DNA from: Planctomycetota bacterium
GTDB lineage: Bacteria; Planctomycetota; UBA1135; UBA2386
NCBI GenBank assembly: GCA_965223545.1
Contig: OZ245006.1
Span: forward strand, 4,896,001 to 4,960,000
Length of the DNA: 64,000 nt
Direction: 5' to 3'
A program made the position numbers and the translations under genes. Shown here in pieces: positions 1 through 64,000 of the stretch; the first letter of the stretch is position 1, and each line of letters opens with the position of its first letter. The notes under the pieces are model-generated. The model was not told where the DNA came from and did no database searches. It worked only from the letters and a program-made list of their open reading frames with translations.

Positions 1-1236
1 TTCAGCAGTGCTTGTGGAGCTCCGGCCAACCCGCTCGACATCGACGCGTTCTCGGTCGGTCTCGACCAGATCCCGGTCGACGCCACGACCCAGTTCGTCG
101 CGGTCGAGGCGGATCGCTGGTACGCGCTCTTGTTCAACGTGGGCGCGACGCCGACGGCCTCCGGTGTCGTTGCCGGTGAGAGCCTGCAGCCGCCGCCGAA
201 GACCGGCGCGGACGGCGATTTGTTCGCCCACGTCTTCGATGGGAGCAGCTTGGATCCGCGCTGGGTCAACACCGTCGAGCGCGCCCTCGACGCGGCCGAG
301 CTCGTGCCCCCGGCCGGGGGGATCGACGTGGACGCGACCGACGCGCACCTGCCGCTGTATGCGCTCGATGCCCACCTCTACAGCAAGCTGCCGGCGTTCG
401 CGCGCCTCGCGCCGACGTTCTACTTCTCCGTCGCGCCGGCGTCGGTCGCCGATGTGCCATCGTGCTGGTGGACCGGCACGTCCGTCGCTGATCGAACCGC
501 GGGTGCGATCTTCAGCACTCGGTGGACGGGCAGTGGCTGGGTTACGCCGACGGTATTCTTGACCCCATCGCGACTCGGCATCGGATCGTCCGCCGACGTC
601 ATTGGTCTGTCGATCGACCGTGCGCGCGGCTTCGTCGTGTTCTCACTGGTCGCATCCGTCAGCCGCAGCGACCCGCTGATGTTCTTCGACCTGGCGTCTT
701 CGCCTGGGACCTACGCGGTGGTCTTTCAGTACTCGACGCCGACCGAGGGTGCCGCCAAGCCCGTGTCTTGCGGCGCAGGAGTCGGTGGCAACGACGACGT
801 CGAAGGGATATGCATCACCGATCCGGGGCCGGCGCAGTCGTCCTCGGGCTACGGCGGCCTCGCGTTTGGTTCACCGCTGCCGCCTTGCGCGAGCTGGCCG
901 TTTGCGATGACCATGAATGCGACGGTGTTTCGCGATGGCGCCGGCGGGCCGGTGCTGCGCACCCTTGCGCGCGGCATCGTGCCGTCGAGCCCGGGCGTGC
1001 TCCTACTCGGCGTCTCCAACCAACTGGAGCTGAGCAAACGCAGCGCGTGTGTGGTCGACCCGCGCTTCGCCCTGCTCGATGCGATCGGCGGCGCGTGTGG
1101 CGGTTGGTTCGAGATGCAGATCCCGTTGCCGGTGACCCCGACCCTGGCGGGCACGTCGGGCGTGCTGCAGTGGGCGGCTCTCAATGCCGTCGGCCAGCTC
1201 GAAGTGGCCAACGCCACCACCATCAATCTCTTTTGA
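1..1236 (+). CDS. Hypothetical, probably secreted protein (5'-truncated by window edge) with the shared C-terminal domain
   Basis: Frame is open from base 1 (FSSACGAPANPLDIDAF...) to TGA 1236. Ends IPLPVTPTLAGTSGVLQW...EVANATTINLF, matching the C-terminal motif of other secreted proteins here. Confidence 0.8.
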   Translation, partial: FSSACGAPANPLDIDAFSVGLDQIPVDATTQFVAVEADRWYALLFNVGATPTASGVVAGESLQPPPKTGADGDLFAHVFDGSSLDPRWVNTVERALDAAELVPPAGGIDVDATDAHLPLYALDAHLYSKLPAFARLAPTFYFSVAPASVADVPSCWWTGTSVADRTAGAIFSTRWTGSGWVTPTVFLTPSRLGIGSSADVIGLSIDRARGFVVFSLVASVSRSDPLMFFDLASSPGTYAVVFQYSTPTEGAAKPVSCGAGVGGNDDVEGICITDPGPAQSSSGYGGLAFGSPLPPCASWPFAMTMNATVFRDGAGGPVLRTLARGIVPSSPGVLLLGVSNQLELSKRSACVVDPRFALLDAIGGACGGWFEMQIPLPVTPTLAGTSGVLQWAALNAVGQLEVANATTINLF

Positions 1237-1245
1237 CGAGGGCTC

Positions 1246-1809
1246 TTGGGCGTGCGCTGTGGGGACTTGATCGAGCGCTGTCTGCCGCAGGTGCGCGCGC
1301 GCGTGCACCGGCAGCTGCAGGGTGACTTTCGTGCGCGTCACCCGTGGATGATGGCGGTGTTCAGCACCGGGGACGTCGTGCAGGACGTCTTGCTGGCGGT
1401 GGCGCGGGAATCCGCGGCGATGGAGTTCGAGAGTGAAGAGGAGGCCGTGCGCTACCTGTCGACCGTGGCTCGCAATCGGTTGATCGACGCCGTGCGCCAC
1501 CACGAGGCGGCGCGTCGCGATCGCCGCCGGGAGGCGCCCGCGGGCGACGCCGAGAGCCCGACTCGCCAGCGCGCGCCGGAGTCGATCGCGGGCGCGGCCG
1601 AGCAGATTGGCCTGCTGCGGGTGGCCATGGACGAGCTGCCGCCGCGCCACCGCGCGCTGCTCGACCTGCGGCTGGTGGATGGTCTGCCGTTCCCGCAGAT
1701 CGCGCGCGACCTGGGCTACTCCTCGGCGGAGACCGCGCGGCAGGCGTTCGTCGAAGCCCAGGCCAAGCTGCTGCTCAAGCTGCGCGCGCGCGGAGTGCGC
1801 CCGGGCTGA
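1246..1809 (+). CDS. ECF-type RNA polymerase sigma factor
   Basis: Region 2 (GDVVQDVLL...YLSTVARNRLID) and region 4 HTH (MDELPPRHRALLDLRLVDGLPFPQIARDLG). Start uncertain. Confidence 0.85.
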   Translation: MGVRCGDLIERCLPQVRARVHRQLQGDFRARHPWMMAVFSTGDVVQDVLLAVARESAAMEFESEEEAVRYLSTVARNRLIDAVRHHEAARRDRRREAPAGDAESPTRQRAPESIAGAAEQIGLLRVAMDELPPRHRALLDLRLVDGLPFPQIARDLGYSSAETARQAFVEAQAKLLLKLRARGVRPG

Positions 1810-1829
1810 CACCGCTTGGCAAAGCGGGT

Positions 1830-2699
1830 CTAGCCGAACAGTCCGCGATTGCTCCGTTTGGCGATGCCGGTCAGCGATGGGTACGTCTCGGTCAGCAACG
1901 GCGGCACGTCGACCGGTCCGCCGCACTGGCTCGCCATCAGCTCGAGGACCACTTTGAGCTGCTGGCCGCGAAAGTGGTTGTTGCCGATCACGATCGTGTG
2001 GCGCGCATCGGCGCTGATCGCGGCGATGCGGCGCTGCAGCTGCTCGACTTCATCGCCCGAGTAGTCGTAGTCGTAGACTTGATCTCGGCCGGCGCCTTTC
2101 TGGAACCATGCCGGGTTGCGGCCGTGCAGGCGCAGGTAGGCGAGCTGCGCGGGGCCGAGCACGCCGGTGCACCACAGGCCGAAGCCGGAGCTGGCCCCTG
2201 GGTAGTCCAGGTGCGCGACGCTGACGTCGAGCTCGGCGAGGTGCTGCAACGCCGCCGGATCCGCCCACGACTTGTGCCGCACTTCGACGATCGGCGGGGC
2301 GACATCGGCGAAGGCGTCCCGCAGCCTTGCCAGGTGGTCGCGGTGTGCGACCTGCGCGTCGAAGCGATAGCTGAACTGCCACAGCAGCGCGCGGAGCGCG
2401 CCGGCGTCGGCCAGTGGCGCGAACCCGGCCCGGGTGGCGGCGATGTCGGCTGCATCCGTAGACAGCTCGTGCGTGAATCGCTGCGGCAGCTTGGCGGTGA
2501 AGAACACACCCGTGTTCTCGGTGCGGCGCAGCCAAGACGCGCAGCGCCCGGCATCCGGCAGCGCGTAGAACGTCGAGTTGATCTCGACACAGTCGACGTA
2601 GCGCGCACAGAACGCGAGCGGATCGCGGCAGCCGCGCGGATAGACCACGCCGCGCCAATCCGCGTACGAGAAGCCGGCGATGCCGTAGCTGACCGTCAT
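1830..2699 (-). CDS. DUF72 domain-containing protein
   Basis: GIAGFSYADWRGVVYP, VEINSTFYALP, EVRH, YLRLHGRN, YDYDYS and NNHFRG motifs. ATG overlaps the rarA stop (ATGA). Confidence 0.92.
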   Translation of the reverse strand: MTVSYGIAGFSYADWRGVVYPRGCRDPLAFCARYVDCVEINSTFYALPDAGRCASWLRRTENTGVFFTAKLPQRFTHELSTDAADIAATRAGFAPLADAGALRALLWQFSYRFDAQVAHRDHLARLRDAFADVAPPIVEVRHKSWADPAALQHLAELDVSVAHLDYPGASSGFGLWCTGVLGPAQLAYLRLHGRNPAWFQKGAGRDQVYDYDYSGDEVEQLQRRIAAISADARHTIVIGNNHFRGQQLKVVLELMASQCGGPVDVPPLLTETYPSLTGIAKRSNRGLFG

Positions 2700-4030
2700 T
2701 CCGCCGGCGGCGCTTCGCTGCGGCGCAGCTGGTCGGCATCGTCGAGCCGCTCGCGCATGCGCTGCTCGAAGCCTCGGTCCCCCGGCTGGTAGAACGTACT
2801 GCCGGCCAGTGCCTCGGGCAGGCACTGCATCGCGGCGACCCCCGCATCGGTGTCGTGCGCGTAGCGGTAGCCATCGCCGTGGCCCTGCTGCTGCTGCAGC
2901 CGGGTCGGCGCGTTGCGCAGGTGCAGTGGAACCGGGTGCTGGGCGCCCTCGCGCACCGCGCGCGCCGCGCTGTCGATCGCGCGCAGGACGCGGTTGCTCT
3001 TCGGCGCGGCGGCGAGATAGACCGCTGCCTGGGTCAGCGGCAGCCGGGCTTCGGGCAGGCCGAGGCGATGGGTGGCGTCGAACGCCGCGACCGCGATCTG
3101 CAGCGCCATCGGGTCGGCCAGGCCGATGTCCTCGGCCGCCATCGCCAGCATGCGGCGCGCCGGCTGCAGTGGGTCGGCGCCGGCTTCGAGCAGTCGCGCC
3201 AGCCAGTACACCGACGCCTGCGCGTCGGAGTTGCGCAGGCTCTTGTGCAGGGCGGACAACAAGTCGTAGTGGTGGTCGCCGGCGCGATCGTGGCGCAGCG
3301 CCCTCTGCTGGAACGCCTCGTGCACGGTCGCGGCCTCGATCCGGCTGCCGGCGGCGAGTGCCTCGGCGGCGGCTTCGAGGCCGTTGAGCGCCCGGCGCGC
3401 GTCGCCGGCCGAGAGGTGGATCAGCGCGGTCCGGGCGTCATCGGTCAGCTGCAGCTGCCGCGCGCCGAGGCCGCGCTCGGCGTCGTGCAGTGCGCGGTCG
3501 ACGAGCCCGAGGATGGCGTCGTCGTCGAGGGGCTCGAGGACGACGACCCGGCAGCGCGACAGCAGCGCGGAGATCACCGAGAACGACGGGTTCTCGGTCG
3601 TCGCGCCGATCAGCACGATGTCGCCCTTCTCGACGTGCGGCAAGAACGCGTCCTGCTGCGCCTTGTTGAAGCGGTGGATCTCGTCGACGAACAGCATCGT
3701 GCCGCGGCCCTCGCGCTGGCGCCGCGTGCGGGCCTCGGCGACCGCCGCGCGTACGTCTTTGACGCCGGAGAGCACGGCGGAGAACGGTTCGAAGTACAGC
3801 TCCGACGCGGCGGCGATCAGACCGGCGAGCGTCGTCTTGCCGACTCCGGGAGGGCCGCACAAGATCAGCGAGCCGGTGTTGCCGTGCTCGACGGCTGCGC
3901 GCAGTTTGCGGCCCTCGCCGACGACGTGGAGCTGGCCCGCGTACTCGTCGAGGGTGCGCGGCCGCATGCGCTCGGCGAGTGGCGCCGAGGGCGGCACGGG
4001 CGCGTCCGCCGAGCGTTCGAACAGACTCAT
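2696..4030 (-). CDS. rarA: Replication-associated recombination protein A (AAA+ ATPase, MgsA/RarA)
   Basis: PLAERMRPRTLDE, Walker A GPPGVGKTT, FVDEIHRFNKAQQD, GATTENPSF, SALHKSLRNSD, VPLHLRNAPT. Confidence 0.96.
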   Translation of the reverse strand: MSLFERSADAPVPPSAPLAERMRPRTLDEYAGQLHVVGEGRKLRAAVEHGNTGSLILCGPPGVGKTTLAGLIAAASELYFEPFSAVLSGVKDVRAAVAEARTRRQREGRGTMLFVDEIHRFNKAQQDAFLPHVEKGDIVLIGATTENPSFSVISALLSRCRVVVLEPLDDDAILGLVDRALHDAERGLGARQLQLTDDARTALIHLSAGDARRALNGLEAAAEALAAGSRIEAATVHEAFQQRALRHDRAGDHHYDLLSALHKSLRNSDAQASVYWLARLLEAGADPLQPARRMLAMAAEDIGLADPMALQIAVAAFDATHRLGLPEARLPLTQAAVYLAAAPKSNRVLRAIDSAARAVREGAQHPVPLHLRNAPTRLQQQQGHGDGYRYAHDTDAGVAAMQCLPEALAGSTFYQPGDRGFEQRMRERLDDADQLRRSEAPPAE

Positions 4031-4812
4031 CGTCGCTGCCTCCACGCCTCGTACAGCAGGACTCCCCCAGCGACGCCGACGTTGAGGCTGTCGATCGGCG
4101 GGCGCATCGGGATGCACGCGCGGCACTGCGCTGCCGCCGCCAACGGCTCCGGCACCGCGGTCGTCTCGCCGCCGAGCACCAGCGCGGTCGGGCCGCGTAG
4201 ATCGACGTCGAACACCGAGCGGTCGGCGCCGGCGTGCGCCAGCACCAAGGCGACGCCGGCGGCTGCGAGCCACTCGACGAGGTCGGCTGCTGCGACGCCC
4301 GCCAAGACCGGCAGCCGCAGCACGCTGCCGGCCGAGCCGCGCACCGCCTTGTCGCGGAACGGATCGGCCCCGCTGCCGGTGGTGACCAGGCCGGTGGCGC
4401 CGGCGGCCTCCGCCGTGCGCACCAGGGCACCGAGGTTGCCCGGGTCGCGCACTCCCGCGGCGACCAGCAGCAACGGGGTGCCCGGCCCGAGCAGCGCCGC
4501 GCGCGCGTGCGCCGGCCGGGCGACCAGGGCGACCACCCCCTGCGGCGAGTCGGTGCTCGAGATGCGCGCCAGGACCGCGTCGCTGCACTCGCGCAACCGC
4601 ACATTTGTCGTGGCCAGCCGGGCTTGCAGGGTGGCGCCGCGCGCGCTGCGGGCCAGGCTCGGCGAGTACGCGATCTCCACGACCTGGCAGTCGCTGTCGA
4701 GGGCTTCTTCGACCAGGGTCGCGCCATCGGCCAGCAAGTGTGCCCGATCGGCACCCCGCGCGGCGTCGCGGTAGCGCTGGATCAGCGGGCTCTTCGTCGA
4801 GGTGATCCGCAC
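4027..4812 (-). CDS. TrmH/SpoU family RNA methyltransferase
   Basis: VRDPGNLGALVRTAEAAG, ALVLGGETT, IPMRPPIDSLNVGVAGGVLLYE. GTG start at 4812 chosen from the typical N-terminus (ITSTKSP). Confidence 0.92.
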   Translation of the reverse strand: MRITSTKSPLIQRYRDAARGADRAHLLADGATLVEEALDSDCQVVEIAYSPSLARSARGATLQARLATTNVRLRECSDAVLARISSTDSPQGVVALVARPAHARAALLGPGTPLLLVAAGVRDPGNLGALVRTAEAAGATGLVTTGSGADPFRDKAVRGSAGSVLRLPVLAGVAAADLVEWLAAAGVALVLAHAGADRSVFDVDLRGPTALVLGGETTAVPEPLAAAAQCRACIPMRPPIDSLNVGVAGGVLLYEAWRQRR

Positions 4813-4910
4813 GCGCCGAACATAGCTCGGCGGTCGCCGGGCGGCGAGTCGACGTGGCTCCGCGCGGCGCCGTGCGGTAGCGTGGCGGCGGTTCTGCCCA
4901 GGATTCGCGA

Positions 4911-7067
4911 ATGACGATGTCCGTACTCTCTCTCCGCGCCGCGGCTGGCATTCTGCTGATTGCGTGCGCTGCTTGCTCCACTCCCGACTCGATGACGACT
5001 GCTGACCAAACGGGCGCCGCGGGCGCGGTCTCCAACCCGCTGCTGGCCGAATGGGAGGGTCCGTACGGCGGCGTGCCGCCGTTCGACGAAGTGCGAGTCG
5101 CGGACTTTGCACCGGCTCTGGAAGCCGCCATGGCGATGCACCTCGCGGAGATCGACGCGATCGCCGCCGACCCGGCGCCGGCGACCTTCGACAACACGAT
5201 CGCGGCGATGGAGCGTGCCGGTCGGGCGCTCAGCCGGGTCGGCACGATCTACGGCATCTGGGGAGCCAACATGAACGGTCCCGAGTTCCAGGAGGTCGAG
5301 CTGGAGATGGCGCCGAAGCTGGCGGCGTTCTCCGACCAGATCACGCAGAACAGCGCGCTGTTCGCCCGTATCGAAGCCGTCCATGCCGCCCGCGAGAACC
5401 TGGGACTCACCGCCGAGCAGCAGCGGTTGGTCTGGGACTACCACAAGGACTTCGTCCGCGCCGGCGCCAAGCTGGGCAGCGATGCCAAGGCGCGCGTCGC
5501 CGAGATCAATCAGGAGCTCGCCGGGCTGTTCACCCAGTTTCGGCAGAACGTCCTCGAGGACGAGGGCGGGCGGACGCTCGTACTCGACAGCGAGGCCGAC
5601 CTCGCCGGCCTGCCGCAGTCGGTGATCGACGCGGCGGCGGCGAGCGCGGCCAACCGCGACATGGCGGGCAAGTGGGTCATCACCAACACGCGCTCGTCGG
5701 TGGACCCGTTCTTGAGCTACGCGTCGCGCCGCGACCTGCGCGAGCGCGCATGGAAGATGTTCGTCAGCCGCGGCGACAACGGCGGCGATACGGACAACAA
5801 CGCTTTGATTCCGCAGATTCTGTCCCTGCGCCAGGAACGCGCCGAGCTGCTCGGTTACGCGAGCCACGCGCACTGGCGGTTGGCGGACACCATGGCCAAG
5901 ACGCCTGCGCGCGCGACCGAGCTGATGGAAGCGGTGTGGACACCGGCCATCGAGCGCGTCGCCGAGGAAGTGCGCGACATGCAGGCCTTGGCGGATGCCG
6001 AGGGCGCCGACATCACGATCGCGCCGTGGGACTACCGCTACTACGCCGAGAAGGTGCGCGTCGCGCGCTACGACCTCGACCAGAACGAGGTCAAGCAGTA
6101 CATGCAGCTCGACAAGATGCGCGACGCGATGTTTTGGATGGCGACCCAGCTGTTCGACTTCGCCTTCGAGCAGATCGATGGGGTCCCGGTGTTCCACCCG
6201 GACGTGACGGTCTGGGAGGTCACCAACAAGACCACCGGCGCGCACGTCGGGCTGTGGTACTTCGACCCCTACGCGCGTTCCGGCAAGCGATCCGGCGCGT
6301 GGATGAACGCCTACCGCAGCCAGGAGCGCTTCGACGGCGAAGTCACCACGATCGTCTCCAACAACTGCAACTTCGTGAAAGGCAAGCCGGGCGACCCGGT
6401 GCTGATCTCGTGGGACGACGCCACCACGCTGTTTCACGAGTTCGGCCACGCCCTGCACGGGCTGTGCTCGGACGTCGACTATCCGTCCCTGTCGGGCACG
6501 AGCGTGCCGAGGGACTACGTCGAGTTCCCCTCGCAGTTGCTCGAGCACTGGTTGTCCACGCCCGAGATCCTGTCGCGCTTCGCGCTGCACTACCGCACCG
6601 GCGAGCCGCTGCCACAGGAGTTGCTCGAGCGCATCGAGCGCGCCGCGACCTTCAACCAGGGCTTCGCCACGACCGAGTATCTCGCCAGTGCGTTGGTCGA
6701 CATGCGGATGCACACCGCGGGCGCTGCGATCGACGCCAAGCAGTTCGAGGACGCGACGTTGTCGGAGCTCGGCATGCCCGACGAGATCGTGATGCGGCAC
6801 CGGCCGACCCACTTCTTGCACATCTTCTCGGGCGACAGCTACTCGGCGGGCTACTACAGCTATCTGTGGTCGGACACGCTGACTGCCGATGCCTGGGAGG
6901 CGTTCACCGAGGGGGACGGCGCCTACGACACCGAGGTCGGCCGTCGCCTGCGCGAGCACGTGTTCTCGGTCGGCAACACCGTCGATCCGGCGGAGGCGTA
7001 CCGGCAGTTCCGCGGCCGCGACCCGGTGGTCGACGCGCTGATGCGCAAGCGCGGCTTCATCAAGTGA
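4911..7067 (+). CDS. M3 family metallopeptidase (peptidyl-dipeptidase Dcp-like), predicted lipoprotein
   Basis: NPLL...PYGGVPPF, KRSGAWM, LFHEFGHALH, RDYVEFPSQ, YSAGYYSYLW. Lipobox-like LLIACAAC. Confidence 0.95.
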   Translation: MTMSVLSLRAAAGILLIACAACSTPDSMTTADQTGAAGAVSNPLLAEWEGPYGGVPPFDEVRVADFAPALEAAMAMHLAEIDAIAADPAPATFDNTIAAMERAGRALSRVGTIYGIWGANMNGPEFQEVELEMAPKLAAFSDQITQNSALFARIEAVHAARENLGLTAEQQRLVWDYHKDFVRAGAKLGSDAKARVAEINQELAGLFTQFRQNVLEDEGGRTLVLDSEADLAGLPQSVIDAAAASAANRDMAGKWVITNTRSSVDPFLSYASRRDLRERAWKMFVSRGDNGGDTDNNALIPQILSLRQERAELLGYASHAHWRLADTMAKTPARATELMEAVWTPAIERVAEEVRDMQALADAEGADITIAPWDYRYYAEKVRVARYDLDQNEVKQYMQLDKMRDAMFWMATQLFDFAFEQIDGVPVFHPDVTVWEVTNKTTGAHVGLWYFDPYARSGKRSGAWMNAYRSQERFDGEVTTIVSNNCNFVKGKPGDPVLISWDDATTLFHEFGHALHGLCSDVDYPSLSGTSVPRDYVEFPSQLLEHWLSTPEILSRFALHYRTGEPLPQELLERIERAATFNQGFATTEYLASALVDMRMHTAGAAIDAKQFEDATLSELGMPDEIVMRHRPTHFLHIFSGDSYSAGYYSYLWSDTLTADAWEAFTEGDGAYDTEVGRRLREHVFSVGNTVDPAEAYRQFRGRDPVVDALMRKRGFIK

Positions 7068-7073
7068 GAGGCC

Positions 7074-8033
7074 TCACCCGTCCCACGGCGCCGTGGTGCC
7101 GACCACGGCGTGCTTTGGCACGCGCCGCAGCGCGAAACCCGCGATGAGGTCTGCCGGGCGGCAGGGGGTGTCGTCCGGCGCCAGGCCGGACAGTCGCGCC
7201 AGATGACCGACGACGGCGGTGGCCTCGACTCCGCGTTGCCGTAGGTGGCGGAGCGAGGTGTCGCCGTGCCGCTTGGCCAGGCGACGCCCGTCCTCGCCGA
7301 CCACGAGTGGGACATGGGCAAAGCGCGGCGGCGCTGCGCCGAGGGCGCGGTAGAGCAGCAGCTGGCGCGGTGTGGACGCCAGCAGGTCGTCGGCGCGCAG
7401 CACTTCGGTGACCCCGGTGGCGGCATCGTCGACGACGCAGGCGAGCTGGTAGGCGGGGCCGCCGTCGCGCTTGGCGATGACGAAGTCGCCGCGGATCCGT
7501 CCCGGCTGTCGGCCGCAGAAGGTGTCGTCGAATGGCATCGCGTCGGTGTCGACGCGGAAGCGCACGGCGGCTTCGCGGCCGGTTTGCGCAATGGCCTCCG
7601 CCATCGATGCGAATCTGTCCCGGCACGTGCCGGGATAGGGGGTCGCGTCCTGCCAGTCCTCGTGCGGCGCCGAGGCCGCCGCCTCGATCTCGGTCCGCGT
7701 GCACACGCACGGATAGGCCTCGCCGCTGGCGAGCAGGGCATCGACCGCGGCGCGGTAGCGCGGCAAGTGGTCGGATTGGCGCAGCGGCGCGCCGTCCCAG
7801 TCGAGCCCGAGCCAGCGAAGGTCGTCGAGCGCGGCGGCCTCAGCGCCGGCTTTGACGCGCGGGCCGTCGATGTCCTCGATGCGCATCCACAGCGAGCCCT
7901 TGGCTCTGCGGACGGATAGCCAGGCGAGCAGGAAGCTGCGGGCGTTGCCGAGGTGGAGGACGCCGGTGGGGCTCGGCGCCAGCCGGCCGACGAGTGGTGG
8001 CTCCGTTGGCGAGTGGTCGTCAGCGCGCGCCAT
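7074..8033 (-). CDS. gluQ: Glutamyl-Q tRNA(Asp) synthetase
   Basis: GRLAPSPTGVLHLGN, RIEDIDGPR, YPCVCTR, AYQLACVVDD, RLAKRHG. 319 aa with no anticodon-binding domain. Confidence 0.9.
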   Translation of the reverse strand: MARADDHSPTEPPLVGRLAPSPTGVLHLGNARSFLLAWLSVRRAKGSLWMRIEDIDGPRVKAGAEAAALDDLRWLGLDWDGAPLRQSDHLPRYRAAVDALLASGEAYPCVCTRTEIEAAASAPHEDWQDATPYPGTCRDRFASMAEAIAQTGREAAVRFRVDTDAMPFDDTFCGRQPGRIRGDFVIAKRDGGPAYQLACVVDDAATGVTEVLRADDLLASTPRQLLLYRALGAAPPRFAHVPLVVGEDGRRLAKRHGDTSLRHLRQRGVEATAVVGHLARLSGLAPDDTPCRPADLIAGFALRRVPKHAVVGTTAPWDG

Positions 8034-8121
8034 TCGCGGAGTCTATCCAGCCGTCGTCGCGACCCGTGCTGCTTTCGATCGTCGGCGGAGGTGCGCGGCG
8101 GGGTGTTAGGATGCCGCCACC

Positions 8122-9075
8122 TTGTCCTCGTCCACACCACCTGGCGAACCGGTGACCGAGACCGGCCTCGTGCTCCGCGTCGATGCCAAGGTGTGTCACG
8201 TCGAAGTCGCCGACACCGTCCACCCCCTGCCGCTGCGAGGACGGATGTTCGAGGGGGCCGCGGCGCGCCGCCAACCGGTGGCGGTGGGCGATCGTGTCGC
8301 CGTGCGTTTCACTGAGGACGGTGGTGTGATCGAGGAACGTCTGCCGCGTACCAGCAAGCTGTCGCGGGCACGGCGTGGGGCCGAGGGGCGCGAGCATGTC
8401 TTGGCCGCCAACATCAGCCTGGTCGTGGTCACCGCCGCGGTCGTGCGGCCCGAGTTCCAGCCGGAGCTCGTCGATCGCATCCTCGCTGGCGCCGAGGCCG
8501 AGAAGATCGAGGCAGTGCTGGTGATGACCAAGATCGACCGCGACCGGCGCGACCGGCGGAAGCCATGGGTCGACCTCTATCGCGCCCTGGGCTATCGCGT
8601 GTTCGAGACCAGCGTCGAGCCGGAGACGCGCACCGAGGAATCGCTGGCCGCGGTCGGCGCGCTGTTGCGCGCCAACGTGGCAGTGCTGTGTGGTGCCTCG
8701 GGCGTCGGCAAGTCGTCGTTGATCAACGCGCTCTGTCCGGGGCTCGACCTGCGGATCGGCAGCATGAGCCGCATCATGCAGGGCCGGCACACCACGACGC
8801 ATACCCAGCTCATCGCGTTGCCGGGAGGCGGCCACGTGCTGGACACGCCGGGGATTCGCGGCTTCGGTCTGTTCTTCATCGACCGCCAAGCCGTGCAGTT
8901 CCACTTTCGCGAGATCGCGCCGCTCGTGGGGCGCTGTGATTACCGCAACTGTCTGCATCAGGTCGAGCCGGGTTGCGCAGTGCGGGCGGCGCTCGAGGAG
9001 GGTGCGCTCGCGCCGAGTCGCTACGCGTCCTACCTCGCGCTCGTCGACGAGCTGTCCGAGCCCGCCGGCGGCTGA
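8122..9075 (+). CDS. rsgA: Ribosome small subunit-dependent GTPase A
   Basis: VAVGDRV, TKID, GASGVGKSSLIN, GRHTTT, DTPG and C-terminal Zn site C-x4-C-x-H-x5-C. Confidence 0.95.
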   Translation: MSSSTPPGEPVTETGLVLRVDAKVCHVEVADTVHPLPLRGRMFEGAAARRQPVAVGDRVAVRFTEDGGVIEERLPRTSKLSRARRGAEGREHVLAANISLVVVTAAVVRPEFQPELVDRILAGAEAEKIEAVLVMTKIDRDRRDRRKPWVDLYRALGYRVFETSVEPETRTEESLAAVGALLRANVAVLCGASGVGKSSLINALCPGLDLRIGSMSRIMQGRHTTTHTQLIALPGGGHVLDTPGIRGFGLFFIDRQAVQFHFREIAPLVGRCDYRNCLHQVEPGCAVRAALEEGALAPSRYASYLALVDELSEPAGG

Positions 9076-9911
9076 CGCCCGGCGGCACCGAACACGCTGT
9101 CCAAATCGGCGAAGCCGCCGCGGTCGGCGAGGCCTTCGAAAGTGCCGTGTTCGACCAGCTCGTGTGCGGCGATGCGGAACGCATCCCAGGCCACCCGCGC
9201 AAGCGCAGAGCCCAGCGAGATGCGCCGCACGCCGAGCGCGGCGAGCGCGGCGACGCTGAGGCCGGCGCCCGGGCGCGAGACGAGCACGTTGACCGGCTTC
9301 GGCGCGACCGCGGCGACCAGGGCCCCGATGTGCTTGGGATCGCGCACGCCGGGCGCGTAGAGGCAATCGGCGCCGGCGTCCGCGAACGCGATCAGGCGGT
9401 CGAGAGCGGTGCGCAGTGGGTCGCGGTCGCCCACCAGCCAGGCTTCGCAGCGCGCCGTCAGCACGGCGCCGGGCAGGGTCGCGTCGCGCGCCGCGGCGGC
9501 CGCGCGCACCCGCTCGATGGCCAACGGCAGCTCGAACAGCGGCGCGGCCTCGTCGCCGGTGGAATCCTCGATCGACAGGCCGGCCGCGCCGGCGCGCAGG
9601 CATGCACCGACGTTGGCGTGCACGCCGTGCGGCTCGGTGGCATAGCCGTCCTGGAAGTCCACGTTGAGCGGCAGTGCGGTTGCACCGGCGATCGCGCGGA
9701 CGTGCTGCAGGACGTCGTCCAGCGGTAGGGCGGTGGGGAGATCGGGGCGGCCCAGCGAGTGGGCAAAGCCCGCCGATGTCGTCGCCAGCGCTTTGCAGCC
9801 GAGGCGGGCGAGATAGACCGCGCTGCCGACGTCCCAGGGGTTGGGCATCGCGAAACAGCCGGTGGTGTGCAGCCCGCGAAACCGCTGGGCCCGGGCGATC
9901 TCGGAGTTCAT
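9030..9911 (-). CDS. Isocitrate lyase/PEP mutase family protein
   Basis: MPNPWDVGSA, ALATTSAG, LPLNVDFQDGY, GLSIED, AGADCLYAPG, GVRRISLGS. The 3' end overlaps rsgA by 46 bp. Confidence 0.9.
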   Translation of the reverse strand: MNSEIARAQRFRGLHTTGCFAMPNPWDVGSAVYLARLGCKALATTSAGFAHSLGRPDLPTALPLDDVLQHVRAIAGATALPLNVDFQDGYATEPHGVHANVGACLRAGAAGLSIEDSTGDEAAPLFELPLAIERVRAAAAARDATLPGAVLTARCEAWLVGDRDPLRTALDRLIAFADAGADCLYAPGVRDPKHIGALVAAVAPKPVNVLVSRPGAGLSVAALAALGVRRISLGSALARVAWDAFRIAAHELVEHGTFEGLADRGGFADLDSVFGAAGRQPPAGSDSSSTSAR

Positions 9912-10492
9912 CGCGGAATCCGTGCTCTCTGGCGTGCGAAGCGCACGCCGATCATGCCGGTGATTCCCGCCAACACGGTCAGCACGGTGGCGACCACGGC
10001 GGGGACGTATTGTCGCATTCCGATCAGCTGCTCTGCCCTCGCCGCGCGTTCGGCCTCCGGCATCGGTTGGCCGGAGGCTTCGGCCCACTGGGCGATCATC
10101 TGCATCAGCTCGTGGCGCAAAGCGGTCGTGTCCACGCTGCGCAGCTCCAGGCTGGCGACGACCGCGACGCACAGCGAGCCGATGCCGACGGCGATGAAGG
10201 AGACGGCGAAGCCCTGACCGGGGGTGAGGCGCGGATCGCGCGATACCGCCAGCCACGCCGGAATCAGCCCGAGCGGGATCGCTTCGAACATGCAACAGCA
10301 GGACGCCGCGGCCGGGACGACGGCGGCCAACACGCTGACCATCAGCTGGGTCAAGACGGTGGTGATCGCGCCGATGACGATCGGGCCGGTCCAGCTGGGG
10401 GCCGGGCTGTCGGTTGAAGGTGGCGGCGTGTGCAAGGCGCGCGGCGCGACGGGGAAGCGGGTGGCGGGGGCGGACGGAGGCCCGCCGCTCAT
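9908..10492 (-). CDS. Hypothetical membrane protein (about 4 TM segments, CCC motif)
   Basis: Hydrophobic segments. Stop overlaps the ATG of the ICL-family gene. Confidence 0.7.
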   Translation of the reverse strand: MSGGPPSAPATRFPVAPRALHTPPPSTDSPAPSWTGPIVIGAITTVLTQLMVSVLAAVVPAAASCCCMFEAIPLGLIPAWLAVSRDPRLTPGQGFAVSFIAVGIGSLCVAVVASLELRSVDTTALRHELMQMIAQWAEASGQPMPEAERAARAEQLIGMRQYVPAVVATVLTVLAGITGMIGVRFARQRARIPR

Positions 10493-10510
10493 GATCGCAC
10501 CGACTCGTCG

Positions 10511-10981
10511 TCAGGGCGAATACGTCGCGACTTTGTAGGCCCACGACACGAGCAGCAGCGCAGCGGTCCACAGCAGCAAGCGGCCGTGCGGCCACCGCGC
10601 CATGCGCTCGACCAACGGGCGGCCGGTGATGGCGGTGAGGGCGCCTTTCGCCGCCAGCCACAGGCCGGCCGCCGCGAGCGCGGCGCCGAACGGTTGTGCG
10701 ACGAGTGCCTGCAGCGGCTCCAGGTGGACCAGGTGGGCCGCGGCGGTGGTCACTCCGCAAGTCGGGCAGGGCATGCCGACCGCGCCCGGCCACGAGCACG
10801 GCAGCATGCCGAGCTGCTCGTGGGTGCCGAAGCCGCGTGGATCCGGCTGGGTCGATCGCAGCAGGAGCGTGATGGCGGTGCCCGACGCGGCGAACGCGAT
10901 GCCGACGCAGCGGTCCCAGAGCACCGGAAACGGGGCCGGCAAGGCGCGGCTACCGGTCGCGTCGGTCGATCCCGCGGACAT
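10511..10981 (-). CDS. DUF2752 domain membrane protein
   Basis: GTHEQLGMLPC...GMPCPTCGVTTA...QPFG followed by TM helices. Confidence 0.85.
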   Translation of the reverse strand: MSAGSTDATGSRALPAPFPVLWDRCVGIAFAASGTAITLLLRSTQPDPRGFGTHEQLGMLPCSWPGAVGMPCPTCGVTTAAAHLVHLEPLQALVAQPFGAALAAAGLWLAAKGALTAITGRPLVERMARWPHGRLLLWTAALLLVSWAYKVATYSP

Positions 10982-11015
10982 CCGGCCAAGCATAGAGTGG
11001 GCGGCGCGTTTTGCG

Positions 11016-11585
11016 TCACTCGGGCTCGAAGCCGGCGCGCCGGATGTTGGTCTCCCACGCCTGCAGCGCGCGCCGGTACAGCGAGTGCACCGCGGTCTCG
11101 GAGCGGCCGAGTCGGCGGGCGGCGGCGGCGGCGGAGAGGCCCTCCAGCTGCCGCAGCGCCAGGACGCGGCGGTGGTCGGGCGGGAGCGCGGCGAAGGCCT
11201 GCTCGATCGCGTGCTCGATCTCCGCCACGCCGGCGCGGGTGCGCGGTCCAGGCGTGCGCGCCGCGGGGTCGTGCCCGGCCCGGCTCCAGTCGCTGCGCGC
11301 CAGCCGCTCCTCGCCGCCGCGCCGCTTGGCCGCGCGCAGCGCGCGGGCGAAGTCGATGACCGTGTGGCGCGCGATCTGCGCCAGCAGGCGGCCCAGGCTG
11401 GCGTCGTCGTCGGTGGCGGGCAGCGTGTCGCGGCGCGCGAGCGCGCGCAGGTAGACTTCCTGCAGGAGATCGTCGACCTCGACGCGTGCGCGGATCGCGC
11501 GTCCCGCGAGGTGGCGCAGGAGCAGCCGCAGGCGGCGTTCGTGGGCGGCCAAGCGAGGGCCGAGGTCACTGGGGGTCAGGCTCAT
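11016..11585 (-). CDS. ECF-type RNA polymerase sigma factor
   Basis: VEVDDLLQEVYLRA, LAQIARHTVID, LPPDHRRVLALRQLEGLS...AARRLGRSETAV. Confidence 0.88.
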   Translation of the reverse strand: MSLTPSDLGPRLAAHERRLRLLLRHLAGRAIRARVEVDDLLQEVYLRALARRDTLPATDDDASLGRLLAQIARHTVIDFARALRAAKRRGGEERLARSDWSRAGHDPAARTPGPRTRAGVAEIEHAIEQAFAALPPDHRRVLALRQLEGLSAAAAARRLGRSETAVHSLYRRALQAWETNIRRAGFEPE

Positions 11586-11769
11586 CTTTGCCCGCTGTCA
11601 TTGGAACGCGCGCCGGCTCGGTTCGCCACCGCGCCATTCTTGGGCCGCCCGACAGCCAGTCGGCCGCCTTGTGCCCGTGCGACGACACGTCGGCAGAACG
11701 GGATCCGGGGGCGAGGCGGATCGGTGGCGACCGAGCGCGCGGGCAGTGCTGCGGCTCCGTGTGGTGCAC

Positions 11770-12342
11770 GGTGGGCAGGTGGTCGAAGGCGCTGCGCTGC
11801 TGGCGGCCATCGAGCCGCAACTGCAGCGCGCCGCGCACCGCTTGGTGCCGCGCGAGCTGCGTGCCAAGGTCTCGCCCGAGGATGTGGTGCAATCGGCATG
11901 GGTCGAGGTGTGCACGTCGATCGCATCGTTCCGTGGGCGGACACTGCGGGAGTTCGAGAGTTGGGCGTTGACGATCCTGTTGCGGCGTGGAGCGGATGTG
12001 CGGCGCACGCTGTTTGCGAACAGTCGCAGTGCCGACCGAGAGCAGGCGATCTGCGGCGATCCCGTCGCGGCGACGCCGACACCGCAGCAAGTGGCGGTGC
12101 ACCGCGAGCGGCTGCGCACGGTGTCCGTGGTCCTGCGCCGGATGCCGCGCGATCAGCGCCGCGTGCTGATCTGGTCTCTGGGCGCGGAGCTGTCGCATCG
12201 CGAGGTGGCGGCGCGGCTGGGTCGCAGCGTCGGGGCTTGTCGCGTGCTGTTGGCCAGGGCGCGGGCCCGGTTGCGCACCGAGCTCGGCGCGACTGTCGTG
12301 GATCTCCCGGGCAAAGATGGAGCCGGTCGATCCGCCGGTTGA
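11770..12342 (+). CDS. ECF-type RNA polymerase sigma factor (divergent from 11016-11585)
   Basis: LRAKVSPEDVVQSAW...FRGRTLREFESW, MPRDQRRVL...LSHREVAARLGRS. Start uncertain (ORF opens at 11671). Confidence 0.8.
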   Translation, partial: GGQVVEGAALLAAIEPQLQRAAHRLVPRELRAKVSPEDVVQSAWVEVCTSIASFRGRTLREFESWALTILLRRGADVRRTLFANSRSADREQAICGDPVAATPTPQQVAVHRERLRTVSVVLRRMPRDQRRVLIWSLGAELSHREVAARLGRSVGACRVLLARARARLRTELGATVVDLPGKDGAGRSAG

Positions 12343-12374
12343 CGCGGCTGTGGATCCTGCGATCCAGTGCACGG

Positions 12375-13898
12375 ATGCCGAGCGCGCGCCGTCGACCCGC
12401 TTTCTTGCCTGAATTGGTCACCGCGGTGTGCTGTGGGCTTCCCTCGGTCGCCGCGAGCCCGCGCGCCCAACCGCCGGCACCGTTGGTCATCGACGTGCAC
12501 GCGCATCTGTTCAACGGCGAGGACGTGCCCGTGCAGGGCTTTCTCGACAAGGTGCTGCTGCACGAGGAGCACGGCGACGAGCGCCGCATGCTCCGGCCGC
12601 TCACCGCGGCGGTGCACCACTGGATCGTCTTCTTCGCCGACAGTCACGAGCGCGAGCTGCGCGCGCTCGACGCCGAGCTGGCAGAGCGTGAGCACACCGG
12701 CCCGCCGCCGGTGCCGCCGCTGACGTTGTCGCCGGCCGAGGCATTGCGCCGCGCGGGTGTGTTGACGGAGGAGGTCGAGGATGTCAGCGCGACCGCCGTC
12801 GAGCAGGCGACGGTCGCCATCGACCCGGGTGGGTTTTGGCGCGGCGTGCAACGGCGCTGGGGCCGCGTCCTCGACGTCGCCAAGCCCTACAGCTACGTGC
12901 GCCGCTTCACCGCGGCGCGGTATGACAACGCCAAGACTCTGCTCGACTGGCACGGCGACCATGGCGTCGATGTGTTCGTCGCGGCGATGGTCGACCTCGA
13001 CTTCTGGCTGGAGGGGCGCGCGGTGTCGCGGCTGGAGGAGCAAATCGAGATCATGGCCAAGATCGCGCTGCTCACCGAGGGGCGCGTGCTGCCGTTCGTC
13101 GCATTCGACCCCTTCCGCGATGCGGTCAGCGGCGACCGCCGGGCTCTGCGGTTGGCGCAGCTGGCGGTGGAGAAGTACGGATGCGTCGGCGTGAAGCTCT
13201 ACCCGTCGATGGGCTTCCGCCCGATCGGCAACGACGGCGCGATGTACGAGGCGGTTGTCGGCGACTCGATGTGGCGGCAGCTCGGCTACGAAGACGCCGA
13301 GTTCGCCGCTGCGATCGAGAGCGCGATGCACGGGCTGCTGGCCTGGTGCGAACGCGAGCAAGTGCCGGTGATGGCGCACTGCAACACCAGCAACGCTTCG
13401 CATCCGGTGTTCGTCGACGCCGCGCATCCGCGGCACTGGGCGCGGGTGCTGGCGCGGTACCCCGAGCTGCGGCTCAACCTCGCGCACTTCGGTGGCGCGA
13501 GCTCGCTGTTGCAGGACGACGACGATTGGGCCGAGCACATCATCGCCTTGATGGCCGAGCACGACGGTGTCTTTGCCGACTTCGGCAACTTCAAGCTACG
13601 CGCCGCCGACGACATCGCGCCCTACTTCACCGTCCTGCGCACCGTGCTCGAGCAGGAGCCCGAAGTCGGCCAGCGCTTGATGTACGGAAGCGACTGGTTC
13701 ATGCACGCCGCCCGGAGCTACAGCAAGCACTACCCGGACCGGTTTCGCACCGCCGTGCGCAAGAACCTCCCAGAGCTCGAAGCCGCGATCATGGGCGGCA
13801 ACGCGGCGCGCTTCCTGGGCCTCCGCCCCGGCGATCGCGCCTACGCCAGGCTGCGCGCGTTCTACGACCACCACGCCATCCGGCCCCACTGGCGATAG
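12375..13898 (+). CDS. Amidohydrolase family (Amidohydro_2-like) metallohydrolase, probably exported
   Basis: IDVHAHLFN, GVKLYP, PVMAHC, LRLNLAHFGG, RLMYGSDW, GGNAARFLGL. Confidence 0.85.
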   Translation: MPSARRRPAFLPELVTAVCCGLPSVAASPRAQPPAPLVIDVHAHLFNGEDVPVQGFLDKVLLHEEHGDERRMLRPLTAAVHHWIVFFADSHERELRALDAELAEREHTGPPPVPPLTLSPAEALRRAGVLTEEVEDVSATAVEQATVAIDPGGFWRGVQRRWGRVLDVAKPYSYVRRFTAARYDNAKTLLDWHGDHGVDVFVAAMVDLDFWLEGRAVSRLEEQIEIMAKIALLTEGRVLPFVAFDPFRDAVSGDRRALRLAQLAVEKYGCVGVKLYPSMGFRPIGNDGAMYEAVVGDSMWRQLGYEDAEFAAAIESAMHGLLAWCEREQVPVMAHCNTSNASHPVFVDAAHPRHWARVLARYPELRLNLAHFGGASSLLQDDDDWAEHIIALMAEHDGVFADFGNFKLRAADDIAPYFTVLRTVLEQEPEVGQRLMYGSDWFMHAARSYSKHYPDRFRTAVRKNLPELEAAIMGGNAARFLGLRPGDRAYARLRAFYDHHAIRPHWR

Positions 13899-13968
13899 TA
13901 CGGAGCCAGGCTCCATTCCATCACGCTAACTGAAGGTTCGGAGCCTGGCTCCGTACCTTCAGTCAGCG
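13898..13968. repeat. REP-like inverted repeat pair or bidirectional terminator between convergent genes
   Basis: GTACGGAGCCAGGCTCC (13898-13914) is the exact reverse complement of 13940-13956, and each copy is itself a GGAGC-nnn-GCTCC palindrome. 13924-13937 pairs with 13955-13968 with one mismatch. Confidence 0.65.
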
Positions 13969-15528
13969 CGGGAGGGGGGCGTCGCGTTGCGCGGTGTGCC
14001 AGACGAAGGCGGCCACGATGGTCGCCGCTTGCCGCAGGTCTCCGGCCACGGCGTGGTCCCAGTTGTCCATGTTGCTGTGGTGGGTGCGGGTGCTGTAGGC
14101 GACCCGGTCCTGGATGAATTGGAACCCCGGGATGCCGGCGCTGTCGAACGCCCGGTGGTCGGTGCCGCCGGTGTTGTCCAGGGTCACCGTCGAGGCGTCG
14201 AGGTCGTGGAACGGGCGCAACCAGGCGCGGAAGATCGGCATCACCGCGGCGTTGCTCTGCGTGTAGATCCCACGGATGGCGCCGGTGCCATTGTCGAGGT
14301 TGAAGTAGCCGCTGATCTGCGAGTGCGCGGGCGTCGGCTCCTCGGCGCTGCCGAAGTGTCGGGCCACGTAGGCGCGCGACCCCAGCAGGCCCTGCTCCTC
14401 GCCGCTCCACAACGCGATGCGGATGGTGCGGCGCGGCGGCGTGCCGCGGCGGTCCACCAGCGTCTGCAGCAGGCGCGCTGCTTCCATCATCACCGCGCTG
14501 CCGGCGCCGTTGTCGGTCGATCCGGTGCCCGAATGCCACGAGTCGAAGTGCGCGCCGAGCATCACCACCTGGTCGCGCAGCGCGCCACCCGGGATCTCGG
14601 CGATGACATTGCGCTCCATGAGGTCGTCATCGGTGAAGGTCGTGCGCAGCTCCATCGCCACGCGCACCGGCAGTCCCTTGCGCAACAGGCGGCACATGCG
14701 GTTGTAGTGCTCCACCGCCAGGGTCATCTGCGGAATGACGTGGTGATCGCCCGGCGCCCAGGCGCGCGGCCGCTGCGCGCGCGGCGTGCCCGGCGGCGAG
14801 GCCACCGACGCGCTGGTGACGAAGATCGTGCCGTAGTCGCCCTTGTAGGACCGGTCGAGGATGGCCAGCGGCTTCTTGCTCTCGACCAGCTGGCGGACCG
14901 CGCGGCTGCGGTTGAAGCCGCGCGCGAAGCTGACGTCGCCGGGCCCCAAACCGGTGGCGCGCCGGCTGTCCGCCAACGCCAGCAGCGACTCGGCGTCGTG
15001 TCGCTTGGCGGGCGCTTCGAACGGCTCGGACACCTCGCGCGGCTCCTCGATCAGCACGATCTTGTCGGTCAAGTCCATCGCCTCGACGGCTTCGGCTTCC
15101 AGACCGGCGATGAGCACCACGTCGGCTTCGATCAGGCCGTCGGTGGCCGGCGACCACGCCTTGGGCCACGCGTGCACCGGCCACGGGTTGTCGCCGATCA
15201 CGTCCATGTGGAAGTGGTCGAGTCGCCAGCCCATGCCGAACGGCCCCCATTCTTCGGTGTGCGCGTTCTGCAACCCGAAGCTCGCGAGGGTCTCCACCGC
15301 CCACTGTTGCGCGCGGCGCAGGTTCGGCGAGCCGGTCAGCCGCGGGCCGTGCACGTCGCAGATCCAGCTGAGCAGCTCCATGACCTGGCTCTGCTCGAGA
15401 CCCTGCTCGCGCAGCAGCGCGATCGCGTCCTCGTCGATCGGCTCGCCGGTTTGGGCGGTCAGCGGTGCCGCGGCGATGGTCGCGGCGAGAACGGGGGCGA
15501 GAATGTGGTGGGGGAGCGTTCCGTGCAC
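13963..15528 (-). CDS. M28 family (carboxypeptidase Q-like) secreted metallopeptidase
   Basis: Signal peptide, HGPRLTGSP, GAHFDSWH, DNGAG, WSGEEQGLLGS, NLDNG, GGTDH, THHSNMD. Confidence 0.92.
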   Translation of the reverse strand: MHGTLPHHILAPVLAATIAAAPLTAQTGEPIDEDAIALLREQGLEQSQVMELLSWICDVHGPRLTGSPNLRRAQQWAVETLASFGLQNAHTEEWGPFGMGWRLDHFHMDVIGDNPWPVHAWPKAWSPATDGLIEADVVLIAGLEAEAVEAMDLTDKIVLIEEPREVSEPFEAPAKRHDAESLLALADSRRATGLGPGDVSFARGFNRSRAVRQLVESKKPLAILDRSYKGDYGTIFVTSASVASPPGTPRAQRPRAWAPGDHHVIPQMTLAVEHYNRMCRLLRKGLPVRVAMELRTTFTDDDLMERNVIAEIPGGALRDQVVMLGAHFDSWHSGTGSTDNGAGSAVMMEAARLLQTLVDRRGTPPRRTIRIALWSGEEQGLLGSRAYVARHFGSAEEPTPAHSQISGYFNLDNGTGAIRGIYTQSNAAVMPIFRAWLRPFHDLDASTVTLDNTGGTDHRAFDSAGIPGFQFIQDRVAYSTRTHHSNMDNWDHAVAGDLRQAATIVAAFVWHTAQRDAPLPR

Positions 15529-15580
15529 TGGGTCCTCGAGCGGTGGCGAGAGAGAGCGCCGAGGATACCCGGGTTCAGCC

Positions 15581-16123
15581 TCAGCCGCGGCTGAAGTCGT
15601 AGACGTAGGACAGCTTGTCCTTGCGCACGATGATGTACGGCAGCGACTCCAAGACCTTGAGCTGATCGTTGGCCTCGATGTTGAGGCCGCGGATCTTGGG
15701 GTCCTGCATCACGAAGTACCAGTGCCGCGACTTGTGCATCTGGTAAGCGCCGCGGTCGATCAGGCCGGCGAGCTCGAGCTGCACGTTGCCGCTGTGGAAC
15801 GCGCGGATCCGCACGCTCTTCTGGTTGGTTGCCAGCTGCCGCATGCCGTCGTCGCTGGCCGTGTCGACGAGCTCGTGGGCGAAGATGATTTCGCTGCGGT
15901 TGACCATCACGCTGGGCGTGCGGATCACTTCGCCGCCGCGCAGCGACACCATCGTCGCCTCTTCGATCGCCAAGAACGTGTGGTCGGCGTCTTCCAGCAT
16001 CTTGCGCAGGCGCTGGTACTTGTTGGCGATGCGCCCCTTGATCAAGAAAGCACCGGTGAGGAAGAGGTCCTCGACGATCGCCGGGATCGTCGCCGGGCTG
16101 CCGGGGTTGGGCTGGCTGTTCAT
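15581..16123 (-). CDS. Hypothetical protein (DUF6812-like)
   Basis: Strong coding bias. IKGRI...RL..ML...FL..EEAT...VMVNRSEIIFA pattern. ATG overlaps the folC stop. Confidence 0.65.
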   Translation of the reverse strand: MNSQPNPGSPATIPAIVEDLFLTGAFLIKGRIANKYQRLRKMLEDADHTFLAIEEATMVSLRGGEVIRTPSVMVNRSEIIFAHELVDTASDDGMRQLATNQKSVRIRAFHSGNVQLELAGLIDRGAYQMHKSRHWYFVMQDPKIRGLNIEANDQLKVLESLPYIIVRKDKLSYVYDFSRG

Positions 16124-17412
16124 CTGGTGAGGCCGAGTGCGTCGATTGCGTCCGCGGCGGCACCGACCAGGTAGAACGAGCCGGTGACCACCCTCAGGTC
16201 GTGGCTCGCGGTCAGGCTTCGCAGTCCGGCCGCGGCGTCGTCGACGACGTCGCCGCGGACACCGGCCTGCTGCAGCCACGCCGCGATCGCCTTCGGATCC
16301 TCGGAGCGCGTACCGGTCAGCGCCGTTACGAGGACGTTATCGACCACTGGCAAGAGCCACTTCAGCGCTTGCTGCCAGCGCTTGCCGGCGGCACAGGCGA
16401 ACAGCAAGCCGGCCCGGCGATCGGGAAACCGGGCCGCGAGCTCGTCGGCGAGCGCCCGCATCGAGTCCTCGGTGTGCGCACCGTCGAGAATCACCACACC
16501 GCCATCGCGACACGCGACCTGCTCGAACCGACCGGGCAGCGCCGGCCGCGGCGCCGGGTCCAACGGCAGCTCGAGTCCGGGGAACAGGTGCCGCAGGGTG
16601 GCCACGGCGAGGGCGAAGGCCGGCAGCTCGAAGCCGGCGGCGGCGGCGGGGAGGGTGAACGGCGATCGCTGCTCGCCGGTCCAAACCGTGCCGCGCCACC
16701 CGTGGCGCGTGCGTTGGGTGCCGTCGAGGCCGAAATCGCTGCCGGCGACGCGCAGGTCGTTGCCGACGGTCCGCGCGCGCCGCCGCAGCACGTCGAGCGC
16801 GACACCGGTCGCGCTCGTGAAGCCGGTGCTCTCCGGTCGCAGCACGTGGGACTTCTCGCCGGCGATCGCCTCGATGGTGTCCCCCAACAGGTCGGTGTGC
16901 TCGAGCTCGACCGCGGTGACGATCGAGGCGGCGACGTCGACGGCAGTGGTCGAGTCCAGTCGACCGCCGAGGCCGACCTCGAGCAGGCCGATGTCGACGC
17001 CGGCGCGGGCAAAGCAGGTCAGCGCCGCGCGGGTCATCACGTCGAAGAAGGTCGCCGGCTCACCCTGTTCGCGCACGGCGGCGACGATCGGCAGCAGGGC
17101 GTCGCGCAGGCGAGCCTCGTCGACCGGAGCTCCATCCAGCCGGACGCGCTCGAGCAGGCTGCGCACGTGCGGCGACGCGTAGGCGCCGGTGCGCAGGCCG
17201 GCGCCGCGCGCCAACGCCTCGATGTAGCCCGCGGTGGTGCCCTTGCCCTTCGAGCCGCCGATCTGCACCAGGGGCGCCGCTGGCAGCGGCTCGGCCAGCG
17301 CCAGCAGCCGCCGCATGCCGTCGAGCGACCAGCGCGGGCGATCGGGCCGCTGCCGCTCGTAGTTCGTCAGCGGCGCCAGCAGCGCGGTCAATCTCCGGGT
17401 CGGGCCGTCCAT
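16120..17412 (-). CDS. folC: Bifunctional folylpolyglutamate/dihydrofolate synthase
   Basis: IGGSKGKGTT, YASPHV...ERV, LEVGLGGRLDST, EHTDLLGDT...IAGEK, PGRFE, ILDGAHT, VTGSFYLVG. Confidence 0.92.
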   Translation of the reverse strand: MDGPTRRLTALLAPLTNYERQRPDRPRWSLDGMRRLLALAEPLPAAPLVQIGGSKGKGTTAGYIEALARGAGLRTGAYASPHVRSLLERVRLDGAPVDEARLRDALLPIVAAVREQGEPATFFDVMTRAALTCFARAGVDIGLLEVGLGGRLDSTTAVDVAASIVTAVELEHTDLLGDTIEAIAGEKSHVLRPESTGFTSATGVALDVLRRRARTVGNDLRVAGSDFGLDGTQRTRHGWRGTVWTGEQRSPFTLPAAAAGFELPAFALAVATLRHLFPGLELPLDPAPRPALPGRFEQVACRDGGVVILDGAHTEDSMRALADELAARFPDRRAGLLFACAAGKRWQQALKWLLPVVDNVLVTALTGTRSEDPKAIAAWLQQAGVRGDVVDDAAAGLRSLTASHDLRVVTGSFYLVGAAADAIDALGLTR

Positions 17413-17499
17413 CGGCGGGAGCTCTGCTAAAACTGTGGGCGCGGATCTGCGGCGGCGTTCGTAAGCAGGCGCGGATCGGTCCACCACCCCATTTCCATC

Positions 17500-18507
17500 A
17501 TGTCGAGAATCCCCTCCGCGTTGGTGTTGTCTCTGCTGGTTTCTGCCGCCGCCGCTCAGCGTGGCGGGCGCAGGGGGCCCCCGCCGCCGCCCCTCGAGCA
17601 CGGCACGTTCGAGGTCGCGACCTTCGCCAGCGAGGCGTTGGAGCGTCCGCTCCCCTACGGGGTCTACCTGCCCGCCGAGTACGCCGCCGAGGAGAACGCG
17701 GAGCGCGAGTACCCGCTCGTGGTCTGGCTGCACGGCATGTTCGAGAACCACGAGAGCTTCCACGGGCGCGGCGGCGCCGCGGTGCTCGACGCGATGGTCG
17801 GTGCCGGCGAGTTTCCGCCCGCTGTGTTCGTCACTGCCGAGGGCGACCGCAACTCGTTCTACATGAACGGCGTCGCCTCGGGCGCCTGGGAGGACGCGAT
17901 CACCGTCGACCTCCTCGACCACCTCGAGAAGACCTACCGCGTGGCGAAGGCGCGCGATCGGCGCGCCATCATGGGGGTCAGCATGGGCGGCTACGGCGCC
18001 CTCAAGATCGCCCTGCGGCACCCCAACCTGTTCGGCGTCGTCGCCGCCCACTCGGCGGCGCTGATGCCGCGCGACCCCGGCGACCTCGAAGACCGGTTCC
18101 CGTGGCTGAAGCGGTGGGGCGGTGCCAAGGGGGCGCTGGGCAAGGTGTTCGGCGACCCGATCGATCGCGAGCGCTGGGACCAAGAGAACCTGCTGCTGAT
18201 CGCCGAGCAGCTCGACGGCAAGGAGCTGGGCGGCATGAAGGTCTACCTCGACTGTGGCACCGACGACCGCTACGGCTTCCACGCGCCGAACGTCGAGCTG
18301 CACGAGCTGCTCGACGACGCCGGGGTGGCGCACACCTGGCGCAGCGTCGACGGCGGCGATCACGGCTGGCGCTCCGGCTACAATCGAGACGCGCTCCCAC
18401 ACTCGCTGGCGTTCGTCTCGGCCGCACTCGGTGCGGGTCGCGGAACCGCCGGTCTCAAGGGGCTGCTCGGCGCGCCGGGCGGTGGCGAGGACCGGCGGGA
18501 CGGTTGA
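17500..18507 (+). CDS. Secreted esterase (alpha/beta hydrolase, putative esterase family)
   Basis: Signal peptide, VYLP...YPLVVWLHG, GVSMGGYGA nucleophile elbow, DCGTDD, GGDHGW. Confidence 0.88.
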   Translation: MSRIPSALVLSLLVSAAAAQRGGRRGPPPPPLEHGTFEVATFASEALERPLPYGVYLPAEYAAEENAEREYPLVVWLHGMFENHESFHGRGGAAVLDAMVGAGEFPPAVFVTAEGDRNSFYMNGVASGAWEDAITVDLLDHLEKTYRVAKARDRRAIMGVSMGGYGALKIALRHPNLFGVVAAHSAALMPRDPGDLEDRFPWLKRWGGAKGALGKVFGDPIDRERWDQENLLLIAEQLDGKELGGMKVYLDCGTDDRYGFHAPNVELHELLDDAGVAHTWRSVDGGDHGWRSGYNRDALPHSLAFVSAALGAGRGTAGLKGLLGAPGGGEDRRDG

Positions 18508-18601
18508 CGAATCGGCGAATCTGGCCGAGAAAAGTCCAGCGATTCGACAGTACCCCTCCCTTCGGCTCCCGATAGGAGGGGTGTCGTCAAAAGGGTTTGC
18601 G

Positions 18602-19033
18602 ATGTTCGCGCTGGAGCATCACGTCAGGGTTTTCGTGTTTCAGGTCCTCGAAGAGCAGATCGAGTACCTGCTGCTACGCCAGAAGCCGGTGGTCGAGTGG
18701 CCCCTGGGTCCGGTGGTCGGCAGCATCGCGCCCGACGAGCACATGCGCGACGCGGTGCTGCGCGAGGTGGCGGAAGAGACCGGCATCCGCCGGCCGACGC
18801 ACGTCATCGACCTGTCTCGGCCCACCAAGGAGCTGTTCGGCGACGTCGGCATGGTCGAGTGGAACTTCGCCTATCAGGCCGGCAGCCCCGGGCGCCCGCC
18901 GGCGCGGGTGACGCCCGGCCCCAAGGTGGGCGACTTCGCGTGGATGCCCTTCGACGAGGCGTTCCAGCGCATCGGCGAGCCGCGCGACCGCGACACCCTG
19001 GTCAAGCTGCAGCTGCACCTGCACCAGGGCTGA
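18602..19033 (+). CDS. NUDIX hydrolase
   Basis: Nudix box GSIAPDEHMRDAVLREVAEETGI. Confidence 0.85.
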   Translation: MFALEHHVRVFVFQVLEEQIEYLLLRQKPVVEWPLGPVVGSIAPDEHMRDAVLREVAEETGIRRPTHVIDLSRPTKELFGDVGMVEWNFAYQAGSPGRPPARVTPGPKVGDFAWMPFDEAFQRIGEPRDRDTLVKLQLHLHQG

Positions 19034-19152
19034 CCGCCGGAACTGTCGGGAAGTTTCCCTGACGCATTCCGCGGGCCGCTCGTATTGGCGGCTTGAACTC
19101 GCTCGTCCGTCACCGAAACTCCCTTCCCCCCAACTTTCGCCGCAGAACTCGG

Positions 19153-19533
19153 ATGTCCCAGAACGACGGCCCCAAAGTCACCGATGATTCCGACGTCAAC
19201 GCCGACGGGCGCCTGCCCAGCTCGGCGATGCGCAGCTACGCCCTGCTGACGCCGGACATCAAGCAGCTCTACATGGGCTTCTACAAGGCGACTTACGGCA
19301 AAACGCAACTCGATATCAAGACCAAGGAGTTCATCGCGATCGCCGCATCCCTGGCGTTCGGGTGCAAGGGGTGCCTCGAAGGCCACCTCAAGAAGGCGAA
19401 GAAGCACGGAGCCACCGCGGAGGAGATCTCCGAGGTCATCGCCATCACCCTGGGCGTCTCCGCGGCCTCGATCGTCGATCGGTCGGACATCGCCAACTTC
19501 CATCTCGGCGGCCTGTTCGACAAGCCCGAGTGA
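19153..19533 (+). CDS. Carboxymuconolactone decarboxylase (CMD/AhpD-like) family protein
   Basis: LDIKTKEFIAIAASLAFGCKGCLEGHLKKAKKHGATAEEISE. Confidence 0.88.
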   Translation: MSQNDGPKVTDDSDVNADGRLPSSAMRSYALLTPDIKQLYMGFYKATYGKTQLDIKTKEFIAIAASLAFGCKGCLEGHLKKAKKHGATAEEISEVIAITLGVSAASIVDRSDIANFHLGGLFDKPE

Positions 19534-19680
19534 GTCGGGGCGGCCCGGTCCCGCCGCGCGGTCCGGAGCCAAAGCGCGTCGATTGCTTCAGCGGGTTGGC
19601 GAACCGGAGCCGCCAGATCGCCGTTGGCACGATCCACGAGCGGCGGGCAGCGTTGTGGGCCTGCTAGACTCTTGGCGACG

Positions 19681-21039
19681 ATGACGGCGAACGACGACAG
19701 CAGACGAGCTGCCCAGGCGGTGGCCACCGGCGAGTGGCTGCGCATCGCGGTGATGGGCTTCGTGCTCGCGATCGTCGTGTTCGTCGTGTTCTTCTACCGC
19801 CCCTCGGTGTCGACCGTCGGCCAGACTTCGGCGGTGGAGCAGGTCTGGGACGCGACCCCGGTGCCCGAGCTCGACCCAGCGCTCGTCGCCGAAATCGGCG
19901 ACGACAGTCGGGCGCGGCGCCTGCAGCTCGAAGACGCCCCGCTCGAGCATCTGCTGTCCAAGGCGCTGGAAGTGACCCCGTCGGTCGCGCGCAAGCTCGG
20001 CATGCCCGAGCACGCGGTGCCGATCGCGGAGCTGCGCGCGTCGCCGGGCCAGTACCGAGCCCAGTACCTCTGGTACAAGGGAGAGCTGGAGTACCTGTCC
20101 AACGCCAAGCCTCACCCCAAGCGGGGCTTCCAGCGCTACGACGGCCGCCTGCGGCTGGCGAATGACGAGCGCGTCTTGTTCTCGGTGGCGACGCTGCCGC
20201 AGCCCGAGCCGGTGGTCGGCGACTGGGTCCGCATGGAGGGCTTCTTCATGAAGCTGCGCGACACCCATCTGCCCGTCGAGTTGGATCGGGCACCGGTATT
20301 GGTCGGTCCCGAGCTGTACCGCGCCTACGCGGATTGGGACGCGGTGGAGGCGTTGGATGTCGAGGTGCTCGCGCGCGTCGACGACGATCTCGAGCACGGC
20401 TTCGACGTCAGCCGCAGGCTCGACGAATCCCAGGACGAGCCGCTCTGGCACTTGGCGAGCTACGCGATCCACCGCGCCGGCGAGCGTTCCTCCGAGTGGT
20501 GGCAGCGCATCGCTCCGTTCAACACCAAGGACCAGTTCGACGCGATCCGTTCCGGCGAGGTCCCGGCCGGCACGCCGATGCGGATTCTCGGCACTTTCAT
20601 CCAGGCGCGCGTCCAGCCGGCGGAGGTCAACCCGCTCGGCATCGAGTCCTGGACCGAGGCGTGGGTGCAGATCAGGGATCTCGGCGGCAAGACCGTGCCG
20701 GTCTGGTTGCCGCGCCGGCTCGATGCGTCGTGGCGCCGCAACCACTCGGCGGTGGTGCACGGCTACTTCTTCAAGCGCTACTCCTACGAAGCGTTGAGCG
20801 GCGACGTCCGCTGGACGCCGCTGTTCGTCGCCGCCGATCTCGAGCGGTTCGAGCTGCGCGGTGACGCGCTGAGCAACCCGATCACGAAGTCGTTCGCCGC
20901 GCTGGTCGGCGCGGTGGTGCTGATCTTCTTCTTCATGGCGCGCCGGGATCGGCAGCAGCGCGCGCTGCACGAGGCCGAGCTGGCCGGCCGCCGGCGCAAG
21001 CGTCGCGAGCGCGCGGTCGGCGCCGCCGCGGTGCGGTGA
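19681..21039 (+). CDS. Hypothetical membrane protein with N- and C-terminal TM helices and a large extracytoplasmic region
   Basis: TM segments IAVMGFVLAIVVFVVFFY and FAALVGAVVLIFFFM. Strong coding bias. Stop overlaps the aroB start. Confidence 0.8.
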   Translation: MTANDDSRRAAQAVATGEWLRIAVMGFVLAIVVFVVFFYRPSVSTVGQTSAVEQVWDATPVPELDPALVAEIGDDSRARRLQLEDAPLEHLLSKALEVTPSVARKLGMPEHAVPIAELRASPGQYRAQYLWYKGELEYLSNAKPHPKRGFQRYDGRLRLANDERVLFSVATLPQPEPVVGDWVRMEGFFMKLRDTHLPVELDRAPVLVGPELYRAYADWDAVEALDVEVLARVDDDLEHGFDVSRRLDESQDEPLWHLASYAIHRAGERSSEWWQRIAPFNTKDQFDAIRSGEVPAGTPMRILGTFIQARVQPAEVNPLGIESWTEAWVQIRDLGGKTVPVWLPRRLDASWRRNHSAVVHGYFFKRYSYEALSGDVRWTPLFVAADLERFELRGDALSNPITKSFAALVGAVVLIFFFMARRDRQQRALHEAELAGRRRKRRERAVGAAAVR

Positions 21040-22061
21040 TGCGGCTGCGCTGCGCGCTCGGCGCGCGCCCGCCGACCGAGGTGGAGGTCACCGTCGGCTG
21101 TGCGCGGTTGGATGCGGTCGGCGCGGACCAACCGCGGGTCGTGATCGCGGATGCAGCAGTGGCGCGGCATTGGCCCGCGCTGTTGGATGGCGTGCGCGCG
21201 CCGCTGTTGGTGGAGGGGGGCGAGGGTTGCAAGACTCTTGCCGTCCTCGAACGCGTGCTACGTGAGATGGCGCGCCGCGCGCTGCGGCGCGACGGCTGCG
21301 TGGTGGCGTTCGGCGGTGGTAGCATCGGCGATCTGGCGGGGCTGGCCGCCGCGCTCTACGTCCGGGGCGTCGACCTGGTGCAGGTGCCGACGTCCCTGCT
21401 GGCGATGCTCGACAGCAGCGTGGGCGGCAAGACCGCCATCAACCTGCCGGAGGGCAAGAATCTCGCCGGGGCGTTTTGGCCGGCGCGCGCGGTGCGCATC
21501 GACCCGCGTCTGCTGGCCACGCTGCCCGAGGACGAGCTCCGCTCCGGTCTGGGGGAGGCGCTCAAGATCGCGATCGGCCTCGACGCCGATCTGTTCGCGC
21601 TGCTGGAATCGCGGCGCGACCAGGTGCTGGCGTGCGATCCCGAGACCATGGTCGCGGTGATCGCCGCGGCAGTGCGCGCCAAGATCGCGATCGTCGAGCG
21701 CGACCCCGACGAGCGCGGCGCGCGGCGCCTGCTCAACCTCGGTCACACGCTCGGCCACGCCCTCGAAGCGCATTCTGGCTACAGCGTGCCACACGGCGTT
21801 GCCGTCGCCCGCGGCCTGCACTTCGCGGTGGCGCTCGCCGAGCGCAGGCAGGCGCTGCCGGCGGCGGACGCGGCGCGGTGCCGGGCCCTGCTCGAAGCCT
21901 ACGGCTTCGCGGCCACGCCGCTGCCGCCCTTCGCCGAGCTCACCGAGTTCTTGGCGCGGGACAAGAAGGCCGAGCACGACGGGGTGCGCTTCATCCTGCC
22001 CACCGCCATCGGCGCTTCGCGCTGCGAGCTGCTGCCGCTGACCGCGCTGGCCCCGGCCTGA
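21036..22061 (+). CDS. aroB: 3-dehydroquinate synthase
   Basis: GGEGCK, FGGGSIGDLAG, VPTSLLAMLDSSVGGKTAIN, GKNL, LLNLGHTLGHALE, HGVAVA, DKK. Confidence 0.95.
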   Translation: MMRLRCALGARPPTEVEVTVGCARLDAVGADQPRVVIADAAVARHWPALLDGVRAPLLVEGGEGCKTLAVLERVLREMARRALRRDGCVVAFGGGSIGDLAGLAAALYVRGVDLVQVPTSLLAMLDSSVGGKTAINLPEGKNLAGAFWPARAVRIDPRLLATLPEDELRSGLGEALKIAIGLDADLFALLESRRDQVLACDPETMVAVIAAAVRAKIAIVERDPDERGARRLLNLGHTLGHALEAHSGYSVPHGVAVARGLHFAVALAERRQALPAADAARCRALLEAYGFAATPLPPFAELTEFLARDKKAEHDGVRFILPTAIGASRCELLPLTALAPA

Positions 22062-22168
22062 GTCGGGCGCGGGCGCCTTTGGCCGGGTCGGGCGGACTCA
22101 ATGTCGGCGCGCCGGCGCGCCGATGCTCTCGATGCGGGTTTGCCTTTGGCCGCTGACGGAGACAAGCG

Positions 22169-23332
22169 ATGGCGCGGATCGATGCCTTTTTTCGACTGAT
22201 GAACGCCCAGGGGGCTTCCGACCTCCACTTGGCCTCCGGCTCACCGCCGTGCCTGCGGATCAGCGGCGACCTCGAGCCCGTGAAGTACAAGGAGCTCGAC
22301 CCCGACGAGCTGATGGACATGCTGGGCGAGATCGCGCCCGAGCACAAGCTCAAGCAGTTCGAGGAGACCGGCGACGTCGACTTCGCCTACGAGCTCAGTG
22401 GCATCGGTCGGTTTCGCGCCAACTTCCTCCGCCATGGCGACGGCGTGGCCGCGGTGTTCCGCCAGATCCCGAGCCGCATCATGACCATCGATCAGCTCGG
22501 CCTGCCGTCGGTGTGCCGGCGGTTCGCGATGATGGCCAAGGGGCTGGTGCTGGTCACCGGGCCGACCGGCAGCGGCAAGTCGACCACGCTGGCGGCGATC
22601 GTCGACTACGCCAACAAACACCGCCGCGACAACATCATCACGATCGAGGACCCGATCGAGTTCAAGCACCGCCGCGTGCACTGCAACGTATTGCACCGCG
22701 AAGTCGGCGTGCACACGGAGAGCTTCCACGCCGCGCTGCGCGGCGCGTTGCGCGAGGACCCCGACATCATTCTGGTCGGTGAGATGCGCGACCTGGAGAC
22801 CATCTCGCTGGCGTTGGAAGCCGCCTCCACTGGCCACTTGGTGTTCGGCACGCTGCACACGCAAAACGCGATGAAGACCGTCGATCGCATCATCGACGTG
22901 TTCCCGACGGCGGCGCAGGAGCAGGTGCGGTCGACTCTGGCGGACACCCTCAAGGGAGTGATCTCGCAGTCCTTGTTCAAGCGCACCGACTGCCGCGGCC
23001 GCGTCAGCGCGCTCGAGATCATGATCGGTACGTCGGCGGTCGCCAACCTGATCCGCGAGGCGAAGACGCACCAGCTGATCAACGTGCTGCAGACCGGCCG
23101 GCGGCTCGGCATGCAGACGCTGGACGACGCCATCGACGACTTGATCCAGCGCGGCATCGTCGACCCGGAGGACGCCTTCGAGCGGTGCGTGCAGAAGGAG
23201 CGCTTCGTGCAGTACCTCAAGGTGGTGCCCGAGGAGTACCGCGAGATGCTCGAGAAGGTGCAGGCGCAGCAGAACCAACAACAGGGGCAGCCGCGGCCGA
23301 CGACGGCGACCGGCGGAGGCCGCCGGCTCTGA
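22169..23332 (+). CDS. pilT: Type IV pilus retraction ATPase PilT
   Basis: ASDLHL, GRFRAN, VTGPTGSGKSTT, ITIEDPIE, ALREDPDIILVGEMRD, TGHLVFGTLHT, and AVANLIRE (AIRNLIRE variant). Confidence 0.92.
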   Translation: MARIDAFFRLMNAQGASDLHLASGSPPCLRISGDLEPVKYKELDPDELMDMLGEIAPEHKLKQFEETGDVDFAYELSGIGRFRANFLRHGDGVAAVFRQIPSRIMTIDQLGLPSVCRRFAMMAKGLVLVTGPTGSGKSTTLAAIVDYANKHRRDNIITIEDPIEFKHRRVHCNVLHREVGVHTESFHAALRGALREDPDIILVGEMRDLETISLALEAASTGHLVFGTLHTQNAMKTVDRIIDVFPTAAQEQVRSTLADTLKGVISQSLFKRTDCRGRVSALEIMIGTSAVANLIREAKTHQLINVLQTGRRLGMQTLDDAIDDLIQRGIVDPEDAFERCVQKERFVQYLKVVPEEYREMLEKVQAQQNQQQGQPRPTTATGGGRRL

Positions 23333-23344
23333 CCGGCAGACGTC

Positions 23345-24511
23345 ATGGACGCCGAGAAGCTGGAGACCCTGTTGGTCGGCCTGCTCGTCGATCACCCGGA
23401 TGCATCGGAGATCAACTTCACGCCGGACCGCTTGCCGCACCTCGAAGTGGACGGTGAGCTGATCGAGATGCCGCTCGGCGCGCGCACCGAGCCGCTGACC
23501 GCGACGCACACGCAGCAGATCGCGACCGCGCTGTTGGGCGCCAACTCCGCGCTGCACGAGACGCTGGAGACCACCGGCTCGGCCGACTGCGCGTTGGGCT
23601 TGAGCAACGGCCGGCGCTTTCGCGTCAACGTGTTCCGCGCGCGCGGCAATCTGTCGGTCGTGCTGCGGGCGCTGGCCAGCGAGATCCCGACGCTGGAGAA
23701 GCTCGGCGTGCCGCCGATCCTCGAGAGCATCCCCAACCTGCGCAACGGCCTGGTGTTGGTCACCGGCAGCACGGGCTCGGGCAAGTCGACGACGCTGGCG
23801 GCGATCATCGATCGCATCAACAGCACGCGGGCCGTGCACGTGGTGACCCTGGAGGACCCGATCGAGTTCAGCCACGGGATCAAGAAGGCGGTCATCAACC
23901 AACGCGAGCTGCAGACCGACTTCGCCACGTTCGGCGACGGTCTGCGCGCCGCCCTGCGCCAGGCGCCGAAAGTGATCCTGGTCGGCGAGATGCGCGACCG
24001 GCAGACGGTGGAGATCGCGCTGAAGGCCGCCGAGACCGGGCACCTCGTGCTGAGCACGTTGCATACGATCGACGCGGGCCAGGCCATCAACCGCCTCGCC
24101 GGCATGTTCGAAGTCGAGGAGCGGGTCATGATCCGCACGCGCTTGGCCGAGACCCTGCGCTTCGTCGTCGCCCAGCGGCTGTTGCCGCGGGCCGAAGGAG
24201 GTCGCGTCGCCGCGCTCGAGATCATGGGCTCGAGTCTGCGTGTGCGCGAGCTGATCGTGAACGGCGAGCACGGCGACAAGACCTTCAACGCCGCAATCGC
24301 CGACGCGCGGCCGCGCGGTTGGCAGACCTTCGACCAACACGTGATCGAACACTTGCAGCAGGGCCGGATCACCGAAGAGACGGCGCGCACCTACTGCTCC
24401 GATGCGGCGACGATCGGTCGCGAGATCGACCGGCTCAAGTCCGAGAAGGGCGAGAGCACGTCCGACATCGATGACCTGGAGATGCTGCGACCGCAGCGGA
24501 GGTTCAAGTAA
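23345..24511 (+). CDS. PilT/PilU family type IV pilus ATPase (second paralog)
   Basis: RFRVNVF, VTGSTGSGKSTT, TLEDPIEF, ALRQAPKVILVGEMRD, ETGHLVLSTLHT. AIRNLIRE is replaced by RVRELIVN. Confidence 0.9.
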   Translation: MDAEKLETLLVGLLVDHPDASEINFTPDRLPHLEVDGELIEMPLGARTEPLTATHTQQIATALLGANSALHETLETTGSADCALGLSNGRRFRVNVFRARGNLSVVLRALASEIPTLEKLGVPPILESIPNLRNGLVLVTGSTGSGKSTTLAAIIDRINSTRAVHVVTLEDPIEFSHGIKKAVINQRELQTDFATFGDGLRAALRQAPKVILVGEMRDRQTVEIALKAAETGHLVLSTLHTIDAGQAINRLAGMFEVEERVMIRTRLAETLRFVVAQRLLPRAEGGRVAALEIMGSSLRVRELIVNGEHGDKTFNAAIADARPRGWQTFDQHVIEHLQQGRITEETARTYCSDAATIGREIDRLKSEKGESTSDIDDLEMLRPQRRFK

Positions 24512-26037
24512 TGGCCCTCTTTGGCAAGTCGGACCCCCGAGAAGGCGCTCTGCGCAAGCTCAAGCAGTCCCTGTACCGCGGCCGGGACGAGTTGTTGCAG
24601 CTGATCAGCCAGCTCGAGGGCCACGGCGTGTCGCCCAAGGACCTGTCGTGGATGCTGATGCACCGCGAAACCGAGGTGCGCGAGCTGGCGATGCGCTCGG
24701 TGGCGTCGGGTGCGGTGGGCGGCGATGTGTTCAAGGCGCTCTTGGGCGAGCTGTCGCGCCAGCCGGGGAGCTCGCGCCGACAGATCGTCAAGATGCTGAT
24801 CGACACCGAGCCGGCCGAGGCGCTCAAGCGCATCGGTCCCTTGGCGGTGTCGCGCCGGCAGGGAGATCGCGAGATCGCCCTCGAGCTCTTGGAGCAGCAC
24901 CCCGACTGGCTGAGCCAGATGCAGGTCATCAAGGGGCTGCTGGCCGATCCCATCGAGGAGCTGCGCGTGCAGGCTGCCGGGGTCTTGGCGCGCGAGCCCG
25001 CGCACCCGGGCGTCTTCTTGCAGCTCATCGACCTGATGCGTTCGGAAGACAAGGGTGTGCGCCGTTGCGCACTGCGTGCCCTGGCGGAGACCGGCAACGC
25101 CGACATCGTCGAGCCGTTCCTCGACCGCTTGCCGCAGGAGACCGGCGCCGAGCAAGCGATCATCGTGCGCGCACTCGGCAAGTTCGCGCAGGACCCGCGC
25201 TCGAAGATCGAGGAGAAGGTCCTGCCGGCGCTCGCGGACGAGCGCGACGCCGTGCGCAACGCCGCCGTACAGCTGCTCGGCCAGATGCCCGACCGCGCGC
25301 GGGCGATCCGCTCGTTCTTGCTGGAAGCGCCACACCTCGCCTACTGGCTGCGCGAACGCTGTGTCAAGTCGCTGCTGCGCATCAAGGATCAGCTGGTCGA
25401 GCCGCTCCTTACGTTGATGACCGACGAGTCGATGGACGTGCGCGTCGGCGCGCTCACGCTCGCTGCCGACATCGGCGACGAGCGGTTCGTCCAACCGCTG
25501 AGCCGCGTTGTCGCCAGCAGCGAGGACTGGTGGATCCGGGCGCTGGCCGCCGACGTGCTCGCCGCCCACCCGACGCCGGAGGTCGTCCAGTGCTTGGTCG
25601 GCCAGCTGGAGGATCCGGACATGCGCTACAGCATTGTCTCCGCCCTCGGCAAGACCGGCTGCACCGAGGCTCTGCCGCACATCATCCAGGCGCTGCAGGC
25701 GCCGGTGCGCGGGATTCGCTCCTGCGCGGTCGATGCCCTGGCGAAATACCCCGAGGGTCCGGTGATCGAGTGGGTGGCCCACCTCGCGCTCAACGACCCC
25801 GAGGGTTCGGTGCGCGACAAGGCCGAGGCGCTGCTGCGGTCGTTCGGCACCGTCGCGCAGGCCGCGTTACGGCAGGTGGAAGAGGCGGCGCACGCGCGCG
25901 TTCAGGCACACGATGCGTCAGTGGTCACCGACTGTGGCGGCCTGCAGATGGAGAACGATCTCCTCAACGAGTCCGCGGGCCCGATGCGCATCGGCATGGC
26001 CGATGTCGCCGCGGCGCCGCGCCGCGAGTCCGACTGA
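24511..26037 (+). CDS. HEAT/PBS-lyase repeat protein
   Basis: Repeated D..VR..A..AL units (DKGVRRCALRALAE, RDAVRNAAVQLLG, SMDVRVGALTL, DWWIRALAADVLA, EGSVRDKAEAL). 1-nt TAATG overlap with the upstream ATPase. Confidence 0.88.
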   Translation: MALFGKSDPREGALRKLKQSLYRGRDELLQLISQLEGHGVSPKDLSWMLMHRETEVRELAMRSVASGAVGGDVFKALLGELSRQPGSSRRQIVKMLIDTEPAEALKRIGPLAVSRRQGDREIALELLEQHPDWLSQMQVIKGLLADPIEELRVQAAGVLAREPAHPGVFLQLIDLMRSEDKGVRRCALRALAETGNADIVEPFLDRLPQETGAEQAIIVRALGKFAQDPRSKIEEKVLPALADERDAVRNAAVQLLGQMPDRARAIRSFLLEAPHLAYWLRERCVKSLLRIKDQLVEPLLTLMTDESMDVRVGALTLAADIGDERFVQPLSRVVASSEDWWIRALAADVLAAHPTPEVVQCLVGQLEDPDMRYSIVSALGKTGCTEALPHIIQALQAPVRGIRSCAVDALAKYPEGPVIEWVAHLALNDPEGSVRDKAEALLRSFGTVAQAALRQVEEAAHARVQAHDASVVTDCGGLQMENDLLNESAGPMRIGMADVAAAPRRESD

Positions 26038-26039
26038 CG

Positions 26040-27312
26040 GGCAACGCAGATTCCAGAACTGCAGCCCTTCCGTGGGCCTGGCTAGCTGAGAGACGCTGAC
26101 CGAGACGTAACCGGAGCCCTCTTCCGAGTCACTGGAAGTGACGCAGGGCCAGCTGCGCAACGGTGCCCTTTGGTCCCCCCCGCGTTGTGTCCCGGAGGTC
26201 GCCGATGTTCGTTCCCCCGCGTTGCCCCAACTCAGCTTGCCCACACAACCGCAGCCCGCGGCCCGGCTTCTTCGTACGCCGTGGCTACTACTACCCCAAG
26301 TGCCGCGCCCAAGGCGTGCCGCGCTTCCGCTGCCGCCATTGCCGGCAGGGCTTCTCGCGGCAGACGTTCCGCATGGATTACCGCGACCACAAGCCCGACC
26401 GCAACGCCTGGATCGTCATGTTGCTCTGCTCTGGCCTGGGCCTGCGACAGACCGCACGCCTGGCCGGGCTCACGGCGCGCAACACCGAGATGAAGTTCCG
26501 CAAGATCGGTCGTCACGTCCGCCGCCTGAACAACAACTTACGGGGCGACCTCCCGGTGGGCTCGAGCTTGCAGTTCGACGAACTCGAGAGCTACGAGGGC
26601 CGCCGTAACACGCGGCCCCTGACGCTGCCTGTCCTGATCGAGCGCGGGAGCCGCTTCATCCTCGCAGCGCGGTCGGCCCCGATCCGCCCAGGTGGCCCCA
26701 AACCGGCTGCGCGCCGGCGAGCGATAGAGGCCGACGCGCGGCGGTTTGGCCGGCGGCCGTCGCGCTCGCGCGCGGTAACGCGCAATGCGCTGTGCCGGGG
26801 CGCGCGCGCTTGCACTCGGTTGACCACCGTGTTGCTCGAAACGGACGAGAAAACGACCTACTCAGGACTCGCGAGGGGCATTTTCGGCGCGCGGCTCGAG
26901 CACCGGCGAACACCAAGCACGCTGCCGCGCGAGACCTGGAACCCGCTGTTCGCGATCAACCATACCGAGGCAATGGCGCGCGACCTCAACGGTCGTCTGC
27001 GGCGCGAGTCCTGGCTGGTCAGCAAGAAGCGCTGCTTCCTCAACCTGCAGCTGCACATCTACATCGCGTACCGCAACTTCACGCGACCGCGCTTCAACTT
27101 CGACCGAGACACGCCGGCGATGCTGGTTGGCTGGCTGCCCCAGAAGTTGCGGCTGAACCAGGTGCTATCCTGGCGCCAGGACTGGGGCACGCGCAGCGGC
27201 CATCCGCTGGATCGAAACGCAAAACCGATCGAGAACTTCCTGAAGAGCTCTGCCTGACTTTCTTGCGGCCGTGCCGGACCACGGAAGGGCTGCAGTTTGG
27301 GATTTCCGTACC
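26040..27312 (+). mobile_element. IS1/IS1595-like insertion sequence (about 1.27 kb)
   Basis: Perfect 19-bp inverted repeat AACTGCAGCCCTTCCGTGG at 26057-26075 and 27279-27297, extending imperfectly outward to GG/CC ends. Flanks a single transposase ORF. No clear target duplication, so the outer limits are approximate. Confidence 0.8.
26205..27257 (+). CDS. IS1/IS1595-like transposase (Zn ribbon + HTH + RNase H-like catalytic domain)
   Basis: CPNSAC...CRHC Zn ribbon, HTH GLRQTARLAG, QFDELESY, LETDEK, NPLFAINHTEAMAR, TPAM. GGAGG RBS upstream of ATG 26205. Confidence 0.82.
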   Translation: MFVPPRCPNSACPHNRSPRPGFFVRRGYYYPKCRAQGVPRFRCRHCRQGFSRQTFRMDYRDHKPDRNAWIVMLLCSGLGLRQTARLAGLTARNTEMKFRKIGRHVRRLNNNLRGDLPVGSSLQFDELESYEGRRNTRPLTLPVLIERGSRFILAARSAPIRPGGPKPAARRRAIEADARRFGRRPSRSRAVTRNALCRGARACTRLTTVLLETDEKTTYSGLARGIFGARLEHRRTPSTLPRETWNPLFAINHTEAMARDLNGRLRRESWLVSKKRCFLNLQLHIYIAYRNFTRPRFNFDRDTPAMLVGWLPQKLRLNQVLSWRQDWGTRSGHPLDRNAKPIENFLKSSA

Positions 27313-27344
27313 GAACGGCGGCGCCGCCCCTCTGATGAGGGTGC

Positions 27345-27884
27345 ATGCCTGTGCCCCGCCCGCCGACCCGCACCGTGGCCTCCGCCGGGGCTTCTGCGCG
27401 GACCGCGGTCGTGCCGGCCCCGGATGCGTTGGTCGCCACGCACGGGGCGTGGCTGCTGGCGTGGCTTCGGGTGCGCGGAGCGTCGCAAGATCTCGCCGAG
27501 GACATCGCCCAGGAGGTGTTGCTGCGGCTGTTGCGCAATCACCATCGTTTGCGTGAGCCCGGCGCGGTGCCGGCTTGGCTGCGCGTGACGGCGACCGACT
27601 TGCTGGCGCGTGCCCGGCGCCGGCGGTGGCCCGGGTCCCTGGTTGGCGAACCGCCCGCGCCCGGCCCCGGCCCCGACCTCGACCCGCGCGTTGCCTCGTT
27701 GCGCGTCGCCGTCGCGGCGTTGCCCGACGAGCTCGAGGAGGTCGTGCTGCTGCGCTACAGCCGTTCACTCACCTACGAGCAGATTGCCGCGGTGTTGGAT
27801 GTGCCGCGCGGCACCGTGCAGAGCAGGTTGCGGCGCGCGCACGAGCGGTTGCGCCGCGCGTTGGCGGTCAGCGGAGAACGATGA
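27345..27884 (+). CDS. ECF-type RNA polymerase sigma factor
   Basis: LAEDIAQEVLLR...AWLRVTA, LPDELEEVVLLRYSRSLTYEQIAAVLDVPRGTVQSRLRRA. Start uncertain. Confidence 0.85.
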   Translation: MPVPRPPTRTVASAGASARTAVVPAPDALVATHGAWLLAWLRVRGASQDLAEDIAQEVLLRLLRNHHRLREPGAVPAWLRVTATDLLARARRRRWPGSLVGEPPAPGPGPDLDPRVASLRVAVAALPDELEEVVLLRYSRSLTYEQIAAVLDVPRGTVQSRLRRAHERLRRALAVSGER

Positions 27885-29563
27885 TGAACGACAACTCTCT
27901 CGAAGCGGTTCTCGGCGCCCTGTTGCGCGTCGATGATCGCGCGCTCGACCGCCTGGCGCGGCGAGTGTCGCGGGCGCGTCGCCGGTGGTGGTGGCGGTGG
28001 GGTGGGGCTGCGGCGCTCGCGCTGATCGCCGCCACCGTCTGGTGGGGTGGATTCGGTGCCGGTGCGACCGATCGGGATGGGGCGTGGGTGTTGGACTTGC
28101 AGCGGCGGGACGACGGGACCGCGCGTGACTACGACGAGCCGCCGCCCTTTGGAGATGCTGCCGCCCGGGCCGATTGGTTGTTGTGGGGGACGGTGGTGTC
28201 GGTCTCCACCGACGCGGTTGCGTTCGAAGTGCATGAGGTGCTGGTCGGGCCGGCGGTGGATCCCGTCGTGCGGCTCTCGCGGGCGTTCGACGAGATGGTC
28301 GTCTCTTGCCGGCATGATCTGACGTGGCAGCCGGGCGAGGATCTGGTGCTGGCCCTGTTCCGCGATCCCGACGACGGCGTCGTCAAGGTCAGCGAGGGCG
28401 GCAGTGGACAGGGGCGGCTTCCCCTGCTGGGGGTCGCGACCATGGACGACTTGCGCGTGGCGTTGCGCGACGGAGTGCTGCCCGCGTCGCGGTTGGCGGC
28501 GCACGTGCGGGCGCATGGTCCCGGTGCAATCGTCGCACTGCGGACTGCGTTGGGTGGCCTCCTGCAGAGGGGCGTTGACGCGCAAGCGCCTGCGGTGCAG
28601 CAGGCGTTGGTGGACGCGTTGCAAGGTGGTCAGTCCGCGCCGGCGACCGAGGGGGCGCGGCGGGCGCGTCGCGCGGCATTGCGGGAACTCACGGAGGAGC
28701 GATTGGCCGCGTTGCCGGCCGAGCTGCGCGCGGCGATGCTCGAAGACGATCTGCAGCTGGCAATCGCGGCCACCTCGCCGCACACGCTGGTCGCGCTGCT
28801 ACGGCCGTACGCACTGGCCGGCGAGGTCGGGGCGTTCGAGCCGCTGCGGGCGTGTGCGCGCGAGGTCGACGCTGCTTCCCGCGCCAAGCCCGACGCCTAT
28901 GGCTATCGCATGCTGCTCGTCGAGCTGCTTGACCTGCTGTGGCGCTTCGATGTCGAGATGGCGCAGAGGTTGTCATGGGACCTCTACGCGCGCAGCCCGG
29001 CGCGCGGTCAGGCCGACGCCGGCGAGGTGCTCGCGGTGCCGCTGCGGCACGGCGATCCCCGCGCCCTGGCGGAGCTGCTGGAACGCAGCGAGGCGGCCGT
29101 CGATGCCGGCGAGGTCGTCTGGCTCGATCTGCTGGTCACCCGCACCGAGCCCGAGGCCGTGGCCGTGCTGCGCCGCGCGTTCGCCGACCCGCGCGCGAAC
29201 CTGATCTTCAACCGCTACGACCACTCGCCGACGCGGGCCCTGCAAGCGCTCGGCGCCGCCGCGGCACGCCGCCTCCTCGCCCCGGTGCGCGATCTGTTGG
29301 TCGAGCGGCTGCGCGACGCCGAGCTCGACACGGTGAGCTACCGGGATTGGTTCGAGCTGTACCGGTTGGGGTTCGACGATATCACCCCGTTTGCCGCGGC
29401 CCTGGCGGCGCAGCTGCGCCGCGTCGAGCGGCCCGCTCTGCACGAGTTGTCCCTGGTGCGGGGGGTGGAAGACGCGCTCCAGCATCGGGCGCTCGAGTTC
29501 GCTCACCCGACCGCGCCCGAGCTGCAGCGCGCGGCGGCCCGGCTGGCGTCGATGTTGGAATGA
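27881..29563 (+). CDS. Putative membrane-anchored anti-sigma factor with a large extracytoplasmic helical domain
   Basis: ATGA overlap with the ECF gene. Short cytoplasmic N-terminus, Arg-rich stretch, one TM (WWWRWGGAAALALIAATVWW), then about 500 aa. Confidence 0.6.
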   Translation: MMNDNSLEAVLGALLRVDDRALDRLARRVSRARRRWWWRWGGAAALALIAATVWWGGFGAGATDRDGAWVLDLQRRDDGTARDYDEPPPFGDAAARADWLLWGTVVSVSTDAVAFEVHEVLVGPAVDPVVRLSRAFDEMVVSCRHDLTWQPGEDLVLALFRDPDDGVVKVSEGGSGQGRLPLLGVATMDDLRVALRDGVLPASRLAAHVRAHGPGAIVALRTALGGLLQRGVDAQAPAVQQALVDALQGGQSAPATEGARRARRAALRELTEERLAALPAELRAAMLEDDLQLAIAATSPHTLVALLRPYALAGEVGAFEPLRACAREVDAASRAKPDAYGYRMLLVELLDLLWRFDVEMAQRLSWDLYARSPARGQADAGEVLAVPLRHGDPRALAELLERSEAAVDAGEVVWLDLLVTRTEPEAVAVLRRAFADPRANLIFNRYDHSPTRALQALGAAAARRLLAPVRDLLVERLRDAELDTVSYRDWFELYRLGFDDITPFAAALAAQLRRVERPALHELSLVRGVEDALQHRALEFAHPTAPELQRAAARLASMLE

Positions 29564-29568
29564 TGGCC

Positions 29569-30399
29569 TCAGCGGCCCCGCATCTTGCCGACGATCTCCT
29601 TGACCAGTTTGCCCGCGACCATCGCCGTCATGTCGTGGTGGTCGCGGCGCGGGTTGAGCTCGACGACGTCGGCGCCCATGGGGGCCACCGGTAGCCACTG
29701 GATGATGTCGAGCAGGGCCCGCGTGCTGAAGCCGCCGGGCTCGTGGTGGGACACGCCGGGAGCGTACGCCGGATCCAGAGCGTCGAGGTCGATCGACAGG
29801 TACAGAGGTGGCTGGAGTCGCAGCTGGGACAGCGTGCGTGGCGTCCAGTGGCGCATCTCGAACATCTCCACGCCGAATCGTTCCGCCTGCGCGCGTTGGT
29901 GTGGGTTGACCGTGCGGATGCCGAGCTGGACCAGGCGATCGCAACAATCGGCCTCCATGATGCGGGCGAACGGACACGCGTGCGACTCGCGGTCGCCGTC
30001 GAGTTCGTCGTACAGGTCGGGGTGGGCGTCGATGTGCAGGATCGTCAGTCCTCTCCTCGACGATGCGATGCCGCGCACGACTGGCCAAGTGATCGCGTGA
30101 TCACCCCCCAAGATCAGCGGCTTGGCGCTGCGCTCCAGCACCGCTTCGATCGCGCCCGTGATCCTCGCGTCCGCCGCGGTCGAGACGTCGACGTCGCCGC
30201 AGTCGACCAGCCGTCGATCCACGGCGAGATCGACCCCCGCCTCCGTGCACAGGTTGGCAGCCCCGCAGTGCAAGACCTGCCGGATGCGCGCCGGCGCCTC
30301 GGCCGGCCCGCGCATGAACGACGAATGCTCATCCCAGGGGATCCCCAGCAGCGCCAAATCACCGGCGCGCAAGGAGTCAATCGAGCGTGGTTCGATCAT
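29569..30399 (-). CDS. speB: Agmatinase (ureohydrolase family)
   Basis: LGIPWD, GGDHAI, HIDAHPDLY, SHACPF, YLSIDLDALDPAYAPG, ADVVELNP. Confidence 0.88.
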   Translation of the reverse strand: MIEPRSIDSLRAGDLALLGIPWDEHSSFMRGPAEAPARIRQVLHCGAANLCTEAGVDLAVDRRLVDCGDVDVSTAADARITGAIEAVLERSAKPLILGGDHAITWPVVRGIASSRRGLTILHIDAHPDLYDELDGDRESHACPFARIMEADCCDRLVQLGIRTVNPHQRAQAERFGVEMFEMRHWTPRTLSQLRLQPPLYLSIDLDALDPAYAPGVSHHEPGGFSTRALLDIIQWLPVAPMGADVVELNPRRDHHDMTAMVAGKLVKEIVGKMRGR

Positions 30400-30504
30400 C
30401 GCACAGTACTCAGGATCGCGGCTGCCTACACCACCGGTGGAAGGTTCCCGCATATAATGAAACGACGCATCTCAGGCTGTCGCCTCTCGATTTGATGGGG
30501 ATGG

Positions 30505-33444
30505 ATGTCGTCTCACCTCTGCAGGGTTCTTGGTTTTGTGCTGTTGCTGTCCGTCGTTTCTGCGCAGCAACCATCGGTTTTGCTCGATGTGAACGCAACG
30601 CCGCTTCCCAACCCCGGCTCCGCCGCTCGTGATTTTGCCAGCAGGCGGCCGCTGACTCTGTTCAGTGCCGCCTCGCCGGCGGGACGCGAGCTGATGGGGA
30701 CGTTCGGCACGGCGGGTTCGTCCTTTTTGGTGAAGGACATCCGGAGCGGGTTGGTGCAAACTTCTTCCGACCCGCAGTCGGTCACGGCGACCGACGCCGA
30801 CTGGTTCTTTACGGCTGATGATGGCGTCTACGGCCGTGAGCTCTGGGCCAGCGACGGGACTGCCGGGGAGACTCGGATGGTCGTCGACCTCGGGCCTGGT
30901 GACAGCCTTGCGGGGGCGGAGCTCGTCGCGTTCGGTCGCCGCGTGTTTTTCGTCGCGCCCGATCCGGCGTTGCCGGCGGCGGGGAGTCGGTTGTGGATCT
31001 CGGACGGCACCGCTGTCGGTACTGGCGTGGTCGCTGCTCTGCCGGCTGAAGTTGCGCGTCCCGTGATTGTCGGAGGCTTTGCTGTGTGCACGATCGGCCA
31101 GGGCAGCAGCCAAGAGCTGTGGCGCACCGACGGCTCCGCAGTCGGCACGCAGCGGATCGCCGGACTCCCGCGCAGGTCCTCCATCAGCAGGCTGGGGCCG
31201 GCCCTTGGCGGATTCGTGTACTTCGCCCACGAATCCGCGAATCTGGAGCCGGAGCTGTGGCGCACGGATGGGACCATCGCGGGGACACAGCGAGTCATGG
31301 GGTTCGGTCCCGCGGTGGGCGCCCTTCAGGTTGTGGCCTCCGGAAACCGGCTGTTCTGCTTGGCCGGCACGCTTCTGTACGTCTCCGACGGCACGGCGAC
31401 GGGAACGGTGCTGGTCGGGTCCTACATCCGAGTGCACGTGCTCATCCCGTTCGGCAACGACCTCGTAATCGGCTCCGCATCGGGCACCCATTTCACCGAT
31501 GGCACGGCGGGAGGAAGCATCACCTTGTCGACTACGACCGCGTCGGCTGGCCTCGAGGTCGCGGGTCGCGTCGTGTTCGCAGCCGAAACACCGACCATCG
31601 GTTCCGAGCTGTGGGTCACCGACGGTACGCCCACGGGCACGGGGCTGCTGGCCGACATTTGGCCAGGATCGGAGTCGTCACTGCCGTCATCGGCGGAGTT
31701 CGCCCTCGATGGCAGCGGTCAACGTGCCCTGTTTGCCGCGGACAACGGCGTCGACGGTGAAGAGCTGTGGGCAACCGACGGGACCGCCAGCGGTACTCAC
31801 TTGGTCGACGACCTGTTGCCCAGGCCGCCTGGTTCGCTCGGCTCCAACCCACGTGACTTCACCGACCTGTACAGCGTCACTCTTTTTCGGGCGACGACCG
31901 CTGCCCATGGCGAAGAGCTTTGGCGCACCGACGGGACCGCGGCGGGCACCGCGATCGTCGCGGATATCGTGCCAGGGCCACGGGGATCGTCGCCGCTTGG
32001 CGCTTCGACTATGCAACGCGCGGGCGGCCTGGTTCTGTTCGCCGCAGGCGATCCCACGACCGGAACGGAGCCCTGGGTCACCGACGGATCGCCCGCGGGT
32101 ACTCGGCTCTTGCTCGACATCGAGCGGGGTTCTGGCAGCTCCTGGCCGAGCTCCGTCGCCGCGCTCGGCAACACCTTCGTGTTCGCCGCGACCGCGAGTG
32201 CGACAGGTACCGAACTGTGGTTCAGCGATGGGGCAGTCACGACCCTGGCCGACTTGTGGGTCGGGTCTCTGTCCTCCAACCCCGCGCACATCACGGCGGC
32301 CAGCGACTACGCCGTTTTCTCCGCTCGAACGCCGGGATCGGGGAGCGAGCTGTGGCGCACCGACGGCACGCCGGCTGGCACGCGGCTACTGGCCGACCTG
32401 CGCGCTGGCTCGAGCGGCTCCGGGCCGCATTCCATGATCCCGCTCGGTCATCGGGTGTTCTTCGCAACCTCCGCGCCGGCGGCGCTCTGGGTAACGGACG
32501 GGAGTACGCAGGGAACGCAGCTTTTGTCCGCGGGTGCACCGACGATGCTCGGAGCTCTCGATGATGCAGTGTTGTTCAGCCGCTGGGACAGCGCAACGGG
32601 CACCGAGCTGTGGCGATCCGACGGCACGCTGCAGGGAACTCGTCTCCTGCTCGACATAGAGCCCGGCCCGCTCTCCTCGTTCCCCGGTGTCGCTTGGGGC
32701 TTCCCGCCCTTTGCCGGAATGTCGGTTCGCGCGGGTAGTCGCGCCTATTTCTATGCCAACCAGGGCGCTGGCGGTCGCGAACTCTGGTCCACGGACGGTA
32801 CGGCGCGCGGGACCAGGCCGGTCGCCGACTTGGTCCCCTCGTTGGCACTCCGTCACTACGACGTCGCCGCGGTAGGTTCGCGCCACGTCGTGTTTCGCAC
32901 CCAATCTCCCGTCGGCCCGCAGGAGATCTGGTGGTCCGACGGCAGTGCGCAAGGAACTCGATTGCTGGGTTCGTTCTCCCGCGCAGGAGTCGACCTGGGC
33001 TTTGCCGGCGGCCAAGTCGTGTTCGCGGCCTCCGGGCCCAACGCACTCGGGAGTGAGCCCTGGGTTCTGGACCCCGGCGCGCTCGCGCGGAACTTGGGAG
33101 GCGGCTGCGGCGCGTGGCTTCGGGTGGACGACCCGGTTCTTGGCCAGACCGCCCAAGTACGTGGTGGCGCAGTTCCCGGCAGCGCTGGCGTGGTCTTGCT
33201 GTCGGCGCAAGTCCGACCAGTTTCGCTCCAACCGGCACCATGCACCCTGTTCCTGGGCGCGGCCTCCATGGCTGCCTTCGCCGCAGTGCAGGTGCCCCGT
33301 GGCGTATGGTCGACGTCCATGCGGATCCCCGCTACTCCGGCGCTCAACGGACTCCCGGTCGCGGTGCAAGCGGTCTTTGGCCCAGGCAGCAGCGGTCGCG
33401 GCGTGGGCCTCACCAATGGGGCGTGGTTGTGGCTCGGCCTCTGA
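30505..33444 (+). CDS. Secreted ELWxxDGT-repeat (beta-propeller) protein with the shared C-terminal domain
   Basis: Signal peptide, more than 10 ELW[RVAS][TS]DGT..GT repeats, C-terminus IPATPALNGLPVAVQ...LTNGAWLWLGL. Confidence 0.92.
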   Translation: MSSHLCRVLGFVLLLSVVSAQQPSVLLDVNATPLPNPGSAARDFASRRPLTLFSAASPAGRELMGTFGTAGSSFLVKDIRSGLVQTSSDPQSVTATDADWFFTADDGVYGRELWASDGTAGETRMVVDLGPGDSLAGAELVAFGRRVFFVAPDPALPAAGSRLWISDGTAVGTGVVAALPAEVARPVIVGGFAVCTIGQGSSQELWRTDGSAVGTQRIAGLPRRSSISRLGPALGGFVYFAHESANLEPELWRTDGTIAGTQRVMGFGPAVGALQVVASGNRLFCLAGTLLYVSDGTATGTVLVGSYIRVHVLIPFGNDLVIGSASGTHFTDGTAGGSITLSTTTASAGLEVAGRVVFAAETPTIGSELWVTDGTPTGTGLLADIWPGSESSLPSSAEFALDGSGQRALFAADNGVDGEELWATDGTASGTHLVDDLLPRPPGSLGSNPRDFTDLYSVTLFRATTAAHGEELWRTDGTAAGTAIVADIVPGPRGSSPLGASTMQRAGGLVLFAAGDPTTGTEPWVTDGSPAGTRLLLDIERGSGSSWPSSVAALGNTFVFAATASATGTELWFSDGAVTTLADLWVGSLSSNPAHITAASDYAVFSARTPGSGSELWRTDGTPAGTRLLADLRAGSSGSGPHSMIPLGHRVFFATSAPAALWVTDGSTQGTQLLSAGAPTMLGALDDAVLFSRWDSATGTELWRSDGTLQGTRLLLDIEPGPLSSFPGVAWGFPPFAGMSVRAGSRAYFYANQGAGGRELWSTDGTARGTRPVADLVPSLALRHYDVAAVGSRHVVFRTQSPVGPQEIWWSDGSAQGTRLLGSFSRAGVDLGFAGGQVVFAASGPNALGSEPWVLDPGALARNLGGGCGAWLRVDDPVLGQTAQVRGGAVPGSAGVVLLSAQVRPVSLQPAPCTLFLGAASMAAFAAVQVPRGVWSTSMRIPATPALNGLPVAVQAVFGPGSSGRGVGLTNGAWLWLGL

Positions 33445-33481
33445 CCCGCCTCTGACCCCGGGGTCAGGCTCGTCATTCTCG

Positions 33482-33650
33482 CTTCGCTCTCCGTCGCCGG
33501 AAAGCCAGGTCCGGACCCCAGCGGCAGGATGCGCTCCTCGATCCAAACTGGGTGGGCGTTGGAGAAGGCCACTGGCAGCGCGGTGCAGAGTGGCCGGGCA
33601 CTTCCCCGGAGCGAGTGACCTGGCCCGAGGGCGGCGAATACGGAGTGAAG
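33482..33650. ncRNA. Candidate structured RNA or MITE (about 170 nt, nested stems)
   Basis: Nested pairings: CTCCGT 33489-94/ACGGAG 33640-45, CGCCG/CGGCG, GCCAGGTC 33504-11/GACCTGGC 33617-24, CGCTCC/GGAGCG, plus internal hairpins. No family recognised. Confidence 0.35.
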
Positions 33651-33669
33651 ACAGCGTTTCTCTTCCACC

Positions 33670-35613
33670 ATGCACCGTCGCTCATTCCTAGCTCTGGTCA
33701 TTTCGTCCGCCGTGTTGGTTCCCGCCGCGCGCGCGCAAACCACCGATGTCGTCGGCACCGTGTCCGGCTGGGTCAACACCGATCTCTTGCCCACCGCGGC
33801 GCCGGTGCTGATCCCGCTTGCCGGAGTCGAAGTCCGCGTCGACGGAGGCGCGGTCAGTTACACCGATCCGAGCGGCGCTTTCCGCATACCGCACCCGAGT
33901 GCCGCCCCGGTGACGGTGCACGTGCGGCTGGCCGGCCGCCGCGTCGGGGCGATCGCGTCGGCGCAATCGGCGAGCTACGCGGCCGCGGTCGCGGCGACTC
34001 CCGGAGTGCCGGTCGCGGTCACCGTGTTTGGGCCGTCCGCCACCGGCTTCGAGTTGGCGCAGTCGACGTGCTACTGGGGTATCCACAGCGTGCACGAGTG
34101 GGTGCGCTCGGTGCTCGGCGACCTCCCCGAGTTGGATGTGCTCGACGCGGTGACGGCGATGGTCAACATCGGCGGCGTCTGCGGGGCCACTCACTTCGAG
34201 AACACGCTGCAGTTTCGCGTCGGCTCTGGCTGTGCCAACGCCGCCTACAGCACGGTGATCGCGCACGAATGGGGACACGCATTGGACCTCGCGTTCGGCG
34301 GCACCTCGCGCACTCAAGGTCTGTCGGAGGGCAGCGCCGACATCGTTGCCGCATTCTGGAGTGGTCAGCCGATCATCGGGCACGACTTCTCGGGCCCCGG
34401 GCAGCATGCCAGCACGGTGGCCAACAACGCGACCTACCCGCCGTCGGGGTCCACGCACCAGCAGGGGCAGGTCTGGAGCGGCTTCTGTTGGGACGTGCGC
34501 GAGGGCCTGCGCGCCGCGCTCGGCGCGGTGGCCGGGACGGCGCAGGCCGAGCGCATCGTGTTGGCGGCGATGGTGGCCAACGCCGACGACCAGCCGGCGG
34601 CCGTGCGGGCGGTGTTCGAAGCCGACGACGACGACGGCAACCTCGCCAACGGCACCCCGAACTACGCGGTGCTGGCGGCCGCGGCACAGAAGCGCAACTT
34701 GCCCTACCCCCTGCTCGGCGGAGCGATGCCCGGCAGCTTCGCCGGCTTCGGTGCCGGCTGTGCCGGCACTGGCACCGGAGATCCGCTGGTGCAGATCTGC
34801 CACGCTCCCAACCCGAGCGGCACGCTCGTTGGTCAGTTCGACGACCGGCAGTACGCCGTCGCGATCGATGTGCCGTTGCCGCAGTTTCTGTTGTTGACTG
34901 GCGTCGAGCTACAGACCGCCGCGGGAACGGGCGCGCCGCTGGTCATCTCGGTCGCCGTGCACCAGGACGCCGGTGGCGTCCCTGCGCCCTTTCCCGACCG
35001 GGTCGGCGCGGCGCGGGTCGGCACGACGGAGGGGCTGTACCAAGCGCGTTTCGAGCCACTCGCCGCTCCCGGTGGGCAGCGGCTGTGGGTCGTGTTCGGC
35101 GACGATCGCGTGCTGCGCCCCGAGCTCACCGCGGGGATCGCCGTGCCACATCGTTGGCGGCCGCTGGGCTCCACGACCTGGACCACGGGGTCTGCACCAT
35201 GGGCGGTGCAGGCGTCGTGCTACGAGTTCAACCAGCCGGGAGTGCCGCAGCTGACGACGATCGGCCTGCCCGAGCTCGGCCGCACCTTCGACATCGAGCT
35301 GTCGTTCGCTCAGCGCCGCGCGCCCGCGGTGTTGATGCTCGGCGGCTCCAACACCGTGTTCGGCCCGACCGCCTTGCCCTTCGACCTGACCGGTGCCGGT
35401 GCGCCTGGCTGCGCGGTCTTGGTCGCTCCGGAGCTCACTCTTTCGAGCCCCGCGTCCTCGACCGGGACGGCACGCCAAGCGATCGCGGTACCCGCCGTCT
35501 CGTCGCTGGCGGGACTCTCGTTCTTCGCGCAGTGGCTCGTCACCGACCCGGGCGCCAACCCCCTCGGCGTCGCCCTGTCGAACGCCGGCACCGCAATCAT
35601 CGGCTGGCCGTAG
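33670..35613 (+). CDS. Secreted M4/M36-like zinc metallopeptidase with the shared C-terminal domain
   Basis: Signal peptide, TVIAHEWGH...GLSEGSAD gluzincin motif, ADDDDGNLANGTPN, C-terminus VPAVSSLAGLSFFAQW...NPLGVALSNAGTAIIG. Confidence 0.85.
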   Translation: MHRRSFLALVISSAVLVPAARAQTTDVVGTVSGWVNTDLLPTAAPVLIPLAGVEVRVDGGAVSYTDPSGAFRIPHPSAAPVTVHVRLAGRRVGAIASAQSASYAAAVAATPGVPVAVTVFGPSATGFELAQSTCYWGIHSVHEWVRSVLGDLPELDVLDAVTAMVNIGGVCGATHFENTLQFRVGSGCANAAYSTVIAHEWGHALDLAFGGTSRTQGLSEGSADIVAAFWSGQPIIGHDFSGPGQHASTVANNATYPPSGSTHQQGQVWSGFCWDVREGLRAALGAVAGTAQAERIVLAAMVANADDQPAAVRAVFEADDDDGNLANGTPNYAVLAAAAQKRNLPYPLLGGAMPGSFAGFGAGCAGTGTGDPLVQICHAPNPSGTLVGQFDDRQYAVAIDVPLPQFLLLTGVELQTAAGTGAPLVISVAVHQDAGGVPAPFPDRVGAARVGTTEGLYQARFEPLAAPGGQRLWVVFGDDRVLRPELTAGIAVPHRWRPLGSTTWTTGSAPWAVQASCYEFNQPGVPQLTTIGLPELGRTFDIELSFAQRRAPAVLMLGGSNTVFGPTALPFDLTGAGAPGCAVLVAPELTLSSPASSTGTARQAIAVPAVSSLAGLSFFAQWLVTDPGANPLGVALSNAGTAIIGWP

Positions 35614-35693
35614 ACGTACGGTGTGGCTCGATTGGGTCTTCAGGGATTCGTGTGGGTTGCGACGCGCTCCCTCGACCGGAGGATCGCGAGCCA

Positions 35694-36167
35694 TCAAGCG
35701 TCTTCGACCGATGTTCGTGTCGCGACATCAATCGGGCTTGGCCCATTCCCGAGGATGTGCTTCAGCATGCGTCGAAGCTCGCGTACTTCGGCCTTCGACA
35801 ACCCGCGAAGGTAACGCTCGTTGATTCGCTTGTTCGCGTCGAGGAGCGCCTTCGCGACACGCCTTCCCGCCGGTGTCAAGCGGATCGTGAATGAGCGCCG
35901 ATCTTCAGGGTTCAGATCCCGCTTAGTGAGAGATTTCTCCGTCAGACGGTCCAGGGCTCGCGTGACCACGGACCGGTCAATCTCGCCATAGCGAGCGATG
36001 TCGGATGGAGTCTCTACGCCACCGGAGTGAAGCGATGCGAGCACTACCCACTCGGTGATCGTGACGCCATGTTCCCGGAGCTCGGCATCGAACTCTCGGC
36101 GCATCATCCCGAACACTTGTGCGAAGAGACGTCCTGTGGCGTCGTGCAGCGTGTAGTCAGACGGCAT
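35694..36167 (-). CDS. MarR family transcriptional regulator
   Basis: GVTITEWVVL, TPSDIA...IDRSVVTRALDRL, NPEDRRSFTIRLTPAGR. Confidence 0.92.
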   Translation of the reverse strand: MPSDYTLHDATGRLFAQVFGMMRREFDAELREHGVTITEWVVLASLHSGGVETPSDIARYGEIDRSVVTRALDRLTEKSLTKRDLNPEDRRSFTIRLTPAGRRVAKALLDANKRINERYLRGLSKAEVRELRRMLKHILGNGPSPIDVATRTSVEDA

Positions 36168-36257
36168 TGCGGGCTGTGGCTCCTGTTGAGCGCCAAGCAT
36201 CCATGCCCCTCTGTCGTGGTGTTCGAGTCACTTGGATCACCGGGGCTGCCCCTTTGG

Positions 36258-36851
36258 TCAGGACATCTTCGAGAGCTTCTCTTCACCGAGGATCTGGATG
36301 AGCGCCGTGCCGGCCTCTGAACTCCAGTCCTTGGCGAGCTCTGCGATCAGCGCGTTCGTGGTCGTCAGGTACACCCCACCCTGCTCCATCTGGCGGAACG
36401 CGATCTCGTCCGCCAGCTTCGTGGGCGAACCGGAAGCGTCGAGAACAGCCTTCACGCCGTAGCCCTCTTCGACCGCGCTGATCGCCGGCGGCGCCAAACA
36501 GACGTCCGTGGTTACGCCGGCCATGATGAAGTTCTTCCTGCCCGTCTTCTTGGCCGCACCAGAGAAGTCCGGGTCCTTCCAGCAGTTGACGGTTCCGCCA
36601 CGCTTGATCCTGGCCGCATACTCATCGGGCAGGATCTCCTGCAGCTGCGGCATGAGCGCGCCCTGCGGAGCGTCCTCCATGCTGCTCGTGAGCACCACGG
36701 GCATGCCGATCGCCTTGGCGGCCTTGGCAAGGATGATGGCGTTCATCTCCATCTCCTCGAGCGAGACGGAGCGCACCCAGCCCATCGTGCCGACCTGGTG
36801 GTCGATGAGGAGCATCGCGGAGTTGTCCGGAGTGAAGTCTTGTTGGGTCAT
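36258..36851 (-). CDS. Isochorismatase-family hydrolase (YcaC-like)
   Basis: AMLLIDHQVG, PVVLTSS, AGVTTDVC, VLDASG. Confidence 0.9.
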   Translation of the reverse strand: MTQQDFTPDNSAMLLIDHQVGTMGWVRSVSLEEMEMNAIILAKAAKAIGMPVVLTSSMEDAPQGALMPQLQEILPDEYAARIKRGGTVNCWKDPDFSGAAKKTGRKNFIMAGVTTDVCLAPPAISAVEEGYGVKAVLDASGSPTKLADEIAFRQMEQGGVYLTTTNALIAELAKDWSSEAGTALIQILGEEKLSKMS

Positions 36852-36883
36852 GGTGGTCCTTCCTGTGTTCGTTCGGGGGTTGA

Positions 36884-37630
36884 TCAGGTTGACTTGTGGG
36901 AGCGTTTGGATTCGGCCATGGAAAGGTCGAAGACGAGCAGCTCGGCGCCGGCTTCGGCCGCGATGGCAAGAGACTCTGCTTCAAGGGAAGCGAAGGCGTC
37001 GCCCTTTTGGAGAACCTCATCCTCGACGCGGGCCTCGCCTTCGATTGTGAAGACGTAGGCGCCGTTGTCCGGTGAACGCATGGGGTAGCGCAGCTTCTCG
37101 GCTTGTTCAAACAGCGCGTAGCTCAGCCAGACGTCCTGCTGGACGATCAAGCTCTCACCCTCACCGTCGGGCGACAAGATCAGGGCCAGACGGTTCGTGT
37201 AGGTTGCGGGGTCAAGCTGGCGTTTGGAGTACGCGGGATCGAGGCCGCGTTCCCGCGGCCTGAACCAGATCTGGAGGGCGTGCATCTCCTCGTCGGGCGA
37301 GTGGTTCTCTTCGTTGTGAACAATGCCCGTGCCCGCGGTGATGATCTGGACGCCCTTCGACCGGAGCGTTCCCGTGTGCGCCGGTTCGTTGGGGTCGATG
37401 TGCCTCACTTCGCCATCGACGAGGAAGGTCACGACCTCGACATCCTGGTGCGGGTGAAAGCCAAAGCCCTTCGCTCCGGGAGAGAGGACCGCGTCGTCGA
37501 TGGTGATCAGCGGTCCGAATCGTCGCCGGTCCGGAGCCAGGTGGGGCTTGAAGGACAGGAAGGCCGTCATGAAGCCGAAGTCTGCTTGCTGACGCGTCTG
37601 CGCTCGGTGGATGAAGGTGCTGTTCGCCAT
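36884..37630 (-). CDS. Pirin family protein (YhhW-like)
   Basis: FGPLITIDD, GFGFHPHQDVEVVT, VQIITAGTGIVHNEEN, LQIWF. GGAG-like RBS upstream of ATG 37630. Confidence 0.92.
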   Translation of the reverse strand: MANSTFIHRAQTRQQADFGFMTAFLSFKPHLAPDRRRFGPLITIDDAVLSPGAKGFGFHPHQDVEVVTFLVDGEVRHIDPNEPAHTGTLRSKGVQIITAGTGIVHNEENHSPDEEMHALQIWFRPRERGLDPAYSKRQLDPATYTNRLALILSPDGEGESLIVQQDVWLSYALFEQAEKLRYPMRSPDNGAYVFTIEGEARVEDEVLQKGDAFASLEAESLAIAAEAGAELLVFDLSMAESKRSHKST

Positions 37631-37886
37631 GGCCGGGCCCTCGTGGAGACTATTGATAGTGCAAATAATGGAGAGAGTCAAGTATCTGTGGAGATCCTCA
37701 ACGACGTCACCTTCCAGTTCCGTCTGGTGCGAGACAACCCGAGTTGTCGTGCACGAGCCGTCTACTTCGAGCAGCAACTGCGTAGCCGCAAGGACAGCCT
37801 CAAGCCACTTCGTGCTCAGCGATCGACTCGCAGGAGCCTTGCTCGCTCTCCCACCTCGGAGCTCCAGGGCCGCCCAGCCTTCTGCC

Positions 37887-38957
37887 GACTCTTCAGGAGA
37901 GCAGGCAGCGCGCTGAAGGAAGCGTCCGGTGAGTTTCGCGGATGTGCGACCGCGACCTCTACGCGACGATTCTCGGCCTCACGGCGCCTTGGAGAGTGAC
38001 TGATGTTGAGCTCGATGCAAAGCTCGAGTTGGTGGCTGTGAGCGTTGAGGCCGAAGGTCGCTCTGCGCTGGTGTGCCCGGAGTTGGCGAATCGCGCCCTG
38101 GCTACGACACGCGGCAGCGGCGTTGGCGCCACCTCGACACCTGCCAGTACCAGGCCTCCTCGTGGCTCAGGTCCCGCGCATCAACACGACCGCTGTAGCC
38201 CGGCGCCTCGGGCTAACCTGGGACGAGGTGGATGGGATCATGCAGCGCGCGGTGGCTCGCGGCCTGGCTCGACGAGAGCCGCGTGTGTTGCGCGCGGTGG
38301 GCGCCGACGAGACCTCGTTCCAGAATCGCCACGAGTATGTGACGGTCGTCACGGACCTGGACAGCTCGAACGTGGTGTATGTCGCCGACGACCGCAAGAC
38401 GAGCTCGCCCGACGGCTTCTACGCCACGTTGACACATGACTAGCTCGATGCGATCAGATCGTCGCGATGGACATGTGGAAGGGCTACATCTCGTCGACGC
38501 GCAAGCACGTGCCCGCTGCCGACGAGAAGATCTGCTTCGATCGGTTCCACGTCGCGAAGGCGCTGGGTGACGCGCTCGACATCCTGCGTCGTCTCCGTTT
38601 GAGGATAGCGCGTGCGTGGCCCATCAAAGAGGCGGCGGCCAAGCCGTGGCACTACGTGCGTCGAGGCTGGGCCGAGAAGGCGTGGAGGAAGTGGATCGGC
38701 TGGGCGATGCGCAGCCGGATCGAGCCGATCGAGCGCGCCGCCGGCACGATTCGCAACCACCTCTGGGGCATCGTGAACGCCGTCGCGCTGGCGTCATCGA
38801 CGCCACCGCCGAGTCCATCAATGCGAAGATCCAACGCGTGAAGGCGGCCGCGTGCGGGTTCCGCAACCGCGAGCGTTTCGGGGCCGCGATCATGTTCCAC
38901 CTCGGAGGCCTCGACCTCTATCCCGCCTCAGTTATCCACACGAAAGCCTGGAGCGCC
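37887..38957 (+). pseudogene. Decayed ISL3-family element (transposase pseudogene with frameshifts and internal deletions)
   Basis: ISL3 segments spread over different frames: LYATILGLTAPWRVTDV, WRHLDTCQY, VGADETSFQ, MDMWKGYI...FDRFHV, ESINAKIQRVK..ACGFRN. In-frame stop near 38441. Degenerate GGCTCTTCAGG-type ends at 37887-37897 and 38947-38957. Confidence 0.85.
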
Positions 38958-38991
38958 GCTCGGTTTTCTCGCTTCGCGCGAGGGTCTCGTC

Positions 38992-41988
38992 CTATCCGCG
39001 GAAATCGACGGCAACCCGATCGACTTGGATTTGCTGCGTGAACGTTCGATCGAACAGAATGACAAACCTGTAGGCGTTGCCGCGATCAGCGTTCAGGCTG
39101 GCCGTTGGGCCGCCGACGTATTGCCGCCAGGGTCCGATGCTGGCCGGGTCGACAACGCCGGTCGCCGGGTCGAGCGTGGCAGCTTGCACGAAGAAATGGA
39201 CACTGCCGCGGTTTGCCAGCTGACCACACGTAGGGTCGTCGCTCAGCGCGTACTTGACTCCATTCACGGTGGCGTCCACGCGATAGCGGATCCACTCCGC
39301 GACCGGAAGCGCCCGGCCAGTCCAATACCAATTGGACTGGCACGCCACCTGAACGTCGATCTCGGCCAACGTCCCGATGCTGTTTGCCGACGCCGCCGGG
39401 ATCGCGGTGCCGACGACTGAAATCGGTGGGCTGGGTTGCGGCACCTCGACTCGCACCAGTCCGGCTGCGCCATCGCCGCCTTGGATCGTGGCCAGATAGA
39501 CGATTTGGTCGTCGAACAAGCCGCCGGCGCCACCGCTCGTGTCGATCAAGCCAGCCAACGAGGCGGTGCCGCCCGTCTGAACCAGCACGCTACCACCCGA
39601 GCCGCCTCCGCCCGTGGCGACCGGGGGACTGCCGAGCGGTCCCCTCCCACCGTCGCTACCCTTGGCCTCGATCGCGCCACCGAGTGACATGCCGACCCTG
39701 TGGCCACAGCGCAAGGTGAAAGCGCCTCCGCCGCCTCCGCCGGCAGCCCCGGGTTTCCACACCGGAGGAGTGCCGCGTAGCGAGAAGTGCGGGTGTGAGC
39801 CGCCGCCTCCGCCGCCAGAGCCACCGATGACGAAGTGCTCACTTGAGAGCGTGCCTGCCGGAACCGGGTGTGCGTTGAAGGCAACTCCACCGGCACCATC
39901 GGGGCCTACTTCGCCCGAACCGCTGAACACGGCGCGCCCGTTGGCACCTGCGACATCAAACCCACCGCCACCGCCGCCCGCGGCGATCTGGCCGGAGAAC
40001 TGTCCCGCCTGGATCGCATACGTGACCGAGCTGTCCAAGCCGTCGGTGGGAAACTGGTGGGAGCCGCGTCCCCCGGTTGTCGGGGCACGTCCCACGTACG
40101 CGTGACGGGCGGGGAGGACGACGTCGGCGCCGGGCTGGCCATCGAACGCCGCGGTGTGACCCTGTCCGCTTCCCGCCCGGGCTCCGCTCCCTCCACGCGC
40201 TCCTCCCGGTCCACTCCCTCCGCCGGCTTGACCGGCCGAGGCGCCACTCGCCACCGGTACCGGTGGCGCGTTGAGCTCGACTCGGCCGTCGATCTGTGCT
40301 TGTCCCCGCACCAGAACCCGCACCGGGTTGCTACCGACGAAGCGCACCGTGATGCCAGTCGGCACGTCGAAGCGAGCGAACTCGAAGTTGCCGTCAGTGA
40401 CCGTGATGTCCTGACCGGTCAGCGTGCGGGCGCCGGGAATCGTCTGTCGATCGGTGCTCCATTCGTACACCGCGGCGCCGGGAGTGCTGCTCACCAGAGC
40501 GCCGTCCGATGGGACGAAGGCGCCCAGCAGCCCGCTTCCACCGATGGTGCCTGGCAGCGCGGCCCCGCCGATCCATGCTCCCGAAGAGGCCGCTCGGTCG
40601 AGGTTGCCCTCGTCGTCGAACTCCTCGACCAGAGTTGTCAATACGGGGTTTTTGATCACGGTCTTGACTCCGTTGGTCGTGACGACACCGGCAGGATTGG
40701 CAAGCGGTTCGAAGATCACGAGCTGATCGAACACAGCGGCACCGGCGAGGGCCGGGTTGGCAGGTACGTTTTGCGTGAGAGTGATGCGGGATCCCGTGAT
40801 CGACGCGAACGGGGTTACCAGGTCGCCGCTGACCAGAAGCGTGCAGCCGGGTGCGCCGATTGGGTCGAGCGAGAACGGCAAGGGCACGGAACCCCAGGTC
40901 TGGTCCGAGCCGCCCGCAAGCCAAGCCCCGATGCGCGGAGCCGGGAGGTTGTCGCCGATGATGGTTCGAGGTTGGCCCGGGGTCGCCGTGCTCGCTGACA
41001 GCAGGGGCCGTGGTGGCGATCCACATGCGCTGCCGAAAGTGGCAGTCGTCGAGGTGCCACTTGTCCAAGTTTCGCTCGTGGTTCCAAGAGGCGGTGCTCC
41101 GGAGAATGCCACGGCATAACCCGCGCTGAACTGGGCCATCCCCTTGCCCCGATTCCCCGCGTGTAGAGGCCACCCCGCCGCCCAGTTCGTGCCGTCCCAC
41201 TCCCAGTCGAAGAGGTTGGTCGCGCCGGTCAAGACGATCCGTTGGCGAACGGGCGAGTACGCCATCGCCAATCCCCCGACGGCTCCCGGTCCGCGCCGAG
41301 TCGGAACCATCTGCGTCCACGTGACGCCGTCCCACTCCCAGGTATCCGAGAGTACCGTGCCACCTGATTCGCCGCCATGCAGCACGACGCGGCGTCTGAT
41401 GGGGTCGTACGCCATCGCGTGGTTGTATCGCGGCGGCGGGGATTGGGCCGGAGTCTGCGGGTTCCAGGTCTCGGCCTGCCAAGTCCAGGTGTCACCCAAG
41501 GACATCCCAAGCGCAGTGTTGCCGCCAAACAGCACGAGTTCGCCGCGGCTTTGGTCCCAAGTCACGGCCGCCCGTTCGCGCTTTGGCATGACGGACGATG
41601 AGAATCGACTTGTCGTCGGTCGCCAGGCGCCCGACTTGAATACCCAAAGGTCTCCGAGAAGGCCGCTTCCGTTGCTTCCGCCAACCATGAAGACAGAAGT
41701 TGGGCTGGCCGCCATGGCGTGACGCCTGCGCGCAGCAGGCGCGGGGTTGGTCGACGGGGTCACCAGGCTCCAGTGGTTGCCATCCCAGATCCACGTGTCG
41801 GCAAGCCAACTGGTCGTGTTCGCGCCACCGAAGAGGACGCCGAACCCGAGGCCCGGGTGGCCGGCCATGGCGTAGTCGTCTCGAATCGAAGGCGCGACGG
41901 GCGTTGCCGCTGGCACCCAACGCGGTTGTGCGCTGAGTGCCGTTGAGGCTGCGGCGAGGAACAGGGCGGCAAAGAACGGCGATCGCAC
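38992..41988 (-). CDS. Secreted Kelch-repeat protein with the internal shared domain and a Gly-rich C-terminal module (paralog 1)
   Basis: Signal peptide ending LSA-Q, LFGG...DTW.WDG repeats, GAPGC.LLV...VPANPALAG...NPAGVVTTNG, GGGGGG stretches, ends VDRVAVDFRG. GTG start estimated. Confidence 0.85.
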   Translation of the reverse strand: MRSPFFAALFLAAASTALSAQPRWVPAATPVAPSIRDDYAMAGHPGLGFGVLFGGANTTSWLADTWIWDGNHWSLVTPSTNPAPAARRRHAMAASPTSVFMVGGSNGSGLLGDLWVFKSGAWRPTTSRFSSSVMPKRERAAVTWDQSRGELVLFGGNTALGMSLGDTWTWQAETWNPQTPAQSPPPRYNHAMAYDPIRRRVVLHGGESGGTVLSDTWEWDGVTWTQMVPTRRGPGAVGGLAMAYSPVRQRIVLTGATNLFDWEWDGTNWAAGWPLHAGNRGKGMAQFSAGYAVAFSGAPPLGTTSETWTSGTSTTATFGSACGSPPRPLLSASTATPGQPRTIIGDNLPAPRIGAWLAGGSDQTWGSVPLPFSLDPIGAPGCTLLVSGDLVTPFASITGSRITLTQNVPANPALAGAAVFDQLVIFEPLANPAGVVTTNGVKTVIKNPVLTTLVEEFDDEGNLDRAASSGAWIGGAALPGTIGGSGLLGAFVPSDGALVSSTPGAAVYEWSTDRQTIPGARTLTGQDITVTDGNFEFARFDVPTGITVRFVGSNPVRVLVRGQAQIDGRVELNAPPVPVASGASAGQAGGGSGPGGARGGSGARAGSGQGHTAAFDGQPGADVVLPARHAYVGRAPTTGGRGSHQFPTDGLDSSVTYAIQAGQFSGQIAAGGGGGGFDVAGANGRAVFSGSGEVGPDGAGGVAFNAHPVPAGTLSSEHFVIGGSGGGGGGSHPHFSLRGTPPVWKPGAAGGGGGGAFTLRCGHRVGMSLGGAIEAKGSDGGRGPLGSPPVATGGGGSGGSVLVQTGGTASLAGLIDTSGGAGGLFDDQIVYLATIQGGDGAAGLVRVEVPQPSPPISVVGTAIPAASANSIGTLAEIDVQVACQSNWYWTGRALPVAEWIRYRVDATVNGVKYALSDDPTCGQLANRGSVHFFVQAATLDPATGVVDPASIGPWRQYVGGPTASLNADRGNAYRFVILFDRTFTQQIQVDRVAVDFRG

Positions 41989-42097
41989 GAATGGCAAGAG
42001 GGCTCTCCTCGGCTGCGGAGCCGCGGAACTCGGGGCACCAGTCGATACGGCCGGGATGGGGCGGAGTAAACGCCTGGACCGGCTTCCTTGCTCGGTC

Positions 42098-45082
42098 CTA
42101 CCCGCGGAAGTCCACGGCAACCCGGTCGACCTGCACCTGCTGCGCAACTGCACGATCGAACAGGATGACGAACCGGTAGGCGTTGCCACCATCACTCTGC
42201 AGGCTGGCCGCCGCACCTCCGACGCGTTGCCGCCAAGGCCCCATGCTCGACGGATCGACGATCCCCGTCGCTGGGTCGATCGTCGCCGCCTGGACGAACA
42301 ATCCCACCGCCCCGCTGGCGAGGCTGCCGAGTGCCGGGTCATCGCTGAACGTGACCTGCTGCCCGTTGATGGTCGCGTCCATTCGATACCGGACCCACTC
42401 CGTGACCGGCAACGCGCGGCCGGTCCAGTACCAACTGGATTGGCACGCGACCTGGCTGTCGGTCTCGGCCAACGTGCCGACGCTGAGTAACGACCCTACC
42501 GGGATCGCTACGCCGGCGACCGAAATCGGTGGGTTGGGTTGCGGCACCTCGACTCGCGCCAGTCCGGCTGCGCCATCGCCGCCCTGGATCGTGGCCAGAT
42601 AGATGCTCCGCTCATCGAACAAGCCGCCGGTGCCACCACGCGTGTTGATCAAGCCGGCCATCGTGGCAAGCCCGCCCGTCTGCACCAGCACGCTACCGCC
42701 CGATCCGCCTCCGCCGGTTGCGTGCGGTGGCGCGGCAAGCTGGCCGCTGCCGCCGTCGCCGCCTTTGGCTTCGATCAAGCTGCCGGGGGCCATGTTGACT
42801 TCATGGCCGCAGCGCAAGACGAGCGTGCCTCCGCCGCCCCCACCGGCTGCGCCGGCGCGCCATACCGGGGGAGTGCCGAGCAACGAGAAGTGCGGGTGCG
42901 AGCCGCCGCCCCCGCCACCGGAGCCGCCGATGGCGAAGTGCTCACTGGAGAGCGAGCCCGGCGGAAGTGGATGCGGACTGAACGCCACTCCCTCGATTCC
43001 ATCGGGTCCAAGTTCGCCGGAACCGCTGAACACTGCACGCCCCCTGGTGCCGCGTGAGCCAAAACCGCCGCCCCCGCCACCCGCGGCGGTCTGGCCGCAG
43101 AACTGCGCGGCGTGGATCGCGTAGGTGACCGAGCTGTTCAGGCCGTCCGCGGGGAACTGTTGTGAGCCGCGCCCACCGGTGGTCGCGGCGCGCGCCGCGT
43201 AGGCGTGCCCGGCTGGTAGCGCGACGTCGCCGCCGGGGCGGCCGTTGAACGCAGCGGTATGGCCCAGGCCCGACCCGGCGTCGGCGCCGCTGCCGCCGCT
43301 GGCTCCACCCGGTCCACCCACTCCGCCAACCTGGCCGAGTGGGGGGGCGACCCGGCTGATCAACGGCACCGGCGGCGCGTTGAGCTCGACGCGGCCCTCG
43401 ATGTGCGCGCGCCCACGAACCGAGATGCGCGCGCGGTTGCTGCCCACGAACCGCACGGTAACTCCCGCCGCCACATCGAAGCGCGAGAAGTCGAACACCC
43501 CGTCGGTGACCGTGATGTCCCGACCGGTCAGTGTGCGGACGCCGGGAATGGTCTGTTGATCCGTGCTCCACTCGTACACCATCGCGCCCGGGATGCTGCT
43601 CACCAGCACACCGTCGCTCGGGTCGAAGGGGCCGAGTCGGCCGTTGCCGCCGATGACCCCGGGGACCGCGGCTCCACCGACCCACGATCCCGAAGAAGCC
43701 GCGCGGTCCAGGTTCGTCTCGTTGTCGAACTCTTCCACCAGACTCGTCAGGACTGGACCCTCGATCACGCTCTTGACCCCGTTGGTCGTGACGATGCCGG
43801 CCGGGTTCGCCAGTGGGTCGAAGACCACCACTTGGTCGAACACCGCGGCGCCCACTAGCGCCGGGTTGGCGGGTACCAGCTGCATGAAGGTAAGGCGGCC
43901 TCCGAGGAGGCTGTAGAACGGGGTCACCAAGTCGCCGCTCACGAGGAGCTCACAGCCTGGTGCGCCCAACGCTGTCAGCGACGCGGGCAGCGGCACCGCC
44001 CCCCACTGCTGATCCGAGCCACCCACCAACCAGACGGCGCCGCGCATGGCGGGGAAATCGTCGACAGTGACAGCCCTCGGTTGACCGAGGCGGGCGGCGC
44101 CGGCGACCAGCGTTGGTTGAGGCCCCGGTCCGCACGGGCTACCGAACAGCGTCGTCGTCGGAATACCGCTGACCCATGTGTCGCCGGTCGCGCTCGCGCT
44201 CGGCAGGCCGGCGAACAGCACGCCGTGGCTGGCGCTGATCTGGGCGATTCCCTTGCCGCGTGTCGAGGCCGTGGACGGCCAACCGGGCGCCCAGTCCGAC
44301 CCGTCCCATTCCCAGTCGAAGAGACTGCGCGTGCCGGCCAGAATGACTCTCTGCCGCGCGGGCGAGTACGTCATCACGAGCCGGCCTTGTCCGAACGGAA
44401 AGCGGGTGGATCGAACCTGCGTCCATTGGACTCCGTCCCACTCCCAGGTGTCCTGCAGCGTGAGGCCGTTGGAGTCGCCACCGAACATCACCACGCGGCG
44501 CCGCACTGGGTCGTAGGCCATAGCGTGGTCTTCCCTCGCTGCAGGAAGCGGTCCCGTGGAGTGCCGGGTCCAGGTGCCGGCTTTCCAGGTCCACGTGTCG
44601 TTTCCGACCAGGCTGCCGCCGAATCGGCCGCCGAAGAGCACCAGCTCACCGCGACGCTCGTCCCAGGCCATTGCCGACAGCTCGCGTGCGGCCGGTCCCG
44701 GCGCGGGTTGCGCGGGTTGCCAAACGCCGGCGCGAAACTCCCAGAGGTCGCCGAGCTTGCCGGTGCCGTTGCTCCCACCAAACAGAAAGACGGTTTGGTC
44801 GTTGGCTGCCATTGCATGGCTCCCGCGTGGCGTGGGGCCGACACTCGCGGTTTGGCTCCACTGGCTGCCATCCCAGATCCAGGTGTCCGCCAACCAGCCG
44901 TTGGCGTCCGCTCCGCCGAACAAGACCCCGATGCCGAGCCCGGGATGGCCCGCCATCGCGTAGTTGCCGCGAATTGGAGGTGCTACGGGCGTTGGCGCGG
45001 GCGACCACACCCACAACGGTTGGCCGGCCAGCGCCGCCGAGAACACGCTCGCAAAGAAAACGGAGAGACAGGACGGTCTCAT
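42098..45082 (-). CDS. Secreted Kelch-repeat protein with the internal shared domain and a Gly-rich C-terminal module (paralog 2)
   Basis: Colinear with paralog 1 over its whole length, with the same terminal VDRVAVDFRG. ATG 45082 (MRPSCLSVFF...LAG-Q). Confidence 0.88.
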   Translation of the reverse strand: MRPSCLSVFFASVFSAALAGQPLWVWSPAPTPVAPPIRGNYAMAGHPGLGIGVLFGGADANGWLADTWIWDGSQWSQTASVGPTPRGSHAMAANDQTVFLFGGSNGTGKLGDLWEFRAGVWQPAQPAPGPAARELSAMAWDERRGELVLFGGRFGGSLVGNDTWTWKAGTWTRHSTGPLPAAREDHAMAYDPVRRRVVMFGGDSNGLTLQDTWEWDGVQWTQVRSTRFPFGQGRLVMTYSPARQRVILAGTRSLFDWEWDGSDWAPGWPSTASTRGKGIAQISASHGVLFAGLPSASATGDTWVSGIPTTTLFGSPCGPGPQPTLVAGAARLGQPRAVTVDDFPAMRGAVWLVGGSDQQWGAVPLPASLTALGAPGCELLVSGDLVTPFYSLLGGRLTFMQLVPANPALVGAAVFDQVVVFDPLANPAGIVTTNGVKSVIEGPVLTSLVEEFDNETNLDRAASSGSWVGGAAVPGVIGGNGRLGPFDPSDGVLVSSIPGAMVYEWSTDQQTIPGVRTLTGRDITVTDGVFDFSRFDVAAGVTVRFVGSNRARISVRGRAHIEGRVELNAPPVPLISRVAPPLGQVGGVGGPGGASGGSGADAGSGLGHTAAFNGRPGGDVALPAGHAYAARAATTGGRGSQQFPADGLNSSVTYAIHAAQFCGQTAAGGGGGGFGSRGTRGRAVFSGSGELGPDGIEGVAFSPHPLPPGSLSSEHFAIGGSGGGGGGSHPHFSLLGTPPVWRAGAAGGGGGGTLVLRCGHEVNMAPGSLIEAKGGDGGSGQLAAPPHATGGGGSGGSVLVQTGGLATMAGLINTRGGTGGLFDERSIYLATIQGGDGAAGLARVEVPQPNPPISVAGVAIPVGSLLSVGTLAETDSQVACQSSWYWTGRALPVTEWVRYRMDATINGQQVTFSDDPALGSLASGAVGLFVQAATIDPATGIVDPSSMGPWRQRVGGAAASLQSDGGNAYRFVILFDRAVAQQVQVDRVAVDFRG

Positions 45083-45192
45083 AGCAGGGAACGCCCGATG
45101 GTGGGCGCCAACACAGGACTCGGGGCAAGGGTAGTATCGGCGACCGGACTTCAAGTGAACAGCCCCCCTGCTCGATCCGCCGTCGCGCGGAG

Positions 45193-46614
45193 CTAGCGCG
45201 TTCGCGTCGACTGTTCGGCTTCGGCCCAGCGCCGCCACTCGGCCATCGCGGGCTTGCCCCGTGGGCTGTACGTGTGATCCTCGGCGCCGCCGTCGTCGAA
45301 GTAGTCGTAGAAATAGGCGCCGCGCAGAAACGCCAACCCCGGCGCGACGTCGACGAAGGCGGCGAAACAGTCCGCCTGCTCGGCCGTGTCCACGTCGTCG
45401 ACGTTGAGCACGTAGTTCCAGGGATCGCGATTGATGCCGTCCTGGCTGGCGTAGCCGAGCTCGGTGAAGATCACCGGCTTGCCCAGCATCCCCACCGAGC
45501 GCTGCAGCCGGGCGCCGATCGCGCGCCAGGCCTGCCGCAGTTGGTCGCGGCTCGGATCGACGCGATGGGTCAGCGAGAAATACGCCGTCATGCCGATCAG
45601 ATCCAGCTGGGCGAAGAAGCGCGGCGCGTGCACGTGGTCCCAGTTGGCCGAGTAGGTCAGCCACCCGGTGAAGCGCCCGCGCGCGTGCGCGATGATCCGT
45701 CGCCACGCGCGCGTGCGGTGCTCGAGCGAGGAGAACTCGCTGCCCACGGACAGGATGTCGACGCCGGTGGCCTGCGCGATGTCCGCATAGTGGACGAGCA
45801 TGGCGTCGTAGCTCAGCCAGAAGCGGCCCTCGTCGCGGGGACGCAGGGTTCCGCGCCAGTCGTTGTCGCGCGGCTTCTCGAGCAGCACGATCGGCAACAG
45901 CATCACCGACATGCCCTTGCCCTTGGCGTAGCGGATCGTCTCGATCAGGCGTTCGTCGCGCACGGTGCGCTCGTGGTCGAGGCGGATGCGGTCGGCTTCG
46001 GCATCCTCGATGAACGTCGAGAGCAGGAGGCTGAGGTGGCGAAAGCCGGCATCGGCGAGCTCGTCGATGTGGCGCCGGTAGTGCTGGCGCCGCAACTTGT
46101 AGTGCAGTCCCAGGACGGCGCCGTTGAGATAGGGGATCTCCTCGGGGCGGGGCTCGGTGTCCGCGAACAGGCCGAGCCGCTCGTCCTGCGCCTCGCGCGC
46201 GGCGTCGCGCAGCGCATCGAACGCGAGCACCTCGGGTGTGCGGCAGCGAAGCAGCGCCAGCCCGCGGCGCAGCGCTTCGGCGTTGATCGAGGGCGCGTCC
46301 CTCTCCAGGTGTACGGTCGCCGTCAGCGCGACCTTGTCGTCACTCGCGTTTTCACTCTCGGGCTGCAGCCAGACGCGTTGTCCGACCAGCGCGCTGCGCA
46401 GCCAGCGGGCCAGCCGATCGCCGGCGCCGTCCGGGCGCACGGCCGAGGCCGGCAGGTCCAGGCCCTGCAGCCGGACCGCGCGGCCGTCGTCGAGAGCGAT
46501 CACCGTGGGGCTCGAGATCTCGGCGACTCCTGCGCGAAATGCCGGCTGCACGCGAGCCGTCGATGCCGCTGGCGGTTGGGCGGCCGCGGTCGCGATCAGC
46601 AAGCCGGCGGACAC
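45193..46614 (-). CDS. Secreted fusion: thermonuclease(SNase)-like domain plus GH113/GTA-like TIM-barrel glycoside hydrolase
   Basis: VRLQGLD...INAEALRRGLA...AREAQDERLGLF (SNase-like), then WRG, SVGSE, LTYSANWD, GMTAYF, PVIFTELGY, EQADCF, YSPRGKPA (GH113-like). Start moved to GTG 46614 to avoid overlap with carB. Confidence 0.75.
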   Translation of the reverse strand: MSAGLLIATAAAQPPAASTARVQPAFRAGVAEISSPTVIALDDGRAVRLQGLDLPASAVRPDGAGDRLARWLRSALVGQRVWLQPESENASDDKVALTATVHLERDAPSINAEALRRGLALLRCRTPEVLAFDALRDAAREAQDERLGLFADTEPRPEEIPYLNGAVLGLHYKLRRQHYRRHIDELADAGFRHLSLLLSTFIEDAEADRIRLDHERTVRDERLIETIRYAKGKGMSVMLLPIVLLEKPRDNDWRGTLRPRDEGRFWLSYDAMLVHYADIAQATGVDILSVGSEFSSLEHRTRAWRRIIAHARGRFTGWLTYSANWDHVHAPRFFAQLDLIGMTAYFSLTHRVDPSRDQLRQAWRAIGARLQRSVGMLGKPVIFTELGYASQDGINRDPWNYVLNVDDVDTAEQADCFAAFVDVAPGLAFLRGAYFYDYFDDGGAEDHTYSPRGKPAMAEWRRWAEAEQSTRTR

Positions 46615-46682
46615 CCAGGCACGCCTCGTTTTGTGCTCGCCACCCCGGGTCGGTTTTGCTGTAGTTCTCGCGCCCAAGTCCG

Positions 46683-49600
46683 ATGCCTCGCCGCCAAGAC
46701 CTCGAATCCATCCTGATCCTGGGTTCTGGGCCGATTGTGATCGGTCAGGCATGCGAATTCGACTACTCGGGCACGCAGGCCTGCAAGGCCCTGCGCGAAG
46801 AGGGTTACCGGGTCATCCTGATCAACAGCAACCCGGCGACGATCATGACGGATCCGGAGACCGCCGACCGGACCTACGTCGAACCGATCACGCCCGAGGT
46901 GGTGACCAAGATCATCGAGGCCGAGCGGCCCGACGCGGTCCTGCCGACGCTGGGTGGCCAGACCGCTCTCAATACGGCGATGCGGCTCGCCGATCTCGGC
47001 GTTCTGGAGAAATTCGGCGTCGAGATGATCGGCGCCAGCCGCGACGCGATCGAGAAGGCCGAGAGCCGCCAGCGCTTCGGTGAGGCGATGGCCAAGATCG
47101 GCCTCGAGATGCCCGCCGCCGGCCTCGCCTACAGCATGGAGGAGGCGCTGGCGGTGCTCGATCGGGTCGGGCTGCCCTGCGTGATCCGCCCGGGCTTCAC
47201 CCTGGGCGGCACCGGCGGCGGCGTCGCCTTCAACCTCGACGAGTTCAAGGAGATCTGCCGCCGGGGCCTCGACCTGTCCTTGAACAACGAGCTCTTGATC
47301 GAGGAATCGATCCTCGGCTGGAAGGAGTTCGAGCTCGAGGTGATGCGCGACCGCAAGGACAACGTCGTCATCATCTGCTCGATCGAGAACTTCGATCCGA
47401 TGGGGATCCACACCGGCGACTCGATCACGGTGGCGCCGGCGCAGACGCTGACCGACCGCGAGTACCAGCTGATGCGCGACGCCGCGATCAGGGTGATCCG
47501 CGAGATCGGCGTCGACACCGGCGGCAGCAACGTCCAGTTCGCCATCAACCCCGAAGACGGGCGGATGACGATCATCGAGATGAACCCGCGCGTGTCGCGC
47601 TCGTCGGCGCTGGCCAGCAAGGCGACCGGGTTCCCGATCGCCAAGATGGCGGCCAAGCTGGCGGTCGGCTACAGCCTGGACGAGATCCCCAACGACATCA
47701 CCAAGAAGACGCCGGCCTGTTTCGAGCCGACGATCGACTACTGCGTCGTCAAGTTCCCGCGCTGGACCTTCGAGAAGTTCCCCACCGCCGAGCCGGTGCT
47801 GACCACGCAGATGAAGTCGGTGGGCGAGGTGATGGCCATCGGCCGTACCTTCAAGGAGGCGCTGCAGAAGGCGATGCGTTCGCTGGAGACCGGCCGGACC
47901 GGTCTCGGCAACGAGCCGGGCCAGCCGCACGCCGCCGCTCGTGCCGTCAACTGCGACCCCGAGGTGATCCGCTCGCACCTCGCCAAGACCGGTCCCGACC
48001 GCATCGACTGGGTGCGCACCGGGCTGCTCAGCGGGATGACGCTGGAGGAGCTCTACGACTACACCAGGATCGACCGCTGGTTCCTCGATCAGATCATCGA
48101 GATCCTCGACTACGAGAGGGTGCTGGTCGAGCGCGGTGCTGCCGGGCTTGCCGCAATCGACGCCGACACCATGCGGCAGGCCAAGCGCCTCGGCTTCAGC
48201 GATCGGCAGATCGCCGCCGCCTGCGGCGCGGGTTGTGACGAGTGGCAGGTGCGACGACACCGGCTGTCGCAGGGCATCAAGCCGGTCTACAAGCTGGTCG
48301 ACACCTGCGCGGCCGAGTTCGAGGCCTACACGCCGTACTACTACTCGACCTACGAGGGCGAGGACGAGGCGCGCGTCGATCCCGATCGGCAGCGCGTGAT
48401 GGTTCTCGGCGGCGGGCCCAACCGCATCGGGCAGGGCATCGAGTTCGACTACTGCTGTGTGCACGCGGCGTTCGCCCTCAGCGAGCGCGGCTACGAGACC
48501 GTGATGGTCAACAGCAACCCCGAGACCGTGTCGACCGACTTCGACACCTCGGATCTGTTGTTCTTCGAGCCGCTGACCCACGAGGACGTCCTCAACATCG
48601 TCGACCGGATCTCGCCCAAGGGGATCATCGTGCAATTCGGTGGGCAGACGCCGCTGAACTTGGCGCGCGGCTTGGCCGACGCCGGGGCACCCTTGGTCGG
48701 CACGTCGGTGGGCTCGATCGAGGCGGCCGAAGACCGCGATCTGTTCGCCCGCGTCGTCGAGGAGCTCGATCTGCGCCAGCCGCCCAACGGCATGGCCGCC
48801 GACGTCGAGGCGGCGGTCGAGATCGCGGGCCGCTTGGGGTATCCGGTGCTGGCGCGGCCGAGCTTCGTGCTCGGCGGGCGCGCGATGGAGATCGTCTACG
48901 ACGAGGCGGACCTGCGGCGCTACATGCGCGACAACGGTGCCGAAGTCTCCGCCGAGCGGCCGGTGCTCGTCGACCGCTTCTTGGAGGGCGCCATCGAGGT
49001 CGATGTCGATGCCATCTCGGACGGTGAGACCGTGGTGGTGGGCGGCATCATGGAGCACATCGAGGAGGCCGGGATCCACTCCGGCGACTCCAGCTGCTCG
49101 CTGCCGCCCTACACCCTCAGCGACGCCATCCTCGCCGAGATCGAGCGCGCCACCGAGAAGCTGGCGCGCCGGTTGGAGGTGGTCGGTCTGATGAACGTCC
49201 AGTACGCGGTCAAGGGCGCCAACGTCTACCTGATCGAGGCCAACCCGCGCGCCTCGCGCACCGTGCCGTTCGTCAGCAAGGCGATCGGCCGGCCGCTGGC
49301 GAAGATGGCGGCGCGGGCGATGCTCGGCGACCGACTGGCCGACATGGGGTTCACCGAGCCGATCGTGCCAACGCACTTCAGCGTCAAGGCGCCGGTGTTC
49401 CCGTTCAACAAGTTCCCCGGCGTCGACACCCTGCTCGGCCCGGAGATGAAGTCGACGGGCGAGGTGATGGGGATCGACGCGAGCTTCGGGCCCGCGTTCG
49501 CCAAGGCGCAGCTGGGCGCCGGCATCGACCTACCTGCCTCGGGCTCGGTGTTCATCTCGGTGCGGGACGAAGACAAGCGGCTGATCCTCTCGTTGGCCAC

Positions 49601-49934
49601 GCGCCTGCACCACCTCGGCTTCAAGATCCTCGCCACCTCGGGCACGGCGCGCGCGCTGGTCAACGCCGGCATCCCGGCCGAGCGCGTGCGCAAAGTGCAC
49701 GAGGGGCGGCCGCACGTCGTCGACATGATCAAGAACCGGCAGGTCGCGTTGATCATCAACACGCCGTCGGGCCGCATCGAGCGCAGCGACGACCGGCTGA
49801 TCCGATCGAGCGCGGTGTCGTTCAAGGTGCCGTGCATCACCACGTTGGCGGCGGCGTCGGCGACCATCCAGGGGATGGAGTGGCTCGCCAAGCAACCCCT
49901 CGGCGTGAAGCCGCTGCAGGCCTACCACGACTGA
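46683..49934 (+). CDS. carB: Carbamoyl-phosphate synthase large subunit
   Basis: [60 protein letters not shown] and a C-terminal MGS domain. Confidence 0.98.
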
Positions 49935-49980
49935 ACGCGCTGGGACGCGGCGAGCCCGTCGTCTACCATCCGTCGCTGCG

Positions 49981-51270
49981 ATGAGCGTCCATGAATCGAC
50001 GTGTCCCGGCCACGACTCCAAGTTGGCCAGCACCGTGGCGGAGTTTTGCGTCAGCGAGCCTTCGGTGGCGGCGACCGAGAAGGCGACCGGGGTGCCGAGC
50101 GTTCCGGCCTGGCGACGGTTGACCGAGGTCGGCACGACCCTCTGGCTGGATACCGGCGACCTCGATGCCGCGCGGGCGCTGTGGGCGGCCGAGTTCGAGG
50201 CGTTGACCACCAACAACACCCTGTTGAACAACGAGGTGCAGAAGGGGATCTACGACGCCCTGGTCCCCCGCGCCGCTGCCCTGTTGAAGGACGCCGAGAC
50301 CGGGCTCGACGACGGTCTCCTGGTGCAGGAGATCGCCTTCATCCTCAATGCCGTGCACGGCCTCAAGCTGGTCCGGGCGTTCGATGCCGACGTCAGCGTC
50401 GAGCTGCACACCAACTTGGCGCGCGACGCCGAGGCCAGCTACCGCTATGGCAAGCGCTACGCGGCGATCTGCCCGCAGCGCTTCATCGTCAAGGTGCCGC
50501 TGACGCCGGAGGGGGTGTTGGCGGCGCGGCGGCTGCACGACGACGGCGTGCGCATCAACTTCACGTTGGGATTCTCGGCGCGCGAGAACTACCTGATCGG
50601 TGCGGTGGCGCGGCCGGATTGGGTCAACGTCTTCATGGGACGCTGCAACGCCTTCGTCGCCGGCGCCGGCCTCGGCAGTGGGGACAACGTGGGCGAAAAG
50701 GCCACGCTCGCCAGCCAGCGGCTGATGCGCCGTTTGCGCGATGAGCGCGGCTGCGACGTGCGCCAGATCGGCGCGTCGATGCGCAACGGCGACCAGGCCT
50801 TCGACCTCGCGGGACTCGACGTCTACACCATGCCCACCGCGGTCGCTGCGGCGTACCTCGAGCGCGATCCCGATCCCGCCGACGTCGAGGATCGCACCGC
50901 AGCCGATCCGGTCGTGGAGTTGAGCGAGGGGCGCTCCGCCGAGGCCGAGGGCCTGGATGCGCTGTGGACGCTGAGCGATTCGTTCGCGGCCGCGGTCCAC
51001 CAGCTCGCCGAGGTGGATGCGCGGGTTTTCACCGGCGCGGAGATGCTCGGTCTGCTGCGCGATCACGGTGCCGGGGATCTGTTTGCCGAGCTGTCGGGCG
51101 ACGAGGCCGCGCGCATCGCGGCGGACGGCAAGATCCCCGCCTACGCCCCGTGGATCGAACGGGTCCGGGCCAAGACCGCCAGCTGGGACGGGCTGCTGAC
51201 CGACGCCGCGCTGGCGAGCTTCACCGCCGACCAGGCGGCACTCGACCAGCGCATCCGCGGTCTGCTGTAG
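49981..51270 (+). CDS. Transaldolase family protein
   Basis: LWLDTGD, ALTTNNTL, VSVEL, IVKVP (Schiff-base Lys), INFTLGFS, GASMR. Confidence 0.85.
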   Translation: MSVHESTCPGHDSKLASTVAEFCVSEPSVAATEKATGVPSVPAWRRLTEVGTTLWLDTGDLDAARALWAAEFEALTTNNTLLNNEVQKGIYDALVPRAAALLKDAETGLDDGLLVQEIAFILNAVHGLKLVRAFDADVSVELHTNLARDAEASYRYGKRYAAICPQRFIVKVPLTPEGVLAARRLHDDGVRINFTLGFSARENYLIGAVARPDWVNVFMGRCNAFVAGAGLGSGDNVGEKATLASQRLMRRLRDERGCDVRQIGASMRNGDQAFDLAGLDVYTMPTAVAAAYLERDPDPADVEDRTAADPVVELSEGRSAEAEGLDALWTLSDSFAAAVHQLAEVDARVFTGAEMLGLLRDHGAGDLFAELSGDEAARIAADGKIPAYAPWIERVRAKTASWDGLLTDAALASFTADQAALDQRIRGLL

Positions 51271-51287
51271 CGGCCGGGTCGGCGCCG

Positions 51288-51977
51288 CTACTCGGTGACG
51301 ATCGGTGGTGCGCGCAGATCCACCGGCTCGCGCGCTGCGTCGGCGACGGCCGCGAGGTAGCGGTGTCGCGGCCAGTCGACCGCGCCCATCGAGCGCAGGT
51401 GCGGGGTGGTGAACTGCACGTCGAACAGGCGGATCCCCGCGCCATACACCGTGTGTACGCACGCGACCAGCGCCACCTTTGACGCGCCGGTCACCGTGTG
51501 GAACTTCGATTCGGCGGCGAACAAGCCGCCGCGCTGCACGCCGTAGATGCCGCCGACCAGCGCGCCGTCACGCCAGACTTCGAGGCTGTGGGCATCGCCG
51601 TCGCGGTGCAGCTGCAGGTAGGCGGCGATCATCTCCGGCAGGATCCACGTGCCGTCGAGCCGGGCGGTGGCGCAGCCGCGGATCACGTCGGCGAAGGCGC
51701 GATTCCACGTCAGCTCGAACTCGCCGCGGCGCAGCTGCCGCCGCAGACTGCGTGAGACGTGCAGCTGCTCGAACGGCAGCACGCCGCGCGGATCGGGGCT
51801 CCACCACAACGGCGGCACCGATGCGTCGAACCACGGGAAGATGCCGCGCTCGTAGGCCGCGCGCAGGCGCTGCGGTGACAGGTCGCCGCCGACGGCGACC
51901 AACCCGTCGGCGTCGGCAGCGTGCGGGTCGGCGAACGCGATTCTGCCCCCGGGCTCGAGATACACGGGAAGTGGCAC
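51288..51977 (-). CDS. aat: Leucyl/phenylalanyl-tRNA--protein transferase
   Basis: GLVAVGGDLS, AYERGIFPW, WWSPDPRG, AHSLEVW, LVGGIYG, FAAESKF, ASKVAL. Confidence 0.95.
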   Translation of the reverse strand: MPLPVYLEPGGRIAFADPHAADADGLVAVGGDLSPQRLRAAYERGIFPWFDASVPPLWWSPDPRGVLPFEQLHVSRSLRRQLRRGEFELTWNRAFADVIRGCATARLDGTWILPEMIAAYLQLHRDGDAHSLEVWRDGALVGGIYGVQRGGLFAAESKFHTVTGASKVALVACVHTVYGAGIRLFDVQFTTPHLRSMGAVDWPRHRYLAAVADAAREPVDLRAPPIVTE

Positions 51978-51990
51978 GGTGCGGTCTCAT

Positions 51991-53001
51991 TCAGCCGGGC
52001 CGGTCGCGCCGGCGGCGCAGCGTGGTGTACTGCTCCTCCCGGTCGACGAGCTCGACGAACTCGGCGGTGCCCTGATCGTGCAGCTTGAACAGGACTCGCA
52101 GTTTCCGCGCGGCGCGGAGACTCCACAGCGCGCTGGCTTCGAGTCGCTTGACCTCGAGCCCGGGGTAGCTGGGGCCCTCGACGCAGAACAGCAACACCGC
52201 GTGCACGGCTTGCGCGATCGCGCGCCGGTCCTTGCCCTCGAGTGACTTGTAGAACGACGGTGCCAACACCGGCAGCCGGAAAGTGTCCGGCACGGGCGGT
52301 GGGGGGGGCGGTGGCTCCTTCTTGCGCCGGCCCTTCGGCAGCGCGGCGTGCAGCTTCTCGACTTCTTGTTCGAGAGTGCGGATCCGCGCTGCCTGCGCTG
52401 CGGCGCGCCGTCGCTGGTCTTGTTCGGCTTCTTCGAGCGTGCCGAGGTCGCGCAGCGCCTCGTGCAGGCGGTGGTGCACGTCGTCGTCGCCGGAGTTGTT
52501 CGGGTTCGGTGCCGCACTCTCGCGCAGCGCCTGCAGCTCGGCCCGTCGCCGGGCGCCGGTTGCGCGCTCGTGGTCGAGGTCGCGCTGTAGCTCGGCCTCG
52601 CGCTCGCGATGCCGGGCGGCGGTCGTGCGCGCGCGTTCGACTTCGCGCTGCAGGCGATCGATCTCGGCCTGCTTGTGCGCCAAGGCCCGCTCGTGCTGCT
52701 CGACGCGCTCGGTGGCCGGTGGCTTGTGCTGCTTCTTGGCCGCGCCTCCGAGATGCGCGACGAGGGCGGCACAGACGGCGTCGAGCTGCTCGACGTCATC
52801 GGAGGTGGTGAGCAGCTTGGCCAGCGCTGGCGCCGAGGCGCGTTCGACGCGGAAGCCCTTCGGTGCCACGCCGAAGCGGGCCGCGACCTCGCGCAGCGCG
52901 GCGACCGGAACCAGCGACACCAGCAGTGTCGCCAGCGGCACCGCGCCGCCGCCCTTGAGCGCTTGAGCGGACAGCTCGGCGGGGTCGAGGGGCTTGGTCA
53001 C
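51991..53001 (-). CDS. Hypothetical protein: helical N-terminus, coiled coil, poly-Pro linker and RelE/ParE-like C-terminal domain
   Basis: Heptad-rich E/R/Q region, PPPPPP linker, then FYKSLE...PSYPGLEVKRLE..LWSLRAARKLRVLF. Confidence 0.7.
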   Translation of the reverse strand: MTKPLDPAELSAQALKGGGAVPLATLLVSLVPVAALREVAARFGVAPKGFRVERASAPALAKLLTTSDDVEQLDAVCAALVAHLGGAAKKQHKPPATERVEQHERALAHKQAEIDRLQREVERARTTAARHREREAELQRDLDHERATGARRRAELQALRESAAPNPNNSGDDDVHHRLHEALRDLGTLEEAEQDQRRRAAAQAARIRTLEQEVEKLHAALPKGRRKKEPPPPPPPVPDTFRLPVLAPSFYKSLEGKDRRAIAQAVHAVLLFCVEGPSYPGLEVKRLEASALWSLRAARKLRVLFKLHDQGTAEFVELVDREEQYTTLRRRRDRPG

Positions 53002-53389
53002 GGCGGGCGTGGGGTCGGGTGCGAGGGAAGCTCAGCGCGGCCACGGCCGCAACCAAACTCGGATGCCGTTCTCGCCGGAGCGGGTTGCAAGGTCTGACAC
53101 ATCCGCCGCCGCGCTGAGCGCAGACGCCAGTGTTGCTTCTCCGCGTCCGGGAGTTGTGGTATGGAACTCGTGACGATAACCGGCCTTCGGAAGTGTTGTA
53201 GCCGCTCGACGATTCGAGGCGCCGGAGGCTTGGCACGCTCGGCGCTGGCGCGCCGCGCGTCAATAGGGCGGAGTCGAAACCGCGGCGCCGCGACTTCGGC
53301 GCAGCGCGGCGTTGGTGCGCGACGCCGGCGGCGGCACAATCGGGCGCGTCCCTCCCTCCCGTTTCGCACCCTCACGGGGCCGGTCCGCG

Positions 53390-54589
53390 ATGCTGCGCCT
53401 GAGCACGATGATGTTCCTCCAGTTCTTCATCTGGGGGAGTTGGTTCGTCACCACCGCGACCTACATGACGGCGCGGGGGTGGGACGGCGAGATGATCGGC
53501 AACGTCTACACGATGGGGCCGATCGCCGCCGTCGTGGCGCCGATCTTCCTCGGCTTGATCGCCGACCGATTCTTCGCCAGCCAAGTCGTGCTCGGGGTCC
53601 TGCACGTGGTCGGTGGCGCGATCATGCTGGCGGTGCCCTCGCTGGCGACCGACGCGGAGACCTTCGTGCTGTGCGTGCTGGTCTACATGCTGTGCTACAT
53701 GCCCACCCTGGGCCTCACCAACACGATCGCGTTCCACAACATCGTGGACCGCGAGAAGCAGTTTCCGATGGTGCGGGTGTTCGGCACGATCGGTTGGATC
53801 GCGGCCGGTTACCTGGTCAGCAAAGTGCTGAAGGCGGACTACACCGCCACGCAGTACTACGTGGCCGGCGGCGCGTCGATCGCGCTGGGCGTGTTCAGCT
53901 TCGTCTTGCCGAACACGCCGCCGCCGGCGAAGGGCAAGAAGGTGTCGCTGGCGGAGACGTTCGGTCTCGGCGCGCTGCCGCTGCTGCGCTCGCCGGCGTT
54001 CGCCGTGTTCATCGTCTGCTCCTGGCTGATCTGCATCCCGCTCGCCGGCTACTACAGCTTCGGCAACCTCTTCGCCGGCACCGAGTTCGCCGAGCCGGCC
54101 AGCGTGATGATCTGGGGCCAGGTGGCAGAGGTCGTCTTCATGGTGCTGATGCCGTTGTTCTTCGCGCGCTTGGGCGTCAAGTGGATGCTCGCGGTCGGCA
54201 TGCTGGCGTGGGTCGCCCGCTACGGCCTGTTCAGCGGTGCCGCCGACGGCGGGGTGGCGTGGATGATCGTCGCCGGCATCCTGCTGCACGGGATCTGCTA
54301 CGACTTCTTCTTCGTCACCGGACAGATCTACGTCGACAAGCGCTGCTCTCCCGAAGTGCGCGGGCAGGCGCAGAGCTTCCTCGTGGTCGTGACCCAGGGC
54401 TTGGGACTGGGGATCGGCGCGCAGCTGATGGGGCGCAGCCACGCCGCCTTGACCACCGGCGAGGGTGACGCTGCCGTCACCGACTGGACCACGTTCTGGT
54501 GGCAGCCGGCGTTGGGCGCCGCCGTGGTCCTCGTGCTGTTCGTGCTGCTGTTCCGCGACCGCAGCGTCGAGGAAGCGCGCGCCGGGTAA
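53390..54589 (+). CDS. MFS nucleoside:H+ symporter family (NupG/YegT-like)
   Basis: RLSTMMFLQFFIWGSW, GLIADRFF, YMPT, FPMVRVFGTIGWI, GQVAE, LHGICYDFFFVTGQIYVD. Confidence 0.93.
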   Translation: MLRLSTMMFLQFFIWGSWFVTTATYMTARGWDGEMIGNVYTMGPIAAVVAPIFLGLIADRFFASQVVLGVLHVVGGAIMLAVPSLATDAETFVLCVLVYMLCYMPTLGLTNTIAFHNIVDREKQFPMVRVFGTIGWIAAGYLVSKVLKADYTATQYYVAGGASIALGVFSFVLPNTPPPAKGKKVSLAETFGLGALPLLRSPAFAVFIVCSWLICIPLAGYYSFGNLFAGTEFAEPASVMIWGQVAEVVFMVLMPLFFARLGVKWMLAVGMLAWVARYGLFSGAADGGVAWMIVAGILLHGICYDFFFVTGQIYVDKRCSPEVRGQAQSFLVVVTQGLGLGIGAQLMGRSHAALTTGEGDAAVTDWTTFWWQPALGAAVVLVLFVLLFRDRSVEEARAG

Positions 54590-54618
54590 GCCGGCCGCGC
54601 GCCGCTCGCGCGCGATCG

Positions 54619-54978
54619 CTACTTGGCGGGCACGTTGAGTGCCAGCACCTTGGCCTCGGTGCCCTTCGAGAACTCGTCCTTACAGTGCGGCGAGCACAGG
54701 TGCAGCGTGTAGCCCTCGTACTCGAGCGCGTTCTCGGCCTTGCCGTCCATACCGAGCGCGCAGTTGGCGCAGCGGCCGACCGTCTGGTCCTCGGTGCCGT
54801 CGAGGGCGTCGGCCTTGGCGAGGATGGCGCCGACCGGACTCGGCACTTCGCCACTGGCGGCGGGCTGCGAGGCGGGGGCCGGATCCGGTGCCGGAGCGCC
54901 GCTCTCGGTCTCCGGTGAGCAGGCGGCCAGCGCGAGGGCACCGGCCAAAGGGAGGGCGAGGAGGGTGTTGAATCGCAT
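54619..54978 (-). CDS. Small lipoprotein with a YHS/TRASH-like Cys motif
   Basis: Lipobox LAAC, then CANCALGM...YEGYTLHLCSPHCKDEF. Confidence 0.75.
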   Translation of the reverse strand: MRFNTLLALPLAGALALAACSPETESGAPAPDPAPASQPAASGEVPSPVGAILAKADALDGTEDQTVGRCANCALGMDGKAENALEYEGYTLHLCSPHCKDEFSKGTEAKVLALNVPAK

Positions 54979-55069
54979 CGTTCGTGGTCTCGGGTGCAGG
55001 TCGGTGGGCATCGCAGTCATAGCGTGGTGGCCACGTCCCGTCCAACCGCCTGGTAGACTGCGCGGGCCT

Positions 55070-56422
55070 GTGACTGTCGCGCGATTCAATTCCCGGTGCC
55101 GCCGTGTGCAGCTGGCACCGGTGCTGCTGGTGGGTGCCTTGGTCGTGCCGCTGGCAGCGCCACTGGCGGCGCAGGACGCGCCGCGGCGCTGCGGTACGCG
55201 GCCGACGGCGGCGCGCGCCGCCGCGTCGTTGCCGCCGACGGGTGCCGCTCGGCTGCACACCGGTGCCCAGGACTGCTCCGATGCGATCACCCGACCGCTC
55301 GAGCGCTACCGCCCCGGCCCGCGCTTTCGCATCCCGGTGGTCGTGCACGTGATCTCGGCCACCAACGGGAGCGGCAGTCTGCCCGATGCCCGCATCCACA
55401 GTCAGGTGCGCGTGCTCAACGAGGACTTCGGCGCGCTGCCCGGAAGTCCGGGGGCGCTCGGCGCCGACTCCGGCCTGGAGTTCTACTTGGCGCGCGTCGA
55501 CCCCGCCGGCAACCCGACCAGCGGCATCACCCGCTCGGTCAACAACACGTGGTTCGCCGACGCGGGCGCCTACTACGACAGCCTGGCCTGGGACCCGTCG
55601 CGCTACCTCAACATCTACACCAACAACATCGGCAGCTTCGGCATTCTCGGCTACGTGCCCGCGCTGCCGGCCAGCGGCGGCCTGGTCGGCGCGAACGAGG
55701 ACCGCGTAGTGGTCCACTACGACGTGTTCGGCGTCAACCCGCTGGCATCGCCGTTCGGCGCCGGCCGGACCGCGACGCACGAGATCGGCCACTACTTGGG
55801 CCTGTTCCACCCGCACGACTTCGGCTGCGGCACCGCGGCGTGCTACACGAGTGGCGATCGCATCTGCGATACGCCGCCGCAGGCCGTGTTCGCCAGTGGC
55901 TGCCCGGCGAGCGGCACCTCGTGTGGCACGCCGGACCCGGTGCGCAACTACATGGGCTATGTCGACGACCTCTGCATGTGGGAGTTCACGCCGGAGCAAG
56001 TCCGCCGCATGCGCTGCACGCTCGAGCACTGGCGCTCGCAGCTGTTGACCGGCAGCGCGCTGGCGCGCCCGCGCAGCGAGGGCAACCCGTCGAGCTTCAC
56101 GGCGCAAGCGCCGGTGCTCGGCGGCGTGATGGCGCTCACCGTCGACCCATCGGTCACCGGCCACGGCTCTGCCGCGGTCTTCGCCTACGCGGCACCGGCC
56201 TCGGCGCCGTGGTTGGGCTATCAGCTGTTGGTCGACGTGACCGCGCCGCCGGGTGAGCTGTTGGGGCTGCCGCCGGGAACCGGTGCTCCTCTGCAGTGGA
56301 CTTTTGCGATCCCGAACGTGCCCGTGCTGGTCGGGGTCACGATGTTCGCCCAAGCGGCGCACTTCGGCCTTGCCCCGGGCGTCGCGCTGAGCAACGCGCA
56401 GGATCTGACGATCGGCTACTGA
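55070..56422 (+). CDS. Secreted M43 (pappalysin/ulilysin-like) zinc metalloprotease with the shared C-terminal domain
   Basis: RRCGT cysteine switch, IPVVVHVI, WDPSRYLNIY, GRTATHEIGHYLGLFH, ICDTP, NYMGY Met-turn. Ends IPNVPVLVG..MFAQ...LSNAQDLTIGY. Start at 55070 or 55106. Confidence 0.9.
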   Translation: MTVARFNSRCRRVQLAPVLLVGALVVPLAAPLAAQDAPRRCGTRPTAARAAASLPPTGAARLHTGAQDCSDAITRPLERYRPGPRFRIPVVVHVISATNGSGSLPDARIHSQVRVLNEDFGALPGSPGALGADSGLEFYLARVDPAGNPTSGITRSVNNTWFADAGAYYDSLAWDPSRYLNIYTNNIGSFGILGYVPALPASGGLVGANEDRVVVHYDVFGVNPLASPFGAGRTATHEIGHYLGLFHPHDFGCGTAACYTSGDRICDTPPQAVFASGCPASGTSCGTPDPVRNYMGYVDDLCMWEFTPEQVRRMRCTLEHWRSQLLTGSALARPRSEGNPSSFTAQAPVLGGVMALTVDPSVTGHGSAAVFAYAAPASAPWLGYQLLVDVTAPPGELLGLPPGTGAPLQWTFAIPNVPVLVGVTMFAQAAHFGLAPGVALSNAQDLTIGY

Positions 56423-56501
56423 CGCCCGCGCGGTCGGTGGTCGCGCCGATCGTGCCCTTTACGCGCGCCGGCACGCCGCCCATGCTCTGTCGCCAAACCC
56501 G

Positions 56502-58691
56502 ATGATCCACTCCCAACCGCGCATCGTCTTCGCAGCTCTGTTCGGTGTGGTGGTTCCGGCCACCAGCCTCGGCGATCCACCGCGCGCCCCCGACGAGGGC
56601 CAATGGTTGCCGCAGCAGGTCTTGGCCATGGATTGGGACGCGCTGCGCGCGCGCGGCATGGAGCTCGACAAGGACGAGTTCTGGCATCCCGAGCGCGGCG
56701 GCGTCCTGTCGGCGGCGGTGCAGATCAACGGCTGCAGCGCCTCGTTCGTCTCGGGCGAGGGATTGGTGGTGACCAACCACCACTGCGGCTTCGGCGCGGT
56801 GCAGCGGCTGAGCACCGTGGAGCGCAATCTCCTGCGCGATGGCTTCGCGGCGGCGACCCGTGCCGACGAGCTGCCCGCCCCGGGCATGACCGTGTCGGTG
56901 GTGCGGCGCATCCGCGACGTGAGCGCGGAGGTGCACGCCGCGCAAGCGGCGGCGACGGACGACCTGTCGCGCTGGCACGCGACGCGCCAGGTGATCGCCG
57001 AGCTCGTCGCGGAGGGGGAGCGCGAGCCCAACACGACGTGTCACGTCGCTTCGTTCCTCGAAGGGCAGAGCTACCACCTCTACTACCGCACGCAGCTCAC
57101 CGACGTGCGACTGGTGTACGCGCCGCCGCGCAGCGTCGGCGAGTTCGGCGGCGAGGTCGACAACTGGGAGTGGCCGCGGCACACCGGTGATTTCTGTTTC
57201 TTCCGCGCCTACGTCGCGCCGGACGGATCGCCGCGCGCGCACAGCCCCGACAACGTCTCGTTCGAGCCCGAGCACCATCTCGCGGTCTCCGCCCGGGGCG
57301 TCGCCGCCGGCGACTTGGTGATGATCCTCGGCTATCCCGGCCAGACCGAACGCTACTTGACCTCGGTCGCGGTCCAGGATCGCCAGACGCTGACGTATCC
57401 GTTGCGCTACCGGGCGTTCTCCGCCGTGCTCGACGTGCTGGCGCGGGCCGGTGCCGAGAGCGAGGAGAAGGCGCTGGCCTACTCGTCGATGGTGAAGAGC
57501 TTGGCCAACGTGCAGAAGAACGCGCTCGGCATGGTGCGCGGGCTGGCGCGCAACGGGGTAGTCGCCGCCAAGCTGGCGCAGGAGGAGGCGTTCCGCCGCT
57601 GGGTCGCGCAGACCGAAGAGCGCCGCGCCCAGTTCGGCACCGCCCTCGACGAGGTCATGGCGATTGACCTGGCCGAGCGCGAGACGCTGCACAAGGACAC
57701 GGTGATCGGCCTGCTCGGCAGCTCGTTCCTCAACCCGCTGTTGGCAGGGTTGGCGAACGCCGCGGGAGCGTTGAGCGCCGCGGCGGCGGCTCCGGCGGCG
57801 GCCGGCGCCGAGGGCGACGCCCCGGTGCCGAGTCTGCGCGGCCTCGCCGCCGGCCGGCTGGAGCGCGATCTCGAACTGGTCCAGCTGCCGGTGCTGGAGG
57901 TCTTGCTCGACGAGGCGCGCGCGCTGCCCGAGGGGCAGCGCATCGCCGGCACCGAAGCGCTGTGCGCGGCGCCGCCGGAGGTGCCGACCGGAGCATTGCT
58001 GCGCGACATGGTCGCGCGTTCGTCGATGCTCGACGCGGCGGCGCGCCTCGAGCTGTTCGGCCGCGGTTGGCAGGCGGTGGAAGCGAGCGAGGATCCGCTG
58101 GTCGCCCTGGCGCGGGGTCTCCACTCCGAGGCGCGCGCGCGCTCGCTGCGCGCGCAGGAGAGGCTCGGCCGGCGTTTGGTTGCCGGGCGGCGCTGGATCG
58201 AGGCGCAGCAGCGATGGCGCGGCGAGGCGTTCTATCCCGATGCCAACAGCACGCTGCGCGTGTCGATCGCCAACGTCAAGGGCTATGCCCCGCGCGATGG
58301 CGTGCGCTACACGCCGAAGACATCCGTCGCCGGCGTGGTCGCCAAGGAGACCGGTGAAGAGCCGTTTGCCAGCCCTTCCGCGCTGCTCGCCGCGGCGCCA
58401 GAACGGAGTGAGAGCCGCTTTCGCGACCCGGAGATCGGCGATGTGCCGGTGTGCTTCCTGTCCGACGGCGACACCACCGGTGGCAACTCGGGTTCGCCGG
58501 TGATCAACGGCAAAGGCGAGCTGGTCGGCCTCAACTTCGATCGCGTCTTCGAGAACGTCGCCGGGGACTACGGCTGGCGCGCGGAGGTGTCGCGGAACAT
58601 CAGCGTCGACATGCGCTACGTGCTCTGGATCATGGAGCAGGTGATGCCGGCGCCGCACCTTCTCGCCGAGATGGGCGTCGCCGGCGGCTGA
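56502..58691 (+). CDS. S46 family dipeptidyl peptidase
   Basis: DEGQWLP, GCSASFVS..GLVVTNHHC, DNWEWPRHTGDF, YPDANSTLR, DTTGGNSGSP, GLNFDR. Confidence 0.95.
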   Translation: MIHSQPRIVFAALFGVVVPATSLGDPPRAPDEGQWLPQQVLAMDWDALRARGMELDKDEFWHPERGGVLSAAVQINGCSASFVSGEGLVVTNHHCGFGAVQRLSTVERNLLRDGFAAATRADELPAPGMTVSVVRRIRDVSAEVHAAQAAATDDLSRWHATRQVIAELVAEGEREPNTTCHVASFLEGQSYHLYYRTQLTDVRLVYAPPRSVGEFGGEVDNWEWPRHTGDFCFFRAYVAPDGSPRAHSPDNVSFEPEHHLAVSARGVAAGDLVMILGYPGQTERYLTSVAVQDRQTLTYPLRYRAFSAVLDVLARAGAESEEKALAYSSMVKSLANVQKNALGMVRGLARNGVVAAKLAQEEAFRRWVAQTEERRAQFGTALDEVMAIDLAERETLHKDTVIGLLGSSFLNPLLAGLANAAGALSAAAAAPAAAGAEGDAPVPSLRGLAAGRLERDLELVQLPVLEVLLDEARALPEGQRIAGTEALCAAPPEVPTGALLRDMVARSSMLDAAARLELFGRGWQAVEASEDPLVALARGLHSEARARSLRAQERLGRRLVAGRRWIEAQQRWRGEAFYPDANSTLRVSIANVKGYAPRDGVRYTPKTSVAGVVAKETGEEPFASPSALLAAAPERSESRFRDPEIGDVPVCFLSDGDTTGGNSGSPVINGKGELVGLNFDRVFENVAGDYGWRAEVSRNISVDMRYVLWIMEQVMPAPHLLAEMGVAGG

Positions 58692-58711
58692 GCGCCGCAG
58701 GGCCTGCGCCG

Positions 58712-60025
58712 CTACTCGCCGTGGTAGCCGCTCTGCAGAATGCCGCGCACGGTCGGCAAGAAGCACTCGTAGTCGGCGGCCATCTGCTCGGACGTCGTCC
58801 GGTAGATGATCTGCCCGTGGCGGTCGAGGACAACCGCTGCCGGGAACATCTCGACGCCGGCGAACGGCCGCCGGTAGTCGTAGTAGAAGGTGCCGACCGG
58901 GAACGGGAAGTCGTCGGCGTCGATGGCGCTCAGGTCCTTTTGTGGATCGATGCTGGCACCGAGGCCGAGCACCCGCACTCCCTCCTGTTGTAGCTCTGCC
59001 GCCGCCGCGCGCAGGACGCCGAACTGTCGTTCGCGGTCGTCGTCGTCGGGCAGGAACAGCCAGAGCAGCGTGAGCTCGTGCTCGTCGGTCGCCGGCGTGC
59101 GCAGCACGGCGTCGCTGAAACGGGCGTTGGCCAAATCGTCGAGTTGGCCGAGCACGGGCAGCGCGCCGTCGAGCACTTCGACCTCGCGGCCGGCGAAGCG
59201 GTTGTCGCGCTCTTCGAGGCCTTGCCGTACGCGCTCGACGGCGGGCCGCAGCGCAGCGGGGTAGGCGGTGGCCATGCCGAGTCGCTGGCGACCCGCGCCC
59301 GGCGCGAGGCCCGTGGTCGTGTCCACCAGCAGCCGCTCGCAAAGGGCGGCGTGCTTGGCGATCCCGGCGTAGATCTCCGTCGCGGTCGCGGTCGGGCTCT
59401 GCCGGATCATGGCCTCGAGTTGGCCGTAGTCTTCCGCGGTGTTCGTCGCCGTCTTGGCCAGCTCCTTGGCGCGCCGGACGGCGGTGCGCAGGCGCTTGCT
59501 GTCGCTGTGCTTCAGCGTGCCCTGCGCGGAACTGATGCCGGACAGTAGGTGCGCAAGGTCGCACACCCGCACGTTGTGCCAGACCACGTCTCCCTCGGGG
59601 TGCAGGAGAATGTGCTGCGGCGTGAGCACGACCGACGAGCCGAACATCATCTTGCGCACTGCCACCTCGGCCTGCGCAAGCTGTTGGGCGGGCTGTTGGA
59701 ACTCGGCGGCGACCTTCGCCCCGTCGCGCAGCTCGAACTTGCACGCCAGCACCGGCACCACGCGCTCACAGGCACGCACGAAGGTCGCGTCGCGATAGAT
59801 GTCGCGCAGCATCTGGCGGTTGCCGGATTCGTCGAACTGGTGGAAGACGACCAGCAACGGCTTGCCCTGTCGGCGCGCCTCCGCCTGCGCGGCGACCAGG
59901 TCGGTCCGCCACGGGACGCGCGCGGCGTCCTGGGCGGTGCTTCGCGCAGCCGAGGCGAGCGTCGCGGCAAGCACCAGGGATGCCAGGGCGCGCGGCAGTG
60001 CGCGACGTGGTGGGTTTCTCGACAT
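58712..60025 (-). CDS. Secreted protein with two thioredoxin-like domains lacking CxxC
   Basis: GGAGG RBS, signal peptide, VPWRTDLVAAQAEARRQGKPLLVVF (Trx_7-like start) and C-terminal GVEMFPAAVVLDRHGQI (TlpA-like). Confidence 0.7.
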   Translation of the reverse strand: MSRNPPRRALPRALASLVLAATLASAARSTAQDAARVPWRTDLVAAQAEARRQGKPLLVVFHQFDESGNRQMLRDIYRDATFVRACERVVPVLACKFELRDGAKVAAEFQQPAQQLAQAEVAVRKMMFGSSVVLTPQHILLHPEGDVVWHNVRVCDLAHLLSGISSAQGTLKHSDSKRLRTAVRRAKELAKTATNTAEDYGQLEAMIRQSPTATATEIYAGIAKHAALCERLLVDTTTGLAPGAGRQRLGMATAYPAALRPAVERVRQGLEERDNRFAGREVEVLDGALPVLGQLDDLANARFSDAVLRTPATDEHELTLLWLFLPDDDDRERQFGVLRAAAAELQQEGVRVLGLGASIDPQKDLSAIDADDFPFPVGTFYYDYRRPFAGVEMFPAAVVLDRHGQIIYRTTSEQMAADYECFLPTVRGILQSGYHGE

Positions 60026-60420
60026 CGGTCCTCCTCTTCGTGAGCGCCGATCACCGTGGGTGGTGGGTGAGACGAAGGCAGGCGACACAACGCGGTGGGC
60101 AGGCCCCAGGATCCGCAATATGGCAAATTGCCACGGGCCAAGCCCGGTGTTCCGTTCTCGTCTCGTCCTCCGACTGAACGTCCGGCCACTGCATTCCGGA
60201 ACCGGAAATATTGTCGGATTCGGTGATCGTGCGATTGGGCGTTACAAGCCGCGCGCCAAACGCTCAGCGAATCGCTGAGAGTCGGTGGATGCGCGGCCGC
60301 GCATGCCCGAATCGCAGTGGCCGTTTCTCCGCACCGCTCTGTCGATTCAATTCACCGGCGCGAAAGTGTCTCGCCGGCGAGACGCGGGTGCGCCCGTGGA
60401 GGACGGGCAAAGTCGCGTCG

Positions 60421-60882
60421 TCAGCCGCGGTGTGCGCCGCAGCGTGTCGCGATTTCCAGCAGCGCGGCCACCTCTTCGTCGGTAAACGAGCGCGGTGACC
60501 GGTTGGCGATGCCGAGCGCGCCGACCACTGCACTGCCGTCGCGCACGGGCACCACGATCGAGCCCTGCAGGCCGGTGGCCTTGGCTCCCGGGCGGACGTC
60601 GCCGCTGGTGTCGGTCTGCAGGTTGCACGCGTCGACCGGCGCATTGCGCTCTACCGCTAATCCCGCCATTCCCTTGCCGACCGGGATCGCGCGGATCACG
60701 GCCAAGACGGCTTCCGGCAGGCCTGCGGAATGCGCCCGCAGGTGCAGCTGACCGTCTTCGCCGAGGAAGTGCAGGGTGCCGCTGTCGGCGCCGAACTGGG
60801 TCAGGATGTCCTGCAGCGCGGCATCGAACCGACCGGCGGCGAGCTGGCGGTCCAGCGCGTCCGTCCACGTGTTGTCCGTCAT
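60421..60882 (-). CDS. Stand-alone GAF domain protein
   Basis: FGADSGTLH, IPVGKGMAGLA, SIVVPV, VVGALGIA, FTDEE. Confidence 0.88.
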   Translation of the reverse strand: MTDNTWTDALDRQLAAGRFDAALQDILTQFGADSGTLHFLGEDGQLHLRAHSAGLPEAVLAVIRAIPVGKGMAGLAVERNAPVDACNLQTDTSGDVRPGAKATGLQGSIVVPVRDGSAVVGALGIANRSPRSFTDEEVAALLEIATRCGAHRG

Positions 60883-61016
60883 CGTCGCCTCTACTGTACC
60901 GCACGGCCCGCGCGCCGGGGCGTCGGCTTTTTCCGCCACCGCGCTGGTCTACGCTCTGGGTGAGCCCTTCGCCCGCCCGTGCCAGACCCTCGTCCGCCCT
61001 CGTTCGCCGGCTGCCG

Positions 61017-62549
61017 ATGACGGCACTCCCGCCTGCCACCACCCCGCCGGCGGCCGACGCTCCGCTTCTGCTGCGGGCGCGCGGTCTCGCCAAGCGATTC
61101 CCCGGCGTCTGGGCGCTGCGCGGCGTCGACCTCGACGTGCGCCGCGGCGAGGTGCTCGCGGTGCTCGGCGAAAACGGCGCCGGCAAGAGCACGCTGATGA
61201 AGATCCTCGCCGGCATCGAGCAGCCCGACGCGGGTGAGGTGTGGATCGATGGCCAGCGCGTCGCCATCGAGGACTCGCGCCGCGCGCTGGAGCTCGGCGT
61301 GGTCTTGATCCACCAAGAGCTCGACTTGGCCGACAACCTCGATGTCGCCGGCAACCTGTTCTTGGGGCGCGAGCCGCACCGCTTCGGCTGGGTCGACCGC
61401 GCCGCGCTGCGCCGCCGCGCACGGGAAGCGCTGGCGCGTATCGGGGCGGATTTCGGCCCCGACGTGCGCGTGTCCAGTCTGGCGATCGGCCAACAGCAGC
61501 TGGTCGAGATCGCCAAGGCACTCAGCGTCGACGCGCGGCTGCTGATCATGGACGAGCCGTCGTCGAGTCTGTCGCAGCGCGAGACCGAGCGCCTGTTCGG
61601 AGTGGTGCGCGATCTCGCCGCGCGCGGCGTCAGTGTGGTCTACATCAGCCACCGTCTGGCCGAGATCGAGCAGCTCGCCGACCGCGTCGCCGTGCTCAAG
61701 GACGGCCGCAACAGCGGGGTCTTGCACCGTGGCGAGATCGAGCGCGCCGCGATGGTGCGTTTGATGGTGGGGCGCGAGCTCGAGGTGCGTGCACCGACCG
61801 CGCGCTCCGCGGCCGACGAGGTGGCGCTGGCCGTCCGGGCCCTGCGCGTTCCGGGTCGGCCGCGGCAGCGCCTCGACTTCTCGGTGCGCGCCGGCGAGAT
61901 CGTCGGTCTCGCCGGCCTGGTTGGAGCCGGGCGCTCCGAGCTGCTGGAGTGCTTGTTCGGAGTCGAGCCAGCGCTCGACGGGGAGATCGAAGTGCGTGGC
62001 AAAGCCCTGCGCGTCGGAGGTCCGGCAGCCGCATTGGCGGCCGGCATCGCGCTGGTTCCCGAAGACCGCAAGGCGCAGGCGTTGTTCTTGGAGATGGCGG
62101 TCGCCGACAACATCGGGGTCGCGTCGTGGGCGCGATCGCGGCGCTTCGGCATGGTCGCCGCGGCGCAGCACCGCCGCACTGCCGCGGCGTTGATCGAGGA
62201 GCTGTCGATCGACACCCCGGCGCCCGAGCATCCCGTCGGCCTGCTGTCCGGCGGCAACCAGCAGAAGGTGGTGCTGGCGCGCTGGCTCGCGCTGCGCCCG
62301 GACGTGCTCTTGCTGGACGAGCCGACGCGCGGCATCGATGTCGGCGCGCGGCACGAGATCTACGCGCTCGTCGAACGGCTCGCCGCCGACGGCGTCGCCG
62401 TGGTGTTCGCCTCGGGCGAGATGGAAGAGGTGCTGCGGTTGGCGCACCGGGTCCTGGTCATGCACGAGGGCGGTCTCGCCGGCGAGCTCTCCGGCGGCGC
62501 AGTGACCGAGGAGGCGATCATGCAGTTGGCGACGGGAGGCCGATCTTGA
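61017..62549 (+). CDS. Sugar ABC transporter ATP-binding protein (RbsA/MglA-like, two NBDs)
   Basis: GENGAGKSTLMK, IHQEL, MDEP, YISHRL, GLVGAGRSE, VPEDRK, LSGGNQQK, DEPTRGIDVGA. Confidence 0.95.
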   Translation: MTALPPATTPPAADAPLLLRARGLAKRFPGVWALRGVDLDVRRGEVLAVLGENGAGKSTLMKILAGIEQPDAGEVWIDGQRVAIEDSRRALELGVVLIHQELDLADNLDVAGNLFLGREPHRFGWVDRAALRRRAREALARIGADFGPDVRVSSLAIGQQQLVEIAKALSVDARLLIMDEPSSSLSQRETERLFGVVRDLAARGVSVVYISHRLAEIEQLADRVAVLKDGRNSGVLHRGEIERAAMVRLMVGRELEVRAPTARSAADEVALAVRALRVPGRPRQRLDFSVRAGEIVGLAGLVGAGRSELLECLFGVEPALDGEIEVRGKALRVGGPAAALAAGIALVPEDRKAQALFLEMAVADNIGVASWARSRRFGMVAAAQHRRTAAALIEELSIDTPAPEHPVGLLSGGNQQKVVLARWLALRPDVLLLDEPTRGIDVGARHEIYALVERLAADGVAVVFASGEMEEVLRLAHRVLVMHEGGLAGELSGGAVTEEAIMQLATGGRS

Positions 62550-63706
62550 ACCGCGTTCTCGGCATCCTGGGGCTGCTGGCGGCGATCGTCTTCGCGATGG
62601 TCTTGGCCGAGCCGCGCTTCTACAGCGAGGCGAACCTCGAGAACTTGATCCGGCGCACGGCGTTGTACGGCATCCTCTCGATTGGCGTCGCGTTCCCGAT
62701 CATCACCGCCGGAATCGACCTGTCGATCGGCTCGGTGGTCGGACTCGTCGGCGCCATGTTGCCCTGGTTGTTGGTGCAGCACGATTGGTCGGTCGGCGCT
62801 GCGCTCGCCGCCGTGCTGTTGGTGGGTGCGGCGATCGGTTGCGGCCACGGCTTCTTGGTGACCAAGCTGCGACTGCAGCCGTTCGTGGTGACGCTCTGCG
62901 GACTCCTGATCTACCGCGGACTGGCGCGTTGGATGACCGATGATCGCACCCAGGGCTTCGGCTCCGCCTTCGAGGGGTTGCGCACACTGGCCACCGGCAA
63001 GCCCTGCAGTCTGGCGCTGGTCGTCGCGGTGCTGGGTGCGCTCGGTGTCGCCGGTGCTCTGCTGCGCTGGCGCCGTGCGCGCCTCGAGGGCGAGGCGGTG
63101 CCCGGCACCGCCCGCGCCGGGGCGTTGATGTCGGGCGCGGTCTCATCGATCGGGGTCGCTGCGATGGTCGGTGACCTCGGCGTGCTGTCGACGCTTCGGG
63201 CACCGGCGCCGTTCTTGTTCCTGATCGTCCTCGGGTTGGCAGCGGGCGGCTTCCTGACCTACACGGTCTGGGGACGCCACATGCTGGCGCTCGGCCGAAA
63301 CGAGCGGGCCGCGCGTTACAGCGGCATCGCGACGGGGCGCCTGGTCGTGCTCGCCTACGTCCTCTGCGCGCTGTGCGCGGCGCTCGGCGGCGTGCTGTTC
63401 GCGCTCGACGTGAACTCGGTCGCGCCGGCGATGCAAGGCAACTTCTTCGAGCTCTACGCCATCGCAGCGGCGGTGCTGGGCGGATGCAGCCTGCGCGGCG
63501 GCGAGGGCTCGATCCTCGGTGTCATCGCAGGCGCGGCGGTGATGCGCACCCTCTACAACGCCATCAACCTGCTGCGTTTGCCCGATCAGCTCGAGTTCAC
63601 CATCGTCGGCGTCGTGCTGCTCGCCGGCGTGGCCACCGACGAAGTCCTCAAGCGCTGGGTCGCGGCCCGTCGCCGCTGGCGCGATCCCGGGGCACCGAGC
63701 GATTGA
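62546..63706 (+). CDS. Sugar ABC transporter permease (RbsC-like)
   Basis: IITAGIDLSIGS, LQPFVVTL, ALGRNERAARYSGI, ELYAIAAAVLGGCSLRGGEG. TTG overlaps the ATPase stop. Confidence 0.93.
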   Translation: MNRVLGILGLLAAIVFAMVLAEPRFYSEANLENLIRRTALYGILSIGVAFPIITAGIDLSIGSVVGLVGAMLPWLLVQHDWSVGAALAAVLLVGAAIGCGHGFLVTKLRLQPFVVTLCGLLIYRGLARWMTDDRTQGFGSAFEGLRTLATGKPCSLALVVAVLGALGVAGALLRWRRARLEGEAVPGTARAGALMSGAVSSIGVAAMVGDLGVLSTLRAPAPFLFLIVLGLAAGGFLTYTVWGRHMLALGRNERAARYSGIATGRLVVLAYVLCALCAALGGVLFALDVNSVAPAMQGNFFELYAIAAAVLGGCSLRGGEGSILGVIAGAAVMRTLYNAINLLRLPDQLEFTIVGVVLLAGVATDEVLKRWVAARRRWRDPGAPSD

Positions 63707-63756
63707 CCGCGGTCGAAACCGAGCCACTTCTCGTCCGGCGGCCCTAAGGTGGTTGC

Positions 63757-64000
63757 ATGTCCGTGATCCGCTGGTCGGCGTGCTGTGTTCTGCTGGTGTG
63801 GTCCAGCGCGGTGGTCCCGCTTGCCGGGCAACGCACGGTGGTGCGCGTCGCCGTCGCTCCGAGCGGCGAGGAAGCGTGGCTGTCGGCCGCCACCGGTCTG
63901 TTGGTGACCGGGTGGTCCGCGGCGCCATCGGGTCAGCTGCAGCTGGGCGATGGGGCCTTTCCGCGGTTCGACGCCGCCGGCAACCTCTACTTCGTCCGCG
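63757..64000 (+). CDS. Secreted hypothetical protein (3'-truncated by window edge)
   Basis: Open frame from ATG 63757 to the window end: MSVIRWSACCVLLVWSSAVVPLAG-QRTVV...; TAAGGT hexamer 6 nt upstream. Confidence 0.6.
   Translation, partial: MSVIRWSACCVLLVWSSAVVPLAGQRTVVRVAVAPSGEEAWLSAATGLLVTGWSAAPSGQLQLGDGAFPRFDAAGNLYFVR

Follow-up and report, generated by a model that had tools for sequence, protein, structure and literature searches.

The 64-kb window analyzed here contains all or part of seven genes whose products share a domain of about 130 residues (Table 1). A preliminary description had noticed six of these copies (A to F) and placed each to within ~20 nt, all in frame. Significant alignment of the copies was borne out for five: in leave-one-out HMM searches, copies B, C, D, E and F scored 22.3, 50.7, 32.6, 31.9 and 16.7 bits against 9.3, 12.3, 6.8, 11.5 and 10.6 bits for the best of ~500 shuffles, whereas copy A reached 8.9 against 10.0. 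Because copy A falls below its shuffles when left out, and its genome-wide score came from a model with A in the seed, it is the weakest member of the six. The residues P, L-G, Q, G and N are invariant across all six copies.

Table 1. Carrier genes and domain copies in the 64-kb window
Feature	Position	Strand	Basis and remarks
Carrier A, 3′ part of a 488-aa exported protein, no family assigned	1..1236	+	gene begins 230 nt upstream of window; Sec-type leader
Copy A, C-terminal, most divergent	829..1233	+	iE 1e-7 in genome-wide model
Carrier B, ELWxxDGT repeat protein, 979 aa	30505..33444	+	TIGR04534, 15 stretches; leader ends VVSA/Q
Copy B, C-terminal	33070..33441	+	HMM
Carrier C, gluzincin-like peptidase, 647 aa	33670..35613	+	HExxH at 34264; leader ends ARA/Q; family by motif only
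Copy C, Cys-bearing N-terminal arm	34732..34773	+	sequence; 153-aa insert between arm and core
Copy C, core, C-terminal	35233..35607	+	HMM
Carrier D, Kelch propeller, domain and ~550-aa Gly-rich C-terminal region	38992..42000	-	start TTG 42000 or GTG three codons later, inferred
Copy D, internal	40648..41049	-	HMM; copy used for folding, pLDDT 96.9
Carrier E, tandem paralog of D, 994 aa	42098..45082	-	sequence comparison
Copy E, internal	43757..44158	-	HMM
Carrier F, M43 metalloprotease	55070..56422	+	HEIGH at 55778; start GTG 55070 or 55106; leader ends LAA/Q
Copy F, C-terminal, Cys-less	56054..56419	+	HMM
Seventh carrier, start only	63757..64000	+	iE 1e-8; C-terminal domain past window end

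The Kelch carriers, in which the motif is internal as had been described, are paralogs lying in tandem, with 67.5% identity across 982 aa, and the window therefore holds five independent architectures; of the claim of six unrelated proteins, the shared domain stands and the count does not. The Sec leaders reported for the five full-length carriers were recovered by eye and with our own permissive rule rather than SignalP, and carrier A has one too, outside the window. The label "M4/M36-like" for carrier C is based on its HEWGH...GLSEG motif; Pfam gave no M4/M36 match. Export machinery had been said to be absent from the window, and none was recognized when its genes were read by eye.

A domain family on exported proteins

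Searching the whole genome (G000) with a profile HMM identified the domain in 415 of 5,690 called genes, one copy per gene, with no matches to reversed decoys; the domain thus marks up to 7% of the proteome. The pattern of exactly one copy per protein recurs in another genome, G146. Pairwise identity among copies is low (median 25%), and 368 cargo regions fall into 100 clusters. About 90% of the 415 copies are placed C-terminally: 348 end long proteins, while 41 are non-terminal (9 N-terminal, 7 internal and 25 followed by a tail of 21-70 aa). Approximately 13 carriers, judged by eye, consist of a signal peptide and the domain only. Our signal rule was satisfied by 350 of 407 carriers versus 1,556 of 3,669 other genes. 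Some 410 mostly unrelated, mostly predicted-exported proteins share one uncatalogued domain, nearly always terminal; the mix-and-match module first suggested from the window is enriched across the genome both at C termini and with signal peptides. Among 151 sampled Planctomycetota genomes the distribution is all-or-none, with 29 positive genomes that appear to form one clade. A protein database search with the profile gave at least 13 matches, and in the ESM Atlas all 30 nearest clusters lacked a Pfam family, Planctomycetota being the commonest taxon among the matches listed; one divergent domain tail scored under 0.9 there.

The domain accompanies surface-type repeats (ELWxxDGT, 29/29; Kelch, 13/13; FG-GAP, 36/48), and its cargo also includes a di-haem peroxidase, a sulfatase and a PQQ-type dehydrogenase, all of which could be periplasmic. 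By eye, most sulfatases and charged VPS10-like hydrolases, typical periplasmic paralogs, lack it. Only 3 of 170 lipobox-like genes carry the domain, versus 292 of 844 non-lipoprotein leaders with Gln at +1. No type I glutaminyl cyclase (PF05096) was found in G000. No family of transporters turned up among the neighbors of carrier genes, which yielded just ECF sigma factors, kinases and mobile genes.

Copy D is predicted to fold as an all-beta Ig-like sandwich without a long helix. Its best structural matches are Ig domains (Z 8.4, ~90-96 of 134 residues aligned), a generic fold, and structure searches gave no specific match; the matches listed included no T9SS CTD or cohesin structure. Foldseek matches to NPC2/ML lipid-binding proteins were weak (E about 0.01-0.04, all above 0.001; TM 0.3-0.4). 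A relationship to a cytochrome bd subunit, based on a single weak PDB sequence match (E 0.0095), was dismissed as not credible for an Ig-like fold. The preliminary description had also envisaged an upstream cysteine segment and a disulfide-bonded beta-sandwich. The sandwich is predicted and a Cys pair co-varies in the alignment of copies, but the disulfide is not universal: both Cys are missing from 109 of 415 copies, including copy F, and from the G146 consensus, and in copy C the arm is set apart by its insert. The domain ends in the consensus Q-A-V-V-x-D ... S-N-G, has few conserved aromatics and is poor in charge (median 8.0% charged residues, D+E 4.4%, versus 16.9% for 1,091 windows of cargo sequence, of which just 1.4% reach so low a value); low charge was repeated in G146 (7.3% in the domain versus 15.4% in cargo). 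The low charge may be covered by the arm and insertion.

Two readings draw on these properties. A general ligand-binding (glycan, lipid or surface) or intramolecular-chaperone module, spread by shuffling with no dedicated machinery, would accommodate the generic fold, the NPC2/ML matches and the domain-only proteins; we find it quite improbable, as binding modules often repeat whereas this domain is single, conserved aromatics are few, so large a share of the proteome carries it, and it is strictly either-or with other anchors. Alternatively, domain-only proteins might self-assemble into a surface lattice or filament with which tagged cargo co-assembles, in keeping with their number and the apolar composition. 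This seems highly improbable: the domain-only protein tested as a universal scaffold was found in just 2 of the 29 positive genomes, and the median identity of copies is low for a common lattice interface.

Tail exchange and comparison with known modules

Among the best 120 homologs of the carrier F protease, 86 end in the domain by HMM and 3 more by eye, 28 have a dockerin-like tail, 2 score above the TIGR04183 cut-off with tails of the FlgD-Ig/T9SS type A kind and 1 has another tail; none of the 120 was seen with two tail types. Because it swaps with a GC-type dockerin or T9SS type A domain and is rare on lipoproteins, the domain appears, from its sequence distribution, to behave like a localization module. 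The swap set includes a true export signal, the T9SS CTD, and hence swapping leaves export and anchoring unseparated.

None of 84 copies matched Pfam or NCBIfam, including TIGR04183/PF18962 and the CTERM models. The domain is therefore uncatalogued in both, and a search of mostly open-access main texts gave no description of it. The asserted dissimilarity to T9SS CTDs and PEP-CTERM was upheld, there being neither a family-model match nor a TM helix or basic tail. TIGR04183/PF18962 gave nothing over cut-off in 5 positive genomes, nor in control genomes; PorV was not found over cut-off in 5 genomes, where the control gave a match, and SprA was found neither in the genomes searched nor in controls. 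Comparison of the domain with a TIGR04183-positive protein by hhalign gave a probability of 0.1%.

The T9SS type A CTD and FlgD-Ig tails (PF13860) are likewise Ig-like sandwiches occurring once per unrelated Sec-exported protein, and they share cargo classes and the slot on M43 homologs with our domain. They have ~72 residues rather than ~130 and no sequence match, whereas the domain has a Cys pair, is nearly uncharged and also occurs N-terminally, nested or alone. A T9SS-like export signal, read in the periplasm, serving an as yet unknown outer-membrane translocon of its own, and in most cases cleaved off or no longer needed once export is complete, would explain why most copies end long proteins, and indeed the ~90% terminal position is equally expected of a terminal signal. 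It would also suit the replacement of TIGR04183 tails on the same protease, the all-or-none distribution, the rarity on lipoproteins and the Ig-like fold, which passages of PMC5445135 describe for T9SS CTDs. We nevertheless hold such a signal to be unlikely. RgpB export fails after loss of two C-terminal residues (passages of PMC5445135), in contrast to the N-terminal, internal, nested and domain-only copies seen here; the PxGxYVV and KxxxK motifs, which T9SS CTDs have within their final 22 residues at a free C terminus, are absent from the end of the domain; and the two FlgD/T9SS tails are 21-22% charged versus 8%. Furthermore, the sole clade-restricted barrel tested, a TonB-dependent receptor (C1:4675470), is present in 16/29 positive and 0/27 negative genomes and is not obligate.

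The GC-type dockerin (NF041540) of anchored Phycisphaerales proteins, to be compared along with the "planctosome" hypothesis (in part of PMC6461901), is likewise a lineage-specific terminal module of planctomycete exoproteins and is either-or with the domain on the protease. Dockerins are short, Asp-rich EF-hand-like pairs, unlike this all-beta, uncharged domain; PF00404 and NF041540 matched none of the 84 copies, G000 has neither PF00404 nor cohesin PF00963, and the latter was found in 0/84 copies and 0/5 genomes. PEP-CTERM, GlyGly-CTERM and MYXO-CTERM are also many-to-one C-terminal tags, but combine a short motif with a TM helix and basic tail and are cleaved by membrane proteases, whereas the domain is folded and lacks both (compared with sections of 10.1101/2023.06.07.544157). 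Exosortase TIGR04178 occurs in 2 of 5 positive genomes and not in G000 (91% complete). SLH, LysM and choline-binding modules are non-covalent, position-flexible envelope anchors, usually repeated; the domain resembles them in being position-flexible and apparently retained on exported proteins, and differs in fold, in its single copy and in having no ligand assigned.

Retention and a possible export route

In ~24 proteins, the prediction places the domain within the fold of its cargo. In the model of one tailed carrier (of moderate quality, pLDDT 73.9 from 13 sequences), single jelly-roll domains align (116-146 residues) over residues 1-347 and Ig matches span ~185-311, so that the tail would complete the cargo fold. 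Nested, N-terminal and domain-only copies speak for a module that is retained rather than for a terminal signal that is cleaved. The export or surface-attachment tag inferred in the preliminary description is supported in part, as a transferable module on exported proteins. A tether to peptidoglycan, or to the outer membrane from its periplasmic side, with no crossing of the latter, would share the positional flexibility of SLH or LysM, the near exclusion of lipoproteins and the partly periplasmic cargo, and would need no specific translocon, none having been found. We judge it rather improbable, as typical periplasmic paralogs lack the domain by eye while adhesin-type propellers nearly all carry it, and the same protease elsewhere bears a T9SS secretion tail. 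That the 130-residue domain instead remains on its cargo and, taking the place of a lipid anchor, keeps it in the outer envelope has, in our estimation, about an even chance of being correct.

T2SS genes D, E, F and G and three pseudopilins are clustered in G000. The GspD-like secretin is not specific, since it is present in 26/27 negative as well as 29/29 positive genomes. Adjoining the T2SS is an unannotated exported protein of ~700 aa (C1:699861-702086), full-length in 28/28 multi-copy genomes versus 2/122 domain-negative ones, a contrast confounded by clade history; as the positives look like one clade, this co-occurrence is weak evidence. Two other candidates were set aside: an operon of two secretins, ExbB, ExbD and a TPR protein, whose secretin matches 149/151 genomes and whose 966-aa TPR protein matched 6/151 and is too divergent to profile, and a no-Pfam protein (C1:1836502) found in 28/29 positives and 19/27 negatives.

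Based on these results we propose that cargo, judging by its leaders, crosses the inner membrane via Sec and signal peptidase I, and that the domain folds in the periplasm, where an arm-to-loop disulfide would staple the Cys-bearing majority. For the outer membrane, the likeliest passage of the folded protein would be the encoded T2SS, possibly aided by the ~700-aa neighbor; this is the weakest step. Once across, the apolar domain would be kept at the outer membrane, packed against it or against a partner there, with propellers, proteases, oxidoreductases and lectin-like domains on display. It would be recognized as a three-dimensional surface rather than as a free C-terminal peptide. The complete route, in which a deep-branching, mostly uncultured Planctomycetota clade passes a folded, uncleaved, apolar Ig-like tag via the ~700-aa periplasmic adaptor to the T2SS secretin for outer-membrane anchoring, is unlikely as a whole. 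The precedent for T2SS export is the cargo of GlyGly-CTERM and MYXO-CTERM, which depends on the T2SS to reach the surface (part of 10.1101/2023.06.07.544157).

One protease with three unrelated tails (this domain, a GC-type dockerin or a T9SS CTD) shows that lineages solve the same localization problem differently. The domain gives annotators a model where Pfam and NCBIfam have none. In a large and poorly cultured planctomycete group it marks what is probably the surface and secreted proteome, amounting to hundreds of proteins in each genome. How the T2SS selects its substrates is a long-standing open question. If the proposed route is true, this lineage would possess a T2SS whose recognition signal is a whole domain that can be transferred, a functional counterpart of the T9SS, and T2SS substrate selection would become directly testable with such a portable folded tag and its candidate adaptor.

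An apolar, lineage-restricted domain on about 7% of genes

The module of about 130 residues shared by carriers A to F is an uncatalogued, lineage-restricted, single-copy and apolar domain, found on about 7% of the genes of G000, the genome holding the window. Translation placed the motif in frame in all six segments where it had been claimed, and P, L-G, Q, G and N are invariant across the six aligned copies. In a leave-one-out HMM test, five of the six copies (B to F) scored above approximately 500 shuffles each; copy A failed this test, and its membership depends solely on the genome-wide model (iE 1e-7), whose seed includes copy A itself. The six carriers had been described as unrelated. 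This does not hold for the two Kelch carriers (D and E), which are paralogs (67.5% identical), but the remaining cargo types differ: ELWxxDGT repeats (B), a motif-defined HExxH peptidase (C), an M43 metalloprotease (F) and a protein of unknown family (A).

Across this genome (8.1 Mb, 69.7% GC), iterated HMMs matched 322 of 69,420 stop-to-stop ORFs and none of the reversed-sequence decoys; in 288 of the matching ORFs the domain ends within 10 residues of the stop. Among the 5,690 genes of our own calls, on which gene counts are based, there are 411 carriers below an E of 0.001 and 415 below 0.01, again with no decoys, and about ten further degenerate copies are visible by eye. Every one of the 415 carriers has a single copy, and median pairwise identity between copies is 25%. 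As the preliminary description had anticipated, placement is predominantly C-terminal: 348 copies are terminal, 25 are followed by 21-70 residues, 9 are N-terminal, 7 are internal and 26 lie on short carriers (about 13 consisting of leader and domain only, the others being fragments or miscalled starts). Signal peptides, scored by a permissive rule, are likewise enriched (350/407 carriers versus 1,556/3,669 other genes). The 368 cargo regions form 100 clusters; 28 of the 73 carriers scanned match Pfam, with Kelch, FG-GAP, sulfatase, LamG, di-haem peroxidase, GSDH, Spondin_N, beta-lactamase-like, CotH and SBBP as cargo. The domain itself is indeed new to the catalogs, 0 of 84 copies matching Pfam or NCBIfam, and no published description was found in the literature searched.

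The domain was found in 29 of 151 Planctomycetota genomes sampled. Twenty-eight have at least 7 matches each among 28 candidates scored; the other, G116 (7% contamination), has a single match, situated on a contig some 2 kb long. Two named Planctomycetota MAGs matched at 150/150 and 120/150 scored candidates, and homologs with a taxon label are from Planctomycetota, which points to this phylum for the window as well. G146, from another family outside the order, has 63 carriers in 2.39 of about 3.33 Mb, with one copy each and terminal placement in 57 of 61 complete ORFs. Since the positive genomes cluster at the top of the secretin similarity list, they probably form one clade.

Several further features of the carriers were observed. 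In 294 of 350 carriers, including all six in the window, the residue right after the predicted signal-peptidase cut is Gln, compared with 47-49 carriers at control offsets of 10 and 20; among other exported candidates genome-wide the count is 557 of 1,556. This is a Q-rule-like pattern; the Q-rule is called Bacteroidetes-specific in PMC5837995. No PF05096 cyclase match was found in G000. Ser/Thr kinase genes often adjoin carriers (49/98 within two genes versus 1,163/5,225 for other genes), as do ECF sigma factor genes; carrier A sits between an ECF-like gene and, beyond the upstream edge of the window, one that looks kinase-like, both assigned by eye.

Locations of additional features (C1, a contig of G000)
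Feature	Location	Strand	Observation
ECF-like gene	window 1252-1809		beside carrier A
Membrane-anchored protein	window 19681-21039		no Pfam match; conserved in G146
Probable transposase remnants	window 26373-27257, 38467-38841		by eye
Gly-rich C-terminal regions	window 38992-40640, 42098-43750	-	carriers D, E
Large lipoproteins	C1:354937, 357581		examples of several with ends resembling those of D/E (by eye)
Secretin N-domain-like region alone	C1:464193, 1455763, 4223719		small proteins
698-aa exported protein	C1:699861-702086		candidate partner
TonB-dependent receptor locus (L131)	C1:4674301-4683600		with ExbB/ExbD/TPR genes; receptor 54-62% identical across families; 16/29 positive, 0/27 negative genomes
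Secretin locus (L023)	C1:7076990-7090901		two secretins flank TPR-TPR-ExbB-ExbD-ExbD, beside MreB/MamK-like actin; order conserved in four other genomes; secretin pan-phylum
The same candidate partner (~700 aa, exported, unannotated)	L159; L077:1500-3932		adjoins T2SS cluster, serS and rhomboid protease gene; genome profile nearly equals that of the domain

Predicted fold and composition

The model of copy D (pLDDT 96.9) has nine strands and matches generic Ig, FnIII and macroglobulin domains, in agreement with the beta-sandwich predicted earlier. The best structural match in a wide search had a Z of 8.4 over about 90-96 of 134 residues, and Foldseek with this model returned nothing at E<=0.001. 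A disulfide, also proposed earlier, is predicted from the arm and loop Cys, whose coupling far exceeds that of any other pair (12.7 vs 4.5). Both residues are present in 204 copies and neither in 109, for which no such bond is predicted; 10 have the loop Cys only. Median D/E/K/R content is 8.0% in the domain, versus 16.9% for windows of cargo sequence and 22% for the remaining exported proteins; the corresponding values in G146 are 7.3% versus 15.4%, and 86 foreign copies have 6.4%.

Evidence for a probable role in localization

Three tests, of tail swapping, lipobox genes and surface repeats, point to a role in localization. The domain is interchangeable with known localization modules: each of the 120 top-ranking homologs of carrier F, the M43 protease, ends in one module, which is this domain in 86 by HMM and 3 more by eye, dockerin-like in 28 (20 recognized by pattern and 8 by eye), T9SS type A in 2 (scores above cut-off) and another in 1. 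Of 21 proteins scanned, 10 matched NF041540 (GC-type dockerin). One homolog, P0041, has a Lys- and Cys-rich tail of a fourth kind, unlike all three modules. The domain is rare on lipobox-like genes (3/170 versus 292/844, counts that include non-independent paralogs, so that their P value is disregarded), and nearly all surface-type repeat proteins bear it.

The domain could be read as a cleaved terminal signal. However, tailed, N-terminal and internal classes exist, and copy C is interrupted by a 153-residue insert. Furthermore, in the model of a tailed protein (pLDDT 73.9) single jelly-roll domains align over residues 1-347, around the domain; the domain is predicted to be nested within the cargo fold, and cutting at this site would cost the cargo its last strand. 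In contrast, T9SS export is abolished by loss of two terminal residues according to PMC5445135, although this review also mentions T9SS cargo that retains its CTD.

Secretion machinery and a candidate partner

Neither the T9SS CTD nor PorV was found over cut-off in five positive genomes, the control genomes also lacking a CTD match; SprA gave no match, and controls were equally without one. Exosortase, dockerin and cohesin gave none in G000. This genome has six secretins, including one, that of the T2SS cluster, which is present in 29/29 positives but also in 26/27 negatives.

To find a partner, 1,964 exported or membrane candidates were compared with the part of G146 covered here, giving 243 reciprocal matches; 79 were scanned (23 without Pfam) and three profiled, making seven tests with four earlier candidates. 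The most notable candidate is an exported protein of 698 aa that is single-copy in G000, helical and then beta-rich (by eye), with no match in Pfam, NCBIfam or PDB. As a single query it matches 29/29 positives and 2/27 negatives, and its profile has at least a partial match in 54/151 genomes. Near-full-length homologs (defined, after the table was seen, by a model start <=64 with an end >=364) are present in all 28 multi-copy genomes but absent from G116; of the 122 negatives 2 have one, both of family f51 and tag-free on re-test. The distance from its gene to the GspD-like gene is at most 14 kb in 17 of the 28 genomes and 25 kb in one; in the other 10 the two are on different contigs. Because a seryl-tRNA synthetase gene intervenes in both G000 and G146, this closeness to the T2SS may be plain ancestral gene order, and we regard the protein as a lead rather than a result. 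Based on these data we infer that the domain would stay on its cargo and anchor it at the surface, and that the cargo may leave via the T2SS with the help of an adaptor.
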